From: Nitrospirota bacterium | GTDB taxonomy: Bacteria; Nitrospirota; Thermodesulfovibrionia; Thermodesulfovibrionales; Dissulfurispiraceae | Reading direction: 5' to 3' | DNA length: 64,000 nt | Assembly: GCA_040754455.1 (NCBI GenBank) | Contig: JBFMCP010000007.1 | Coordinates: forward strand, 1-64,000 | In this document: positions 1-64,000 of the stretch, piece after piece | Numbering within the stretch: the first letter of the stretch is position 1 | Layout: the number at the start of each line of letters is the position of its first letter | The notes under the pieces: generated by a model | Seen by the model: the letters and a program-made list of their open reading frames with translations, nothing else | Told to the model about the DNA's origin: nothing | Database searches by the model: none | Made by a program: the position numbers and the translations under genes

Positions 1-72
1 AAGGATCATCCTTGGCGGAAGTTCAACATCAACCGCGACAAGCGAAAAGCCCCGCAGACGGCGGCGGCATAA
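1..72 (+). CDS. C-terminal fragment of an IS1202/ISNCY-type transposase (truncated by window start)
   Basis: Frame 1 reads KDHPWRKFNINRDKRKAPQTAAA-stop. The DHPWR motif is typical of the C-terminus of these transposases, and a terminal repeat follows immediately. Confidence 0.7.
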   Translation, partial: KDHPWRKFNINRDKRKAPQTAAA

Positions 73-124
73 ACCGGACATTTCTATTTTGGTAAAAACA
101 GGACATTTCTAAATTGGCTTGACA
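1..124 (+). mobile_element. Right end of an insertion sequence; terminal repeat at about 73-124
   Basis: Two direct copies of GGACATTTCTA (76-86, 101-111) and a terminus TTGACA (119-124; TGTCAA read inward), as in IS481/IS1202-like ends. Confidence 0.7.
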
Positions 125-141
125 GAAGCCGGCTGCGAATC

Positions 142-169
142 TTGACAACAATCTCAAATAGAGTACAAT
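142..169 (+). promoter_or_regulatory. Sigma70-like promoter with no convincing ORF downstream
   Basis: TTGACA (142-147), 16-nt spacer, TACAAT (164-169). Confidence 0.5.
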
Positions 170-174
170 TAGGT

Positions 175-352
175 AAGAACAATCCCTGTGCAAGATACAG
201 CAGTACAGTGCCGTCCCATAGAGGGCAGCCGGTTGAGCGATCTCCCGCCTCGTGAAGGGACGAGGAGGGGACTGTACGATTGCAGAGGTTACCGGTAGTG
301 CAGAAGAGCAGTACGGATATCCGCTGAATGCCGGTACGGCATATCCGCCTTT
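175..352 (+). ncRNA. Candidate structured non-coding RNA, family unknown
   Basis: Nested pairings CCTGTGCAA/TTGCAGAGG and GTACAGT/ACTGTAC, hairpin CCTCGT/ACGAGG, and a 3' hairpin GGATAT..CCG/CGG..ATATCC, directly behind the promoter. Confidence 0.25.
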
Positions 353-646
353 ATCATATAATCCTCACGTCTATCATTATCATACATCCCTCTCTGCACC
401 CGTGGCATCTTGACATAAGCGGTTAAATTAATTTATAAAATCCAGTTTATCACGTAGGGGTAAGAGTGGTCCCTCAGCAGCTGTTTTTTCCCCTGCTGCG
501 GGAGCACGTGGATCGGTCCTCTGACGTGCGGACAAAAATATTATTAAAGCGATATTGAAAGATGGTATACTGAATATCGTTCTTTCCAAAAAAGCCGAAG
601 CAGCGCCGTCGTATTGAGACCACTGAGCAAGGAGATGAGAGATACT

Positions 647-1750
647 ATGGGCAAAATTCGAATCGCGATCGCTGGTGTTGGTAACTGTGCGAGCTCTCTG
701 ATACAAGGTATCGAGCACTACCGTTCCTTACGGGAGGACAGCCCTGATCTCTCCCTCGGCCTGATGCACCATAACCTCGGCGGCTACCTGCCCGGCGATA
801 TCGAGGTGGTTGCCGCATTTGATATCGATGTGCGGAAAGTGAACAAGCCGCTGAAGGAAGCGGTCCTGGCGAAGCCGAATTGTACCGCTGTCTTCTATCC
901 GGATATGCCCGATTATCCTGTCACCGTTCAGATGGGAGAGGTGCTCGACGGCGTGGCGCCGCATATGGCTGATTATCCCGATGACCGGAGATTTATTGTC
1001 GCGGATGCACGGCCGTCCGATGTCGTGAAGGTGCTGAAGGAGAGCGGTGCCGATATGCTCCTCAACTATCTACCCGTCGGTTCGGAAGCGGCCACGAGGT
1101 ATTATGCGCAGGCATGTCTTGACGCAGGGGTCGCGATGGTCAACTGCATCCCCGTTTTCATCGCTTCGGACGACACATGGATACAGCGCTTCGAGGAGCG
1201 CGGTATCCCTCTGGTGGGCGACGACATCAAGGCGCAGATAGGCGCCACGATCGTTCACCGGGCGCTCACGAAATTGTTCATGGACCGGGGCGTGAAGATA
1301 CAGCATACCTACCAGCTGAATGTGGGGGGCAACACAGATTTTCTCAATATGCTGAACCACGGCAGGCTTAAATCGAAGAAGATATCGAAGACCGAGGCCG
1401 TGCAGTCGCAGCTTACGTATCAGCTCGCTCATGAGGACATCCACATCGGTCCCTCGGATTATGTGCCCTGGATGAATGACAATAAAGTGTGCTTTCTCAG
1501 AATCGAGGGAAAGGGCTTCGGCAATGTTCCTATGCATCTGGAGCTGAGACTCTCCGTGGAGGATTCGCCGAACAGCGCCGGTGTCGTCATCGATGCGATA
1601 CGGTGCTGCAAGATCGCTAAGGACAGGGGTATCGGCGGCGCACTCCTTTCTCCGTCTGCATTTTTCATGAAACATCCAAGGATACAGCTCTCGGATGAGG
1701 AAGCGCGGGACAGGGTGGAAGAGTTCATTCAGAACAAGAGGGAGCGATAG
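647..1750 (+). CDS. ino1: myo-inositol-1-phosphate synthase
   Basis: [14 protein letters not shown]ossmann start, [31 protein letters not shown] and VEDSPNSAG motifs. Confidence 0.95.
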
Positions 1751-2338
1751 TTGCTTAGTGCAAAGCTCGGGCACTTCCTTGATAAGCCCCTTGCTCCGCT
1801 TGCAAAGCGGATATCCCTGAGCCCCAATAGTCTCAGCATTATCGGCTTTCTGATTACCACTGTCGCTGCGGTGACGATTCCCTTTTCGATCAGAACCGGC
1901 GGATTGCTCATCCTGCTCGGCGGTTTTTTTGATATGCTCGACGGCATTGTTGCCCGCACCAACGGGAAAAACACCCTCTTCGGCGCTTTTCTCGATTCGA
2001 CGCTCGACCGGTATTCCGATGCATTCATCTTTCTTGCCGTGGCGTGGTCTTTCTTCGAACAGGGGGCACTCTCGGCAATGCTTTTGACACTGGGCAGCCT
2101 TATCGGTGCGCTGCTGGTGAGCTATGTAAGGGCCCGGGCCGAAGGCATCGGCATCGAGTGCCATCTCGGGCTGATGGAGCGGCCCGAGCGTGTCGTCCTT
2201 TTGGCGACCGGCTGTATTATTACCGGTTGGCTTCCTTCTATTATGGTGCTGCTCTTCATTTTCAGTCACCTTACGGTGTTGCAGCGCATTGTCCACGTCA
2301 ATAAAACGATCAAATATTCCTCCGCAAAGCACAAATAG
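1751..2338 (+). CDS. CDP-alcohol phosphatidyltransferase, phosphatidylinositol-phosphate synthase type
   Basis: DMLDGIVAR...GAFLDSTLDRYSD signature, SYVRARAEG and ERPER motifs; TTG start abuts the ino1 stop. Confidence 0.85.
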   Translation: MLSAKLGHFLDKPLAPLAKRISLSPNSLSIIGFLITTVAAVTIPFSIRTGGLLILLGGFFDMLDGIVARTNGKNTLFGAFLDSTLDRYSDAFIFLAVAWSFFEQGALSAMLLTLGSLIGALLVSYVRARAEGIGIECHLGLMERPERVVLLATGCIITGWLPSIMVLLFIFSHLTVLQRIVHVNKTIKYSSAKHK

Positions 2339-2453
2339 CAGATCCGTTGTTCCGCCGCCTTTACCTACCTGCGCCTCCTCCCTGCTTTGATGCGGTTGCC
2401 CTCGGTGATCCCCTTTAGCTATACGTGGTATTCACGATAATAGGTATACAGAT

Positions 2454-2627
2454 ATGTCCGGGGGGATGCACGTGCAGAAGATACGTCGTGATGAAGCCGG
2501 ACCTTCAATGGTCATTGCGTTTACCGTAAGGGGTAAGGACGGCAATATTCTCTTCACGAAAAGGTTGAGCTCACGGAGCGGTCTTATCGGAAAGGGCTCT
2601 CCAATGAGGCGGCGGTTGAAGGGCTGA
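2454..2627 (+). CDS. Possible 57-aa hypothetical protein
   Basis: ORF MSGGMHVQKIRRDEAGPSMVIAFTVRGKDGNILFTKRL... fills an otherwise empty 390-bp gap; below the ORF-track cutoff; no recognisable motif. Confidence 0.25.
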   Translation: MSGGMHVQKIRRDEAGPSMVIAFTVRGKDGNILFTKRLSSRSGLIGKGSPMRRRLKG

Positions 2628-2729
2628 GAACATGAGCGGGAACGCAGTTCGCCACCCCTGATGGTCAAGGTATTCCTTGATATATTAAGAGAAAGTCAAA
2701 TGTGATATACTTATGACAAAGGAGGGGGA

Positions 2730-3128
2730 ATGGATCCAAACTTGTTGAATATAGGATTTATTATTCTGATACTCGGCGTGCTGGCCGCGCTCGGCGTCCT
2801 CATCTATGCTGTTATGGAAATACGACGGCTGGCCGTAACCCTGAACGAATTCATCAAGGGCACTGAAGAAAAGCTCTACCCTGTGCTCGAAGAGACCGAA
2901 CTGTCGCTCAGGAGCTTCAGGAAGATCAGCGACGATGCGAGCAGGGTTACCGAGAATATCCGCAATCTCTCCGATGCCGCCCAGGATATCGTGACCAATG
3001 TAAGGGCGCTCAGCAGTGTCGTTAATTATGTGGGAGAGGGTGCGTCAATGAGGGTATCGGGAGTAAAGGCCGGCTTGAAAACAGCACTCAGTGTTTTGAT
3101 ACGTCAGATCAGAGAAAGGAGGATATGA
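2730..3128 (+). CDS. DUF948 (YoxC-like) membrane-anchored coiled-coil protein
   Basis: N-terminal TM helix plus coiled coil, strong RBS AAGGAGG, usual pairing with YtxH. Confidence 0.8.
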   Translation: MDPNLLNIGFIILILGVLAALGVLIYAVMEIRRLAVTLNEFIKGTEEKLYPVLEETELSLRSFRKISDDASRVTENIRNLSDAAQDIVTNVRALSSVVNYVGEGASMRVSGVKAGLKTALSVLIRQIRERRI

Positions 3129-3129
3129 T

Positions 3130-3438
3130 ATGAGAGACGAAGAAGGCTTCAGTTCGGGATCGGTACTGCTGTCGTTCCTTTTAGGGGGGATGGTGGGAGC
3201 CGGCCTTGCCTTGCTCCTTGCTCCCCAGTCAGGCCCTGAGACAAGGAAAAAAATAAGGGAATTTGCCGATGATGTGAAGGAGAAGACCACTGACTACATG
3301 AGCCAGGCAAAGGAAAAGGTCACCTCAACGGTCGAGAAGGGCAAGGATTTTTTTGAAGAGAAGAAATCGGTAATCGCCGCCGCAATTGATGCCGGCAAAG
3401 AGGCATATCAGAGAGAAGTGCATAAGCCGCAGTCATAG
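3130..3438 (+). CDS. YtxH domain protein
   Basis: FLLGGMVGAGLALLLAPQSGPETRKKI signature. Confidence 0.9.
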   Translation: MRDEEGFSSGSVLLSFLLGGMVGAGLALLLAPQSGPETRKKIREFADDVKEKTTDYMSQAKEKVTSTVEKGKDFFEEKKSVIAAAIDAGKEAYQREVHKPQS

Positions 3439-3457
3439 CACTTTTGACTCTTTTCCG

Positions 3458-3492
3458 AAGACCTCCGGGATGGTCTCCGGAGGTCTTTTTTT
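3458..3492 (+). terminator. Rho-independent terminator
   Basis: AAGACCTCCGG / CCGGAGGTCTT stem followed by a T-run. Confidence 0.85.
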
Positions 3493-3523
3493 GTGTGCGG
3501 TAGAGATGCGGATAATATAAACT

Positions 3524-3988
3524 ATGACGATGGACAAGATGCGTTCGGACAGCGACTTCATGCGTCTCGCACTGGAAGAGGCGGAACAGGCCTTTAAGGA
3601 AGGCGAAGTGCCTGTCGGCGCGGTGCTGGTGATCGATGGCGAGATTGTTGCTTCCGCACACAACAGGAGAGAGGCTACTTTTGATCCGACTGCCCATGCG
3701 GAGACGATGGCGCTACGGGAGGGCGCGCTGAAGATCAGAAACTGGCGCCTCACCAATGCCACGCTCTATGTCACCAAAGAGCCCTGCATCATGTGCGCAG
3801 GCGTTATGATTAATGCCCGCTTGGGCAGGCTTGTCTACGGCTGCGGCGACACCAAAAGCGGGGCGGTTGACAGCCTCTACCACCTGCTCGCCGATAAACG
3901 GCTCAATCACCAAGTCGAGGTGGTTTCAGGGGTGCTGGAAGAAGAAAGTACCTTGTTATTGAAGAGCTTTTTCCAAAAACTCCGGTAA
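3524..3988 (+). CDS. tadA: tRNA adenosine(34) deaminase
   Basis: GEVPVGAV, DPTAHAE and EPCIMCAG zinc-deaminase motifs. Confidence 0.93.
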   Translation: MTMDKMRSDSDFMRLALEEAEQAFKEGEVPVGAVLVIDGEIVASAHNRREATFDPTAHAETMALREGALKIRNWRLTNATLYVTKEPCIMCAGVMINARLGRLVYGCGDTKSGAVDSLYHLLADKRLNHQVEVVSGVLEEESTLLLKSFFQKLR

Positions 3989-4074
3989 CCCGCCCGTCTC
4001 CCGGCTCAATGAATGAGCACGTTGCTCCGATAATAAAACGAGCATAATTATTTTGAAGCCTTGCATTTTTAGCA

Positions 4075-4965
4075 ATGAAAATACTGATCGCCGATACAGC
4101 GAAAGAGACCAAGGCTATTCTGGGCAGAATCCTCGAGGATGAAGGATACACCTACTGCTACGTCGAGAATAGCTGCGATATCATCAACAGAGTCTATAAC
4201 GAAAATCCCGATATTATTTTCCTCTCCACCCACCTCTCTGATCACTGCAGCCTTAGGATTCTGGAAAAGATGAAGTCGGCGCCGTCAACGAGAGAGGTGC
4301 CCGTGATCCTTATCGGCACGAAGCGGGCGCACAAGACGCTGGCAAAAGGGTATCAGCTCGGTGCCTACGATTATATCTCCATGCCCTATTTCAAGGAGGA
4401 GGTGCTCGCACGGCTCAGGAATATTATGTACATCAGGACAAAGACAAAGGAGCTTGAGTCCATGATGGACAGGGATTACCTGACCGGCCTCTATAATCGC
4501 AAGTTCTTCATGGACAGGATGGTCGAGGAGCTATCATGGTCGGTAAACTACCACGAGCCCCTTTCCCTGATGATGCTCGACATCGATTATTTTAAAAGGA
4601 TCAATGATTCCTACGGCCATCGCTGCGGCGATGAGGTGCTGGGAAAGCTCGCCCAGGTCCTGTTGTCCACCATGAGGAAAGAGGACGTGATCGGACGGTA
4701 CGGCGGGGAGGAATTCATTGTCCTCATGTCGAATACGGACAGCGCAACTGCTACTGCATCGGGCGAGCGGGTGAGAAAGGCAGTCATGGACGGAAAATTC
4801 TATTGTGACGAGTCGGACTTGATTCCTGTAACGGTGAGCATCGGCGTGACGATATTCAATGAAATAATGGAAATTTCTCCTGATGTCCTTATCGGACAGG
4901 CCGACAGCGCCCTCTACGCAGCGAAAGAGGGGGGGAGAAACAGAGTCTGTCTATTCAGACCGTAG
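4075..4965 (+). CDS. Diguanylate cyclase with degenerate receiver domain
   Basis: REC-like N-terminus; DYLTGLYNR, DIDYFKRINDSYGH, RKED I-site, GGEEF. Confidence 0.9.
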   Translation: MKILIADTAKETKAILGRILEDEGYTYCYVENSCDIINRVYNENPDIIFLSTHLSDHCSLRILEKMKSAPSTREVPVILIGTKRAHKTLAKGYQLGAYDYISMPYFKEEVLARLRNIMYIRTKTKELESMMDRDYLTGLYNRKFFMDRMVEELSWSVNYHEPLSLMMLDIDYFKRINDSYGHRCGDEVLGKLAQVLLSTMRKEDVIGRYGGEEFIVLMSNTDSATATASGERVRKAVMDGKFYCDESDLIPVTVSIGVTIFNEIMEISPDVLIGQADSALYAAKEGGRNRVCLFRP

Positions 4966-4968
4966 CCG

Positions 4969-6438
4969 CTACTCCCAGTCGAGCAGCCGTTTTTGGCCGG
5001 TCAGCTTGCGGATATCTGTCGCATCCTGCACTATTTCGAGCGTTCCCTTGTACGTGCGATCAGCATCGCGGACGGCGAAATACCTTATGTAGATGAACCT
5101 GCCTTTCATCTCTATCCAGAAATCGGCGACGTCCCGGGTGCCTGCCCTGAATTCATCGATGATCTTCTGCACCATGTGCAGGCTCTTGGGAGGGTGGCAA
5201 TTCTGGACCTTGCGGCCGATGACGCCGGGGCTCCGCGGAAAAATCTTGTCCTTTACCTGGGAGTAGTACCTCACCTCATCATGTTCATCAACGAACGAGA
5301 TCTCAACTGGCAGATGTGTCAGGATCAGGTTGACCTGCTCGGGGCTCAGGGCTCCCGTGTCGAGATTCAGCGTGACCGGTTCTCCGGCTGCCTGCTCGGG
5401 ACGGGGAACGAGAGTGTCGCCGGAGATCCATCCTTCCTCAGGCGTGACCCAGGCATACCCGATCTCATCCTCTCCCCGCCTGACCTTTTGCCAATCCGCA
5501 TCCGACAGTGTTTCCATTGCCATAGGGAAGAGGATATGTTCCTCTTTGTAGATCATATCGCCGATTGCCTTGAGCAGCTCCCGGATGGTGGCGAGTGCTT
5601 CCGAGCCTTCCATAGCAGCGAGCTGGGACTTTGCCTTTTTTAACGCATCACGTATATCATCGTGGATCGCCCACATGACCTCAGTAGGTCCCTTGATATG
5701 GTGAGCTTCGAGAAGTGGAAAAAGCTGGTTTTCCTTTCTCAGATAATGCAGGTTAATCTCTGAGAGGCGCTCCATGAGCTCTTCGAGGTTCCCTCGATAC
5801 CATTTGAAAAATTCCTGTTCGCCTGCATCGCAGATTTTGTCGAGGATGACAGCGACTTCGCTGATGATCTCTTCAGCAGCTCTGTTCTCGAGCATAAAGG
5901 TATGTACCGGATGGCCGGGGGGTGCCAGTGGCGCACCTTTCCTGTCGAGGGATTCTTTGAAGACTTCCACATGCACGTCGCAGAGGCGTTTGATCTCGGA
6001 TTCTGGCATGCCCTCTTCGATCAGGTTCTGCTCCATCCTGGCGATTTCGGAGGGGTCGATATCCTTGACGAGGTCGTGAAAGCGCTGTTTCAGGATTGCC
6101 ATATCCACACCTTTATGGAGATCACGTATAATGCCTTTGAGTACCTCCTGCCGGGCCTCCACATCTGTTGAAGGTGCAGTCTCGGCGCCGTCTCTGCTGA
6201 CTACTACCTCTTCGCCGGTCTTTGTGGTGATCTCACTGGCAATGCCCGAAAGGAGACGATCAAGGTCGACGCTGCCGATGGCAGCTGCCTGGGAGAGGGT
6301 GGCCATTTTGCCGACCGTCTTTCTCATAAGAGTGCTCTGCAGCAACTTGAATTGGGGTGATTGGCTGAGAAAGAAGTCGAGCAGAAAAGGGTACTTGTTC
6401 AACAGATCGTCTATCTTGGTCCTCGGGCTCAACTCCAT
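4969..6438 (-). CDS. DUF1858/DUF438 hemerythrin-like and PAS domain protein
   Basis: LCDVH, GHPVHTF, HYLRKENQLFP, KEEHILFP and C-terminal GRKVQNCHPPKS. Confidence 0.88.
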   Translation of the reverse strand: MELSPRTKIDDLLNKYPFLLDFFLSQSPQFKLLQSTLMRKTVGKMATLSQAAAIGSVDLDRLLSGIASEITTKTGEEVVVSRDGAETAPSTDVEARQEVLKGIIRDLHKGVDMAILKQRFHDLVKDIDPSEIARMEQNLIEEGMPESEIKRLCDVHVEVFKESLDRKGAPLAPPGHPVHTFMLENRAAEEIISEVAVILDKICDAGEQEFFKWYRGNLEELMERLSEINLHYLRKENQLFPLLEAHHIKGPTEVMWAIHDDIRDALKKAKSQLAAMEGSEALATIRELLKAIGDMIYKEEHILFPMAMETLSDADWQKVRRGEDEIGYAWVTPEEGWISGDTLVPRPEQAAGEPVTLNLDTGALSPEQVNLILTHLPVEISFVDEHDEVRYYSQVKDKIFPRSPGVIGRKVQNCHPPKSLHMVQKIIDEFRAGTRDVADFWIEMKGRFIYIRYFAVRDADRTYKGTLEIVQDATDIRKLTGQKRLLDWE

Positions 6439-6468
6439 AGCAGACCTCCTCTTTTAGGAATTTCTAAG

Positions 6469-7221
6469 TTATACGGCCACCTTTTTATAATTGAGCACCT
6501 CACCTCTGGTGCTGATAACAATATTGTTGATGGGGATATTCTTTCCTGCTATGGCCAGTCCGCGCTCTACGATGAGCGGCAGCCGTGAGCAGCAGGGGAC
6601 CTCCATGGTAAGCACGGTGACGCTCTTGATATCGGCGGTCCTGAAGATATCGGCGAACTTCTGTATGTACTCATCGGCGTTGTCGAATTTCGGACACCCG
6701 ATCATCACTACCTTGTCCTTGAGAAATTCACCGTGAAAGTTCGGGTACGCTACGGGGGTGCAGTCGGCAGCAACGAGCAGGTGTGCGCCTCTGAGGAACG
6801 GCGCTGTCGGGGGCACCAGTCTGATCTGGACGGGCCAGTGTGACAGTGCTGATGTCGCACATGACTGTGATGCGGGCCTGTTTGCTTCGGCGCAGGGTGA
6901 AACAGTGAAGGTCTGTATGCGAGCTGATGGACAACCACTGTGAACGGGAGTCTCAGCCGCTTTCTTCTCGTTCTGCTCTTTCTGTTTCAGATACTGCTCA
7001 ACCGCATGCTCATCAAACGCTTCTGCTTCGCGCTCAACGATCTTCAATGCTCCCTGCGGGCACCCGAGACAGGCACCCAGTCCGTCACAGTATATTTCAG
7101 AAACCAGACGGGCCTTGCCGTCGATGATTTTGAGCGCTCCCTCTGCACAATCGGTGACGCACTGTCCGCATCCGTTACAGAGGTCTTCATTGATTTCGAT
7201 GATCTTTCTTCTGCTTTTCAT
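6469..7221 (-). CDS. 4Fe-4S ferredoxin-domain protein of the type found in Hcp/NO-stress regulons
   Basis: CNGCGQCVTDC, YCDGLGACLGCP, WPVQIRLV, GCPKFD, MEVPCC. Confidence 0.88.
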   Translation of the reverse strand: MKSRRKIIEINEDLCNGCGQCVTDCAEGALKIIDGKARLVSEIYCDGLGACLGCPQGALKIVEREAEAFDEHAVEQYLKQKEQNEKKAAETPVHSGCPSARIQTFTVSPCAEANRPASQSCATSALSHWPVQIRLVPPTAPFLRGAHLLVAADCTPVAYPNFHGEFLKDKVVMIGCPKFDNADEYIQKFADIFRTADIKSVTVLTMEVPCCSRLPLIVERGLAIAGKNIPINNIVISTRGEVLNYKKVAV

Positions 7222-7315
7222 GGTGTTCCTCCTGATTAATTTAATTATACGACATCACTGTCGATTCGTAAGACTGCAGCCCGATCGTCTTCTGCCGCAT
7301 GCTGTTCTTAGTATC

Positions 7316-7357
7316 ATTGTATCAGGGCGGTGGCAGGAGCTCCTTGACTTAAATCAA
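7316..7357 (-). promoter_or_regulatory. Class II Crp/Fnr-activated promoter
   Basis: TTGAC-TTAA-ATCAA box (7344-7357) and minus-strand extended -10 TGATACAAT (7324-7316); box centre falls at -41.5. Confidence 0.8.
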
Positions 7358-7462
7358 CAAACTGAAATAGTTATAAGCTGCTGTTTTCCTGTAAAAAAAG
7401 AGGGGCCGTTTTTTTTGACATCTCCGCGGCAAACGTGGTATTAAAAATGATGGAGGAAAATA

Positions 7463-8149
7463 ATGAGCATTATTGATCTTGTTGCCGCTGTTCCGCTCTT
7501 TCACGGCTTGCGAAAGGAGCAGCTTGAAGAAGTAACGGATATCCTTGTGGACCAGACCTTCGGGAAGGGGCAGGGGATATTTTCAGAAGGTGAGGAAGCA
7601 GCAGGTTTCTATGTGGTTATCTCGGGTAGGGTAAAGATATTCAAACTCTCCTCAGAGGGCAAAGAACAGATTCTTCATTTTGTAGCGCCCGGCGAGGCCT
7701 TCGGCGAGGTGCCCATGTTTGCCGGCGGACGCTTCCCTGCCCATTCCGAAGCGATTGAGAAGAGCCGCATCTTCTTTTTCCCCCGTGCTGTCTTTCTCGA
7801 ATTGATCAAGAAAGATCCTTCGCTCGCCATGAATATGCTCGCCGATCTTTCGAAGCGGCTGCGGCAATTTACCCGTCTTGTTGAGGAACTGTCGCTGAAG
7901 GAGGTTCCGGGGAGACTGGCCGCTTATCTCCTCTATCTGAGCGAGCGCGAAAACGGCTCGGGCGACCTTGAGCTGACGATCACGAAAGGCCAACTGGCGA
8001 GCCTTCTCGGTACCATACCGGAGACTATTTCGAGAATTCTCGGCAAGATGAGCAGTCAGGAGATCATACAGGTACAGGGACGCCGGATTACCATACTGGA
8101 CCGTCAGGCACTGGAAGAGCTCTCCGAGGGAGGGAAGTTTCTCGTCTGA
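7463..8149 (+). CDS. Crp/Fnr family regulator (HcpR/Dnr-like)
   Basis: cNMP-binding fold (GKEQILH, GEAFGE) and HTH LASLLGTIPETISR; no Fnr-type cysteines. Confidence 0.92.
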   Translation: MSIIDLVAAVPLFHGLRKEQLEEVTDILVDQTFGKGQGIFSEGEEAAGFYVVISGRVKIFKLSSEGKEQILHFVAPGEAFGEVPMFAGGRFPAHSEAIEKSRIFFFPRAVFLELIKKDPSLAMNMLADLSKRLRQFTRLVEELSLKEVPGRLAAYLLYLSERENGSGDLELTITKGQLASLLGTIPETISRILGKMSSQEIIQVQGRRITILDRQALEELSEGGKFLV

Positions 8150-8354
8150 AACGGAGATCGATGCCCTGAATTAATATAAACAGCGCTGGTACCGCCACAG
8201 CACTCTGTCGTTAGCCGCACTGCGGCGGCTGGTTCCCTGAGCATGAGTGATCTCCCGAAAGGCCTTTCGCCACAGAGAGGCAACAGGAAAAGAACCTCAC
8301 CACAATTCGGCTCTGCGTTACGCTTTTTGAGGATTTACGCTGCACATTGCCTTG

Positions 8355-8519
8355 TCATATTCTTCCTCTTCTGCCGAAAAGCAGCGATGCCAGAAAGAGG
8401 ACTAAAAAGATGACAAAGAGCACTTTTGCGATCCATGCTGCAGTACCTGCAACTCCGGTAAAGCCGAATATACCGGCCACAATAGCGACGATCAGGAAAA
8501 TAATTGCCCATGAAAGCAT
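8355..8519 (-). CDS. DUF1328 (YtjA-like) small membrane protein, 54 aa
   Basis: [54 protein letters not shown] with RBS AAGGAGGT; missed by the ORF track. Confidence 0.92.
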
Positions 8520-8776
8520 ATGTCTTACCTCCTTGCGATAGTAGCGGAACGGTCATTGTTCCTTTTCAGGTACCGTGCTGTCCGCTGTCGGAGACGCCGG
8601 ATAAAAATGTAGAGAGGAAACGGTGGCGCCTCGTGCGCGGTGTTTTGGTTCCCAAGAAATCGCTTCGACGTTGTTTGAGAATGGAGCAGCGGCTATGCGC
8701 TGCGGCCTGTTTGAATGGATTGTTTAATTGTTGTTTTCTCTTCCTGATTCAGTTATATCAAATGAGGTATACATTG

Positions 8777-9442
8777 TCAAGCAATTGAGGAGCCGGTCGA
8801 GATGGTCCCCTCGCTCATGACCACGAGGTGGTCGGCGAGCCTCTCCGCCTGTTCTCGATCGTGCGTTGTCATAACGACAATGGTGCTCCGCCGGCGTCGC
8901 ATGGTGAGCACGATTTCTTCAACGATCTCCGTGTTCTGCTGATCCACCGAGGCGGTCGGCTCATCCAGGAAGAGTATCTCAGGCTCAATGACCATTGCCC
9001 GCGCGATCCCGAGGCGCTGCGTCTCTCCGCTTGAAAGGGTAAGGGCATTCTGGTGCTCCTTGTGGAGCAGCCCGACAAATTCCAGGGCACTGGAAACCTT
9101 CTCACGTAGTATGCTGCCCTCTGTCTCACGAATCTTCAGGCCATAGGCGACATTCTTGAAGACGGTGGTGTTGAACACGCCTACCTTGGGGAGTACGAGC
9201 GTTATCCTGCGCCGCAGCGCAAGGTCCTTCTTGAGCGGCCTCCCTTCTGAAGAAAAGCTGATCTCTCCGCGGTCAGGAGGCTCGAGGAGCGCACATATCC
9301 TGAGAAATGTCGATTTGCCGCATCCGTTCGGTCCGGTCAGCACATAAGTGCCCGGTGTATCGAAGGAGAAAGAGCAATCTCTGAGAATAGAGTTCCCGTT
9401 GTAGCGCTTCCATATATGCGCAGCTTCGAGGATAAGACTCAT
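8777..9442 (-). CDS. tupC: Tungstate ABC transporter ATP-binding protein
   Basis: GPNGCGKST, LSSGETQR, LFLDEPT; ATGA overlap with tupB. Confidence 0.85.
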   Translation of the reverse strand: MSLILEAAHIWKRYNGNSILRDCSFSFDTPGTYVLTGPNGCGKSTFLRICALLEPPDRGEISFSSEGRPLKKDLALRRRITLVLPKVGVFNTTVFKNVAYGLKIRETEGSILREKVSSALEFVGLLHKEHQNALTLSSGETQRLGIARAMVIEPEILFLDEPTASVDQQNTEIVEEIVLTMRRRRSTIVVMTTHDREQAERLADHLVVMSEGTISTGSSIA

Positions 9443-10146
9443 TGTGGCGCGTGTACCATCCCTTTCCGCTGGACAAGGTGGAGCGTAATATTGATGCACA
9501 ACGAGAGGGATAAAAGGATGATCCCCAGCGCGAGGGCGAGTTCGAAGTTGCCTTTATCGGTCTCAAGCGCAATGGCAGTCGTCATGACCCTCGTGTGGCC
9601 GGCAATGTTGCCACCCACAATGAGTATGGCGCCCACTTCCGCCATTACTCTGCCGAAGGCGGCAATGACCCCTGACATAATACCGTAACGTGCCTCTTTG
9701 ATTATGGTAACGGTTACCTGAAAAGGTGTTGCGCCGAGCGTTGCAGCGGCCTGCTTGATGATAGGATCGACACTAACGAGGGCCGAGTGGCAGAGGGATG
9801 TCACGATAGGAAGAGCGAGGACCGTCTGGGCGATGACCATTGCTGCGGGTGAGTAGAGCAGTCCCATAAAGCCGAGGGGACCGCTCCGCGACAACAGGAG
9901 ATATACGAAGAGCCCGACGACAACAGGGGGCAGTCCCATGAAGGTGTTCACGAGGCTGATGAGGAGGTCACGTCCGGGAACTTTCTTGAGACCTAACAAC
10001 GCACCGAGCGGAAGACCGACAATGGTTGCGATAACGAGCGCGGTGCCCGAAACCATGAGTGAGAGAAGAATAATGCTCAGCAGCTCAGGGTTGAGGGTGA
10101 TAATGAGAGCAAGGGCTTCTTTAAACGCGTTCAGTATGGATTCCAT
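9439..10146 (-). CDS. tupB: Tungstate ABC transporter permease
   Basis: NTFMGLPPVVVGL, SRSGPLG, EVGAILIVGGNI, TRVMTTAIALET. Confidence 0.9.
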   Translation of the reverse strand: MESILNAFKEALALIITLNPELLSIILLSLMVSGTALVIATIVGLPLGALLGLKKVPGRDLLISLVNTFMGLPPVVVGLFVYLLLSRSGPLGFMGLLYSPAAMVIAQTVLALPIVTSLCHSALVSVDPIIKQAAATLGATPFQVTVTIIKEARYGIMSGVIAAFGRVMAEVGAILIVGGNIAGHTRVMTTAIALETDKGNFELALALGIILLSLSLCINITLHLVQRKGMVHAPQ

Positions 10147-10195
10147 AGAGAATTATTATAACGGAAAACAGAGAGGATCATCGTGCTCCAGTGCC

Positions 10196-10225
10196 CCTCG
10201 AAGGCAGGATATCCCGCCTTCGAGG
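10196..10225. repeat. Intercistronic hairpin between tupA and tupB
   Basis: CCTCGAAGGC / GCCTTCGAGG perfect 10-bp inverted repeat. Confidence 0.7.
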
Positions 10226-10237
10226 AATGCTGTGAGC

Positions 10238-11059
10238 TTATTTTGCATTGGGTATGAAAAGGGCATTGCCGTTTTTGTCCTTGAACGAAGCAATTGCCTG
10301 CTGCCCTTCCTTCGAAATGATCCAGTTTACGAAGATCATTGCTTCGTTATACTTCACATGTTTATGTTTTTGCGGATTGACTGCCATCACGCCATATTGG
10401 TTGAAGAGAAGAGGATCGCCTTCGAGGACAATGACCATCTCGAGCTTATCCTTGTTCTTGGTGGCAAGCCACGTACCCCGGTCGGTAAAAGTGTACGCAT
10501 GCTTTTCATTGGCGATCCTCTGTGCCTTTTCCATTCCCTGGCCGACTTCGAGATACCACTTCTGTCCTTTCGGATCGGCCCCTGCTTTTTTCCAGAGGGA
10601 CAGTTCTTTTGTATGCGTGCCTGAATTGTCACCTCTTGAGACAAAGGCGATCCTACGTTCAGCTATTTTCTTGAAGGCATCAGCAGCTGATTTTGAGCCT
10701 TTGATTTTTGCCGGATCACCGGGAGGTCCGATTATAACGAAGTCGTTATACATGACATCATGACGGTTCACAAAAAAGCCTTCTCCGACCGCCTTCAGCT
10801 CCTGTTCCTTTGCGTGGACAAAAACTGCATCGGAATCTCCCCGTTTCCCCATCTCAATGGCGGCGCCGGTGCCGCGGGCGACTACCTTCACCTTGATACC
10901 AGTTTTCTTTTCGAAGAGCGGCAGGATGTGGCCGAATAGGCCAGAATTTTCGGTGCTCGTTGTGGAGGCGAGGATGATCTCCCTTTTCGCAGAAAGGACC
11001 TCCGCAGTTCCTGTAATCAGCAGGAGCAGCAGTATTATAATGTTCTGATATAATTTCAT
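10238..11059 (-). CDS. tupA: Tungstate ABC transporter substrate-binding protein
   Basis: Signal peptide, ASTTSTENSGL, MYNDFVIIGP, SRGDNSGTH, DRGTW. Confidence 0.92.
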   Translation of the reverse strand: MKLYQNIIILLLLLITGTAEVLSAKREIILASTTSTENSGLFGHILPLFEKKTGIKVKVVARGTGAAIEMGKRGDSDAVFVHAKEQELKAVGEGFFVNRHDVMYNDFVIIGPPGDPAKIKGSKSAADAFKKIAERRIAFVSRGDNSGTHTKELSLWKKAGADPKGQKWYLEVGQGMEKAQRIANEKHAYTFTDRGTWLATKNKDKLEMVIVLEGDPLLFNQYGVMAVNPQKHKHVKYNEAMIFVNWIISKEGQQAIASFKDKNGNALFIPNAK

Positions 11060-11318
11060 GTGAACTCCTTGAGACGGTAATGAGATTTTATTATATCGCA
11101 CTTTCTTGAGGTGGTTCCGTATCATCTCCGTGTACCGAGGGCGGGCGGAATAAAAACGTTGCTGCCGATCAACGCGGACGGGTACTCTTCTGAAGGACGG
11201 TGCAGCGCTGCGAAGGCAAAAGTACCGCTTCTTCCAGATGGTTCACCTGTGTATTGTTCTTCGCAAAAGCGCGAGGTATCAATGAACGCAGCAACAGGTA
11301 CCGTTGTAACGGCAATTG

Positions 11319-11672
11319 TTATTTGACCAGCGATTTAATGAGGTTCAGTAGCGCCTGCCGCAGCTTTTTGTCCCTTATTTCCCTGAAGAGTTGCAGGAGG
11401 AGCTGTTCGTCATCGCTCAATTTCCCATAGGGTGAGGACGGCTCGGCAATGATGTCACGCTCGCCGCTGAAAAAAACGCCCATGGGAACATTGAGGGCCT
11501 TTGCCACCTGTTTCAAACGCTCAACGCTTATATTGCTGACGCCCTTCTCGTATTTCTGTATCTGTTGATAAGAGACCTCGACTTTTTCCGCCAGTTCCAT
11601 CTGGGACATGCCCTTAGACTTCCTCAGTCGCTTTATGAGATAGCCGACGGTTTTTTTATTGTTTATTCGCAT
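11319..11672 (-). CDS. XRE-family HTH regulator
   Basis: LRKSKGMSQMELAEKVEVSYQQIQKYEKG. Confidence 0.9.
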   Translation of the reverse strand: MRINNKKTVGYLIKRLRKSKGMSQMELAEKVEVSYQQIQKYEKGVSNISVERLKQVAKALNVPMGVFFSGERDIIAEPSSPYGKLSDDEQLLLQLFREIRDKKLRQALLNLIKSLVK

Positions 11673-11786
11673 ATAACACTCTAATCGAGAGCTCGTTAAA
11701 AATCTATCAACCAGCAGTTGCAAAAGCTTGACATACAACAACTGCAAGTAGTAAATTAAATTTCACTCTACACATGGGGGGGAGTT

Positions 11787-12182
11787 ATGGCTGAAGAAAA
11801 GGTAGTGTTGGTTGTCGATGACAATCCCGCGATAAGGGAGCTCCTCAATGATTTCCTGAAAAAAGAGGGCTTCAGGGTGTTTGGTGCGCCAAACGGTTCT
11901 TCTGCCCTTGAGTTCATGAAAGGTCGGCGCTGTGATGTGGTCATCACGGACTACTCCATGCCCGAGATGGACGGGGTTGCGCTGATAAAGAAACTCCGCC
12001 CCCTCTATCCCCACCTGTTTATCATCGGGACAAGCGGTTTCTGCGATGAGAAAGACTTCCTCTCTGCCGGAGCAAATGTCTTCCTCCCCAAGCCTTTCCG
12101 GCTCCATGACCTCTTGTCGATATTTCAGTCATACTCCTATATCCGTCACTGTGAGATGATCAAAAGAGCCGAAGAAAAATAG
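11787..12182 (+). CDS. Single-domain response regulator
   Basis: VLVVDDN, DVVITDYSMPEMDG, FLPKPF. Confidence 0.9.
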   Translation: MAEEKVVLVVDDNPAIRELLNDFLKKEGFRVFGAPNGSSALEFMKGRRCDVVITDYSMPEMDGVALIKKLRPLYPHLFIIGTSGFCDEKDFLSAGANVFLPKPFRLHDLLSIFQSYSYIRHCEMIKRAEEK

Positions 12183-12258
12183 ATCATGCTGGTTTGACAT
12201 TAGTTGCAAGAGTATGCAATTATTTATGCAGAATGTTTCTGAGGAGGTGCTGCGTAGC

Positions 12259-12471
12259 ATGCCGATTTACGAATACTCCTGCAAGAAGTGCAATGAAGTA
12301 TTTTCCGTTTTCCAGAGCGTTAACGCCAATGAAAAAGATACAAAATGCCCGAAATGCGGGGCTGATGAGGTGCAGAAAAAGATATCCTCATTCAGCTGCT
12401 GCTCTTTCGGCAGCAGCCCCGGTTCCGGGGGGATGGGCGGATTCAAGGGCGGCTGAGGCCCTGCCTGCTGA
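12259..12471 (+). CDS. FmdB-family zinc-ribbon protein, probable selenoprotein (UGA at 12454-12456; ends at 12456 if not recoded)
   Basis: MPIYEYSCKKC...CPKCG; RBS GAGGAGG; in-frame TGA followed by GPAC-stop and a SECIS-like hairpin. Confidence 0.8.
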
Positions 12472-12486
12472 ACCGTCGGTTCAGCA
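12466..12486 (+). promoter_or_regulatory. Candidate bacterial SECIS element
   Basis: TGCTGAACC-GTC-GGTTCAGCA 9-bp stem; loop starts with GU, 18 nt after the UGA. Confidence 0.6.
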
Positions 12487-12513
12487 AACTACGACAACGG
12501 AGAATCGGAGATA

Positions 12514-12547
12514 GGGCGACGCGGGGGCAACTCCACGTCGCTTTTTT
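12514..12547 (+). terminator. Rho-independent terminator
   Basis: GCGACG / CGTCGC stem with GCAA tetraloop and T-run. Confidence 0.75.
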
Positions 12548-12581
12548 ATCAACAATCTCCGCGTCTCCGGTGCACCGTTTC

Positions 12582-13325
12582 TTATTTTTTCCCCAGAATG
12601 TTGATCTTATGCGCCAGGCAGCCTGCGCCGAAGCCGTTATCGATATTGACCACTGCCATGCCGGGAATACAGGAGTTGAGCATTGCGAAGAGCGCAGTGA
12701 GGCCGCCCAGGCTTGTACCGTAGCCGACGGATGTGGGCACCGCGATGACCGGCTTATCGGTGAGCCCGCCGACCACTGAGGGCAGCGCCCCTTCCATCCC
12801 TGCTACGACCACGACGACGCGCGCTTTCTGGAGTGCTTCTCTATGGCTGAAGAGCCGGTGTATGCCTGCCACACCGACATCGTAGAGGCGTTCTGTCCTG
12901 CTTCCCAGGAATGAGGCGGTTACCGCGGCCTCCTCTGCGACCGAGATATCAGAGGTCCCCGCCGAAGTGATGAGAATGCCCCCCCTTTGCGCGCGTGCTT
13001 CGCCGCACGTAATAATGCGCGATTCAGGATAAAACTTCGCTTTGTTTATGTTGAGCGCTTTGTAAACGTCTTCTGAAGCCCTGGTGATCAGAAAGCGGCC
13101 GCTCCGTTTCAGCATTGCCTGCGCAATGGCGACGACATCGTCGATCGTCTTGTTCTGGGCGAAAACAACTTCGGGAATGCTGTTGCGGAGCCCCCGATGG
13201 TGGTCAATCTTTGCTCTCTCGATATCTTCATAGGGAAGATGCTTGAGCGTGTTCAGCGCTTCATCTATGGAGATCTTTCCCGCATGTACTTTTTTGAGAA
13301 GATGTTCCAGTGTCCTAGTATCCAT
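12582..13325 (-). CDS. larB: Nickel pincer cofactor biosynthesis carboxylase/hydrolase
   Basis: DHHR..R..IPEVVF, AGTSDISVAEEA, DVGVAGIHRL, AGMEGALPSVVGGL, NIDNGFGA. Confidence 0.92.
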   Translation of the reverse strand: MDTRTLEHLLKKVHAGKISIDEALNTLKHLPYEDIERAKIDHHRGLRNSIPEVVFAQNKTIDDVVAIAQAMLKRSGRFLITRASEDVYKALNINKAKFYPESRIITCGEARAQRGGILITSAGTSDISVAEEAAVTASFLGSRTERLYDVGVAGIHRLFSHREALQKARVVVVVAGMEGALPSVVGGLTDKPVIAVPTSVGYGTSLGGLTALFAMLNSCIPGMAVVNIDNGFGAGCLAHKINILGKK

Positions 13326-14325
13326 AAAATTCTGTCTTGAGAGAGCGGTTCATGAGTGACCGCACTGCTTCGGCAGGAGGCTTGTCTTTGTAAAGGGCGA
13401 GATAGACCTGTTCCGTTATGGGCATATCGATCCGGTACTTTTGTGAGAGATGGTATGCGGAAAGTGTGGTCGTTACTCCCTCTGCCACCGAAGCGGTCCG
13501 GCTGATGATATCGGCGAGTTTCTGCCCCTGACCGAGCTTGTAGCCGACCGTGTAGTTCCTCGAGAGAGGACCGGTACAGGTGAGGACGAGATCGCCGAGT
13601 CCGCTCAAGCCTGAAAAGGTCAGTTCCTTCCCTTTCAGGCCTGCACCTAGACGTGCCATCTCTGAAAGCCCTCTCGTGATGAGCGCCGCCCGTGCATCGT
13701 AGCCGAGGTGAAGCCCGTCGCAGATGCCCGATGCAATGGCAATGACATTCTTCAACGCACCGCCGATCTCGACGCCTATGATATCGTCGTGGGTGTAAAC
13801 CCTGAAGTAATCGGTCGTGAAGAGCTCCTGGAGGAGCAGACCCGTGTTTTTATCTTCTGAAGCGAGTGTGACTGCAGTCGGCAGTTTTGCAATAACCTCT
13901 TTTGCGAAGCTCGGCCCCGAGAGTACCGCAACCGGCTTTTTGAGGACCTCCCTGAGCACCGCCGACGGCGTCAGCAGCGTTTCATTCTCGATCCCCTTCG
14001 ACGCACTAACGACGACCGCATCGCTTCTGATGAAAGACTGCACAGGGCTGAAGACCGTTCGTATGTATTGAGTAGGAACAACGCTCACGATGTAGCGAGC
14101 TCCGGCGACCGCTTCCGGAAGGTCACCGGTCGCTTTGAGATGCGCAGGCAGTATGGCTTCAGGGAGGTAGATGCTGTTGGTTCTTTTTGTATTGATTTCT
14201 TCTACCACCTCCCGCTCGTGAGCCCATAGGGTGACCGTATGCCCCTTCTCCGCGAGTACGGCGGCGAGGGTAGTGCCCCAGCTCCCGGCGCCGATAACCG
14301 ATATGTTTCCAGCAGGATGACGCAT
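13315..14325 (-). CDS. gpsA: NAD(P)H-dependent glycerol-3-phosphate dehydrogenase
   Basis: GAGSWGTTLA, SGPSFAKEV, GALKNVIAIASG, GLGDLVLTC, SRN. Confidence 0.96.
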   Translation of the reverse strand: MRHPAGNISVIGAGSWGTTLAAVLAEKGHTVTLWAHEREVVEEINTKRTNSIYLPEAILPAHLKATGDLPEAVAGARYIVSVVPTQYIRTVFSPVQSFIRSDAVVVSASKGIENETLLTPSAVLREVLKKPVAVLSGPSFAKEVIAKLPTAVTLASEDKNTGLLLQELFTTDYFRVYTHDDIIGVEIGGALKNVIAIASGICDGLHLGYDARAALITRGLSEMARLGAGLKGKELTFSGLSGLGDLVLTCTGPLSRNYTVGYKLGQGQKLADIISRTASVAEGVTTTLSAYHLSQKYRIDMPITEQVYLALYKDKPPAEAVRSLMNRSLKTEFYGY

Positions 14326-14390
14326 AACGAAAAATATAACAGAAATATCACTGGTTAGTAAATTTAAGACACCTCATCGAGAGAAATAAA

Positions 14391-14480
14391 CCCTAAGTTC
14401 GAAATCCTGAATCCTAAACAAATCCAAATGATCAAAATTCAAAATGTGTTTAGAATTTCGTGCTTAGAATTTAGGATTTC
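14391..14480. repeat. Palindromic heptamer-repeat element (TCCTAAA-type unit); overlaps the bioF stop
   Basis: CCCTAAG TTCGAAA TCCTGAA TCCTAAA ... TTTAGAA TTTCGTG CTTAGAA TTTAGGA. Confidence 0.75.
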
Positions 14481-15631
14481 ATTACAGCCGCTAGTGCTTC
14501 CAGCAGCGTATCGATATCGCTCTCGGTGTGCGCAGCGGAAACCGTGATCCTTATTCGCGGGGTTTCGACGGTCGGAGGCCTTATGGCAGGCGCATAGATA
14601 TGCTTTCCTTTGAGGCGTTCCGCAGCAGTAAGCGTCTCTTCCACACCCCCCACGATAACCGGAACGATCGGCGTCGCGCTGTTCAGGGTGTCGAGCCCCA
14701 ATGCGGTAATCCCTTTCAAGAGCCGCTCACGGTTGCTCCAGAGTCTCTTTACTAGGGAGGGATCTTTTTGAATGATCTCCAATGAGGCCAGTGATGCGGC
14801 TGCGGCGGCAGCGGGGAGGGCAGTGGAGAAGATGAACCCCCGGCAGGCATTCATGAGCCAATCAATGGTTGTTCTATCAGCGACGACGAAGGCGCCGAAT
14901 GAGCCGAGCGCCTTTGAGCAGGTTCCCATCTGGATGATCCGCGACTCCGGCATCAGAGAAAAATGCGCGAGGGCGCCTCTCCCTGCGCCCAACACGCCGG
15001 TGCCGTGAGCATCATCGATGTAGAGCAGTGCATCGTACTCGCAGCAGAGGTCATACAACTCTTTCAGCGGGGCGATATCACCATCCATGCTGAACACCGT
15101 ATCGGTGACGACGACATTTCTCCTTCCCTTCTCGCGCTGCATCAATGCCGAAAGGTGATCTGTGTCTTTATGACGATAGATAACCGTTTTCGCCCGGCTC
15201 AGCCGACAGCCGTCGATGATGCTCGCATGATTCAGGGCATCGCTGAAGATGACTGCACCCTCTCCGGCGATGGCGGGGAGGATGCTGGTATTTGCGGCAT
15301 AGCCGGAGTTGAAGAGCAGTGCAGCCTCTGACCCTTTAAATACAGCGAGCCTTTGTTCCAATTCCCGGTGGAGTGCTGTTCCTCCTGACAGCAGACGTGA
15401 TGCACCGGACCCAAAGCCGTAGGTGTCGATTGCACGCTTAGCAGTCTCCCTTACGGCGTCGTGACCCGCGAGGCCGAGGTAATCGTTGGAAGCAAAGTTG
15501 ATATATTCCTGCCCGGCAATGCAAATGCGCGATAAGGCCGTACTGTTATTACCGCAGGAGGGCATGGTGCGATCATTGATTACCCTCAGCAGATGCTCCA
15601 GTCGCAATCGCTCGAGCTCATCACGAAACAT
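14471..15631 (-). CDS. bioF: 8-amino-7-oxononanoate synthase
   Basis: FASNDYLGL, GSGASRLLSG, NHASIIDG, FSMDGD, DDAHG, TCSKALG. Confidence 0.93.
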   Translation of the reverse strand: MFRDELERLRLEHLLRVINDRTMPSCGNNSTALSRICIAGQEYINFASNDYLGLAGHDAVRETAKRAIDTYGFGSGASRLLSGGTALHRELEQRLAVFKGSEAALLFNSGYAANTSILPAIAGEGAVIFSDALNHASIIDGCRLSRAKTVIYRHKDTDHLSALMQREKGRRNVVVTDTVFSMDGDIAPLKELYDLCCEYDALLYIDDAHGTGVLGAGRGALAHFSLMPESRIIQMGTCSKALGSFGAFVVADRTTIDWLMNACRGFIFSTALPAAAAAASLASLEIIQKDPSLVKRLWSNRERLLKGITALGLDTLNSATPIVPVIVGGVEETLTAAERLKGKHIYAPAIRPPTVETPRIRITVSAAHTESDIDTLLEALAAVMKS

Positions 15632-15723
15632 AGTTTTTCATCTCCTAACGGCCCTAGATGTTGTGTTCTTTAAGGAGGAGGGCCACATAATATTGAGCGC
15701 TTTTGAAAGATTTAAATTTTTTC

Positions 15724-15790
15724 TTGACAATGGCGATAACGAAACCATATCATCAGGTGGTAAAAAGTGGGAGAAAGTGGAGGAGGGTGT
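15724..15790 (+). promoter_or_regulatory. dcw promoter with MraZ-binding repeats
   Basis: TTGACA (15724-15729), TATCAT (15748-15753), and GTGG repeats with 10-nt period at 15757, 15767 and 15777. Confidence 0.85.
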
Positions 15791-15794
15791 AGCA

Positions 15795-16250
15795 ATGTCG
15801 TCTTTTTTGGGTAAATACTATTATTCATTAGATCCCAAGGGAAGGCTCATCATCCCAGCTCCTTTACGCGATATCATTTTCAAGAAATACAACAATTCCA
15901 AACTATATATCACGAATGCGGCTTTTGACAAGTGCCTCCATATCTATCCGCTCGAAGAGTGGAACAGGCTGGAGGAGAAAATACGCACGATACCCAAGAT
16001 GGAAGAGGCGGTGAAGTATTTCCTCCGGCGGGTTGTCGCCTCTGTCCTTGAGTGCGAGATCGACAAACAGGGCAGGGTCCTCATCCCTGCACCGCACCGG
16101 GAGGACGCAGGTATAACGAGCGATGTGGTTATTGTAGGGCAGCTGGACAAGATTGAGTTGTGGGACAGGAAAGAGTGGGATGCAGTAACCGATCCCAAGA
16201 AGGTCGACGCAAAGGCATACGAATCGGTGCTTGCCGGTTACGGCTTATGA
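15795..16250 (+). CDS. mraZ: dcw cluster transcriptional regulator
   Basis: LDPKGRLIIP and IDKQGRVLIP repeats; first gene of the cluster. Confidence 0.95.
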   Translation: MSSFLGKYYYSLDPKGRLIIPAPLRDIIFKKYNNSKLYITNAAFDKCLHIYPLEEWNRLEEKIRTIPKMEEAVKYFLRRVVASVLECEIDKQGRVLIPAPHREDAGITSDVVIVGQLDKIELWDRKEWDAVTDPKKVDAKAYESVLAGYGL

Positions 16251-16255
16251 CACGC

Positions 16256-16306
16256 TCACTGTTCACCGTTCGTCGTTGATAGTCAGTGGACAATGAACAG
16301 TGAACG
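16256..16306. repeat. Palindromic heptamer-repeat element (TCACTGT-type unit) containing the rsmH start codon
   Basis: TCACTGT TCACCGT TCGTCGT ... CAGTGGA CAATGAA CAGTGAA; TCACTGTTCA / TGAACAGTGA arms. Confidence 0.75.
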
Positions 16307-17174
16307 GCTTCATGTTCCGGTTTTGGTGAGAGAGACGACGGAGATGCTCATGGTCAAGGAAGACGGAATCTATGTCGATGCAACGGTAGGGCTCGGGGGG
16401 CACGCTGCAGAAATCCTCTCGATGCTCGGTCCGGGGGGGGCATTTATCGGTATTGACCGCGATCCACAGGCCCTTGACTATGCACGGGAGCGACTCGGCA
16501 ACAGCCGGGTGCGTCTCGTACAGGGGAGCTTCTCTCGTTTGGAAGAAATTCTTGCCTCGCAGGACATCGAAGCAATCGACGGCATTGTCTTCGACCTCGG
16601 CGTCTCGATGCTCCAGCTGAAACAGCATGAGCGCGGCTTCAGCTTTTTGTCAGAGGAACGACTGGATATGAGAATGGATCCCTCCCAGGAGTTGTCGGCA
16701 TGGGAGGTGGTGAACCGCTATTCCGAAAAGGAACTGGAAAGGATTCTGAAAGAGTACGGCGAAGAGCCCAAAGCAAAGAGAATCGCCCGCGCTATTGTCG
16801 ATCGCCGCAGGAAGGCGCCGCTTACGACGGGTGCTGAACTTGCTGTGCTCGTCATGAGTGTTTACGGGGGGAGGGGGAAAACCCATCCCGCCACGAGGAC
16901 GTTCCAGGCATTGCGGATAGAGGTGAACAGGGAGCTGGATGAATTGAAGAGCGGCCTCCTTGCAGCGCTGGGTGTGCTGAAGACAGGAGGCAGGATGTGC
17001 GTCATTTCCTATCACTCTCTCGAAGACAGAATGGTAAAAAATTTCATCAGAGAGCAGGCGAGGGAGGGTAAGGTGAAGATGCTGACAAAAAAGCCGGTGA
17101 CTCCCAGTGCCGGCGAGATGAGAAGTAATCCTTCGTCGAGAAGTGCAAAGTTGAGGGGGGCTGAAAAACTATGA
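16293..17174 (+). CDS. rsmH: 16S rRNA m4C1402 methyltransferase
   Basis: HVPVL, DATVGLGGHA, DLGVS, LDMRMD, HPATRTFQALRI, SYHSLEDR. Confidence 0.97.
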   Translation: MNSERLHVPVLVRETTEMLMVKEDGIYVDATVGLGGHAAEILSMLGPGGAFIGIDRDPQALDYARERLGNSRVRLVQGSFSRLEEILASQDIEAIDGIVFDLGVSMLQLKQHERGFSFLSEERLDMRMDPSQELSAWEVVNRYSEKELERILKEYGEEPKAKRIARAIVDRRRKAPLTTGAELAVLVMSVYGGRGKTHPATRTFQALRIEVNRELDELKSGLLAALGVLKTGGRMCVISYHSLEDRMVKNFIREQAREGKVKMLTKKPVTPSAGEMRSNPSSRSAKLRGAEKL

Positions 17175-17506
17175 GGTGCAGGAGAAGGAGCTGGTTCGTA
17201 GGTGTTCTGAAGCCGTTGTCGATCGTGCTGCTGCTCTTTATGATTTTTACCATCGTGTGGCTGCGATCGAGCGTTGTATCGCTCGAGTACCGGCTCAGTT
17301 CGCTTGAGAAGAAGAAAGTGGAACTGGCGAGAGACCGGAAACTGCTTCTGGCGGAACGTTCGAATCTCCTCGCCATCGGGAGGCTCGAAAACACTGCTGC
17401 CGGATCAGGCTTTGCCTTTCCCGACAGGATGAGGGTGGTGTATGTGAAGAAGGGCAGCGATAGCGATACGTATAAGGCATCGCTTCTGGCGAAGAGGGAG
17501 CACTGA
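17171..17506 (+). CDS. ftsL: Cell division protein FtsL-like
   Basis: Short basic N-terminus, single TM, leucine-zipper coil; sits between rsmH and ftsI. Confidence 0.75.
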   Translation: MRCRRRSWFVGVLKPLSIVLLLFMIFTIVWLRSSVVSLEYRLSSLEKKKVELARDRKLLLAERSNLLAIGRLENTAAGSGFAFPDRMRVVYVKKGSDSDTYKASLLAKREH

Positions 17507-17520
17507 CAGGAGGAGAGGGC

Positions 17521-19221
17521 ATGGGGAAGAGGCCGATCATTCTGAGTGCGGTCATCGCGTGCGGCTTTATTGCCGTCGTGCTTCGTCTCGTCGACATCAT
17601 GCTTCTCAACCATCAGTGGTTCTTGGCAAAGGCGAAGGGACAGCAGACGAAAAGGGAGGCGGTCCCGGTAAAGCGCGGTATCATCATGGACCGAAGAGGG
17701 CGGGAGCTTGCGGTGAACCTGGAGACTGAGTCGATCTATTGCGATCCTGCCGAGGTCGTAAAGCCTGATGCGGTCGCTGCTGCGTTGTCGGCGACGATCA
17801 ACAAGAGGCCGGAAGTCATCCTTGCGAAATTCGACGGAAAAGGCAGGTTCGACTGGATCGAGCGAAAGGTGAGCATCGAGGATGCCAAAAGAATAAAAGA
17901 GTTGAAGCTGAAGGGGATCGGATTCGTTCCCGATGCGAAGCGCTTCTATCCGAAGGGCAACCTTGCCTCGCATATCATCGGCTATGTCGATATCGACAAC
18001 AAGGGTCTTGAAGGCATAGAGCAAAAGTATGAGAAATATCTTTCCGCACGGGGAGAAATGGTCTCGGTCGTCAGGGATGCACGGGGAAATGTCCTCTCCG
18101 AGGGGCTGAGCAAAGAGATAAGGGGAAACAACGTTGTCCTCACCATTGATGAGGGCCTGCAGTATATCGTCGAGAAAAACCTTGACGAGGCGATGGAGCA
18201 CTGGAGAGCGGCTTCGGCGACAGCAATCATGATGGATCCCTTTACGGGCGAGATACTGGCAATGGCGAGCAAGCCGGACTTTGATCTCAATAACTCCGCG
18301 GGGGTGCATGCCGCAGAGCGGAGGAACCGGGCGATCACGGATTGCTATGAGCCGGGCTCAACGTTTAAAATAGTAGTCGGCACTGCGGCGATTGAAGAAG
18401 GGATCGTAACCCCCGGCACCAAGTTCGATTGCAGCGCCGGTTTTATCGAGGTAGGCGGCAGAAAGATCAAGGATGCCCATCGGCACGGCGTCCTGACCTT
18501 CAAAGAAGTAATTCAGAAGTCTTCCAATGTAGGTTCCATCAAGGTCGGCCTCAATCTCGGCAGAGAGAAAGTCTACCAGTACATTAAACGGTTCGGGTTC
18601 GGTGAGAGGACCGGCATCGACCTTACCGGAGAGGTTTCGGGATGGATACGGACCCCTGATCGGTGGTCGGGGATGTCTATCGGCGCTATCTCTATCGGAC
18701 AGGAGGTCGCGGTGACGCCGCTGCAGGTGCTGCGCGCTTATGCCGTCATTGCCAACGGTGGCTTTCTGGTAAAACCTTATGTGGTCTCCGAGATCAGGTC
18801 CCATTCGGGAGGTCTCCTTCATAAAACGGCCCCGGAGAAGCAGAGGATCATATCGGAAAAAACGATTGCGACATTCAGAAATATTCTTAAAACCGTTACC
18901 GAAGAGGGCGGCACCGCGACCGGCGCCGCGGTCGACGGCAACGAAGTGGCGGGTAAGACAGGAACCGCTCAGTTGATGGATCCGAGGACAAAGCGGTATT
19001 CAAAGGATAAATTTGTGAGCTCCTTTGTGGGGTTTGTGCCTGCCAACGATCCGCGCCTCGCAATGATCGTTGTTATCCATGAGCCTAAGGGTGCCCATTA
19101 CGGCGGCGTGGTCGCAGGCCCGATATTCAAAAAGATCGCCAGCGAATCGCTCTCGTACCTCAGCGTCCCGAGGGACGATTCGGAGGAGAAGCGGTTGCTG
19201 CTGGTTTCGAGCAATAACTAG
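17521..19221 (+). CDS. ftsI: Peptidoglycan D,D-transpeptidase PBP3
   Basis: YEPGSTFK, KSSNVG, GKTGTAQ; no PASTA domain. Confidence 0.95.
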   Translation: MGKRPIILSAVIACGFIAVVLRLVDIMLLNHQWFLAKAKGQQTKREAVPVKRGIIMDRRGRELAVNLETESIYCDPAEVVKPDAVAAALSATINKRPEVILAKFDGKGRFDWIERKVSIEDAKRIKELKLKGIGFVPDAKRFYPKGNLASHIIGYVDIDNKGLEGIEQKYEKYLSARGEMVSVVRDARGNVLSEGLSKEIRGNNVVLTIDEGLQYIVEKNLDEAMEHWRAASATAIMMDPFTGEILAMASKPDFDLNNSAGVHAAERRNRAITDCYEPGSTFKIVVGTAAIEEGIVTPGTKFDCSAGFIEVGGRKIKDAHRHGVLTFKEVIQKSSNVGSIKVGLNLGREKVYQYIKRFGFGERTGIDLTGEVSGWIRTPDRWSGMSIGAISIGQEVAVTPLQVLRAYAVIANGGFLVKPYVVSEIRSHSGGLLHKTAPEKQRIISEKTIATFRNILKTVTEEGGTATGAAVDGNEVAGKTGTAQLMDPRTKRYSKDKFVSSFVGFVPANDPRLAMIVVIHEPKGAHYGGVVAGPIFKKIASESLSYLSVPRDDSEEKRLLLVSSNN

Positions 19222-19241
19222 TGGAGCTTGGATGAGGTAGG

Positions 19242-20948
19242 ATGCATACGATAAAGCTGAACAAAATGCTCAGAGACGACTTCGAGGTGCAGGGCGATCC
19301 CGAGCGTGCGATATCGGGCGTGGCCTACGATTCGCGCTCGATTAAAGGCGGCGAGGTGTTTGTCGCCATGAAAGGAGAAAAGTGTGACGGCAAGGACTTC
19401 ATCGAAGACGCGATCAGGAGAGGAGCTGCCGCAATCGTCTATGAAAGGGGTGCTGCAGTTACCGCTCTTCGGGCAAGGCATCCTGAGGTCACCTGGATCG
19501 CTGCTGATAACCCTCGCGACGCGATCGCCTATCTGGCCCATACCTTTTACCGGAGACCCTCGGAGAGCATCGGGGTCATCGGCATAACCGGCACCAACGG
19601 CAAGACGACGACGACCTATCTGATCAAGTCCATCCTGGAGCAGTGGAAGAAGAGTGTCGGCCTGATCGGTACGATCAGCTATCTGGTCAAGGCCAAAGTG
19701 TATGATGCTCCCCATACGACGCCGGAATCGACCGACTTTCAGGGACTGCTGCGGACGATGGCGGACCACGGGTGCGATTACGTGGTCACGGAGGTCTCAT
19801 CGCACGCCTTGGCACAGCGAAGGGTCGAGTATACCCGCTTCAGAGGAGCGGTCTTTACCAATCTGACCAGAGACCACCTCGATTTTCACAAGACGATGGA
19901 TAGCTATTTCAAGGCAAAGCAGCGGCTCTTTACCGACCTGCTCGACGAGCAGGGATTTGCCGTCATCAACGGTGATGATGAGTACGGTCAGCGGCTTATC
20001 AAAATGTTGACGGAGAGGAAAGGAAAGGCGGCTCGCGTTGTTTCCTATGCAGTTGAGCACCGCGATGCCGATGTGGCTGCTTCCGATATCGCGACGACCT
20101 TCAAGGGGATGTCGTTCAAGATCACGTACAAAAGACAAAAGTCAGAAGCTGGGAGTCAGAAGCCAGAAGCTGCCTCAGACGAAATGATCCAAGAGGAGAT
20201 TGTCACTCCCCTCGTAGGGATCATCAACGTATATAACATACTCGCTGCGATCGGCGTAGCGCTATCATTGGACATACCGATTACGGTCATAAAGGAGGGC
20301 ATTGCTATGGCAGAACTCATCAAGGGAAGGTTTGAGAAGGTCGATGTGGGACAGGATTTTCTCGCAATAGTGGATTATGCGCACACGGAAGATGCACTTG
20401 AGCGCCTTTTGCGCACAGCCCGTCAACTCCTTGACGCATATCGTTTTACCGGACGTGCTGAGAAGATGATGAAGGCCAAGGGGACGCGTTTTCCCCTGAC
20501 TTCAGAAAAGGGCAAGGGCAAGATTATTACGGTCATCGGCTGCGGGGGCAACAGAGACAAGGGAAAACGCTCAAAAATGGGCGAAATCGCTTCAAAATTA
20601 AGCGATTTTGTGATCATCACCTCCGACAATCCCCGTTTCGAGGATCCCAAAGCTATTATCAGGGATATAGAAAAAGGAATAAAAGGCGATAATTATATTG
20701 TAATACCTGACAGAAACGTCGCCATCAGCATGGCGGTGGAGCTGGCATCGTCCGGAGATATCGTCATGGTGGCGGGAAAGGGCCATGAGGATTACCAGGA
20801 GATCCAGGGAATACGTCACGCCTTCAGCGACAGGACAGCGCTCGAGAGCGCCATCAAAAGGACGATCAGCAGGCCTGCCTTCGGCGGCGGTACTACCTTT
20901 GACGGGCTCTATTCTTCGAGTACCACAAAAAGGGAGTGTTCCTGTTAG
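19242..20948 (+). CDS. murE: UDP-MurNAc-tripeptide synthetase, with apparent insertions
   Basis: GITGTNGKTT, HTTPES, EVSSHAL, DYAHT, SDNPR (mDAP-type), GKGHEDYQ. Confidence 0.96.
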   Translation: MHTIKLNKMLRDDFEVQGDPERAISGVAYDSRSIKGGEVFVAMKGEKCDGKDFIEDAIRRGAAAIVYERGAAVTALRARHPEVTWIAADNPRDAIAYLAHTFYRRPSESIGVIGITGTNGKTTTTYLIKSILEQWKKSVGLIGTISYLVKAKVYDAPHTTPESTDFQGLLRTMADHGCDYVVTEVSSHALAQRRVEYTRFRGAVFTNLTRDHLDFHKTMDSYFKAKQRLFTDLLDEQGFAVINGDDEYGQRLIKMLTERKGKAARVVSYAVEHRDADVAASDIATTFKGMSFKITYKRQKSEAGSQKPEAASDEMIQEEIVTPLVGIINVYNILAAIGVALSLDIPITVIKEGIAMAELIKGRFEKVDVGQDFLAIVDYAHTEDALERLLRTARQLLDAYRFTGRAEKMMKAKGTRFPLTSEKGKGKIITVIGCGGNRDKGKRSKMGEIASKLSDFVIITSDNPRFEDPKAIIRDIEKGIKGDNYIVIPDRNVAISMAVELASSGDIVMVAGKGHEDYQEIQGIRHAFSDRTALESAIKRTISRPAFGGGTTFDGLYSSSTTKRECSC

Positions 20949-20995
20949 AAGTGCCGGTGATTAGTGACAGTGTCAGAAAAGAAGTGAGGTAGTTG

Positions 20996-22432
20996 ATGCT
21001 ACGGATGAAAGATATACTCGATGCAACGGGAGGGACGGTGATTGCTGAGGGCGGCACCGAATTCACCGGGATATCGATCGATTCGAGGACCATAAAAAAG
21101 GGAGAGCTTTTTTTCGCCCTGCGAGGAGAACGTTTCGACGGCCACGACTTCATCGAAGCCGCACTGGCCACAGGGGGCGGGGCAGTCGTGTGTCGTAATG
21201 CGCAGTGCGTAGCGGATGATATCCGAACCGATCATGGGTTGCGCAATGCGGATTACCCTGCGGGCAAGACCGTCATAGGGGTAGATGATACCCTTCAGGC
21301 GCTGCAGGACCTGGCGCGCTTTATAAGGAACAGGTTTGACGGCAGTGTTGTTGCCGTTATAGGGAGCAATGGCAAGACGACGACAAAGGAGCTCCTTTCG
21401 TCGATCCTGGGCACCCGCTTTCCGGTGCTGAAGACCACGGGAAACCTTAATAACCAGATAGGGATGCCTCTCTCGATCACCAGGGTTGAAGAAGGTATGA
21501 AGGCAATGGTTCTCGAGATGGGAACCAACAGACCGGGGGATGTCCATGATCTCTGCTCGATCGGCTTGCCCGATACCGGTGTGATCACCAATATCGGGTA
21601 TGAGCACATCGAGGGGTTCGGCTCCCTCGAAAAGGTGAGGGACTCGGAGCTCGAGATACTCCCCTTTGTGCAACGCATGGTGGCGAATGCCGATGACGCC
21701 TTTCTCATGGAAGGCATTCGCACAGGCTTCAAAGGCGACCTGGTCACCTACGGTATCGATACTCCCGACGCCCTGGTGAAAGCCGCTGATCTCGTCTTTT
21801 CCGATGAAGGGACGAAATTTCATCTCGTGATAGGTAATGAACGCATCTTGATACAGTCGAAATTGTCGGGACGCTTTAACGTCTACAATGCCCTCGCAGC
21901 AGCAGCTGCTGCGCATGCCCTCGGTTTTACGGTATGGGAAATCAAGCGGGGGATCGAGGCGTTCGGCGGCGTCGGGATGCGGTTCGAGATCAGAAAGGTT
22001 GATGGAATAACGTTTCTCAATGATTCGTATAATGCCAATCCGTCCTCCATGGAGGTGTCGCTCAAGGAGCTGGTACGGCGTATCCAATCGGCAGAGGGCG
22101 GTCGCAAGCGTCCGAAGCAGCGGGCGATTGCGGTGCTCGGCGATATGCTCGAGTTGGGAGCATACAGCCGCGAGGCGCACCGCAAGCTCGGGCAATGGAT
22201 GTCAACGCTGCCGGTGGATGTGTTTATCGGTGTCGGCCCGTTGATGACCGAAGCGGTCGCTGCCTTCAGGGGAAAAGGCATGCACAAAGCTACAGCGACG
22301 GATGCAGCGCAGGAACTGCGCACCATTATGAAGGAAGGAGATATCGTTTTGATAAAGGGTTCACGGGGCATGAGGATGGAAAGGGTCCTCGCAACAGTAG
22401 AAGAAGCTTTGAAAGAGGCGGTGAGAAGGTAG
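20996..22432 (+). CDS. murF: UDP-MurNAc-pentapeptide synthetase
   Basis: GSNGKTTTKE, NLNNQIG, NDSYNANP, LGDMLELG, KGSRGM. Confidence 0.96.
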   Translation: MLRMKDILDATGGTVIAEGGTEFTGISIDSRTIKKGELFFALRGERFDGHDFIEAALATGGGAVVCRNAQCVADDIRTDHGLRNADYPAGKTVIGVDDTLQALQDLARFIRNRFDGSVVAVIGSNGKTTTKELLSSILGTRFPVLKTTGNLNNQIGMPLSITRVEEGMKAMVLEMGTNRPGDVHDLCSIGLPDTGVITNIGYEHIEGFGSLEKVRDSELEILPFVQRMVANADDAFLMEGIRTGFKGDLVTYGIDTPDALVKAADLVFSDEGTKFHLVIGNERILIQSKLSGRFNVYNALAAAAAAHALGFTVWEIKRGIEAFGGVGMRFEIRKVDGITFLNDSYNANPSSMEVSLKELVRRIQSAEGGRKRPKQRAIAVLGDMLELGAYSREAHRKLGQWMSTLPVDVFIGVGPLMTEAVAAFRGKGMHKATATDAAQELRTIMKEGDIVLIKGSRGMRMERVLATVEEALKEAVRR

Positions 22433-22436
22433 CGCG

Positions 22437-23519
22437 ATGATTTACGAGTTGCTTTATAGCTTGCATGCCTACTTCTCACCTTTCAACGTGTTCCGCTACA
22501 TTACGTTCCGCACCTCTCTGGCGGCACTTACGGCACTGATCGTCACGCTTTTTATTGCGCCGCCGCTGATCAGGTGGCTTAAGAGGATCAGCATGACGCA
22601 GCAGATACGGAATGACGGTCCGAAGACCCATCTCTCAAAGGCGGGGACGCCGACCATGGGAGGCATCATCATCCTGGCGGCGATTACGATCACGATGCTG
22701 ATGTGGGGAAATTTCAGAAATGTCTATATATGGATCATGATGATCTCACTGCTCGGATTCGGCGCCATCGGATTTATCGATGATTACCTCAAGGCGGTGA
22801 AGAAAAACCCCAAGGGACTGCGGGCATGGTACAAAATCGGGGCACAACTGCTGGTTGCATTCTGCATCAGCGTGTTCCTCTATGCCAACCCTCACGATCC
22901 CTACAATACGGTGTTGAGCATTCCCTTTTTCAAAAAGTGGCTTTTTGATCTGGGATGGTTCTATATACCGTTCTCGATCTTTGTGATTGTCGGCTCATCA
23001 AATGCCGTCAATCTTACCGATGGCATCGACGGACTCGCCATCGGGCTGGTTGCCATTGCGACATTGGCAAATACCGCCCTCGTCTATGTATCGGGCCACG
23101 CCCAGTTCGCAAAATACTTGCAGGTCTTATACCTGCCGGGAATCGGGGAGCTGACCGTTTTTTGCGGTGCGCTGCTGGGGGCTTCGCTCGGCTTTCTCTG
23201 GTATAATGCCTACCCTGCTGAAGTGTTCATGGGGGATGTAGGCTCGCTCGGGCTGGGCGGCGCACTTGGCACCCTTGCCGTGGTGACGAAACATGAGATT
23301 GTATTGGTGGTGGTCGGCGGTATCTTCGTCATCGAGACGATCTCGGTGGTGCTCCAGGTCGCCTCGTATAAATCGACCGGCAAGCGCATTTTCAAAATGG
23401 CTCCCTTGCACCACCATTTTGAGCTCAAGGGCTGGCAGGAGCCGAAGGTAATCGTACGCTTTTGGATTATTGGAATAGTACTTGCATTATTCAGTTTGGC
23501 CTCTTTAAAATTGAGGTAA
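22437..23519 (+). CDS. mraY: Phospho-MurNAc-pentapeptide transferase
   Basis: KAGTPTMGG, NAVNLTDGIDGL, FMGDVGS, MAPLHHHFE. Confidence 0.97.
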   Translation: MIYELLYSLHAYFSPFNVFRYITFRTSLAALTALIVTLFIAPPLIRWLKRISMTQQIRNDGPKTHLSKAGTPTMGGIIILAAITITMLMWGNFRNVYIWIMMISLLGFGAIGFIDDYLKAVKKNPKGLRAWYKIGAQLLVAFCISVFLYANPHDPYNTVLSIPFFKKWLFDLGWFYIPFSIFVIVGSSNAVNLTDGIDGLAIGLVAIATLANTALVYVSGHAQFAKYLQVLYLPGIGELTVFCGALLGASLGFLWYNAYPAEVFMGDVGSLGLGGALGTLAVVTKHEIVLVVVGGIFVIETISVVLQVASYKSTGKRIFKMAPLHHHFELKGWQEPKVIVRFWIIGIVLALFSLASLKLR

Positions 23520-23584
23520 TGCCGGTACAAACGCTCTGTACGCTGAATCAGGTAAATATCTAATAAAAAATAAGGGGATTGGCC

Positions 23585-24703
23585 ATGAAAAACCGCAGTC
23601 GGCAGTTTGTAGCGAGCAGTAACAGTGGGGTCAAAAGACGCCGCCCATACGCCATCGGCATCATTAAGGTATCTTGCGCCATGATGTCCGGCAGCCTGAT
23701 CCTTATCCTATGCTCATTATTCCTTGCTGCAGTTACCTTTGCCGAAGAGATCACCGCCCGGGCAGCAATCGCGATTGAGGGCAAGAGTGAAAGAATATTA
23801 TTCGCCAAGAATCCCCACCTCAAGCTGCCGCCTGCGAGCACGACAAAGCTGGTGACGGCCATGGTAGTGCTCGATAAGCTGCATCCCGACACTATTCTTG
23901 TGGTCAGCAGGAACGCTGCCAATACACCGTCCGTATCTCCTGCAATACGTGCAGGCGAGCGGTTTACGGTCAGGGAAATGCTCTATCTTGCCCTCATGCG
24001 ATCGGTGAACAGCGCCGCCGTTGCCCTTGCAGAGGCGGTTGCGGGCTCGGAGGATGCCTTTGCGCGCATGATGAATGAGAAAGTCCTGCAGATCGGGGCA
24101 GAGAATACGCGGTTCATCAATGCTTCGGGACTCCCCGGGGCCCATCAGTACATTACTGCCTTCGATCTTGCGAAAGTGATGAAGGAATCGTTGAAGTATC
24201 CGCTCATTAAAGAGATCATCAATACGCGGACAAAAGATATTTACTCCCTTGACGGGAGACGTCTGTTTGTAAAAAACACCAATCAACTCCTCTGGACCGA
24301 TGAGGACTTCATCGGCGGAAAGACCGGCTATACGCGAGCTGCACGGCACTGCTTTGTCTCGGCCGCAAACAAAGGACAGGATACGCTCATTACCGTGGTG
24401 CTGGGCGAGCCGGTACGGGACGAGCTCTGGCAGGACTCGAAGGTGCTGCTGGCCAAGGGCTATGATGTGCTTGCCCAGAAGGCCGAGCCCATGATTTATT
24501 TCAGCAACGTCAAAGAGAACCCCGTTATGCTCGCCTCCTATAACCCCGATTCGGACACGAAGATATCAAAGGTCAAATACAAGAAAGTAAAAAGCGCGAA
24601 GATCAAAAAGAAATATAAAGTCAAAACCGCTAAAAAGAAGAAGAGTGCCAATATCAGGATTGCGACTAAGAGCAAGAAGTCCTCAGGAAAGAATATTTCA
24701 TGA
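23585..24703 (+). CDS. D-Ala-D-Ala carboxypeptidase (peptidase S11) with Lys-rich tail; start uncertain
   Basis: PASTTK (SxxK), SVN (SxN), GGKTGYT. Confidence 0.9.
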   Translation: MKNRSRQFVASSNSGVKRRRPYAIGIIKVSCAMMSGSLILILCSLFLAAVTFAEEITARAAIAIEGKSERILFAKNPHLKLPPASTTKLVTAMVVLDKLHPDTILVVSRNAANTPSVSPAIRAGERFTVREMLYLALMRSVNSAAVALAEAVAGSEDAFARMMNEKVLQIGAENTRFINASGLPGAHQYITAFDLAKVMKESLKYPLIKEIINTRTKDIYSLDGRRLFVKNTNQLLWTDEDFIGGKTGYTRAARHCFVSAANKGQDTLITVVLGEPVRDELWQDSKVLLAKGYDVLAQKAEPMIYFSNVKENPVMLASYNPDSDTKISKVKYKKVKSAKIKKKYKVKTAKKKKSANIRIATKSKKSSGKNIS

Positions 24704-24785
24704 ACCGCAATCAGAACATCAGCTCATCGACGATTGGATTAGTCCAACGCCGCCTCTCCGGCCGTTCCTCCCTGCAGCACAACCG

Positions 24786-26207
24786 ATGGTGTGTGATCTG
24801 AAGGGGAGGCGAGTAACCGTTGTCGGTCTTGCGAGGAGCGGCGTCGGTGCCGCCAATATGCTTGCACAGATCGGCGCCACGGTAACGGTTACCGATAAAA
24901 AGAGCCCCCAGGAACTTTCAGCATTCCTCGAAAGCCTCCATCCCGACGTCCGCCCTGTCCTCGGAGAGCATCCGGCTGGCCTATTTGAAGAGGCGGACCT
25001 TATTGTGGTGAGTCCCGGCGTTCCCCTTTCCATCACGCCGCTCAGGAAGGCTGCAGAGAGGGGGAAAAAGATCATCGGAGAGCTGGAGCTGGCCTACCGG
25101 TTTGTTAAGGAGAACACAGAAGCCGGAGGACAGAAGACAGACTTTCTCGCTATCACGGGGACGAACGGGAAGTCGACGACCACGACGCTTGTCTATGAAA
25201 TGCTCAGGAATCACGGCTTTGAGACTATAGTGGGCGGCAACATCGGAACTGCTTTAACGGAAGAACTCTACAAATGGGGCAGAGAACGGAAGTCTGTCGC
25301 GCCCGATTATATTGTCGTTGAAGTGTCCAGCTTCCAGCTCGAAACCATCGAGACCTTCAGACCCACAGCAGCGGCTATTTTGAATATTACCCCCGATCAC
25401 CTGGATCGTTACCGTTTGATGGATGAGTATATCGATGCGAAGTGCAGGGTGTTTATGAATCAGCAGCGTGAAGATGTGCTGGTGTTGAATGCGGATGATG
25501 AGTTGACCGGAGCGGTCCTGAAGAGAATCGAGCAGCAGCGTACCCGGAACGGTATGGCACCCGGGCTCTTTTATTTCAGTAGAAAAGATGTAGTGAGAGG
25601 CGTCTTTTTCAAAGACGGAGTTATCCGCTTTTCGGTACCGGAACGCGGTATTGATGTTCGTATGAGCGCTGACGACATTGCCATAAGGGGCGTCCATAAT
25701 ATCGAAAATGCCATGGCGGCATCGCTGATGGCGCTGCTGTGCGGCTGTTCGCCGCATGCTATAATGGATACGCTGAAGACATTCCCCGGTCTCGAGCACC
25801 GCCTCGAGTTCGTTCGTGAGCTCGATGGAACAACGTATATTAATGACTCGAAAGGAACGAATGTCGGCGCAGTGATCAAATCACTGGAAAGCTTTCGCGG
25901 GCCCATCGTGCTTATCGCCGGCGGAAGGGATAAGGACAGTGACTTTACGCTGTTGCGACCTCTTGTCGAGGAGCGGGTCAGGGCGCTGATACTCATCGGG
26001 GAGGCGAGGGAGAAGCTGCGGAAGGCGCTGGGGCAGAGTACGACGACGTTTATGGAAGATGATCTCCGGGCTGCGGTAAGGAAAGCAAGGGCGATCGCCG
26101 CTCCGGGAGATGTGGTGCTCCTCTCGCCTGCGTGTGCCAGCTTTGATATGTTCAGAGACTTCGAGGACCGGGGCAGACAATTCAAGAGCATGGTGAGGGA
26201 ATTATGA
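24786..26207 (+). CDS. murD: UDP-MurNAc-L-Ala:D-Glu ligase; start uncertain
   Basis: VGLARSG, SPGVP, TGTNGKSTT, EVSSFQL, DSKGTN, SPACASFD. Confidence 0.95.
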   Translation: MVCDLKGRRVTVVGLARSGVGAANMLAQIGATVTVTDKKSPQELSAFLESLHPDVRPVLGEHPAGLFEEADLIVVSPGVPLSITPLRKAAERGKKIIGELELAYRFVKENTEAGGQKTDFLAITGTNGKSTTTTLVYEMLRNHGFETIVGGNIGTALTEELYKWGRERKSVAPDYIVVEVSSFQLETIETFRPTAAAILNITPDHLDRYRLMDEYIDAKCRVFMNQQREDVLVLNADDELTGAVLKRIEQQRTRNGMAPGLFYFSRKDVVRGVFFKDGVIRFSVPERGIDVRMSADDIAIRGVHNIENAMAASLMALLCGCSPHAIMDTLKTFPGLEHRLEFVRELDGTTYINDSKGTNVGAVIKSLESFRGPIVLIAGGRDKDSDFTLLRPLVEERVRALILIGEAREKLRKALGQSTTTFMEDDLRAAVRKARAIAAPGDVVLLSPACASFDMFRDFEDRGRQFKSMVREL

Positions 26208-27517
26208 AACAATCCTATGATCGTTGGACCTTGCTGCTGGTGCTGCTCCTCATACTTATCGGCCTGACGGCGGTTTACAGTTCCACGTCGGTCATTTCTC
26301 CCGACATTATCGAGAAGTACCGAAAGAAGGGAATTGTGGTAAGCCAGTTCGGGTTTATCAGGAAACAACTCTTCACGGTACTGCTCGGCGCCGTTGCAAT
26401 GTCTATCGCGTACAGGATACCCCGTGAGTTCCTGAAAAAGATGGCTCTACCCCTGCTGGTTGTTGCCTTTGTCTGCCTGCTGCTGGTCTTTACGCCGCTC
26501 GGGATCACCGCTGGGGGGGCGCGGCGGTGGATTCGGATCTGGCCTTCGACTTTTCAGCCCTCGGAGCTGGTAAAGCTTTGCATGGTGGTCTTTCTCTCCT
26601 ACTATATGAGTCTCGCGAGTTTCAAGCGTGATAAATTTTTGTCTTTCTTCATCCCTATCTTCATCATGGGAATATTTCAGGTGGTCTTTCTGAAACAACC
26701 GGACTTCGGCGCGGTGATGAGTCTCGCCGTGCTTACCATGGCGATGCTTTTTCTTTCGGGCATCCGGCTTCGCTATCTGCTTTCACTGGGAGTTCTCGGA
26801 ATTCCGGTGGTGATCAAACTGATCTCGGAGCCTTACCGGATGCGAAGGGTCGTTGCCTTCCTCGATCCCTGGAAGGACCCGCAGGGGAGCGGGTTTCAGC
26901 TGGTGCAGTCCTTCATCGCCCTCGGCAGCGGCGGGATGACCGGTGTGGGCTTGGGACAGGGGAAGCAGAAGCTCTCTTTCCTGCCGGAGGTGCATACCGA
27001 CTTTATCTTCTCGCTTATCGGTGAGGAGCTCGGCTTTTTCGGCGCCCTCGTTGTCGCCACACTTTTCCTCATGCTCTTTTTGAGAGGCGTTGTTATTGCA
27101 CGACGCACAACGGACCGGTTCGCCTACTATCTTGCCTTCGGCGTCTCCATGATGATCGCCATCCAGGCGGTCATGAACTTTGCCGTAGTGACCGGAATGG
27201 TGCCCACCAAGGGACTCCCTCTACCCTTTATCAGCTACGGAGGATCATCATTGATTGTTAACATGATGGCAATCGGTTTTTTGCTGAACGCATCGAAGTC
27301 GCAGGTGCAAGAAATCAAGGGCCCTCACGAAGCAGGTGCGGCGCATCGTGAGGGCCCGGAGAGGAACCACGTTGTACCGATGCCGCCGCCCAAGCCTGCG
27401 AGTGCAGAGCCGTTGCCGCGTTCGGCAAAATGGCAGCGGGGATACGGCTACCAGCGCTACGGTAAGCGATCATCACGCCACCGGTCATTCAGCCGATCCT
27501 TTGGATCAAAGGGATGA
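26204..27517 (+). CDS. ftsW: SEDS peptidoglycan polymerase with C-terminal extension
   Basis: GARRWI, FQPSELVK, QPDFG, LPEVHTDFIF, PTKGLPLPFISYGGSS. Confidence 0.95.
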   Translation: MKQSYDRWTLLLVLLLILIGLTAVYSSTSVISPDIIEKYRKKGIVVSQFGFIRKQLFTVLLGAVAMSIAYRIPREFLKKMALPLLVVAFVCLLLVFTPLGITAGGARRWIRIWPSTFQPSELVKLCMVVFLSYYMSLASFKRDKFLSFFIPIFIMGIFQVVFLKQPDFGAVMSLAVLTMAMLFLSGIRLRYLLSLGVLGIPVVIKLISEPYRMRRVVAFLDPWKDPQGSGFQLVQSFIALGSGGMTGVGLGQGKQKLSFLPEVHTDFIFSLIGEELGFFGALVVATLFLMLFLRGVVIARRTTDRFAYYLAFGVSMMIAIQAVMNFAVVTGMVPTKGLPLPFISYGGSSLIVNMMAIGFLLNASKSQVQEIKGPHEAGAAHREGPERNHVVPMPPPKPASAEPLPRSAKWQRGYGYQRYGKRSSRHRSFSRSFGSKG

Positions 27518-28608
27518 AAGTCATTATTGCAGGAGGAGGCACCGGCGGACACCTGTTCCCCGGTCTCTCTATCGCGGAAGCATTTAAGGAACGGGACTTT
27601 GCAAAGGAAATTGTCTTTGTAGGGACCTCGCACGGCATCGAGGCGAGGGTCATCCCTCGTGAAGGATATCCGATCCGGTTCATAAGGGCAGAGGGGATGG
27701 TGGGAAAGTCTCTCTACAAGAAGGGCAGGGCCTTCGTCTCTTTTCTCTTGTCCATTCTCGACTCCTATAAAATTCTCAAGGCCGTCAGCCCCTCGGTCGT
27801 CATCGGCGTCGGCGGTTACGCATCAGTGGGTATGGTGCTTGCTGCGCACTTGAAGGGCATTCCCACGATGATTCACGAGCAGAATTCGGTTCCTGGATTC
27901 GCCAACAGGTTTCTTGGGAAATTCGTTGATGCCGTTGCGGTCACCTATCAGGAGAGTATCGACTATTTCCCGAAAGAGAAGACCTATCTGACAGGCAATC
28001 CCATACGGAAGCATATCCTCGCCAGAGACGGGAAAAAGGCTTATGCAGTATTCCCCCTCGACAAAGAGCTGTTTACGATACTGACCTTCGGCGGCAGCCT
28101 CGGTGCCAGGAGCATCAATTACGCCATGATCGAAGCGTTGAATTACCTGCTGGATTTAAGGCAAAATATCCAGTTCCTCCATCAGACGGGCGATAAGGAT
28201 CTTTCGGCCGTCACGGAGGCCTATAGGGGAAAGGGGTTTCACGGCATTGTCGTTCCGTTCATTTACCAGATGGCGGAGGCGTATACCCTTGCCGATATGG
28301 TGATCTGCAGGGCAGGGGCAACGACGCTTGCCGAGATTACCGCGATAGGAAAGCCTGCCATTATCATCCCCTATCCGTATGCGGCTTCCAACCATCAGGA
28401 GCACAACGCGCGAAAGCTGGAGGATATGGGTGCGGCAAAGGTGATCCTCGACAGGAAGCTGACGGGTGAAGTGCTCGCTGCTGCGATCAGGGAGCTCTAT
28501 GAGAATGAGCAGGCGCGGAGAGAGATGCAGAAGGCGGCAATGGTCTTCGGCAAGGTTGACGCAGCTGAGCGCGTTGTCGATATCGCGCTGAGTCTGGTAA
28601 GGAAATAA
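27514..28608 (+). CDS. murG: Lipid II GlcNAc transferase
   Basis: GGGTGGH, GGYAS, HEQN, GNPIR, GGSLGA. Confidence 0.97.
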   Translation: MKVIIAGGGTGGHLFPGLSIAEAFKERDFAKEIVFVGTSHGIEARVIPREGYPIRFIRAEGMVGKSLYKKGRAFVSFLLSILDSYKILKAVSPSVVIGVGGYASVGMVLAAHLKGIPTMIHEQNSVPGFANRFLGKFVDAVAVTYQESIDYFPKEKTYLTGNPIRKHILARDGKKAYAVFPLDKELFTILTFGGSLGARSINYAMIEALNYLLDLRQNIQFLHQTGDKDLSAVTEAYRGKGFHGIVVPFIYQMAEAYTLADMVICRAGATTLAEITAIGKPAIIIPYPYAASNHQEHNARKLEDMGAAKVILDRKLTGEVLAAAIRELYENEQARREMQKAAMVFGKVDAAERVVDIALSLVRK

Positions 28609-28613
28609 TAAAG

Positions 28614-28690
28614 AAGAATCCAGGAGTCAGGAGCCAGAAGTCAGAATAAAATCTGAGTTGTGCTTTTTTTCTTCTGGATCCTGAATTCTT
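28614..28690. repeat. Palindromic heptamer-repeat element (GTCAGAA-type unit)
   Basis: TCCAGGA GTCAGGA GCCAGAA GTCAGAA ... TTCTGGATCCTGAATTC. Confidence 0.75.
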
Positions 28691-28706
28691 TTTATTGGAG
28701 TGAATT

Positions 28707-30074
28707 ATGTTTAATCGATACAGGAGAATACATTTCGTCGGCATCGGCGGTGTCGGCATGAGCGGCATTGCCGAGGTACTGCACAATCTTGGATATGAAG
28801 TGACCGGCTCCGACATGAAGGAGTCGGAGATGACGGCACGGTTGAAGAACCTCGGCATCAAGGTATTCGTCGGCCATGATGCCGAGAACATCGATCACGC
28901 TCATGTAGTTGTCATTTCCTCTGCCGTTGCTCCCGACAACCCTGAAGTGATCGAGGCGAAATACCGTTCGATCCCCGTCATCCCCCGCGCTGAAATGCTC
29001 GCCGAGCTGGGCAGGCTCAAATACGGGATCCTGATTGCCGGTGCCCACGGCAAGACGACGACGACCTCGCTCATCGCAACGACCCTTGTTGAAGGCGGCT
29101 TTGATCCCACTGTGGTGATCGGCGGCAAACTCAATGCGATGGGCAGCAACGCGAAGCTCGGGCAGGGAGCGTTCCTTGTTGCCGAAGCTGATGAGAGTGA
29201 CGGCTCGTTCCTGAAGCTCAACCCCACCATTGCGGTGATCACGAATATCGACAAAGAGCATATGGATTTTTTCAAGAGCATGGAGGCCTTGAAGCAGGCC
29301 TTTCTCGATTTCATCAACAAAATACCGTTCTACGGGATCGCCATCGTCTGCGTGGAGAATGCCTATGTGCGGGAAATCCTCCCCCAGATACAGAGAAAGG
29401 TCCTGACCTATGGATTTACCTATAAAGCCGATCTCTACGCCAGAAACATCAGACACCTCGGAACGAGGATGAGCTTTGAACCGGTGTTCAAAGGGAATCC
29501 CCTGGGGATGTTCACTATTCCCATTCCCGGGGAGCATAATGTGCTGAACAGCCTGGCTGCTATAGCTGCTGCAATAGAACTGCAGATTCCCATCTCAGTT
29601 GTTGCAAAGGCGCTCGGCGGTTTCGGCGGTATCCATCGCCGGTTCGAGCTCAAAGGAGAGAAAAAGGGCATCAAGGTATTTGATGATTACGGGCACCACC
29701 CCTCGGAGATACGGGCGACGCTCAGGGCGGCACGGGAGTGCTTCAAAGAGCAACGGATACTTGTCCTGTTCCAGCCGCACCGGTACACGAGGACGAGGGA
29801 CTCGATGGATGAGTTCGCCGCAAGCTTTGATGATGCCGACCGCCTGTTCCTCATGGATATCTATCCTGCAGGTGAAAAGCCTATCGAGGGCATTCATTCC
29901 GAAGTGCTTTTTAAAAATATAGAACAGCGGGGATTCAAGAATATCAGCTACATTCCTGACCGTGCAGCGATGATTAAAGCGATTCTCGCAGAGCTCCAGC
30001 CCGGCAATGTACTGATTACCCTTGGCGCCGGGGATGTCTATAAAATGGGTGAAGAGGTGGTAAGGGAATTATAA
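28707..30074 (+). CDS. murC: UDP-MurNAc:L-Ala ligase
   Basis: GIGGVGMSGIA, GAHGKTTT, EADESDGSF, DDYGHHP, FQPHRYTRT. Confidence 0.97.
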   Translation: MFNRYRRIHFVGIGGVGMSGIAEVLHNLGYEVTGSDMKESEMTARLKNLGIKVFVGHDAENIDHAHVVVISSAVAPDNPEVIEAKYRSIPVIPRAEMLAELGRLKYGILIAGAHGKTTTTSLIATTLVEGGFDPTVVIGGKLNAMGSNAKLGQGAFLVAEADESDGSFLKLNPTIAVITNIDKEHMDFFKSMEALKQAFLDFINKIPFYGIAIVCVENAYVREILPQIQRKVLTYGFTYKADLYARNIRHLGTRMSFEPVFKGNPLGMFTIPIPGEHNVLNSLAAIAAAIELQIPISVVAKALGGFGGIHRRFELKGEKKGIKVFDDYGHHPSEIRATLRAARECFKEQRILVLFQPHRYTRTRDSMDEFAASFDDADRLFLMDIYPAGEKPIEGIHSEVLFKNIEQRGFKNISYIPDRAAMIKAILAELQPGNVLITLGAGDVYKMGEEVVREL

Positions 30075-30108
30075 CCGTTATGTCTTCTATGAAAGGATAT
30101 AAGCGTCC

Positions 30109-31053
30109 ATGATAACGAAACAGCGTATCGGCGTACTCGCCGGCGGCACGTCCGCCGAGCGGGAAGTCTCTTTGAAAAGCGGCAGCGCCATTTACAAAGC
30201 GCTACGGGAGCGGAACTATGATGTGGTCCTCATCGATGCAGCCGAGGATCTCTGCGCAGCGCTCAAAAAGGAGCGCATCGAGATTGCCGTTCTCGCATTG
30301 CACGGCGGCTTCGGCGAGAACGGCGCGGTGCAGGGGCTTCTTGAAGTAATGGGAATCCCCTACACCGGGTCGGGGATTCTGGCATCGGCCCTAGCGATGG
30401 ACAAGGAGGCATCAAAAAAGATATTCCTCTATCATGAGATTCCGGTGCCCTCTTTCATCGTGATCAACAGGGCGCAGGCCGGGGCAGGAGACCGCATCAA
30501 TGTGCAGGTGGTCACGACGCTTGTCGATTTTCCCCTTCCCTGGGTGGTAAAGCCCGTCACCGAGGGGTCGAGCATCGGCGTCAGTATCGTCAAGAACGAT
30601 ACGGAGCTTGAGGATGCGCTCAAAGACGCTTTCTCGTACGGATCGAGAATCATTATCGAAGAATATATAAAGGGCAGGGAGATCCAGATCGGCATTCTCA
30701 ACGATCGCGCCCTCGGGGGCGTCGAGGTGCGCCCTTCTCGTGAGTTCTACAGCTACGAAGCCAAGTACACGCCCGGACTCACTCAGTACATCCTGCCTCC
30801 GGAGATCGATGCTTCGGCATACGAGACGCTTAAGGCCATGGCGGCGCGCGCACACCAGGCGCTCGGCTGCAAGGGCGCTACCCGTGTGGATTTCATCCTC
30901 GATGCTTCGAATAATCCCTATATTCTTGAGGTCAATACGATTCCGGGGATGACCGAGACGAGCCTGTTGCCTAAGATTGCGCAGCTTGCAGGGCTGGAGT
31001 TCCCTGATCTGATAGAAGAAATACTGAGGCTGACCGTAGAGGATGGAAAATAA
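30109..31053 (+). CDS. ddl: D-Ala-D-Ala ligase
   Basis: [41 protein letters not shown]. Confidence 0.96.
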
Positions 31054-31103
31054 CAGGGCAATGCCTTTAAAATAGGCACCATGAAAAAGGGGTTGAGGAC
31101 GGG

Positions 31104-31189
31104 AAAGATCAAAAATTAAAGAGCAAAATGAAAAAATAAGGGATCCTTGATTTTTATTTTTGCTTTTCGATCTTTGCTTTTTACTTTTT
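31104..31189. repeat. Palindromic heptamer-repeat element (AGCAAAA-type unit)
   Basis: ATCAAAA ATTAAAG AGCAAAA ... TTTTGCT TTTCGAT CTTTGCT TTTTACT. Confidence 0.7.
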
Positions 31190-31193
31190 ACCG

Positions 31194-31994
31194 ATGAGAA
31201 GAAGAAACGTGCGATCGCTGCAGAGGAGGAAAGAGCAAAAGCGGATACGGCTGTTCCTCATTCCCTTGCTGCTGATACTTCTTGCAGGAGCGGCTGTTTT
31301 CGTTTCAATCCGCTTTCTCATCCCGGTAAAAGAGATCGTCTTCATCGGCAACCATCATCTGAAGAATGATGAGCTGAAATCATTGGTGAAAGTGAAGAAG
31401 GGTGATAAGCTTTTCGGGCAGTCCGGCAGGACACTGCATGAGCGTCTCAAAAGATCTCCCTGGATAAAGAGCGCCGTCATCCGCAGGGAACTGTCGGGAC
31501 GGATGCTGGTCAAGGTCGACGAGAGAGTTCCCGTAGCGATCCTGAGCACGTCAGAAGGACCGCACCTCATTGATCGTGAAGGGTATCTGCTTGAGCAGAT
31601 ACGTGAGGGCACGGTGCTGCTCCTGCCGGTGATCAAGGATATTGATCCTGCCGGTGATAATGAGACCTATCGCGAGGCGGTCAGGTTTGTGAATGTCCTT
31701 CATGCCAAAGGAGTGCTGTCGTCCGACGGGAGCATCGAGGTGACCGGCAGCAGGCCTGAAGATATTACGCTGAAGATCAACGGTATTGTGATCAAGGTCG
31801 GCATGGGAGATTTTGAGAAAAAAATCGAACGCCTTGAGTTCGTCAAAGATGAGATCCAGAAGAGAAATATGACGGTGGAGTATATCGATCTGCGATTTGC
31901 GAACAAGATCGTCGTCAAACCGGTGCGCCAGGAGCCGGAGCAGCAGACAAAAACACTGGTAGCGAAGCATCATGGAAAAAAGAAAAAGAACTAG
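31194..31994 (+). CDS. ftsQ: Cell division protein FtsQ
   Basis: TM plus POTRA (GNHHL, PWIKSA, ERVP) and YIDLRF. Confidence 0.9.
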   Translation: MRRRNVRSLQRRKEQKRIRLFLIPLLLILLAGAAVFVSIRFLIPVKEIVFIGNHHLKNDELKSLVKVKKGDKLFGQSGRTLHERLKRSPWIKSAVIRRELSGRMLVKVDERVPVAILSTSEGPHLIDREGYLLEQIREGTVLLLPVIKDIDPAGDNETYREAVRFVNVLHAKGVLSSDGSIEVTGSRPEDITLKINGIVIKVGMGDFEKKIERLEFVKDEIQKRNMTVEYIDLRFANKIVVKPVRQEPEQQTKTLVAKHHGKKKKN

Positions 31995-33261
31995 CTCGTT
32001 TGTCGTCGGACTCGATGTCGGCACTACAAAGATCTGTGCCATCGTCGGCGAGGTGAGCGAGGAAGGATGTTCGATCCTCGCAGTGAGCTCTCATCCCTCG
32101 TCGGGACTCAAGAAGGGGGTTGTCGTCGATATCGAGGCGACGGCCCAATCGATCAAGAAAGTGATCGCCGACATACGCGAGCAGATAGGGTTCGACATCA
32201 GAGAGGTCTACGTCGGCATTGCCGGGAGCCATGTAAAGAGCTTCAACAGCTACGGTGCCGTAGGTATAAAAGGCAGGGAGGTGTCTCCCGAGGATGTGGA
32301 ACGGGCGATCGATTCGGCAAGCGCCGTGTATGTGCCGCTCGACAGGGAGATGCTCCATGTCCTTCCCACCGACTTCATCCTCGACGGACAGGACGGCATC
32401 AAAGACCCTGTGGGCATGGCCGGGGTGCGTCTCGAGGTAAAGGTATACATTGTCACCGGCGCCGTCACCTCGGTGCAGAATCTCCTGAAATGCTGCGAAC
32501 GGGCAGGGCTCGAGGTGGTTGATATCGTGCTCCAGCCGCTGGCTTCTGCAGAGGCGACGCTGACGCCCTATGAACGTGATATGGGCGTAATGCTCGTCGA
32601 TATCGGCGGCGGGACGACGGACATCGCGATCTATAAAGACGGCTGGCTTCGGCATACCGCTGTGCTGGGCATCGGGGGTAATCATTTTACCAACGATCTG
32701 TCGGTGGGGCTGCGGCTGCCCTTCCATGAGGCTGAGAGAGTGAAAAAGAAGTACGGCTTTGTCGCCCCTGTCCCGTATGCTGCCGAGATCAACAGCAACA
32801 ATGCGGAAATAGAAGTAGTGGCGATCGACGGACAGGTGAGGGGAATACCCAGGAAATATATTGCCGAGATCCTGCAGCCGAGAGGAGAAGAGCTCCTTGA
32901 TCTGATACGTCAGGAGGTGCAGATGGTTCATCATAACGGCATTGCGATTGCAGGGGTTATTCTCACCGGAGGCGCCTCGCTGCTCACAGGGTTTGACCGC
33001 ATGGCCGAAGCTATGCTCTCTATGCCGGTCCGGATCGGCTATATGAACGGGGCACCGCACCACCCTGATGTCGCTCCCGAATCGCTGCCCATCAGCGGCC
33101 TGAAGGGGGAATTCAATAACCCGATCTACGCGACGGGTGTCGGGCTGGTGCTGCATGCGGCAGAGACGGTTATGCCTTCCGAACGTGTACCTTCGGATGT
33201 CTTGAGTAGCATTATGACTACCATGACGGGATGGTTCAGGAAAATAATAAGTAAGAAATGA
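31972..33261 (+). CDS. ftsA: Cell division protein FtsA
   Basis: GLDVGTTKI, DIGGGTTD, LTGGAS, YATGVGL, amphipathic C-terminus WFRKII. Confidence 0.96.
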   Translation: MEKRKRTSSFVVGLDVGTTKICAIVGEVSEEGCSILAVSSHPSSGLKKGVVVDIEATAQSIKKVIADIREQIGFDIREVYVGIAGSHVKSFNSYGAVGIKGREVSPEDVERAIDSASAVYVPLDREMLHVLPTDFILDGQDGIKDPVGMAGVRLEVKVYIVTGAVTSVQNLLKCCERAGLEVVDIVLQPLASAEATLTPYERDMGVMLVDIGGGTTDIAIYKDGWLRHTAVLGIGGNHFTNDLSVGLRLPFHEAERVKKKYGFVAPVPYAAEINSNNAEIEVVAIDGQVRGIPRKYIAEILQPRGEELLDLIRQEVQMVHHNGIAIAGVILTGGASLLTGFDRMAEAMLSMPVRIGYMNGAPHHPDVAPESLPISGLKGEFNNPIYATGVGLVLHAAETVMPSERVPSDVLSSIMTTMTGWFRKIISKK

Positions 33262-33264
33262 AAA

Positions 33265-33333
33265 GTGATGAATGATGAGTAAAAGACAAAATATAAAAGG
33301 TATTCTTTTCCATTTACTCATTACTGCTCACTT
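33265..33333. repeat. Palindromic heptamer-repeat element (TGATGAG-type unit)
   Basis: GTGATGA ATGATGA GTAA ... TTACTCA TTACTGC TCAC. Confidence 0.65.
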
Positions 33334-33351
33334 TTACCAAAGGGGGTTGTT

Positions 33352-34641
33352 ATGTTTGAGCTCGAAGATGTAGGCAGATTGGTAGCGAAGATAAAGGTCA
33401 TCGGTGTGGGCGGCGGCGGGGGTAATGCGATCAACAGCATGGTCGCCGCGAACATTTTCGGCATAGAATTTATTGCGGTCAACACCGACAGCCAGCACCT
33501 CGATGTGTCGCTCGCGCCGGTGAGGGTGCAGATCGGTGCGGCATTGACCAGGGGACTGGGCGCAGGATCAAATCCGGTGATCGGCAGGCAGGCCGCTCAT
33601 GAAGACCGGGATGCCCTGATGAGCTCCATTGAAGGCGCCGATATGGTCTTCATCACGGCGGGTATGGGCGGCGGCACCGGCACCGGCGCAGCGCCGGTGA
33701 TTGCGGGGCTTGCACGTGAGCTGGGCATTCTCACAGTCGGCGTGGTGACAAAGCCCTTCTACTATGAAGGCAGAAAGCGGGCGATCAATGCGGAAGACGG
33801 CATCAGAGAGCTCAAGAAGAATGTTGATACGCTGATCGTTATCCCCAACGACCGGATCCATCTCGTGGTCGAGAAGGGGACCCCTCTGCTCAAATCCTTC
33901 TCCATCGCCAATGATGTCCTGCGGCAGGCGATACAGGGTATTTCCGACCTGATCCTTATCCCCGGTCTCATCAACCTCGACTTCGCCGACGTGAAATCCG
34001 TTATGGAGAACGCCGGCAAGGCGGTGATCGGTGTGGGATTCGGCGCTGGTGACAACGGCGCATTCGAGGCGGCGAAGAAGGCGATCTCCAACCCCCTCCT
34101 CGAAGAGTCGTCCATCGAGGGCGCAAAGGGAATCCTTATCAACATCACCGGCGGCATGAACATGTCCCTTGATGCAGTGCAGCAGGCGGCGTCGCTGATT
34201 CATGACTCCGCCCACGATGATGCCAACATCATTCTTGGTGCGGTGATCAATGACGAAATGGAAGACGAGGTAAGGGTCACGGTGATCGCGACCGGACTTG
34301 AGGAACGGTTAGAGAAGGCTGAGCTCCCCCAGATCAAGAAATGGGCTCCCAAGAAGGACCCGATCAATCTCAGGGGGTCCGAGCGGATACTCTCCAAGAG
34401 CATCGGCCTTACCTCACGAGAGCCGGCCTATGAGCCGAAGGTTATTCAGGAGCGTCCTCTTGAAAAGGAGATCGCCGAGCCCTCCGAGCCCATCGCTGCG
34501 AAGACACAAGAGCAGGTCGGCACCAACGGCCAGGGCACGATATTCGAAAGCAAACAGATTCCCCTCAATGAATCTTTTCTGGGGACCGATGATGAGTATG
34601 ATATTCCCACGTTTCTGAGGAAGCAGTCGGGAGCCTCATAA
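33352..34641 (+). CDS. ftsZ: Cell division protein FtsZ
   Basis: [34 protein letters not shown]. Confidence 0.98.
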
Positions 34642-34740
34642 TGAGTAGTGCGTGATGTGTGATGCGTAATGAGTTAAAATTAAGTATGCGTTTCCCCATA
34701 CTGCGGGTCCTCATTACCGGGTACTCATCACGGATTACGG
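34639..34740. repeat. Palindromic heptamer-repeat element (TAATGAG-type unit) starting at the ftsZ stop
   Basis: TAATGAG TAGTGCG TGATGTG TGATGCG TAATGAG ... CTCATTA CCGGGTA CTCATCA CGGATTA. Confidence 0.75.
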
Positions 34741-34747
34741 TCGTTGC

Positions 34748-36427
34748 ATGAATCGTAAGCTCATCGAAAAGGCGGATGCGCTCCTTCGAAAGGAGCGCGG
34801 CACGGTGCATAAGGACCCCGGTGGCAGGATTACCATCTGTCTCGTCTATCCCAATACCTACCATGTGGGCATGTCGAATCTTGGATTCCAGGGGATCTAC
34901 GGCCTGCTCAACCGAAGAAACGATGTCGTGTGCGAACGTGCCTTTTTGCCTGACCAGGCCGATATCGAGGTCTATCGCAGGAGCAAGACCCCTCTCTTTT
35001 CACTCGAATCCAAGAGGCCCCTCGATCGCTTCGATATTATTGCCTTCTCGGTCTCTTTCGAAAACGATTATCCCAATCTTATTACTATGCTTGATCTGGC
35101 GAATATCCCCTTCCGGTCTTCCGAGCGGAACAGGTACCATCCTCTGCTGATGGCAGGCGGCACCTGTCTGTCCTTTAACCCTGAGCCCCTTGCTCCCTTT
35201 TTCGATACAGTCTTTATAGGAGAGGCGGATGAGTCGCTGCAGGAGTTTCTCGATCTCTATAAGAACAGCGGGAGTCGCGCTGCTCTGAAAAAAGGCGCAC
35301 TGCGGATCGAGGGTGTTTATGTTCCCGAATACTACTCGGTTACCTGTGGCAGTGAGGGATCGATAGCTGTGCGTGAGGCGTTGAACGGTGCCCCCGCACG
35401 CATCACAAGGAGATACCTGAAGGACCTTTCGTGCTCTCTTCTCAACACCGCGATCATTACTCCCGAATCGGAGTTCTCCAATATGTATCTCATCGAAGCG
35501 ATGCGGGGGTGCCCCTGGAGCTGCAGGTTCTGTCTCGTCGGACACCTCTACAATCCGCCGCGCCGGAAGGCCCCTGATACGATCAGGGCCGAGATCGAAG
35601 AGGCAAAACAGCGTCTCGTCCCACCCGAGCCTCCCTTTAATAAAGGGGAAAAGGGAGAATTGAAAATAGGATTGATCGGCCCGTCATTGAGCGATTATCC
35701 CTCTCTCTATGATATCCTCTGTATCGAAGGGGTTGATTTCTCAATTACCTCGTTGCGTGCCAGTAGCCGGAGCGCCGAGCTCGTCCAGCTGCTGAAAAGA
35801 CATAAGAGCGTATCCATAGCTCCTGAAGCAGGGACTGCACGACTGCGATCGGTGATCAACAAAAAGATTACCGAAAAAGATATCATGGACACCTCGCAGC
35901 TCCTCTTCGACGCCGGTATAGAGAACCTGAGGCTCTATTTCATGATCGGACTTCCTACCGAGGAGCACGCGGATATCGAGGGTATTATTGAGCTGTCGAG
36001 GAGGGTCAGAGATCTTACCAAAAAAGGGACCGTCACTCTGAGCATCAGTACCTTTGTGCCCAAGCCTTTTACCCCTTTCCAGTGGCATCCCATGGAGCCG
36101 CTCGTCTCGGTGAAGGAAAAGCTGAAGCGGATAAAAAAGGCGTTGCGGGAGATAAGAGGCATGCGGGTGCTTCACGATGTGCCGAAGTACGCATATATGC
36201 AGGGGCTGTTTTCGCGTGGCGACCGGAGCATCGCAGATGTCCTGGTAGCGATGGCAACAACTGATGACTGGAAAAAGGCCTGCGCAGCGTCCGGCATCAA
36301 TGAGGACTTTTATATCTTCAGAAAGAGATCGCGTGATGAGGTGCTTCCCTGGGACTTTATCGATACCGGTACATCTAAAGAAACGTTATGGGCTGAATAT
36401 CTCGAAGCCCTCTCGGCGGCATCATGA
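34748..36427 (+). CDS. Radical SAM protein with B12-binding-like N-terminal domain
   Basis: YPNTYHVGMSNLG, RGCPWSCRFC, APEAG, YFMIGLP, FVPKPFTPFQW. Confidence 0.9.
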   Translation: MNRKLIEKADALLRKERGTVHKDPGGRITICLVYPNTYHVGMSNLGFQGIYGLLNRRNDVVCERAFLPDQADIEVYRRSKTPLFSLESKRPLDRFDIIAFSVSFENDYPNLITMLDLANIPFRSSERNRYHPLLMAGGTCLSFNPEPLAPFFDTVFIGEADESLQEFLDLYKNSGSRAALKKGALRIEGVYVPEYYSVTCGSEGSIAVREALNGAPARITRRYLKDLSCSLLNTAIITPESEFSNMYLIEAMRGCPWSCRFCLVGHLYNPPRRKAPDTIRAEIEEAKQRLVPPEPPFNKGEKGELKIGLIGPSLSDYPSLYDILCIEGVDFSITSLRASSRSAELVQLLKRHKSVSIAPEAGTARLRSVINKKITEKDIMDTSQLLFDAGIENLRLYFMIGLPTEEHADIEGIIELSRRVRDLTKKGTVTLSISTFVPKPFTPFQWHPMEPLVSVKEKLKRIKKALREIRGMRVLHDVPKYAYMQGLFSRGDRSIADVLVAMATTDDWKKACAASGINEDFYIFRKRSRDEVLPWDFIDTGTSKETLWAEYLEALSAAS

Positions 36428-36590
36428 AAAGGTGGTGCGTACTCTTCTCTCTCCGGACACCCTGGCGCAAATCCCTTTTGTAAAGGCATTTCACACGACC
36501 TGCGTCCTGCAATAACACCTTCCGGAAATGCGGCCCTGCGGATCTCCGCATCAAGAGGAGCAGACCACCACCCTCGGCGTTCTGTTCTTA
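36427..36590 (-). ncRNA. Candidate structured non-coding RNA of about 160 nt
   Basis: Minus-strand TTGACA-N16-TATGCT promoter (36623-36596), closing stem GGTGGTG/CACCACC, internal stems TGCGG/CCGCA and GCATTTC/GAAATGC, then TTTT. Confidence 0.3.
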
Positions 36591-36834
36591 CTTAAAGCAT
36601 ACACGTTTTACGAAAACTGTCAAGCCATGGTGATGAATGCTGAGGTGCGTAGATCGTTGTAGATCGTTAATGTTTGGTAAAAAACTAAGGCGGGTAAAAG
36701 AGTGTGTATAAAATTCAAAAAAAGGGAGATAATATAAGAAAGGAGCGGTGGGAACATTCACAGGTTGCGTCGACATGAGCATCGCAGGGGAAGATGCCTG
36801 TGCGCTCAATCAACATAGTGAAAAGGAGGTTGCT

Positions 36835-37065
36835 ATGAGTAATGAGGATAGAAGAGGCGATTCGTCCACCTTGATACTCTGGGCCGACTTCAGGCGCTAC
36901 CATATAAAAGACAACTGGTGCTGCACGGCGATCAAGGAGAGCGGTATCGAATTCCTGCCTGTTGAGGAGATTTATCCTGACTTCAGCCTGCACCGGATCA
37001 GGATTAATTTCTGTCCCCATTGCGGGCAGAGATTGTATGAGGGCGAAGGCCGGTATACATACTAA
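36835..37065 (+). CDS. 76-aa hypothetical protein, probable zinc-binding
   Basis: RBS AAGGAGG; WCC and INFCPHCG motifs. Confidence 0.7.
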   Translation: MSNEDRRGDSSTLILWADFRRYHIKDNWCCTAIKESGIEFLPVEEIYPDFSLHRIRINFCPHCGQRLYEGEGRYTY

Positions 37066-37130
37066 GCGGGATGTAACAGGTGTCTGTTCCCTCCATTTCC
37101 GCCTTTCAATGAGCCCGTGAGCAGATCCGC

Positions 37131-37592
37131 CTACGCTGTAACCTCAAAGATGAAATCTATTTCGAGCGGAGCGTTCAAGGGAAGCGCAACAACGCCTACC
37201 GCGGCCCGTGCGTGTCTGCCTGTCTCGCCGAAGATATCGAACAGAAGATCCGATGCAGCATTGAGGACCTTCGGTTGCTCGGTGAAACCGACAGCGGAGG
37301 CGACGTAGCCGTTCAGTTTTACGCATCGCGTGATCCTGTCGAGGCTCCCCAGGTGGGATTTAAGCAGGGAGAGGACATTGATGACCACCTGACGTGCGTC
37401 CTCCTGTGCTTCGGTGAGCGAGACCGCTTCGCCGACCCTGCCGGTCCTGGCGAGCTTTCCCTCTCTGAGCGGAAGAATGCCGCTCAGGAAGAGGAGATTG
37501 CCGGATTGCACGCAGGGCACGTAGGAGCCCAGCGGCTTCGGCGCTTCAGCCAGCGTAATACCGAGTGATTTCAATTTCTCTTCAGGTGACAT
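37131..37592 (-). CDS. RidA/YjgF family protein
   Basis: LFLSG, NAASDLL, GRHARAAVGV, LPLNAPLEI. Confidence 0.92.
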   Translation of the reverse strand: MSPEEKLKSLGITLAEAPKPLGSYVPCVQSGNLLFLSGILPLREGKLARTGRVGEAVSLTEAQEDARQVVINVLSLLKSHLGSLDRITRCVKLNGYVASAVGFTEQPKVLNAASDLLFDIFGETGRHARAAVGVVALPLNAPLEIDFIFEVTA

Positions 37593-37651
37593 AATAGCTC
37601 TGTTTTAGATTAAGTGGCTAGGCTGCCTGTGCTGCTTACGACAGAAATATT

Positions 37652-38911
37652 TTACAACCCGAGTTCTTCAGGGACGCTGATCTTGCCGAGCACCGCGGTT
37701 GCAGCGGCAACGGCAGGGTTTGAGAGGTACACCTCGCTCTCGGGATGTCCCATTCTGCCGACGAAGTTCCTGTTCGTTGTCGCCAGCGCCCGCTCGCCCT
37801 TTGCGAGGATGCCCATATGCCCGCCGAGGCAGGGGCCGCAAGTCGGTGTCGAGACGACCGCCTCTGCATCGATGAAGATGTCAAGCAATCCCTCCTGCAT
37901 TGCCTGCTTGTAGATCAACTGGGTTGCAGGAATGACGATCAGCCGGACATTGGGGTTGACCTTTTTCCCTTTGATCACCTGTGCCGCCTCCCTCAGGTCT
38001 TCGAGCCTGCCGTTTGTGCAGGAACCGATGACCACCTGATCGATCGTGATGTGCGAGAGCTCGGTTGCAGGCTTCGTATTCGAGGGGAGGTGAGGGCAGG
38101 CAACCGTGGGCTGTATCTTCGAGCAATCGTATTCCCTTACCTCCACATATGTTGCATCGGCATCCGAGGTGTAGAGCTTGTATGGTCTCTTTGCCCTTCC
38201 TTTTACGTATTCTTCGGTGATGGCATCCGGAATGATGATGCCGTTCTTTCCGCCTGCCTCGATCGCCATGTTGCACATGGTGAGCCTGCCGTACATAGGA
38301 AGACTTCCTATCGCCTCCCCCTCGAACTCCATCGCCCGGTAGAGCGCGCCGTCGACGCCGATATCGCCGATGGTATGGAGGATCAGATCTTTTCCGCCGA
38401 CCCATTTCTTCAACGTGCCGTAATAGACGAATTTCATGGATTCCGGGACCTTGAACCAGCACTCTCCCGTTGCCATGGCGGCAGCGACATCGGTGGAGCC
38501 GACGCCCGTAGCAAAGGCTCCGAGCGCTCCATAGGTGCAGGTGTGGCTGTCGGCGCCGATCACCAGATCGCCGGGGCCGACCAATCCCTGCTCGGGCAGG
38601 AGCGCATGCTCAACGCCCATCCTCCCCACCTCGAAGTAGAGTCCCAGACGGTACTCCCTCGAAAAGTCTTTGAGCATCTTGCACTGCTCGGCAGCCTTGA
38701 TGTCTTTCTGGGGAGCAAAGTGGTCGGGAATGAAGGCCACGCGGTCTTTGTCAAAGACCTCCTTTGCGCCGGTCTTCTTGAATTCCTGTATGGCGATGGG
38801 AGCGGTAATGTCGTTGGCAAGGATAAGGTCGACCTTGGCATTTATCAATTCACCAGCAGCAACCTCTTTTTTGCCGGCGTGGGCTGCAAGAATCTTTTCT
38901 GTAATCGTCAT
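37652..38911 (-). CDS. leuC: 3-isopropylmalate dehydratase large subunit (short, homoaconitase-like type)
   Basis: [47 protein letters not shown]. Confidence 0.93.
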
Positions 38912-39059
38912 GGCTCCTCCAAATAAGTAAGCTTTTGAAACACATATTATATCTCTATGCGGGGATGATTGACAAGAGAGGGTTGGTGCGAGGGCTCTAT
39001 AATAAGGTACAATAAAGTGCAATTTATAACCATTGAGTATACTTAGAGAGGAGAATCGC

Positions 39060-39281
39060 ATGCCTTACGTGAATATCAAAATTACAAAGGACGGGGCCAC
39101 GGCAGAGCAGAAAGCCACGCTGATCAGCGGCGTTACCCAGCTGCTGGTCGATGTATTAGGAAAAAATCCCCAGACAACGATGGTTATTATCGATGAGGTT
39201 GAGACCGACAACTGGGGAATCGGCGGAGAATCGGTCACTGTACGGCGGAAACGCGGCTCAACAGAGACAACGGTTCGATGA
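39060..39281 (+). CDS. 4-oxalocrotonate tautomerase family protein
   Basis: Catalytic Pro-1 (MPYVNIKI) and NWGIGG. Confidence 0.9.
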
Positions 39282-40741
39282 ACATTGCTTTGAGGAAGAT
39301 TTCGCAAACTCTTCGCGTGGTGTGCATCACTGCTGTTATGCTGTCATGCATTTCCTGCGCCTCTCTTTCTCAAAAATCCAGGTTCGATGAGTTGTTCGAT
39401 ACCCCTTCATTCACTGCTGCGCGCTGGGGCGCATCGGTGAAATCCGTAGAGAGCGGAGCATTCATCTACCGGCTCGACGATACCAAGGCCTTTACCCCTG
39501 CTTCGAATATGAAGCTCTTCACCACTGCCGTTGCTTTGGTGCGGCTCGGCCCTGAGTTCAGGTTCGCGACAGAGCTCTACACCAACGGCGAAGTCAGGGA
39601 CGGCATACTCCACGGCGACCTCGTAGTGCGGGGAAGTGGCGATCCGACGCTCTCAACCGGAGTATTCGAGAAATGGGCCGAACAGCTGCGTGCCGCCGGC
39701 ATAAGGGAGATCAGGGGCGCGCTCATCGGTGATGATAATGTGTTCGACGATCAATACCTCGGTACGGGATGGTCCTGGGATGATGCAGCCTTCGGCTATG
39801 CGGCCCAGATAAGCGGGCTCTCCTTCAATGACAACAGCGTGGGCATCGAGATACTCCCCGGAAGAACTATCGGCGGTCCAGCGATACTGAAGACCGCTCC
39901 TGATACAGGGTACGTGACCGTCAGCAACCAGGTTATCACTGTCCCGCCCGGCAATGGCCCGAACGCACTCCGTTTCTCCAGGGAGCCGGGTTCGAACAGG
40001 ATCATCGTTATGGGTGAAATAAGCGCCCAATCACCGGCACTCTACGAAAGGATCAGCGTGCATAATCCGACACACTTTGCCGTTGCAGCGTTCAAGGAAA
40101 TTATGGAAGCCAAGGGCATCCGCATTGCAGGAGAGTCTGTCGACATCGACGACATCAAAATGATACCTGATTACCCATCCATGAAAAAGATCGCTTTGCA
40201 TTTTTCGCAGCCGCTGTATGAAATCATCAGGGCCACGAACAAACTGAGCAGGAATATCTATGCCGAGCAAATATTCAGAACGTTAGGAAAGGTGATCGGC
40301 GGCGAAGGATCGACCGCGAGATCGGCAGCGGTCGTCAAAGAGACGCTTAGCTCCATGGGAATTCCGACTGATACGTTAGCTGTCTACGACGGGTCGGGCC
40401 TCTCCCGGCTGAATCTCGCAACGCCGCTCCAGATCGTACTGCTGCTCGATGCCATGGCAAAACATGAATACTTCAAGTACTTTTATGATTCGCTTCCTGT
40501 TGCGGGCGTGGACGGGACCCTCGAACGGCGGATGAAAAATACCGGCGCCGAGAAGAATCTCCATGCAAAAACTGGCTACTTCCAGCAGGTGAGAGCGCTC
40601 TCGGGCTATACCACCACAAAAGAGGGCGAGATGATCGCTTTCTCGATCATGGCGAACAACTATCTCGGCTCTCCTACAGATACCCGCGTTCTCCAGGACC
40701 GCTTCTGCGAGGTGCTCTCAGGACTTCCACGAAGCCGATAA
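39278..40741 (+). CDS. dacB: D-Ala-D-Ala carboxypeptidase/endopeptidase PBP4 (peptidase S13)
   Basis: PASNMK, GSGDPTL, SRN, DGSGLSR, AKTG; possible lipoprotein signal. Confidence 0.93.
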   Translation: MNIALRKISQTLRVVCITAVMLSCISCASLSQKSRFDELFDTPSFTAARWGASVKSVESGAFIYRLDDTKAFTPASNMKLFTTAVALVRLGPEFRFATELYTNGEVRDGILHGDLVVRGSGDPTLSTGVFEKWAEQLRAAGIREIRGALIGDDNVFDDQYLGTGWSWDDAAFGYAAQISGLSFNDNSVGIEILPGRTIGGPAILKTAPDTGYVTVSNQVITVPPGNGPNALRFSREPGSNRIIVMGEISAQSPALYERISVHNPTHFAVAAFKEIMEAKGIRIAGESVDIDDIKMIPDYPSMKKIALHFSQPLYEIIRATNKLSRNIYAEQIFRTLGKVIGGEGSTARSAAVVKETLSSMGIPTDTLAVYDGSGLSRLNLATPLQIVLLLDAMAKHEYFKYFYDSLPVAGVDGTLERRMKNTGAEKNLHAKTGYFQQVRALSGYTTTKEGEMIAFSIMANNYLGSPTDTRVLQDRFCEVLSGLPRSR

Positions 40742-40905
40742 CAGGAAATATTCGGCGAAGACAGTCTCCAGTATAAGTTTAGACTATAGTCGAATTTGTT
40801 TTATTAATTTGATCTGTTCATCTTTCCATGCTACAACTGTTAAAGTAGCATACCCTTTACAACATGAGCTCCTTAACAACCGTGTACTACTATGAGGTAG
40901 GGATT

Positions 40906-41235
40906 ATGGGGAAGAAGCTGAATTGCTGGGAATTCATGCAGTGCGGCAGGGGGCCGGGAGGGGCAAAGGTGGAGGGGCTGGGGGCATGTTCCGCAGCTAC
41001 CTTCACCTCTTCCGAGGAACTGAATGGAGGGACCAACGGGGGAAGAATGTGCTGGGCCATTGCAGATATATATGCCTTCGGAGAGCTGGCAAGGTCTTCT
41101 TCGAGGAGTTTGTATGATTGCCACGATTGCGATTTCCGCTGGAAGGTCCTCCTGGAAGAAGGAATAATCAAATCCGGAATGGTGAAGAGGACTGCGGTTC
41201 CGGAGAATTCAAACCAAGGGGGTAACGCGCTATGA
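40906..41235 (+). CDS. Two-CW domain cysteine-rich protein
   Basis: NCWEFMQCGR, NGGRMCW, CHDCDF. Confidence 0.8.
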   Translation: MGKKLNCWEFMQCGRGPGGAKVEGLGACSAATFTSSEELNGGTNGGRMCWAIADIYAFGELARSSSRSLYDCHDCDFRWKVLLEEGIIKSGMVKRTAVPENSNQGGNAL

Positions 41236-41606
41236 AGGTAAAAGGCCTTTTGGAGAGCAAGGGGAAAGAGATTGTGTCTATCGACGCCGACAGCTCAGTG
41301 GAAGACGCAATACGGTTAATGCACAGCAAGAAGGTCAGCGCGGTATTGGTTAATGAAAGAGAGAAGACTGTCGGTATCTTTACCGAAAGGGATGTCGTCA
41401 GGAGCTACGTTTCAAAAAACGGAAAAAAGTTCAGAGAGATACAGCTCAAAGATGCCATGACCTCCGACCTGATTACCGCAGGTCAGGATGACAATGTCGG
41501 CGACATCATGACGATTATGGTCAGGAATAATATACGCCATCTGCCGGTTATGGAAAACGGCAGTGTCATCGGCATGTTGTCCATACGCGACGTAATCGGG
41601 CTATAG
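41232..41606 (+). CDS. CBS domain pair protein
   Basis: GIFTERD, IRHLPV, GMLSIRDV. Confidence 0.9.
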   Translation: MKVKGLLESKGKEIVSIDADSSVEDAIRLMHSKKVSAVLVNEREKTVGIFTERDVVRSYVSKNGKKFREIQLKDAMTSDLITAGQDDNVGDIMTIMVRNNIRHLPVMENGSVIGMLSIRDVIGL

Positions 41607-41630
41607 TCCGCTTCGGATTGTTGAAAAAAG

Positions 41631-41654
41631 AAACGGCGGGGATTCCCGCCGTTT
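41631..41654. terminator. Probable bidirectional terminator
   Basis: AAACGGCGGG-GATT-CCCGCCGTTT between convergent genes. Confidence 0.8.
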
Positions 41655-41680
41655 ATCAGAATAAAGGGAGCAGTTGAGTG

Positions 41681-42004
41681 TTATCCGCCCATGTAGCCTC
41701 CGGCTACGCTCTCCCTTTCGGATTTTTCAGGTTCTTTCACCGAGCCGGGCCTCTCTGCACCTTCAGGGTACCTCGTCCAGTCGGTAGGGCAGACCTTTGT
41801 GAGGATCTGGAGCTTCCAGTCTATAGTCTCGATAATGTCCCTCAGATGTGGTGCATGGGTGTGTACCATCTCTTCCTGCTTCTCGAACCCTTCCACGTGA
41901 TCGAGCGTCTCAATCAGGTTGAGCAGTCTCGATTTCATGTTCGTAAGCTCATCGTAGATCTTGTCGCAATAACTTCTAACATTTATGTTTTTCGTGGTTG
42001 TCAT
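41681..42004 (-). CDS. Hypothetical helical protein
   Basis: RBS AAGGAGG; YC...CPTDW helical hairpin; ends in GGYMGG. Confidence 0.75.
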   Translation of the reverse strand: MTTTKNINVRSYCDKIYDELTNMKSRLLNLIETLDHVEGFEKQEEMVHTHAPHLRDIIETIDWKLQILTKVCPTDWTRYPEGAERPGSVKEPEKSERESVAGGYMGG

Positions 42005-42317
42005 GACAACCTCCTTTCATCGAAAGGATCCATACTCCCACGCTGCCGGGGAACCAGCAGTGCGGTTAACGTTCCGATAATGTTTTTTCGGAACGTTCCC
42101 CTTCTCTGAATAAAGGATAAATCTAGTCTGGTTTAATGTCAAGAGGTAATTTATGCAAGATAATCAAAGTTTTTTAAAATTATGAGAGAAGTTGACCGTA
42201 AGTTTTACCTGACCTCGGCGCAACTGCATGAATTATTTTGATGAATGGGCGCTGTCCATTAGTCGCCCAGGTTTGCCGTTTCTGAAGTATCTACCTTTTT
42301 GTTGTTGTTGATAAATG

Positions 42318-42713
42318 TTAACCCACAGGCCCAGCTAGGGTTCTCAACGCCTCCGGCAGTCTCTTCGGCCTGCCGTCTTTATCAATGCACGCAAAAGTAA
42401 CATACGCTTCGACCAAGAGGACACCGTCCCTCAGGACCTGATTTTTCAATGTCATCGAGGCATTTTTTATTTCAGTGATTTCCGTTGTGATCTCAATGAT
42501 GTCGCCGAGGCGGGCGGGCTTTTTGTAAGAGATGTCCACGCGGGTGACGACGAGAAATAATCCCTGATGGTGATAATCAGCTACGCTGATGCCCTTCTCT
42601 AAGAGAAATTCTGTCCGTGCCCGTTCGAGAAAGCCGAGGTACTTGCCGTAATAGACAACGCCGCCGGCGTCGGTGTCTTCGTAGTAGACTTTTGCCTTAT
42701 ACGTGTGCGCCAT
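42318..42713 (-). CDS. YbgC/FadM-family acyl-CoA thioesterase
   Basis: VYYEDTDAGGVVYY, FLERARTE. Confidence 0.92.
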   Translation of the reverse strand: MAHTYKAKVYYEDTDAGGVVYYGKYLGFLERARTEFLLEKGISVADYHHQGLFLVVTRVDISYKKPARLGDIIEITTEITEIKNASMTLKNQVLRDGVLLVEAYVTFACIDKDGRPKRLPEALRTLAGPVG

Positions 42714-42802
42714 GACCGATTATATAAACATTTTTGAGCAAGGAAAGAAAAGGGTCCGGGTAAATGCCCACGAGGATGTAATGGAACAGAGAGGAATAGT
42801 TG

Positions 42803-44308
42803 TTACTGTTTCTTTCTTGCAGCGAGCTTGTTCAGCGCGTTGATGTATGCTTTTGCAGCGGCGACGATGATGTCCGTATCGGCGCCGTGGCCGCGGACGG
42901 TCCTATCCTCTTCCTCGAGGGTCGCAAAGACCTCTCCCATTGCATCGGTGCCGCCGGTAATACTTTTTATCTCGAACTTAAGGAGGTTGCTTTTTGTCTG
43001 AGTAATTGCCGAGATCGCTTTGTAGACGGCGTCGACAGGGCCGTCACCATGCTCCAGCCGGTCGACGATGTTACCGTTGATCTTCATTTTTAATGCCGCG
43101 GTGGGTCTGACTGTTGTCCCGCTCGATATCGAGAGGTCCACAAGGCTGTAGATCTCGGGGGTCTTCGATATCTCCTCCGAGATGAGGGCCTCGAGGTCCT
43201 CATCGAAGATGTCCTTCTTCTGGTCGGCGAGATGCTTGAACTTTTTGAAGGCGGTCTCGATCTCCTCTTCGCTCAGGTCGAACCCGAGCTCCCTCAGCCG
43301 CGTCTTGAAGGCGTGTCTGCCCGAATGCTTGCCGAGCACCAGCTCTGTCTTCTGAAGCCCGATGTCTTCGGGGCGGATGATCTCATAGGTCATTTTTTCC
43401 TTCAGAAGACCGTCCTGGTGAATGCCCGACTCATGAGCAAAGGCGTTTGCGCCGACGATCGCCTTATTGGGCTGTACGGGTATTCCCGTTATCCTGGTGA
43501 CCAGCCTGCTTGTGCGGATGATCTCTTTGGTATTGATATTCGTTGTGGCGTTATAAAAATCTTTGCGGGTGTAGAGGTTCATCACGACCTCTTCCAACGA
43601 ACAGTTGCCTGCCCGCTCGCCGATGCCGTTGATGGTACATTCCACCTGTCCTGCGCCGTTGAGCACTGCAGCAAGGGAATTTGCAACAGCAAGACCAAGG
43701 TCGTTATGACAGTGCACTGCGATCACCGCGCTCTCGCCGATCTTGTCCTTGATGGCCTTGATCATCGCCCCGAATTCGACGGGCGTGGTGTAGCCGACGG
43801 TATCGGGAATATTCACGGTCAGGGCGCCGGCCTCGATGACCGCCTGGACGACCTCGATCAGATAGGGGAGATCGGTCCTCGTTGCGTCCATGGGAGAGAA
43901 CTCCACGTCGTCGACAAAGCTCTTTGCGAGCTGCACCATCTCGACGGAACGCTTCAACGCTTCCTCGCGGCTTACTCTGAACTGGTACTTCAGATGGATG
44001 TCCGAGGTGGAGTGGAAGGTGTGAATACGCCTCTGGGGTGCGTCCTTGATCGCTTCCCAGGCGCTCTTTATGTCCGCCTCTTTTGCCCGTGCAAGACCAG
44101 CGATGGTCGCGCCGGGCACTTCGTTGGCAATGCGCTTTACCGCCTCGAAATCGCCGGGAGAGGCGATAGGGAACCCCGCTTCGATGATATCGACACCGAG
44201 CCGCACCAGCTGCTTCGCAACCTGAAGCTTCTCTTCAGTGTTCATTGATGCGCCGGGTGACTGCTCTCCATCGCGGAGTGTAGTATCGAATATCTTGATG
44301 ATTCTCAT
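42803..44308 (-). CDS. leuA: 2-isopropylmalate synthase
   Basis: [35 protein letters not shown], regulatory domain GPVDA. Confidence 0.96.
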
Positions 44309-45114
44309 TCCAGATTCTCCTTGTCTTCCGCTCTCCTCATGGGATGGGACGGCGGTTCTTCCTGCGGTTCCGTCTGCTTTATTTTTTTCCTGTTCATAAA
44401 AAGGTAAATATTCTCAATTATACCCCAAGTAAGGTAGATCATTGCAAAGACGAATATTGCTGTCGAGGGGTGGATCAGCAACACAAAAAGGACGAGCACA
44501 AAGATCACGAGGACCCAGAAGGGCTTCTTCTCCCTGAAGTCGATCTCCTTTAGCCCGTGGTATTTCAACGTGCTCACCATCAGAAGGGCGAGCAGTATCG
44601 TAATCGCAGGGAAGAAAATATTCCGTTCAGGCAGCCCTGTCCAGAACTCATAGTAGAAGATGACAATCGAAGAGACGACCGTGGCTGCGCCGGGTATCGG
44701 CATCCCCTTGAAGGCCTTTGATCCAGGGGCGCCGGTCTGGATGTTGAAGCGCGCAAGCCGCAATGCCCCGCAGGCCACAAAGAGAAATGCCGCCGCCCAG
44801 CCGAGCCTGCCGAAGGGATAGAGCGCCCATTTGTACATCATGATCGCCGGAGCGACCCCAAAGGCGATGACGTCGGAGAGGGAATCGAGTTCTATGCCGA
44901 AGCGTGTTGACGTATTGGTGAGCCGCGCGATCCAGCCGTCGAGGCCGTCGAAGATGTTCGCGAGGACGATCGCCCACGCGGCGTTGAGATAGTTGCCGTT
45001 GATGGCGGACATGATGGCGAAAAAGCCGGCGAACATACCGCAGAGCGTCAGGGTGTTGGGCAAGAGATAGACACCCTTCTTGGGCTTTTTTTCGTTGACG
45101 GCGTGAGCGGCCAT
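44305..45114 (-). CDS. pssA: CDP-diacylglycerol--serine O-phosphatidyltransferase
   Basis: [28 protein letters not shown]. Confidence 0.93.
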
Positions 45115-45120
45115 ACGTAG

Positions 45121-45750
45121 TTACCCCCGTGTTCCGATGATGGTTTCCCCTGCGGTTACTTTATCGCCTAATTTTACCTTAAGTACCGTATCTTCCGGAA
45201 GATAGATATCGAGTCGCGAGCTGAATTTGATGACCCCGTAGCGCTCACCTTTTTTGAGGCAATCTCCCGGCCTGACCCTGCAGACCGCCCGACGTGCAAT
45301 CGCCCCCGCCACCTGGCGGACCAGAACACGGCCGCTCTTCCCCTTGAGCAGCATGGCGATGTTTTCATTCTGGAGCGAGGCTTCGGGTTTGAAGGCAGAG
45401 AGGAACTTCCCCGGCGTATGGACAACGCACTCGACAACGCCGTCGCAGGGCGCCCTGTTGACATGAACATTGAAGGGGGACATAAAGATGCTCACCTCGA
45501 TGGCCCGCTCTTTCAGATAGGTCTCTTCCGCCACATTCTGAATGAGGATGATCCTCCCGTCGGCGGGTGCGACAAACACCGCATCTCCGGGAGGCGGGGT
45601 CCTCTCAGGATCTCTGAAAAAGAAGAGCATGAACCCGGTAAGGAGCAGCAGCAAAAGGGCCAGCCATGTCCCGCCTATGATATAAACAATAATGGTGGCG
45701 ACAGCAAAAAATGCGATGAAGGGATATCCTTCTGGAGCGAATTTGAACAT
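45121..45750 (-). CDS. psd: Phosphatidylserine decarboxylase proenzyme
   Basis: FFRDPER, APADG, FMSPFNVHVNRAP, IKFSSR cleavage site. Confidence 0.93.
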   Translation of the reverse strand: MFKFAPEGYPFIAFFAVATIIVYIIGGTWLALLLLLLTGFMLFFFRDPERTPPPGDAVFVAPADGRIILIQNVAEETYLKERAIEVSIFMSPFNVHVNRAPCDGVVECVVHTPGKFLSAFKPEASLQNENIAMLLKGKSGRVLVRQVAGAIARRAVCRVRPGDCLKKGERYGVIKFSSRLDIYLPEDTVLKVKLGDKVTAGETIIGTRG

Positions 45751-45759
45751 TATCTCTCA

Positions 45760-45845
45760 GTAGTCAGGATCCAGAATCCAGAAGTCAGAATAACAACCAA
45801 AAGAAAAAATTATGTATTCTTCTGGCTTCTGACTTCTGTCTTCTG
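45760..45845. repeat. Palindromic heptamer-repeat element (GTCAGAA-type unit)
   Basis: GTCAGGA TCCAGAA TCCAGAA GTCAGAA ... TTCTGGC TTCTGAC TTCTGTC TTCTG. Confidence 0.8.
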
Positions 45846-45855
45846 TTTGTTGTCG

Positions 45856-46899
<1,044 letters not shown>

Positions 46900-46985
46900 T
46901 TAAGCCCAAAGGGTGAATCTTATATATTACATATTTTACAAAATAATTTCAGGCATTTCTAAGGTAAAGATGATCACAGGGGCAG

Positions 46986-47016
46986 AAAACAAAAGGGCTG
47001 GCCGTATGGCCAGCCC
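46986..47016 (-). terminator. Terminator of the cytochrome gene
   Basis: GGGCTGGCC / GGCCAGCCC stem with minus-strand TTTTGTTTT. Confidence 0.8.
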
Positions 47017-47037
47017 CTCCCGGTCGTCCTAAAAAGT

Positions 47038-48774
47038 CTAGTAAGCAGGCGACGGGCAAACGTGCGGGAACGGCGTGGTGTCGACATATTCAGCAACGCA
47101 AGCCGGGTCGCAGGGATCGCACTTGCCCCTCTCGGGCCGTGCAACGTTGTGACAGAAGTAACAGCCGATCCCCTTGGTCCCTTTATTAAGGTGGCCATGC
47201 ATGCTTTCATGGCTGCGCGGGGTTTTCGGAGAATGACACTGGCCGCAGACCTGGCTCTGAGGGCCTTTCAGCTTGTACCCCATCTTGTCGAGCATGGAAT
47301 CGCTGGTTGTATCGAGATTCGCCCTCATATCACCGTGACATTGCGAGCAGGGCGCTACGCTGGCGGCAGGGTTCACGCCGTGGTTGATCATTTGATATGT
47401 ATCGGTGGTGATCCATGTATAACTTTCGCCGGAGCATCCCATGTTGGTAAGACCCGATGCTACGGCGTCAAGGACATTGCCGGTGCCTTTTAGGTAGACA
47501 AAGGTATCAAGGGCGATCAGTTTGTCATTACACTTTGCTCCTGTGCCTAACGGCTGGGCAGCCGTCTTGTACTTGAAGGGTGTGAGCTTGCCGCTCGTAA
47601 TGTCGCCCAGAGGGGTGGAGGTCGGATAGGTGCCTTTTGAGGAATCATAGGTGCGGGAGGCAGGATCACCCAGCAGATAGCTGTCGCTCAGCCTGTTCCA
47701 GAACCGGTACACCGGAATCAGATTCGCTACCATATCGGTGTGCGGATGTCCGGGGCAGGGATTTGTGGAAGTGCAGGTTGTGGCGTCCCTGCCGTCATGC
47801 TTGATACGCCAGTCACGATGGGTCTCTGTAGCAACCTTAGCATAGGTCGGGATATGACAGGACTGGCATGCTACTCTGAACACATGACGGTCGCCTGTTG
47901 TGTCACGTACGCCGGCGGCTGCGTGGCCGGTACCCGAATCAAAATTTGTATGGCAGGTCGAGCACTCAACTTCTGACCCGCGGGTAAGGTCATCGGTCAC
48001 CCTGAGGTCGGACCCCTTTCCGATTACTTTGTGATTCTGGAATTTGTGACATGCCTGGCAGGCGAGGTTCGGGCCTGTCGTATTCATATGAACATCGAAA
48101 TTGGGATCAGCATTGGTAATAGTTGCGGCGGAGAGATCGCCCCTCTTTTTGGCATCTCCTCCGCCGGCATAGGCATGGCACTTCAGACAAACCGTTCTCG
48201 TGGGCTTTGTGATATCTCGTACCATTGAATCGGAAGGTGTCGGGACGCCCATCGAACCATCAGAGAGCCGTACCCTCTGTGTTGCGTATGACTCATTATG
48301 GCAGACAAGGCAATCGATATTGGCGAGCGTAGCAGTCGGATCATCAGGTCTCTTCCCACGTCCGACATGGCATGCGCCGCAGGCCGGCCAGTCGCCGAGG
48401 ATATTGATGCAGTAGCTGTTAAGGGAGTTGGTAAGCTTGCCCTGTGGTGTACCCGACTGGTTTATGTTCTCCGGGGCGCTTCCTGTCCACTTGTAATGGT
48501 TTGTTGCCGCCATCTCATTGAATTGAGTGGCGTGACAGCTCTGGCAGTTCGCCGGATAATCGGAATAGAGGAGTGTCGCATGCGGATTAAGCGCACATGC
48601 AGCATCGCCGGTGCAGTCAGAATCTGCGCAGTCGATTTTTCCGTCTTTGTCGTTGTCGATTCCATCGGAGCATTTGCCGGCTTCCGAAGTAACGGGTTTT
48701 GCGGCGTAGGCATTTGATAAGCATAAGGCAAATACAATACAAATAATGCTGAACAAGACGACGACTTTTTTCAT
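47038..48774 (-). CDS. Secreted decaheme cytochrome c, related to octaheme tetrathionate reductase (OTR)
   Basis: Signal peptide; ten CxxCH motifs; OTR-like GK..NSYC..CGACH and CLKCHAYAGGGDAKKRGD. Confidence 0.88.
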   Translation of the reverse strand: MKKVVVLFSIICIVFALCLSNAYAAKPVTSEAGKCSDGIDNDKDGKIDCADSDCTGDAACALNPHATLLYSDYPANCQSCHATQFNEMAATNHYKWTGSAPENINQSGTPQGKLTNSLNSYCINILGDWPACGACHVGRGKRPDDPTATLANIDCLVCHNESYATQRVRLSDGSMGVPTPSDSMVRDITKPTRTVCLKCHAYAGGGDAKKRGDLSAATITNADPNFDVHMNTTGPNLACQACHKFQNHKVIGKGSDLRVTDDLTRGSEVECSTCHTNFDSGTGHAAAGVRDTTGDRHVFRVACQSCHIPTYAKVATETHRDWRIKHDGRDATTCTSTNPCPGHPHTDMVANLIPVYRFWNRLSDSYLLGDPASRTYDSSKGTYPTSTPLGDITSGKLTPFKYKTAAQPLGTGAKCNDKLIALDTFVYLKGTGNVLDAVASGLTNMGCSGESYTWITTDTYQMINHGVNPAASVAPCSQCHGDMRANLDTTSDSMLDKMGYKLKGPQSQVCGQCHSPKTPRSHESMHGHLNKGTKGIGCYFCHNVARPERGKCDPCDPACVAEYVDTTPFPHVCPSPAY

Positions 48775-48877
48775 TCATTCCCTCCATGTCGCGGGTTAAT
48801 ACAAGCACAGCCCCCTTTACGTAAGCTTAGGTTTCTTCACGCCACCTCCTCAAACTGCGTATTTTAGAGAAGAATAT

Positions 48878-48895
48878 ATTCAATTAACATGCCAA
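48878..48895 (-). promoter_or_regulatory. Putative sigma54 promoter
   Basis: Minus strand TTGGCATGTTAATTGAAT: good -24 element, -12 element deviates (TTGA for TTGC). Confidence 0.5.
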
Positions 48896-49212
48896 GTAGA
48901 TTCCATAAATACAATTAACATGTTGTTTTTAATTATCAGATTGTTAAATATTTAAGTATTTGTTTTAGAAAGCAATCATGTTGTTGCCAAATTTAGAATA
49001 ATCGAAATAATAAAAATTAAAAACAATCGGTTTCGGTGAAATTCCGACCGCGTTTCATGATATCTGGTGATATGCCCCCAAAATTGGGGCCTTTGAGTGC
49101 CTTTGTTCAGGTCGGTAAAATTGACGGGACTGACGGCCTCTTTGACGATAGTATACTTCTTGGTGCAGTGGCCTGTTTGCCGAATTCGGCTACAGCGTTC
49201 TAAAATGAGAAA

Positions 49213-50091
49213 ATGGAGAATGTATGGGTACTTTTCGCGCTCGTTGCCGCTTTCTCGCTTGCTACGAGTGATGCCTTTACGAAAAAGGCGCTGGCCGCGT
49301 ATAACGAATACCTCATCGCGTGGCTCAGGCTTCTCATGACACTGCCGGGGCTCTGCATCGCCCTGCTGCTTGTTCCACTACCGGCACTCGATAAGGAGTT
49401 CTTCGTCGCCTCGCTTGTTGCATTGCCCTTCGAGATAACGGCAATGATCCTTTACATCAAGGCGCTGAAGCTGTCGCCGCTCAGCCTCACGCTGCCGTTC
49501 CTTTCGCTGACACCGATCTTTTTGATCATCGTCCCGCATGTCCTTTTGGGAGAGACGGTGTCAATGCAAGGGACGATGGGGGTACTGCTGATCGCAGCGG
49601 GCGGATATATGCTCAACCTCAAGGAATTCAAAAGGGGGATCTTCGAACCATTCCTGGCGATAAGGAGAGAGAAAGGCTCTGTTTACATGATCGTGGTAGC
49701 GCTTATTTTCAGTATCACTTCTACCCTGGGCAAGAAGGCCATTATCCATTCGTCGCCGCTTTTTTTTGCGGCATCCTATTATGTTGCGCTTGCCGTTTTT
49801 TTTGCTCCTGTCGCCCTCTATAAGGGCAGGGGCGATCTGAAAGAACTATGGAAGAATGGCACGGTCAAGGCCGCGCTTCTGCCAGGATTCTTCCACCTCC
49901 TGATGATTATTTCACATATGATCGCGATCAGTCTCACCACGGTCGCGTATATGATCTCGGTAAAACGGCTGAGCCTGCTCATCGGCGTCCTCTACGGGCA
50001 TCTGTTCTTCAAAGAACAGGGTATAAGGGACCGCTTCGCCGGTTCTGCGCTGATGCTGGCGGGGTTTGCTCTGATCGTGCTGTCACGATGA
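49213..50091 (+). CDS. EamA/DMT family transporter
   Basis: About ten TM helices in a duplicated EamA pattern (SPLSLT.P, SVKRLS). Confidence 0.9.
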   Translation: MENVWVLFALVAAFSLATSDAFTKKALAAYNEYLIAWLRLLMTLPGLCIALLLVPLPALDKEFFVASLVALPFEITAMILYIKALKLSPLSLTLPFLSLTPIFLIIVPHVLLGETVSMQGTMGVLLIAAGGYMLNLKEFKRGIFEPFLAIRREKGSVYMIVVALIFSITSTLGKKAIIHSSPLFFAASYYVALAVFFAPVALYKGRGDLKELWKNGTVKAALLPGFFHLLMIISHMIAISLTTVAYMISVKRLSLLIGVLYGHLFFKEQGIRDRFAGSALMLAGFALIVLSR

Positions 50092-50101
50092 AAAGCGGCT
50101 T

Positions 50102-51028
50102 TTACTTCAGTAATTCCTCAATAGTGATGCTGACTCCTTCGGAAAGTGCAGACAAATTGTAGCCTCCCTCGAGGGTGAAGACGAACGGCACGGGGCCTGA
50201 TTCCAGAGGGCAGCAGACGATATTGTGGACGATATTGCGTAATCCCTCTCCGGTCACCTGCAGACTCGCGAGGGGATCGTTCACATGGATATCATAGCCG
50301 GCTGATACGAGTACTATATCAGGTCTGAAGGGCTCCATCAGCGGCGGGAGTATCTCGCTGTAGACGGCATAGAATTCCTTGTCACCCGACCCCGGCGGCA
50401 TAGGGACATTGTAGGTGTACCCCTCACCTTTGCCCCTTCCCCGTTCCTCGGGATATCCGGTGCCCGGATAGAGGGGGATCTGGTGCGTGCTGAAGTAGAA
50501 GACGGTGTCATCCTCTTCGAATATGTGCTGGGTGCCGTTGCCATGGTGGACATCGAAGTCGATGATAAAAATTTTTTTATAGCCGATCTTCTGTGCATAA
50601 CGGGCGCCAACGGCAACATTGTTGAAAATGCAGAAGCCCATTGCCCTGCCCGCTTCAGCATGATGCCCCGGCGGCCTGACTGCACAGAAGGCCCGCTCTA
50701 TTTCGCCGCTTTTGCATCGGTCGACTGCCTCCATTACCGCCCCGGCAGCATGAAGTGCCGCTTCGAGGCTGTTTTCGGACATAAAGGTATCACCGTCCAG
50801 GTAGCCGCTTCCGAATCTTTTTATCTTTTCGATATAGGGCGCGGTATGGACCCGGGAGATATCCTCAAAGGAGGCCTTGCGCGGCGGTATATGGAGAAGA
50901 TCATTTCTGAACGGGGCATGCTCAAGGCCCGCAAGAATAGCGGTGAGCCGTTCCTTTCGTTCGGGGTGGCCCGGCGGCATCTCATGTTTTAAAAAAATAT
51001 CGTCATAAAGAAAGCCGGTTTTATGCAT
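50102..51028 (-). CDS. Histone deacetylase family (AcuC/AphA-like) amidohydrolase
   Basis: HPE..ERL, RPPGHHA, GFCIFNN, DFDVHHGNGT, SAGYD, LEGGY. Confidence 0.94.
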   Translation of the reverse strand: MHKTGFLYDDIFLKHEMPPGHPERKERLTAILAGLEHAPFRNDLLHIPPRKASFEDISRVHTAPYIEKIKRFGSGYLDGDTFMSENSLEAALHAAGAVMEAVDRCKSGEIERAFCAVRPPGHHAEAGRAMGFCIFNNVAVGARYAQKIGYKKIFIIDFDVHHGNGTQHIFEEDDTVFYFSTHQIPLYPGTGYPEERGRGKGEGYTYNVPMPPGSGDKEFYAVYSEILPPLMEPFRPDIVLVSAGYDIHVNDPLASLQVTGEGLRNIVHNIVCCPLESGPVPFVFTLEGGYNLSALSEGVSITIEELLK

Positions 51029-51140
51029 AGGGTAATTATACTTGATAACGCATCTGCTGAAAAGAGATGGATGATGTTGATATAATTTGAATAACGAGTA
51101 AGCATTTGCATGTGCAATGCTCATGGCAAAGGAGACCGGC

Positions 51141-52781
51141 ATGGAAAAGCAGCCCCACACGCACACACTGCTGCCTGAGGAGACCAAGAAAGTCCTCCGC
51201 GAGACCTTTAAACAATTGCGCGATAAGGTACTCGTCGAGGTCTTCATGAATGAAGAGAGTACGCCGTTTAACGAGGCTACCGCGGAACTCGTCAAGGGCA
51301 TTGCCGAGCTTGCCGGGAAGATCGAGGTGAAAAGGTATCCATTGAGCAGTGATGCAGCAACGCAGAAAGGGATCACACGCTCTCCGACCATTCTTATCGC
51401 CCCCGACAAATATAAAATAAGATATATCGGCGCTCCTCTTGGCGAGGAGGGACGTACTTTGATCATGGCGCTGCTGCTCGCATCGAACAACGGGACGATC
51501 CTCTCCGAGGGAGCGCTGAAGCGGCTCTTTGAGCTGAAGGAGCAGCGTACGGTCCAGGTTTTTGTCTCTCCTACCTGCCCCTATTGCCCTCAGCAGGCGC
51601 TCAACGCCATTTCCGCAGCAATCGCCCGTCCTGATCTCATCACTGCCGAAGTGATTGAGATGTACGAGAACAGGGACTATATCGAGAAATACCATATCAT
51701 TACCGTACCTTTCACGGTCATCAATGAAGTTGCCATCGGCACGGGCGTCAGACCTCCGGAGCTGTTCGTCGAGGAACTCATCAGCCTCGCTTCTGCCGAG
51801 ATCATGTCTGCAGCGATTTCCGGCGAGGTGGTCGATATGGATGTCGTGATTGTCGGCGGAGGTCCCGGCGGACTGACCGCCGGAATCTATACAGGGAGGA
51901 GCGGGCTCAAGACCGCGGTGCTGGAAAAGGCGACCGTGGGGGGGCAGGTGCTTATTACTCCCATCGTCGAAAACTATCCCGGCTATACCCAGATCGCAGG
52001 CAAGGCGCTGGTGGACATCATGTACCAGCAGGCATTGCTGTATACCTATATCTTCGAGGGAGAGAGTGTGCTTGCCGCAAAAAAAGTCGATGGTATCTTC
52101 GAGGTCAGAACGAACAGAAGGATCTACCGGACCAGGGCGATCATCATTGTCACCGGAGCAGAGCATAAGAAGCTGGAGGTACCCGGCGAAGATACTCTCT
52201 ACGGAAGAGGGGTGAGCTACTGTGCTACCTGTGACGGCTATTTCTTCAAGGACGGCAAAAAGGTCATTGTTGTCGGCGGCGGCAATACCGCCGTGACAGA
52301 CGCCCTCTATTTGCACAGCATCGGAGCCGACGTCACTCTGGTGCACCGGCGCGACAAGCTGAGGGCCGAGGCCTTTCTCCAGAAGAGTATTGCTGATAGA
52401 GCTATCACTGTGCTGTGGAATACGTTGGTAACGGAAATCATGGGCACGGGGGGGGTCGAGCGCGTAAAGCTCAAGAACGTAAAGGACGGCAGCGTAACGG
52501 AGATGCCTGTTGATGGTGTTTTCATCGCGATCGGCTATGCGCCGAACAATGAGATCGCCAAAATGCTCGGACTCGCTCTCGATGAAGAGGGATATATAAA
52601 GGTCGACGGCAAACAGCGGACCTCGGAAAGAATGGTCTACGCTGCCGGCGACGTGACCGGCGGCGTCAAGCAGATTGCCACTGCCGTAGGGCAGGCGACG
52701 GTTGCCGCGATGACGGCTTTTGAGGAGCTGTCGAGCTCTCCTGAAAAGGAGAAAAAGGATGCATGGTGGGCGGGTCCTTAA
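51141..52781 (+). CDS. AhpF-like fusion of protein-disulfide oxidoreductase and thioredoxin reductase
   Basis: N-terminal thioredoxin folds with CPYC; GGGPGG, SYCATCDG, GGGNTA, HRRDKLRA, AAGDV. Confidence 0.9.
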   Translation: MEKQPHTHTLLPEETKKVLRETFKQLRDKVLVEVFMNEESTPFNEATAELVKGIAELAGKIEVKRYPLSSDAATQKGITRSPTILIAPDKYKIRYIGAPLGEEGRTLIMALLLASNNGTILSEGALKRLFELKEQRTVQVFVSPTCPYCPQQALNAISAAIARPDLITAEVIEMYENRDYIEKYHIITVPFTVINEVAIGTGVRPPELFVEELISLASAEIMSAAISGEVVDMDVVIVGGGPGGLTAGIYTGRSGLKTAVLEKATVGGQVLITPIVENYPGYTQIAGKALVDIMYQQALLYTYIFEGESVLAAKKVDGIFEVRTNRRIYRTRAIIIVTGAEHKKLEVPGEDTLYGRGVSYCATCDGYFFKDGKKVIVVGGGNTAVTDALYLHSIGADVTLVHRRDKLRAEAFLQKSIADRAITVLWNTLVTEIMGTGGVERVKLKNVKDGSVTEMPVDGVFIAIGYAPNNEIAKMLGLALDEEGYIKVDGKQRTSERMVYAAGDVTGGVKQIATAVGQATVAAMTAFEELSSSPEKEKKDAWWAGP

Positions 52782-52928
52782 TTGAGGAACGTCTTTCACC
52801 TCCATTAAAAGCACCTGATATCAGAATGCGCTTTTCTTTTCCCGCTCATTCCTGCTCATCCTGCTCCCAGCATAAATTTCAAAATAATGTCTAAATTTAT
52901 AAATCCCGAAATAATTTTTGCGAATCCC

Positions 52929-52974
52929 TTGACAAAGGTTTTTTTATCCGATATCATGTAAGTGAATATTCACT
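52929..52974 (+). promoter_or_regulatory. Promoter and TetR operator
   Basis: TTGACA-N17-TATCAT followed by the perfect palindrome AGTGAATATTCACT (52961-52974). Confidence 0.8.
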
Positions 52975-52988
52975 ATCAAGGGGTTTTA

Positions 52989-53603
52989 TTGAAAAAGGTA
53001 TCAAAACCAATAGGCAAAATGCCAAGAGAGGTAAGGCGTACACAGATCGCCGAGGCTGCGCTCAGGATCATCGCCCGCCAGGGAGTAAGGGCCCTCACTA
53101 CTTCAGCGATAGCGCAGGAAGTCGGCATATCCGAGGCAAACCTCTATCGTCACTTCAGGAATAAAGATGAGATCCTCTCCGAGATGGTGGACATGATCGG
53201 TGAGGGGCTCAGAAAGAATTTTGAGAGTGTGTTTAAAACTGATGCTACCCCGATTTCGAAGCTCAAAAAAGTCTTCAGGCTTCACTTGGACTATATAGAG
53301 AAAAACGAAGGAATTCCGCGGCTCGGCTTTTCAGAGGATATGCATTGGGGGAACAGGGAATTGGGAGAGCGGCTCCTCACGAATATCGAAAGGTACGCCG
53401 ACGAGCTCGAAAAGCTTATACAGGAGGGCCAGAAAACAGGTGCACTGAAAAGAGAGCTGGAGCCGCGTACCGCAGCCTTGATGCTTATTGGAATGGTACA
53501 GGTCGTGACCTTTCGATGGTCGTTGAGCGGCTTCTCCTTTCCACTGGTTGCCGAGGGAATGAAAATGTGGGAGAATTTTGAGAGCTGCGTGCGGTTTAAA
53601 TAA
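52989..53603 (+). CDS. TetR/AcrR family regulator; start uncertain
   Basis: TTSAIAQEVGISEANLYRHFRNKDEIL. Confidence 0.93.
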   Translation: MKKVSKPIGKMPREVRRTQIAEAALRIIARQGVRALTTSAIAQEVGISEANLYRHFRNKDEILSEMVDMIGEGLRKNFESVFKTDATPISKLKKVFRLHLDYIEKNEGIPRLGFSEDMHWGNRELGERLLTNIERYADELEKLIQEGQKTGALKRELEPRTAALMLIGMVQVVTFRWSLSGFSFPLVAEGMKMWENFESCVRFK

Positions 53604-53616
53604 TTTTTTGCCGAAG

Positions 53617-53635
53617 ATGTAAGTAAGCGTTCACT
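53617..53635 (+). promoter_or_regulatory. Second, degenerate TetR operator
   Basis: ATGTAAGTAAGCGTTCACT compared with ATGTAAGTGAATATTCACT upstream of tetR. Confidence 0.6.
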
Positions 53636-53648
53636 TTTGGAGGTATAT

Positions 53649-54974
53649 ATGAAAAGAGCTGTACTGATCATCGGGATTATTCTGATTGCACGAGGCGCTT
53701 TTGCAGAAAGTGACAAGATGGACTTTACCCTTTCCGAGGTGATTGATTTCGCCCTCAAGAATAATCCCGGCATCAGGTCATCGCGCAGCGACATCGAGAT
53801 CGAGAACTACGGCATCAAGGCCGCGAAAGCGGCCAAATGGCCGAAAGTCGACCTGAGCAGCGGTGTGACACGCTACCGCTATCCGTCACCGATAACACCG
53901 ATTGCCGGTTCCCCGCTCGCTGGCGCGGCATTCCCCGAGTTCGACAAAACTATCTACGATGCGAGCGTGGTCTTTTCGTTGCCCTTCTACCGGGGCGGAA
54001 GGCTCGACCGGGAGGTGCAGATAGCGGAGTTGCGTCGTGCCATAGCAGAAGACACCTTTCATATGAACCGGCAGGAGCTTATTTATAACCTTACGAGCGT
54101 GTACTACAAAATTTATGAGCTCGAAAAACTCCTTGCGGCGAATGAATCGTCGGTACAGCAGCTGGTAACCCATAAGAAAAATATAGAGCTCTTTCTCGAA
54201 GCTGGCACGGTACCGAGAGTCGATCTCCTGAAGACCGAGGCCGCGCTTGCCCATGCGCAGCAGACAGCCCTTCTTACCAGGAACAGCCTCGCAAGCACGT
54301 ATGAGCTGCTTAAAGCATTGATGGGCATCGAGGATGCGACGAAGAGAATTACTCTTGTCTACGAGCAGCTGGAGTGCGACCGGTATCAGCTACTCGAGGA
54401 TTCCATTGCACAGGCTTTTTTGCAGCGGCCCGACTATAAGGCGGCGCTGAAGCAGCAAAGGATAGCCGAGGAACGGATCAAGCTCGCCCGGGGGAAGAGG
54501 ATCCCTGCAGTGTCACTGAACGGCGAATATAACGAGCGGTCAGGCGAAGACCTCAGCTTCAACGAAAACTGGAATCTCAGCGTGAGAATCACAATGCCGC
54601 TCTTCGACGGCGGCGCGATTACCGCGGAGGTGCACCGGCAGGAAAAAGAACTGGCAAAGAGTGAGGAGGAGATGCGCTTTCTGCGTTTGGCGATCATCCG
54701 CGAGGTCAAGGATGCCTATTTAAACATACAGAGTGCGCAGGAGCGGATCGAGGCGACCCGGAAGGCAATCGATTCGGCACAGGAGACCCTCCGCATCGAG
54801 CGTCTGAAATACGATTCAGGCAAAGGTACGAGCACGGACGTCATCGACGCACAGACCGCTCTGCTCCGGGCGGAAACGGATTACTACCAGGCGCTCTATG
54901 ATAAAGATATTGCTGTGGCCGCATTGCAAAAGGCGATGGGAGAGGAGAGGTACGGAAAGGAGGAAGTACGATGA
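53649..54974 (+). CDS. TolC-family outer membrane efflux protein
   Basis: Signal peptide and two OEP repeats (ALKNNP, PFYRGG, PLFDGG, DVIDAQ). Confidence 0.92.
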   Translation: MKRAVLIIGIILIARGAFAESDKMDFTLSEVIDFALKNNPGIRSSRSDIEIENYGIKAAKAAKWPKVDLSSGVTRYRYPSPITPIAGSPLAGAAFPEFDKTIYDASVVFSLPFYRGGRLDREVQIAELRRAIAEDTFHMNRQELIYNLTSVYYKIYELEKLLAANESSVQQLVTHKKNIELFLEAGTVPRVDLLKTEAALAHAQQTALLTRNSLASTYELLKALMGIEDATKRITLVYEQLECDRYQLLEDSIAQAFLQRPDYKAALKQQRIAEERIKLARGKRIPAVSLNGEYNERSGEDLSFNENWNLSVRITMPLFDGGAITAEVHRQEKELAKSEEEMRFLRLAIIREVKDAYLNIQSAQERIEATRKAIDSAQETLRIERLKYDSGKGTSTDVIDAQTALLRAETDYYQALYDKDIAVAALQKAMGEERYGKEEVR

Positions 54975-55954
54975 AGAAACGGGTGCTTTTCGCAGGCGTT
55001 CTTATCATCATAGGCATTGCCGCCTTCCTGATATATCGCTTTGTCAACAAACCCGAAGAGGGAGTTATTGCCGTTTCCGGGAATGTGGAGGTTACCGAGG
55101 TGAATATGGGCTTCAAGTCATCGGGAAGGGTTGTAGAGCTCCTGGCGGAAGAGGGGGAGAAAGTGAAAAGAGGGGACAGGCTTGCCGTCCTCGACAGTGC
55201 TGAACTCGAAAGCCAGGTGGCGCAGAGCAGGGCCGCACTGAATGAAGCTGCAACAAAGCTGCAGGAACTTAGGGCAGGCTCGCGCCCCCAGGAAATTGCC
55301 CAGGCCCAGGCATCGGTCGCTTCTGCGGAGGCTGAACTGATCAAGGCGAAGAAGGACTACGAACGGGATGAGTTCCTTTACAAGAACGGAGCTGTTTCCG
55401 CGCAGCAGTGGGACGCATCGAAAAAAGTATATGAGACGGCAGTCTCGCAGCACCGGAAGTCGCTCGAATCGCTCAGCCTCGTAAAAGAGGGGCCACGCAG
55501 GGAAGAGATAAGGGCAGCAGAGGACAGGATGCGCCAGGCAGAGGCAGCACTGAGAGCATCTGAAGAAAGATTAAAAGATACCATCATCTCTGCGCCGGTG
55601 TCAGGGGTGGTGTTAAGAAAGAATATCGAACTTGGCGAGACCGTTGCACCCGGGACGCCTGTCTATACCATAGGCGACCTTGAGAATCCATGGATAAAAG
55701 TATATGTGAAAGAGCCCGACCTGGGGCGCGTAAAGCTCGGGCAAAAGGCAGAGATTACGACCGACTCATATCCTGGGAAAATCTATGAGGGCGTCATCTC
55801 CTTCATATCTTCAGAAGCGGAATTCACCCCGAAAAATGTCCAGACGCCGGAGGAGCGGGTGAAGCTCGTTTTTGGCGTGAAGGCGAGCGTGAAGAACGTT
55901 AATAATGAACTGAAACCGGGCATGCCTGCTGATGTGAGGATATTGTTGAGATAG
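54971..55954 (+). CDS. HlyD-family periplasmic adaptor (YbhG-like)
   Basis: ISSEAEFTPKNVQT..ER..LVF, LKPGMPADV. Confidence 0.92.
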   Translation: MKKRVLFAGVLIIIGIAAFLIYRFVNKPEEGVIAVSGNVEVTEVNMGFKSSGRVVELLAEEGEKVKRGDRLAVLDSAELESQVAQSRAALNEAATKLQELRAGSRPQEIAQAQASVASAEAELIKAKKDYERDEFLYKNGAVSAQQWDASKKVYETAVSQHRKSLESLSLVKEGPRREEIRAAEDRMRQAEAALRASEERLKDTIISAPVSGVVLRKNIELGETVAPGTPVYTIGDLENPWIKVYVKEPDLGRVKLGQKAEITTDSYPGKIYEGVISFISSEAEFTPKNVQTPEERVKLVFGVKASVKNVNNELKPGMPADVRILLR

Positions 55955-55984
55955 ATGGGTGCGCCGTAGCAAAGGAGTTTTTGA

Positions 55985-56908
55985 ATGGATTGGTCCATAG
56001 CGATAAAGACGTCAGATCTCACCAGAACCTTTGGTGATATCCTTGCGGTTGATAAGCTCAGTCTCGAAATAAAGAAGGGAGAGCTGTTCGGGCTGGTAGG
56101 ACCTGATGGCGCAGGAAAAACGACGGCAATGAGACTGCTTACTGCAATAATGGAGCCGACATCGGGTGAAGCGTGGGTTGCCGGGCACTCTGTCCTCACG
56201 GAAGGAGAAAGGATCAAGGAAAAGATCGGCTACATGTCGCAGCGGTTCGGGCTCTACGAGGACCTTACCGTCTTCGAAAATATCATCTTCTATGCAGATC
56301 TCTACGAGGTCCCAGAAAAAGAGCGCCCTGCGCGAATTGAGCGGCTCCTCGGCTTCAGCAACCTGACGCCGTTTAAGGGAAGGCTCGCAGGAAAGCTTTC
56401 TGGTGGCATGAAGCAGAAGCTCGGTCTTGCTTGTGCGCTTATCCATACGCCGGAAGTGCTGTTTCTCGACGAGCCGACTAATGGCGTCGACCCGGTATCG
56501 CGAAGGGATTTCTGGAGAATACTCTACGACCTCCTGAAAGAAGGAGTGACGATTCTGGTTTCCACTGCATACCTGGACGAGGCTGAGCGATGCACAAGGA
56601 TTGCTCTTATGCACAAGGGAAAGGTGTTGATTGAAAATACGCCGACAGAGGTGAAAAAATCACTCGGGTTGCCCATGATCGAAGTATGGTCTGATGATGC
56701 CCGTTCGGCGCAGGCGATCGTCAAGGAGATGCGCGGGGTCAAGGGCGTCAGTATGTATGGTGACCGGCTTCATATAACTATCGAGCGAAGAGAAATGGTC
56801 GATGATATCATCGGGAAATTAGCTGATGAGCGAATAGGAGTAAAGGATCACCGAGAAATAGTACCATCCCTTGAGGACGTATTTATTTCGATGGTAGACA
56901 GAGTGTAG
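55985..56908 (+). CDS. ABC-2 exporter ATP-binding protein
   Basis: GPDGAGKTT, LSGGMKQK, LDEPTNGVDP. Confidence 0.93.
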   Translation: MDWSIAIKTSDLTRTFGDILAVDKLSLEIKKGELFGLVGPDGAGKTTAMRLLTAIMEPTSGEAWVAGHSVLTEGERIKEKIGYMSQRFGLYEDLTVFENIIFYADLYEVPEKERPARIERLLGFSNLTPFKGRLAGKLSGGMKQKLGLACALIHTPEVLFLDEPTNGVDPVSRRDFWRILYDLLKEGVTILVSTAYLDEAERCTRIALMHKGKVLIENTPTEVKKSLGLPMIEVWSDDARSAQAIVKEMRGVKGVSMYGDRLHITIERREMVDDIIGKLADERIGVKDHREIVPSLEDVFISMVDRV

Positions 56909-56935
56909 GAAACAGGAAATGAAAGGGTTGCAGCA

Positions 56936-57862
56936 ATGAGAGAGCGCGGTATGGCGGTGGAGATCGCGAACCTGCGTCGCACCTTCGGCGACTTTGTCGC
57001 AGTGGATAACATCAGTCTCAGCGTAAATAAAGGCGAAATTTTCGGGTTTCTCGGTCCCAATGGCGCAGGCAAGTCAACGACGATAAAGATGCTCTGCGGG
57101 CTTTTGGCGCCAACCGGCGGAAGCGGTTTTGTGGGCGGGTACGACATCATGACAGAATCAGAAGAAATAAAGAAGAACATCGGGTATATGTCTCAGAAGT
57201 TCTCTCTTTACGATGATCTTACCGTTGAGGAGAATATAGCTTTTTTCAGCGGAATTTATGGTGTTTCACAGGAGAACAAGAAGGGGCGTACGGCATGGGT
57301 GCTGGAGATGGCAGGGCTTCAGGATAAGAAGAATGCCCTCACCAGGACTCTCCCCGGCGGATTCAAGCAGCGACTTGCCCTCGGCTGCGCTATTCTGCAC
57401 GAGCCGCTCATACTATTCCTCGACGAACCGACATCAGGAGTCGACCCGGTTTCAAGACGGAATTTCTGGAACCTCATCTATGAAATGGCAAAGGCGGGAA
57501 CTACTGTTTTTGTTACCACGCATTATATGGATGAGGCCGACTACTGCGACCGGCTTGCGCTCATCTACAGGGGCAGGATTATCGCAGAAGGCACACCGGA
57601 GGAACTGAGAGAGAACTATATGACACGGGATGTCCTGGAAATAGAGGTCGACAGGCTTGTTGAAGCGATGGATGTGCTTGATGGGCATAAGATTGAGGCG
57701 GCAATCTTTGGAAGCCTGCTCCATGCCACGGTCGAGAATGCCGACTCGACTGAGCAGCGAATACAAACAGTGCTGGAAGAGAAAGGGATAAAGGTCAAGA
57801 GGATCGAAAAGATCGTGCCGTCGCTGGAGGATGTGTTTGTGACGTTGATAGAAACAGCGTGA
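56936..57862 (+). CDS. ABC-2 exporter ATP-binding protein
   Basis: GPNGAGKST, LPGGFKQR, LDEPTSGVDP, TTHYMDEA. Confidence 0.93.
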   Translation: MRERGMAVEIANLRRTFGDFVAVDNISLSVNKGEIFGFLGPNGAGKSTTIKMLCGLLAPTGGSGFVGGYDIMTESEEIKKNIGYMSQKFSLYDDLTVEENIAFFSGIYGVSQENKKGRTAWVLEMAGLQDKKNALTRTLPGGFKQRLALGCAILHEPLILFLDEPTSGVDPVSRRNFWNLIYEMAKAGTTVFVTTHYMDEADYCDRLALIYRGRIIAEGTPEELRENYMTRDVLEIEVDRLVEAMDVLDGHKIEAAIFGSLLHATVENADSTEQRIQTVLEEKGIKVKRIEKIVPSLEDVFVTLIETA

Positions 57863-57870
57863 AAGACCGT

Positions 57871-57957
57871 CATGAGTGAAGAGTGATAGGTACTGAGTAA
57901 AAGGTCAAAGACCTTATTTTGTCCTTTACTGATCACTCATTACTCGTCACTGATTAC
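57871..57957. repeat. Palindromic heptamer-repeat element (TGATGAG-type unit)
   Basis: CATGAG TGAAGAG TGATAGG TACTGAG TAAA ... TTACTGA TCACTCA TTACTCG TCACTGA TTAC. Confidence 0.75.
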
Positions 57958-57966
57958 GAGAAAGAT

Positions 57967-59076
57967 ATGAAATTGCTCAGAGTTAAAGCAGTCGTTAAGA
58001 AGGAGTTCATACAGATAGGGCGGGACCCGCTGAGCCTTGCCATGGCGTTTCTGATGCCCGCGCTCCTTCTCTTCCTCTTCGGGTATGCGATAACCCTTGA
58101 TGTGAATAACCTTGCTACGGTTGTTTATGACATGGATAAGAGCAGCGCGAGCCGGGAGCTTGTGGCAGAGTTCGTGGAGTCGGGCTATTTTACTGTTGTC
58201 GGCAGTGTTGCGGGGTATAGGGATATCGACGACTATCTCGATTCAGGCAGTGCCCAGGTGGGGATAGTATTGTTCGGCGATTTTTCCGAGGATCTCCATA
58301 CCGGCAGAGATGCTCACGTGCAGGTAGTGGTTGATGGAAGCGATTCGAATACCGCAACGATTGCACTGGGCTATATAGCGGCGATAACGGAGCGTTATTC
58401 CCAAAGAATAAAAGGTATAAGTATAACGCCGCTCATCGACTCCCGCGCGCGGGTCTGGTACAATGCCGAGCTTGCATCGAAGAATTACATTATCCCCGGT
58501 CTTATTGCCGTCATTATGGCGGTAATTGCAGCGCTCCTTACTTCTCTGACCATTGCCCGTGAGTGGGAACGGGGCACTATGGAGCAACTGATCTCCACGC
58601 CGGTAAAAACACCGGAGCTTATAACAGGGAAGCTCATCCCCTACTTTTTCATCGGCTTTATCGATGTCGTACTGTCGGTTCTGATGGCTGTTTTCATATT
58701 CGATGTCCCTCTGCGGGGTAACCTTTTTTTGCTTGCGGTATTTTCTTCCCTGTTCCTGTTCGGAGGGCTCAGCCTCGGCATACTCATTTCTATTGCCGCA
58801 AAGTCCCAGTTGGTGGCGAGTCAGATTGCCATGGTGGCGACCTTTTTGCCCGCATTTCTGCTTTCTGGATTCATGTATACCATTTCCAACATGCCGAAAC
58901 CCATACAGGTAGTGACACATATAATCCCTGCCCGGTATTTTGTAACCGTGCTGAAGGGACTCTTTTTGAAGGGGGTCACGCTTAGATTCCTGACTGTCGA
59001 AGCGCTGCTGTTGGCGGTATTCGGTGTAGCGGTTTTTGCACTGGCAAATAAAAAGTTCAAAAAAAGAGTTGTGTAG
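57967..59076 (+). CDS. ABC-2 exporter permease (YbhS-like)
   Basis: KEFIQIGRD, DGSDSNTA, AREWERGTMEQL. Confidence 0.92.
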   Translation: MKLLRVKAVVKKEFIQIGRDPLSLAMAFLMPALLLFLFGYAITLDVNNLATVVYDMDKSSASRELVAEFVESGYFTVVGSVAGYRDIDDYLDSGSAQVGIVLFGDFSEDLHTGRDAHVQVVVDGSDSNTATIALGYIAAITERYSQRIKGISITPLIDSRARVWYNAELASKNYIIPGLIAVIMAVIAALLTSLTIAREWERGTMEQLISTPVKTPELITGKLIPYFFIGFIDVVLSVLMAVFIFDVPLRGNLFLLAVFSSLFLFGGLSLGILISIAAKSQLVASQIAMVATFLPAFLLSGFMYTISNMPKPIQVVTHIIPARYFVTVLKGLFLKGVTLRFLTVEALLLAVFGVAVFALANKKFKKRVV

Positions 59077-59078
59077 CC

Positions 59079-60200
59079 GTGCTCGAGCGCATCAAGCAGA
59101 TGGTCATCAAGGAGTTTATCCAGGTTCTCAGGGATAAAAGGATGAAGGCTATCGTTTTCGTGACGCCGATCATGCAACTGCTCCTCTTCGGCTATGCAGT
59201 CACGACCGACGTTAATAATATTTCGACGGCGTTGTACGATCTCGATAAATCCTATGAGAGCAGAGAGCTTGCACGAAGGCTCGAGGCATCCGGGTACTTT
59301 ACCATCACCTCTGCTCCCGGGTCTCCTGAAGCGGTCCGAGAACTGCTTGACAGGGGCAAGGTAATTGCTGCGCTGCAGATCAATAGAGGGTTTTCGAGCG
59401 ATATTAAAAAGGGCAGTACTGCAGAGGTGCAGATCATTGTTGACGGTACTGATTCAAACACCGCAACGGTCGCCATGGATTATGCCGGCAGGATCATTGC
59501 GCAGTACGCAAGGGAAATCGGAACACAGATCGGAAGGCAAAAAAGCACGCCACTGGCAAGGATTGATGTGCGGACACGGGCATGGTATAACCCTGACCTG
59601 AGGAGCAGGAATTATAACGTTCCGGGAGTTATCGCCATCATTATCATGCTTACCTGCCTGCTCCTTACGTCAATGGCGGTGGTGCGTGAGCGGGAGATCG
59701 GGACCATGGAGCAGCTGATGGTAACCCCGCTCAAACCTCTTGAGCTCATGCTGGGCAAGACCATCCCCTTTGCCGCCATAGGTTTCTTTGATATGTTCCT
59801 CGTGACCGCAGTGGGGGTGTTCTGGTTTGACATCCCGATAAAGGGATTCCTTCCACTTCTTGTAGGAAGCACTGCAATCTATCTCCTTTCGGTACTGGGT
59901 ATAGGACTTTTTATATCGACCATAGCAAAAACACAGCAGCAGGCGTTAATGGCGACCTTTCTCTTTTACCTTCCTGCTGTGCTGCTTTCCGGGTTCATGT
60001 TCCCCATTGCAAACATGCCGGTACTGATACAGTATATGACGTATGTTAATCCGCTCAGGTATTTTCTCGTCATCATACGGGGTGTTTTCCTCAAAGGCAT
60101 TGGTCTCGATATTCTCTGGCCGCAGATGGTAACGTTGTTCATATTAGGCGCTGCGGTTATAATACTCAGTTCGTTGAGATTCAGAAAGAGACTTGGATAG
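59079..60200 (+). CDS. ABC-2 exporter permease (YbhR-like)
   Basis: KEFIQVLRD, WYNPDL, REREIGTMEQL, NPLRYF. Confidence 0.92.
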   Translation: MLERIKQMVIKEFIQVLRDKRMKAIVFVTPIMQLLLFGYAVTTDVNNISTALYDLDKSYESRELARRLEASGYFTITSAPGSPEAVRELLDRGKVIAALQINRGFSSDIKKGSTAEVQIIVDGTDSNTATVAMDYAGRIIAQYAREIGTQIGRQKSTPLARIDVRTRAWYNPDLRSRNYNVPGVIAIIIMLTCLLLTSMAVVREREIGTMEQLMVTPLKPLELMLGKTIPFAAIGFFDMFLVTAVGVFWFDIPIKGFLPLLVGSTAIYLLSVLGIGLFISTIAKTQQQALMATFLFYLPAVLLSGFMFPIANMPVLIQYMTYVNPLRYFLVIIRGVFLKGIGLDILWPQMVTLFILGAAVIILSSLRFRKRLG

Positions 60201-60305
60201 CGTATGTCTCTGTAGAATCAGGAACCGTCACAATGGTCGATCTCAAGGGGGTGCGGGTATGTATTCTACATTCGGAAAACAAAGAGAATTTAACGGGTAG
60301 CTCTT

Positions 60306-60650
60306 ATGGTAAAGATTAAAAGGGTATACGATCCTGTTTCGAGGAATGACGGCAAAAGGATTCTCGTCGACAGGCTGTGGCCCAGGGGAATTAAAAAGGA
60401 AAACGCAGGAATCGATGAATGGCTTAAGGATATCGCACCCAGCGATGAATTGAGGAAATGGTTTTCTCACGACCTTTCAAAATGGGCTGAATTCAGACAG
60501 AAATACAAAAAAGAGCTGCAAAGTAAATCCGCATTAATAGAGAGGTTGCAGAGTGAGGCGAAGGGGAAGACAATTACCCTTCTATTTGCAGCAAAGGATG
60601 TTGAGCACAACAATGCTGTTGTACTTAAGGAGTTAATCGGGAGCAAATGA
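60306..60650 (+). CDS. DUF488 (YeaO-like) protein
   Basis: [38 protein letters not shown]. Confidence 0.92.
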
Positions 60651-60703
60651 AACAGACTTAAAACTAACCCGAGCAAAGTAAAAGAACCTTAAGGAGGACT
60701 AAG

Positions 60704-61333
60704 ATGAAAACAAGGGTGGGGTTCGCAAGGTTAGTAACGGCGATTATTGTTTGTATAAGTATCTGGTTCGTTCCGGGTGTTGCCGATGCCCACTGCGATA
60801 CGCTCGATGGTCCGGTGATCATGACGGCCAAGGCGGCTCTTGAAAAAGGCGATGTCACTCCCGTGCTTAAATGGGTGAGGAAGGAGGACGAGCCAGCAAT
60901 CCGTGAGATGTTCAAAAAGACCCTCTCCGTAAGGAGCAAAGGCCCTGAAGCCAGAGAGCTTGCCGACAGGTATTTTTTCGAGACGCTGGTAAGAATTCAC
61001 CGGGCAGGAGAAGGCGCTCCGTATACAGGACTCCAGCCCGCGGGCTCACTAGAACCCTCGATTGCGGCGGCGGATAAGGCGCTCAAGGCCGGTTCAGCCG
61101 ACCACCTTGTAACAATGATCACCGATGCAGCAGCGAAGGGTATACGCGAGCGGTTTGCCCATGTTGTAGAAGCTAAAAAGCATGCCGAGGAGAGTGTCGA
61201 GGCAGGGCGGAAGTTCGTCGAGGCCTATGTCGATTACACCCACTACGTCGAACGGCTCCACAATGACGCGACGGCTCATCACGCGCACCACGGCGGTCCG
61301 AAAAAGACCGGTTCTGCAGAACATCATCATTAA
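60704..61333 (+). CDS. DUF6448-like exported protein with His-rich tail
   Basis: Signal peptide, then HCDTLDGPV; FFETLVRIHRAGEGAPYTGL; HHAHH..HHH. Confidence 0.85.
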   Translation: MKTRVGFARLVTAIIVCISIWFVPGVADAHCDTLDGPVIMTAKAALEKGDVTPVLKWVRKEDEPAIREMFKKTLSVRSKGPEARELADRYFFETLVRIHRAGEGAPYTGLQPAGSLEPSIAAADKALKAGSADHLVTMITDAAAKGIRERFAHVVEAKKHAEESVEAGRKFVEAYVDYTHYVERLHNDATAHHAHHGGPKKTGSAEHHH

Positions 61334-61337
61334 AAGA

Positions 61338-61682
61338 CTATGACCGTATCATGACCAGCATCATCTTGAATTTTGTGAGTGCCTTCAGCGCATGAGGCTG
61401 ATTGGCGGGCATGATAATCATGTCGCCGCTCTTGAGCTGATACGGCTTTTTCGCGATCGAAATTTCCACTTCCCCGTCAAGGACATGGACGAGCGCATCA
61501 AAGGGGGCGGTGTGCTCGCTGAGTCCCTGCCCCGCGTCAAAGGCGAAAAGGGTTACATTACCGGTATCTTTTTTGATGAGTTGTTTGCTTACGACCGACT
61601 GGTCCTGATACTGTACCGCGTCGTTCAGATGCACGACGCGGGGCTCTGCGGTCTCGACCTTTAAGTGACTATTGAATGCCAT
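61338..61682 (-). CDS. Cupin domain protein
   Basis: FAFDAGQGLSEHTAPFDA, MPANQPHAL. Confidence 0.92.
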   Translation of the reverse strand: MAFNSHLKVETAEPRVVHLNDAVQYQDQSVVSKQLIKKDTGNVTLFAFDAGQGLSEHTAPFDALVHVLDGEVEISIAKKPYQLKSGDMIIMPANQPHALKALTKFKMMLVMIRS

Positions 61683-61843
61683 GGTGTGCCTCCCGGAGTG
61701 CTTTTGCTTTACCTAAATACTATCCGACGGATGCAAGGAAATCAACGGGAACCTTGATAAAATGCTTTCTATTGGCTATCATTAAAAATAAATGCAATTC
61801 TCTGAAATTTAAAAAATTTTCAGAGGACCGAAGAGGAGGCCCC

Positions 61844-62068
61844 ATGATTACGAAGGAAAAGGTTGAGGATGTCTTGAATAAAGTCAGGACCGGTCTCGAA
61901 TCCGAGGGCGGCGATATTGAACTGGTCGATGTCAAAAATGATATAGTATATGTCAAGTTGAAGGGGGCATGCGGCACCTGTCCCATGTCGACGCTGACAT
62001 TAAAGAACTGGGTTGAAACCACGATGAAAAAGGAGATACCCGAAGTCAAAGCTGTTCAGGCCGTATAA
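61844..62068 (+). CDS. NifU C-terminal (Nfu) domain protein
   Basis: GGDIELV, GACGTCPMSTLTLK; RBS GAGGAGG. Confidence 0.92.
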   Translation: MITKEKVEDVLNKVRTGLESEGGDIELVDVKNDIVYVKLKGACGTCPMSTLTLKNWVETTMKKEIPEVKAVQAV

Positions 62069-62113
62069 TTGACGATGGATCAAATATGCGAGGAATATAA
62101 GAACAGGGAGGGA

Positions 62114-63424
62114 ATGGGGAGCGGGAATGCCCTTGTCTATCTCTGTTCCTTGTTGTTCGGCCTCTGTCTTCTCCTCCCTTATATAAGCGGCGCCGAGGAG
62201 CCTGTTGAAGTAAAGGGCCTGCGCCACTGGACAACAGATGATTCCACTAGGGTGGTGATTGACCTGTCGGGTCCGGTCGAGTTTACCAAGGATACGCTCT
62301 CCAATCCCGATCGGCTCTTTTTTGATCTCAAAAATGCAACGGTAGCGAAAGATTTGCAGAAGAGCTTCGAGATCAACGGCCAGATATTGAAATCAGTGAG
62401 GGTGGGACAATTCAATGCCACCACAGTACGGGCGGTTTTCGATCTCGAAACAAACACGTATGATTTCAAGGTGCTCAACCTCGAAGATCCTCCGCGGCTG
62501 GTCATTGATATATTGACCAAGAGGGCTCCCGGGAAAAAAAACGAGACAAAGCAGGACCCCAAATTCGTCCCGAAGCCGTCGCCGAAGATCGAGATGAAGC
62601 CCGGCATGAACACTGAGGCCCGCCTCATGCAGCGGAGGATTGTGATCGACCCGGGCCACGGGGGGCATGATCCCGGTGCGGTCGGGCCGAGCGGTCTCTA
62701 TGAAAAAGATGTGGTGCTCGATATTGCGATCAGAGCGCGGAGTATTCTCAAGAGAGAGTATCCTCACTACGAGGTGGTCCTTACTCGTGAAACCGATGTC
62801 TTTATCCCTCTTCCCAAGAGGGCGGCGCTGGCAAACAGAATGAATGCGGACTTCTTCCTCTCCATCCATGCCAACGCGAGCCCGAACAGACAGGCGAGGG
62901 GTATAGAGACCTATCTCCTCAACTGGACCAATGACGAACAGGCGCTGAGGGTTGCGGCACGGGAGAATGATATTTCTCTCAAGAAGATGAAAGAGGTACA
63001 GAGCGAATTGGGGGTTATCCTTGCCTCCCTGGAGCGTGAGAGCAAGAGGGACGATTCGGTCAAACTCGCCGGATTCATCCAGAAAGCCCTCGTATCCGAA
63101 ATGCGGCCGCACTATCCGCGGGTGCATGACCTCGGCGTCAAACAGGCGCTTTTTTATGTGCTCGTCGACGCCAAGATGCCCTCGGCCCTTGCCGAGGTCG
63201 CGTTCATAAGCAATCCTGAAGAAGAGCAGCTGCTCGCCGATGAAGCCTATCGCCAGCAGATCGCGCGCTCGCTGGTTTCAGGTATCAACGCCTATTTCAG
63301 TGCTGCCCCGCAGCCGCGTATGGCCTCCCGCGAACTCAGGGAAAAGGCGGCTTCACGCAAGGCCGCTCCCCTCTCGGAAGCGTACAAAGTAAAAAAGGTA
63401 ACGTATACGCGTAAAGTCAGGTAG
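62114..63424 (+). CDS. amiC: AMIN-domain N-acetylmuramoyl-L-alanine amidase; start uncertain
   Basis: AMIN domain (TRVVIDL, PPRLVID), IDPGHGGHDPGA, SIHANA, EVAFISN. Confidence 0.9.
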   Translation: MGSGNALVYLCSLLFGLCLLLPYISGAEEPVEVKGLRHWTTDDSTRVVIDLSGPVEFTKDTLSNPDRLFFDLKNATVAKDLQKSFEINGQILKSVRVGQFNATTVRAVFDLETNTYDFKVLNLEDPPRLVIDILTKRAPGKKNETKQDPKFVPKPSPKIEMKPGMNTEARLMQRRIVIDPGHGGHDPGAVGPSGLYEKDVVLDIAIRARSILKREYPHYEVVLTRETDVFIPLPKRAALANRMNADFFLSIHANASPNRQARGIETYLLNWTNDEQALRVAARENDISLKKMKEVQSELGVILASLERESKRDDSVKLAGFIQKALVSEMRPHYPRVHDLGVKQALFYVLVDAKMPSALAEVAFISNPEEEQLLADEAYRQQIARSLVSGINAYFSAAPQPRMASRELREKAASRKAAPLSEAYKVKKVTYTRKVR

Positions 63425-63428
63425 ATCA

Positions 63429-64000
63429 TTGCCCGCCGGTGTAAATCTTCTCTTATATTCTCTCTTTGCCGTAAGCCTGTTCCTCATAAAGGACCTGAAG
63501 GTACATCTTGTACTGTCCGCCGTGGTCGTATGCCTGCTCTTTCTTGTTCCTTTCAGGAAAATCAAAGGCGGTCTTGTACCGATCATGCTCTTCATGGTCA
63601 TTACCTTCACCAGCAATACGCTCTACGGGTCGGGAAAGGTGGTGTATACCCTGAGCTCACTGATCATAACGGATGAGGGGCTGCGGCTTGCCTCGGTCAG
63701 GACATTGCGCCTCTTCGATATGATTTTTGGTGCAAAGGTGCTCACGGCCGTAACCCCTCTGGAAGCCATGCTCGACGCACTGAAGAGAGCAGCCCGTCCC
63801 CTTGAGCGGATCGGGGTGCCGGTCCATGAGTTTTTCACTATCATGGTGCTTACCCTGCGGTGCTTCCCGGTGCTCAAACAGCGGCTCAACGATACGTACA
63901 AGGAGAATGTTGAAGGAAAGGCGGCAGTAACGATTATGGAGAAGACAAAATTGGTTGCTTCTTTTCTCGTGCCGCTCTTTGTCGAGAGTATGAGAAACCC
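63429..64000 (+). CDS. ecfT: Energy-coupling factor transporter T component (runs off the window)
   Basis: Open hydrophobic frame from TTG with ITDEGL, PLERIGVPVHEF and LTLRCFP; not in the ORF track because no stop is reached. Confidence 0.78.
   Translation, partial: MPAGVNLLLYSLFAVSLFLIKDLKVHLVLSAVVVCLLFLVPFRKIKGGLVPIMLFMVITFTSNTLYGSGKVVYTLSSLIITDEGLRLASVRTLRLFDMIFGAKVLTAVTPLEAMLDALKRAARPLERIGVPVHEFFTIMVLTLRCFPVLKQRLNDTYKENVEGKAAVTIMEKTKLVASFLVPLFVESMRN

Follow-up and report, generated by a model that had tools for sequence, protein, structure and literature searches.

Many bacteria carry more heptamer repeats than expected, and we know of no cause for this. To our knowledge, no function has been established for the S23p/four-helix-bundle protein family either. 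The cyanobacterial STRRs are direct arrays of one or a few genome-typical heptamer words. REP/REPIN-RAYT elements and prokaryotic MITEs are short, non-coding palindromes found at gene 3' ends, multi-copy and lineage-specific. The TRAP attenuation protein of Bacillus forms a ring, each subunit of which binds one short repeat.

The closest published cases are the 23S intervening sequence of Coxiella and the convergent heptamers of Xanthomonas. In Coxiella burnetii, the intervening sequence in helix 45 of 23S rRNA is bounded by terminal inverted repeats, and the loop between them carries a PF05635 (S23p) ORF, with tandem heptamers, variable in number between strains, 5' of the start codon (PMC4990558). 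Its distribution is sporadic and mobility has been proposed, the mechanism being left unexplained in the sections of that report drawn on here (PMC4990558). In Xanthomonas, convergent GGGAATC pairs form inverted short arrays that lie between aligned ORFs, no more than 50 bp from a stop codon, and number 70 and 75 per genome; there is one word per genome, read as a G-quadruplex motif (PMC4692102). Neither four-helix-bundle nor intervening-sequence genes come up in the main text of the Xanthomonas report, which draws no general link to mobile elements. In the Beggiatoaceae, TAACTGA forms intergenic arrays of 2-6 copies, patchily distributed across phyla, for which horizontal spread is suspected; these are described as direct repeats before start codons, and the sections of the report drawn on describe neither paired arms nor a cassette (PMC4679880).

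The window analysed here is a stretch of 64,000 nucleotides of the genome under study (G000; other G numbers denote relatives, and L numbers the gene/arm loci examined). It contains the following elements.

14388..14479, reverse strand: gene-less element of the AAATCC(T/G) family at the bioF-gpsA junction, its first arm giving the bioF stop
16256..16307, forward strand: gene-less element of the TTCAYNG family at the mraZ-rsmH junction, its second arm containing the rsmH start codon
28610..28692, forward strand: gene-less element of the CAGAAGT family at the murG-murC junction
31103..31190, forward strand: gene-less element of the AAAAATY family with a GGA-TCC core at the ddl-ftsQ junction
33245..33335, forward strand: gene-less TRATGAG element with outer AAGTRAG words at the ftsA-ftsZ junction, the ftsA stop lying in its first arm
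34639..34738, forward strand: gene-less element of the TRATGAG/GTGATGC family 3' of ftsZ, its first word being the ftsZ stop
45757..45853, reverse strand: gene-less element of the CAGAAGT family at the ilvC-psd junction
57869..57957, forward strand: gene-less element of the TRATGAG family at an ABC ATPase-permease junction
12498..12582, no strand assigned: ninth element of like design, built on an 8-nt word and lying between convergent genes

An earlier note, made from the letters of the window, had described the first eight as palindromic elements at gene junctions. All are present at the places and with the architecture claimed, and in folding each forms a long stem from its terminal inverted repeats, far below shuffled sequence (z of -3.9, -3.6, -3.8, -3.1, -3.6, -3.2, -6.9 and -4.1 in the order listed, against 100 dinucleotide shuffles each); the ninth had been overlooked. 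The flanking genes are gpsA/bioF, mraZ/rsmH, murG/murC, ddl/ftsQ, ftsA/ftsZ, ftsZ and a radical-SAM gene, psd/ilvC and the ABC ATPase/permease pair. Its claim that arms supply codons to bioF (stop, 14471-14473), ftsZ (stop, 34639-34641) and rsmH (start, 16293) is borne out, and the ftsA stop (33259-33261) likewise falls within an arm. All eight lie between protein genes and none in a 23S rRNA helix, a PF05635 (S23p) ORF is absent from the loop of every one, and Rfam returned no match anywhere in the window.

Genome-wide, G000 contains 201 lag-7 tracts, against 2-43 for each other lag from 4 to 13 apart from 7 and 120 at lag 14, and three block shuffles gave 1, 4 and 7. A reverse-complement partner lies within 110 nt of 301 of 1105 period-7 seeds, compared with 8 of 1105 for a reversed-word control. 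In a first, stricter pairing scan, which recovers one of the eight window elements, heptamer pairs no more than 80 nt apart were inverted in 28 cases and direct in 2. The strict catalogue holds 191 elements, a lower bound for the genome since it recovers only five of the eight window elements; a looser scan gave 247, its control 38. The tandem heptamers are intergenic and belong to at least seven word families. The best identity between any two G000 elements is 0.84 (median 0.61), and a conspecific strain retains all five elements of the dcw cluster; the lack of any pair at 0.85 and this retention indicate no recent movement. In that strain the mraZ-rsmH element has two extra heptamers, a 14-nt gain, in the arm at the rsmH start. 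Arms gain and lose whole words through slippage.

The eight elements lie between co-directional genes, as the note had stated, although such junctions are not special across the genome, convergent ones being equally served. By gene calls made for this analysis, an element occupies 145 of 1230 co-directional gaps of at least 50 nt, 24 of 203 convergent gaps and 14 of 313 divergent gaps. Divergent gaps carry fewer, which places the anchor at the 3' end of a gene. Of 145 left arms, 93 come within 10 nt of the stop codon upstream, compared with 36 of 145 right arms that are as near to the start codon downstream; in long junctions the left arm is near the upstream stop in 23 of 43, where 10.3 are expected. 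This anchoring may partly reflect selection against gene-breaking inserts.

The presence of nearly all elements at gene 3' ends, and their persistence in essential operons, could indicate host-selected mRNA signals for processing, stability or pausing, originating locally by slippage and template switching, with the cassette a side issue. The 14-nt gain confirms that slippage is real, and heptamer arrays are reported to affect expression in Nostoc (10.1101/2022.06.06.494920). However, folding on the sense strand is barely favoured (81 vs 64), most relatives have no element at the same junctions, and the recurrence across the genome of a few words in an arm order fixed per repeat family (46/49, 47/48, 22/23, 17/17 and 15/15) is unexpected from local invention. 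A scan of 14300-34000 for intrinsic terminators gave 26 hits, none coinciding with the five elements in that range. An origin as mRNA signals is thus considered improbable, and a secondary effect of the elements on mRNA is possible.

The note had mentioned similar arms around four-helix-bundle genes in other genomes, and the only true PF05635 gene of G000 (C2:182223-182543) is itself flanked by AGCNRTC arms. Across G000 and its relatives, 158 of 175 four-helix-bundle (PF05635/TIGR02436) loci lie between arms of this kind (60/65 and 81/85 in two sets, 17/25 among weaker hits), compared with 10 of 839 small control genes. The full cassette is promoterless and consists of about five tandem words of 6-9 nt, a ribosome-binding site, a PF05635 gene of about 120 residues and the reverse-complement arm. 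It inserts directly 3' of the host stop codon, in sense and often at a translationally coupled junction; where the upstream gene is within 300 nt, 41 of 41 filled cassettes are co-oriented with it. A link to GxxExxY genes, also raised in the note, holds in that 20 of 28 such genes are armed, yet their words are of 8-12 nt and none of these genes was found in G000. Between distant arms in G000 no cargo other than the C2 cassette was found, the remaining long pairs being arms of neighbouring elements. Two loci, L083 and L089, were rejected as insertions inside genes because paralogous sensor genes lie on both sides; the L089 site was not located in four congeners.

Junctions are not invariant among relatives, and empty, gene-less and filled states were all found. 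The empty state is a junction of -8 to 30 nt without repeat; the elements themselves, which the note had loosely called empty sites, are instead gene-less derivatives. At one orthologous junction, ftsA-ftsZ, all three states occur: of 75 relatives, 53 have 30 nt or less there and 6 have gene-less elements, with six other words between them, and G132 is gene-filled. The murG-murC junction is 30 nt or shorter in 40 of 73 relatives and carries other words in 6, and at ddl-ftsQ no element was called in 71 relatives. After ftsZ, a decayed orthologue was recognised by eye in G001, and other words occur in G005, G025 and G006. No filled cassette was found at window junctions in the first 40 dcw regions, and the second 40, picked for high cassette counts, yielded only that of G132. 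Upstream of murG, G046 has one weak hit of another type.

When 20 cassettes whose flanks are adjacent in G000 were mapped there, 15 fell on junctions of -8 to 83 nt with no called element, 4 (with three different words) on G000's own cassette locus and 1 on a gene-less element with another word. In genus g6, G098 and G026 have a filled cassette at a phosphoglucomutase-like/nucleotidyltransferase-like junction that is empty in G000; G036 has lost the ORF cleanly between start codon and stop, and in G006 and G096 its first letters remain in the loop. In-place deletion of the ORF, leaving a hairpin, can occur.

Filled counterparts exist for the word families of the window. The TRATGAG/GTGATGC words surround a PF05635/TIGR02436 gene in the same arm order at L075, L103, L106, L199, L227 and L238; CAGAAGT forms were found at L128, L098 and L114 (the last by eye), an AAGTRAG form at L265, and TTCAYNG forms at 4 of 80 public loci (L339, L344, L389 and L412). 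For AAATCC(T/G), a filled form at ispD-ispF in G001, of the same genus, was identified by eye (L276); of 30 AAATCC loci, none was filled. The weakest match is the AAAAATY-like L258, which has no GGA-TCC core; no filled form with that core was found. It is highly probable that the eight hairpins are gene-less forms of the cassette. The loops of G000 elements have no strand bias for ribosome-binding or start motifs (GGAG 18 vs 12, ATG 81 vs 80) and no protein remnants detectable by HMM, so that a filled precursor in the same position is hypothetical for each of the eight. G000 has one intact cassette (AGCNRTC) and about 190 elements mostly of other families, most of which therefore have no cognate protein there now.

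At least one gene-less family has been copied as a unit, in either orientation. Elements of the AAAAATY family, of fixed length and conserved core, occur in 27 of 251 genomes, with the stop on the left in 11 cases, on the right in 7, on both sides in 1 and on neither in 3 (22 of 25 loci), and are also nested in the loops of other hairpins. This family, and a gene-between-arms design common to two unrelated small-protein families, would suit REPIN- or MITE-like non-autonomous elements whose arms are read by an unlinked transposase, with the four-helix-bundle and GxxExxY genes as mere passengers. One transposase would, however, need to read more than 100 unrelated words, and the repeat count varies with the cargo family, being about 2.7 per arm (2.5-2.9) for GxxExxY. 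No target-site duplication was seen by eye in three junction sets and 22 copies, whose ends are degenerate and whose relatives are diverged. An unsystematic look saw no transposase, recombinase or reverse transcriptase linked to the cassette. PF01797 was the only transposase family profiled in G000, and its single IS200-type hit, a partial frame beside another insertion sequence and without arms, was rejected as an IS200/RAYT partner; no RAYT gene flanked by the repeats was found in G000. Passenger genes moved by a transposase are accordingly regarded as unlikely.

The repeat word follows the protein tree, being shared in 133 of 146 protein pairs of at least 70% identity and in 541 of 10122 pairs at 20-50%. 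Each protein lineage retains its own word and the protein is under purifying selection (median dN/dS 0.10 over 60 close pairs). Such co-variation is equally expected from plain co-inheritance. The number of repeats per arm, taken as one value per distinct word, the words not being independent samples, is 4.83 for 6 nt (5 words), 4.89 for 7 nt (78), 4.81 for 8 nt (23) and 4.39 for 9 nt (3). Longer periods go with longer arms (rho 0.29, p 0.003) but not with more repeats (rho -0.06, p 0.53); the difference in arm length is not significant between 6- and 7-nt words (p 0.09) and marginal between 7- and 8-nt words (p 0.047). Planted arms revealed no period bias in the detector.

The homologue structures 2GSC and 2RLD have five chains each. 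The title of 2GSC speaks of five four-helix bundles in one assembly, and the protein is a homologue of Avd (PMC10053308), which is described as a pentameric, positively charged, RNA-binding barrel (10.1101/2023.10.23.563531). As about 4.8 repeats are present regardless of word length and the homologue is pentameric, one repeat per subunit is proposed. That a pentameric protein reads its own arms through these roughly five copies is a tentative reading, to which we give somewhat less than even credence.

RNA binding by Avd, the conservation of the protein and its presence in 170 of 251 genomes of the class could also point to a host post-transcriptional regulator, the gene-less hairpins being its operator sites; a translational role has been proposed for the Beggiatoaceae heptamers (PMC4679880). 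This is very unlikely, as the one protein of G000 matches only about 14 of 191 elements, sites turn over between genera with unrelated words, and the gene shifts position between close relatives.

The armed genes and the three junction states support the note's suggestion that the elements are remains of a poorly described mobile system. The best explanation as a whole, which we hold to be probable, is that they are gene-less members of a mobile four-helix-bundle cassette system whose protein reads the arms. Upon co-transcription with the host operon the arms would pair into a long stem that could, by analogy with the Coxiella intervening sequence, be cut by an RNase III-type enzyme. The pentamer would bind one single-stranded arm, one word per subunit, thereby marking both its own cassette and those gene-less copies that share the word. 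Strand transfer would fall to an unlinked enzyme, acting perhaps on single-stranded hairpin DNA, the likelier route by our estimate, or less probably on RNA with a reverse transcriptase. Once between conserved genes, the cassette may also spread by homologous recombination of its flanks.

A more far-reaching version, which we rate as rather doubtful, is a transposase-free class of mobile elements in which the ring protein is the specificity factor, recognising five of its own 6-9 nt words on a single strand. More than 100 orthogonal protein-word pairs would have co-diverged, and the complex, like Avd, would recruit an unlinked enzyme, perhaps a reverse transcriptase, that places the cassette, or any hairpin with the same word, 3' of a stop codon or inside a hairpin loop. 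If so, the heptamer repeats of bacteria and the rRNA intervening sequences that bear ORFs would stem from a single system, alongside which the GxxExxY cassettes would form a parallel one based on a smaller oligomer. The data tie the heptamer repeats and the S23p/four-helix-bundle family to one cassette. With a protein of about 120 residues and an arm of about 35 nt, cognate and non-cognate pairs can be obtained from the tree, and should each subunit read a single word, the family would amount to a naturally occurring collection of orthogonal single-strand readers. Gene ends are also rewritten by the arms, through stops, starts and in-frame tails, with consequences for the annotation of these genomes.

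In a literature search covering few subscription papers and no supplements, no paper was found to connect periodic inverted arms with four-helix-bundle genes located outside rRNA. The STRRs share tandem intergenic heptamers with the elements described here, which are inverted and fall into several families. The MITE traits of being short, non-coding, multi-copy and bounded by terminal inverted repeats are all found; unlike REP elements and MITEs, however, the arms consist of tandem words that differ between families, and the cassette, unlike their autonomous partners, encodes no known transposase, and no target duplication was seen. TRAP has an unrelated fold and offers an analogy only for the one-word-per-subunit model. 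The Avd protein of diversity-generating retroelements is a homologous four-helix-bundle pentamer that binds structured RNA (PMC10053308; 10.1101/2023.10.23.563531); it works with an adjacent reverse transcriptase, whereas armed cassettes have none seen beside them, and the Avd gene of G000 is without paired arms. The Xanthomonas pairs resemble the present elements as inverted heptamer arrays near stop codons and differ in their single word. The Coxiella insert shares with the cassette the PF05635 ORF, the inverted repeats and the heptamers, and its cleavage by RNase III has been shown (PMC4990558), whereas cleavage of the present elements is predicted. Unlike the Coxiella insert, the cassette occupies many sites, all in mRNA operons and on the 3' side of stop codons; its words, of 6-9 nt, number more than 100, and gene-less forms abound.

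The eight elements that the earlier note described, heptamers followed by their reverse complements, are all present in that form, at 14391 (gpsA/bioF), 16256 (mraZ/rsmH), 28614 (murG/murC), 31104 (ddl/ftsQ), 33265 (ftsA/ftsZ), 34639 (ftsZ/radical-SAM gene), 45760 (psd/ilvC) and 57871 (ABC ATPase/permease), the flanking genes being named from NCBIfam matches, part of them under the curated cut-offs. All eight fold well below their own shuffles (z -3.1 to -6.9). A looser scan of the source genome, G000 (247 elements against 38 in the control), adds one more to the window:

window:12498-12582, ninth element, built like the others but on an 8-nt word

The rest of G000 has roughly a dozen further candidates with a period of 8 nt. 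The gap 3' of mraY (window:23520-23680) may hold decayed arms; called elements are present there in relatives.

Both the heptamer periodicity and the inverted pairing proposed earlier extend across the 3.27-Mb genome, in which 201 lag-7 tracts were counted against 1-7 in shuffles and 2-43 at each other lag from 4 to 13. Of 1105 period-7 seeds, 301 are paired with a reverse complement no more than 110 nt away, against 8 for the reversed control; period-8 seeds show a small pairing excess (27 against 4), and periods 5 and 11 none over control in the same scan of G000. Merging of pairs yields 191 elements, a lower bound because only five of the eight window elements pass the threshold. Median arm lengths are 32 and 31 nt, around a median loop of 24 nt. 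Most elements fall into seven main word families (11 are unassigned), each of which keeps a single arm order (46/49, 47/48, 22/23, 17/17, 15/15, 12/14 and 8/9).

Counted with gene calls of our own, gaps of at least 50 nt contain an element in 145 of 1230 co-directional, 24 of 203 convergent and 14 of 313 divergent cases. Of the 145 co-directional elements, 93 have a first arm that begins no more than 10 nt from the upstream stop, and 62 have that stop inside the arm; at 43 junctions with spare room the start falls within 20 nt of the stop in 23, against 10.3 expected. This tie to the upstream stop, together with gap occupancy, identifies the 3' end of the gene as the anchor: insertion takes place behind stop codons. 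One AGCNRTC-type array (G000:C2:174016-174046) lies in frame within a gene, presumably hisH, adding a short Gln/Ser-rich insert.

That similar arms flank four-helix-bundle genes, as the earlier note suggested for other genomes, holds for most of the loci scored in G000 and its relatives: 158 of 175, mostly the best-scoring of 154 and 522 matches and hence a non-random sample, are armed when all sets are combined (60/65 from the family, 81/85 from the class, 17/25 weaker matches). Among 839 small genes of G000, taken as control, 10 are armed. Five of 70 family loci had no match in the first scoring and were scored separately. G000 has two TIGR02436 matches. The first (PF05635, E 1e-39) has AGCNRTC arms on both sides, with an RBS 3' of the first arm and the gene's stop within the second. 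The other, L002 (G000:C2:111606-111917), is bAvd-like (PF22296) and lies between two similar repeats, with no paired heptamer arms; it reads as adjoining a diversity-generating retroelement. Cassette words are 6, 7, 8 or 9 nt long, and the protein has a dN/dS of 0.10 (60 non-independent pairs). Filled forms are inserted in sense: their direction is that of the gene upstream in all 41 cases, and that of the gene downstream in 42 of 46. Each word family among the eight elements has a filled counterpart somewhere, the weakest being that of AAAAATY, through a locus (L258) that has no core. At L276 (G001:C44:66180-66491) the cassette gene and an upstream ispD-like gene form one open frame of 398 codons across the first arm, possibly a fusion. 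At L118 (G037) and L125 (G002), four-helix-bundle genes are inserted between two genes that we take to be cas1 and cas2; the junction is empty in G000 and G027.

Across 80 dcw regions of relatives, junctions of at most 30 nt are found at mraZ-rsmH in 40/53, murG-murC in 40/73, ddl-ftsQ in 54/71, ftsA-ftsZ in 53/75 and 3' of ftsZ in 14/30. The empty, element-only and gene-filled states envisaged for the same junctions all occur at ftsA-ftsZ, where relatives carry six other words, one of them in same-genus G001, and G132 has a full cassette. Where relatives have elements at these junctions, the word is mostly unlike that of G000. Of 20 cassettes whose flanks are adjacent in G000, 15 have as counterpart a junction of -8 to 83 nt at which no element was called. 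The clearest series comes from one junction in the genus g6. G098 and G026 are filled there, whereas G036 has lost the ORF between its start codon and its stop, two codons with a few letters in common. The loops of G006 and G096 still contain the first letters of the ORF, and the counterpart in G000 is a 4-nt overlap of the two host genes. In-place ORF loss is therefore one route to gene-less elements. A second junction is filled in G008 and empty in G037 and G087, with no duplication visible; its second arm runs in frame into the next gene.

Between murC and ddl, 34 nt (window:30075-30108) stand in place of about 920-1000 nt in many relatives, the extra stretch probably being murB. In L060, L059 and L041 (G009, G028 and G038), the space from ftsZ to the radical-SAM gene contains a small ORF of ~70 codons that is rich in Cys; the G038 version is shortened. 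In MurE (window:19242-20948, 568 residues), two separate parts match the family models, pointing to an insertion of ~80 residues within the protein.

A second route to gene-less elements is copying without the gene. The AAAAATY family of element 31104 occurs with conserved core and conserved length in 27 of 251 genomes (11 families), in either orientation relative to the adjacent stop, and several copies lie within the loop of another hairpin. By eye, such a nested copy stands at the centre of each of seven loci (L521, L531, L534, L535, L536, L526 and L529), the outer hairpin having 8-nt-word arms at five of them and being a REP-like palindrome at the other two; loops of this kind are a possible second target. 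Within G000 no pair of elements reaches 0.85 identity and the loops show neither strand bias nor protein remnants, so the copies there are old. Word slippage also occurs. All five dcw elements are retained in a strain that shows 221 differences in 19.8 kb and whose sole gap is two words (14 nt) gained in the rsmH arm. A partial IS200-type transposase frame (L073, G000:C46:14982-15281) comes directly after an apparent other insertion sequence.

Word and protein co-descend. The same word is found in 133 of 146 protein pairs at ≥70% identity, against 541 of 10122 at 20-50% (quick alignment), and word also follows protein on a tree of 61. The protein matches 2GSC and 2RLD, with five chains each; 2GSC is described as five four-helix bundles and an Avd homologue (PMC10053308), and Avd a positively charged, RNA-binding pentameric barrel (10.1101/2023.10.23.563531). 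When every distinct word is entered a single time, the repeats per arm come to 4.83 at period 6 (5 words), 4.89 at 7 (78), 4.81 at 8 (23) and 4.39 at 9 (3); the figure per locus is about 4.5. Arm length grows with period (p 0.003) and repeat count does not (p 0.53), the words being related to one another; pairwise length tests are weak for the same related words (7 against 8, p 0.047; 6 against 7, p 0.09). Planted arms of fixed length were recovered without period bias. From the repeat count and the five-chain homologues, and by analogy with TRAP, we propose, as our boldest step, that each subunit may take one word.

The suggested association of arms with GxxExxY genes was also upheld: 20 of 28 loci are armed, their words being 8-12 nt long. 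These genes occur in 43 of 201 genomes, and none was found in G000; at periods 8-12 each of their arms comprises 2.5-2.9 repeats. Loci L277-L306, with inverted arms of ~2.7 repeats, form a parallel cassette system.

Taken together, the elements are supported as remains of a mobile system with arms like those around four-helix-bundle genes. On the model of the Coxiella IVS (PMC4990558), the arms would pair in mRNA into a stem that RNase III cuts. The pentamer would recognise the arms, an unlinked enzyme would perform strand transfer, and the cassette may spread via homology of its flanks. A DNA step is favoured because gene-less copies insert either way round; in view of the homology to Avd, a route through RNA is also conceivable. 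Three less likely readings compete with this one: that the gene is a passenger of MITE-like elements, that the elements are mRNA hairpins selected by the host, or that they make up a regulon.

The Coxiella IVS shares the gene, terminal inverted repeats and heptamers with the cassette (PMC4990558). The window elements themselves are not IVSs, as they lie outside rRNA and have no ORF, and the evidence does not place them in either the MITE or the REPIN class. In Xanthomonas, convergent heptamer pairs lie close to stop codons, and the main text reports no cassette and no general mobile-element link (PMC4692102). Heptamers of Beggiatoaceae (PMC4679880) and Nostoc (10.1101/2022.06.06.494920) are described as regulatory. 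Our literature search, mainly of the main text of open papers, found none that joins these, and a published account may exist. The present locus adds a deletion series at a single junction, a full cassette at ftsA-ftsZ, itself one of the junctions in the window, a gene-less lineage inserted either way, and a constant repeat count that is specific to the cargo.
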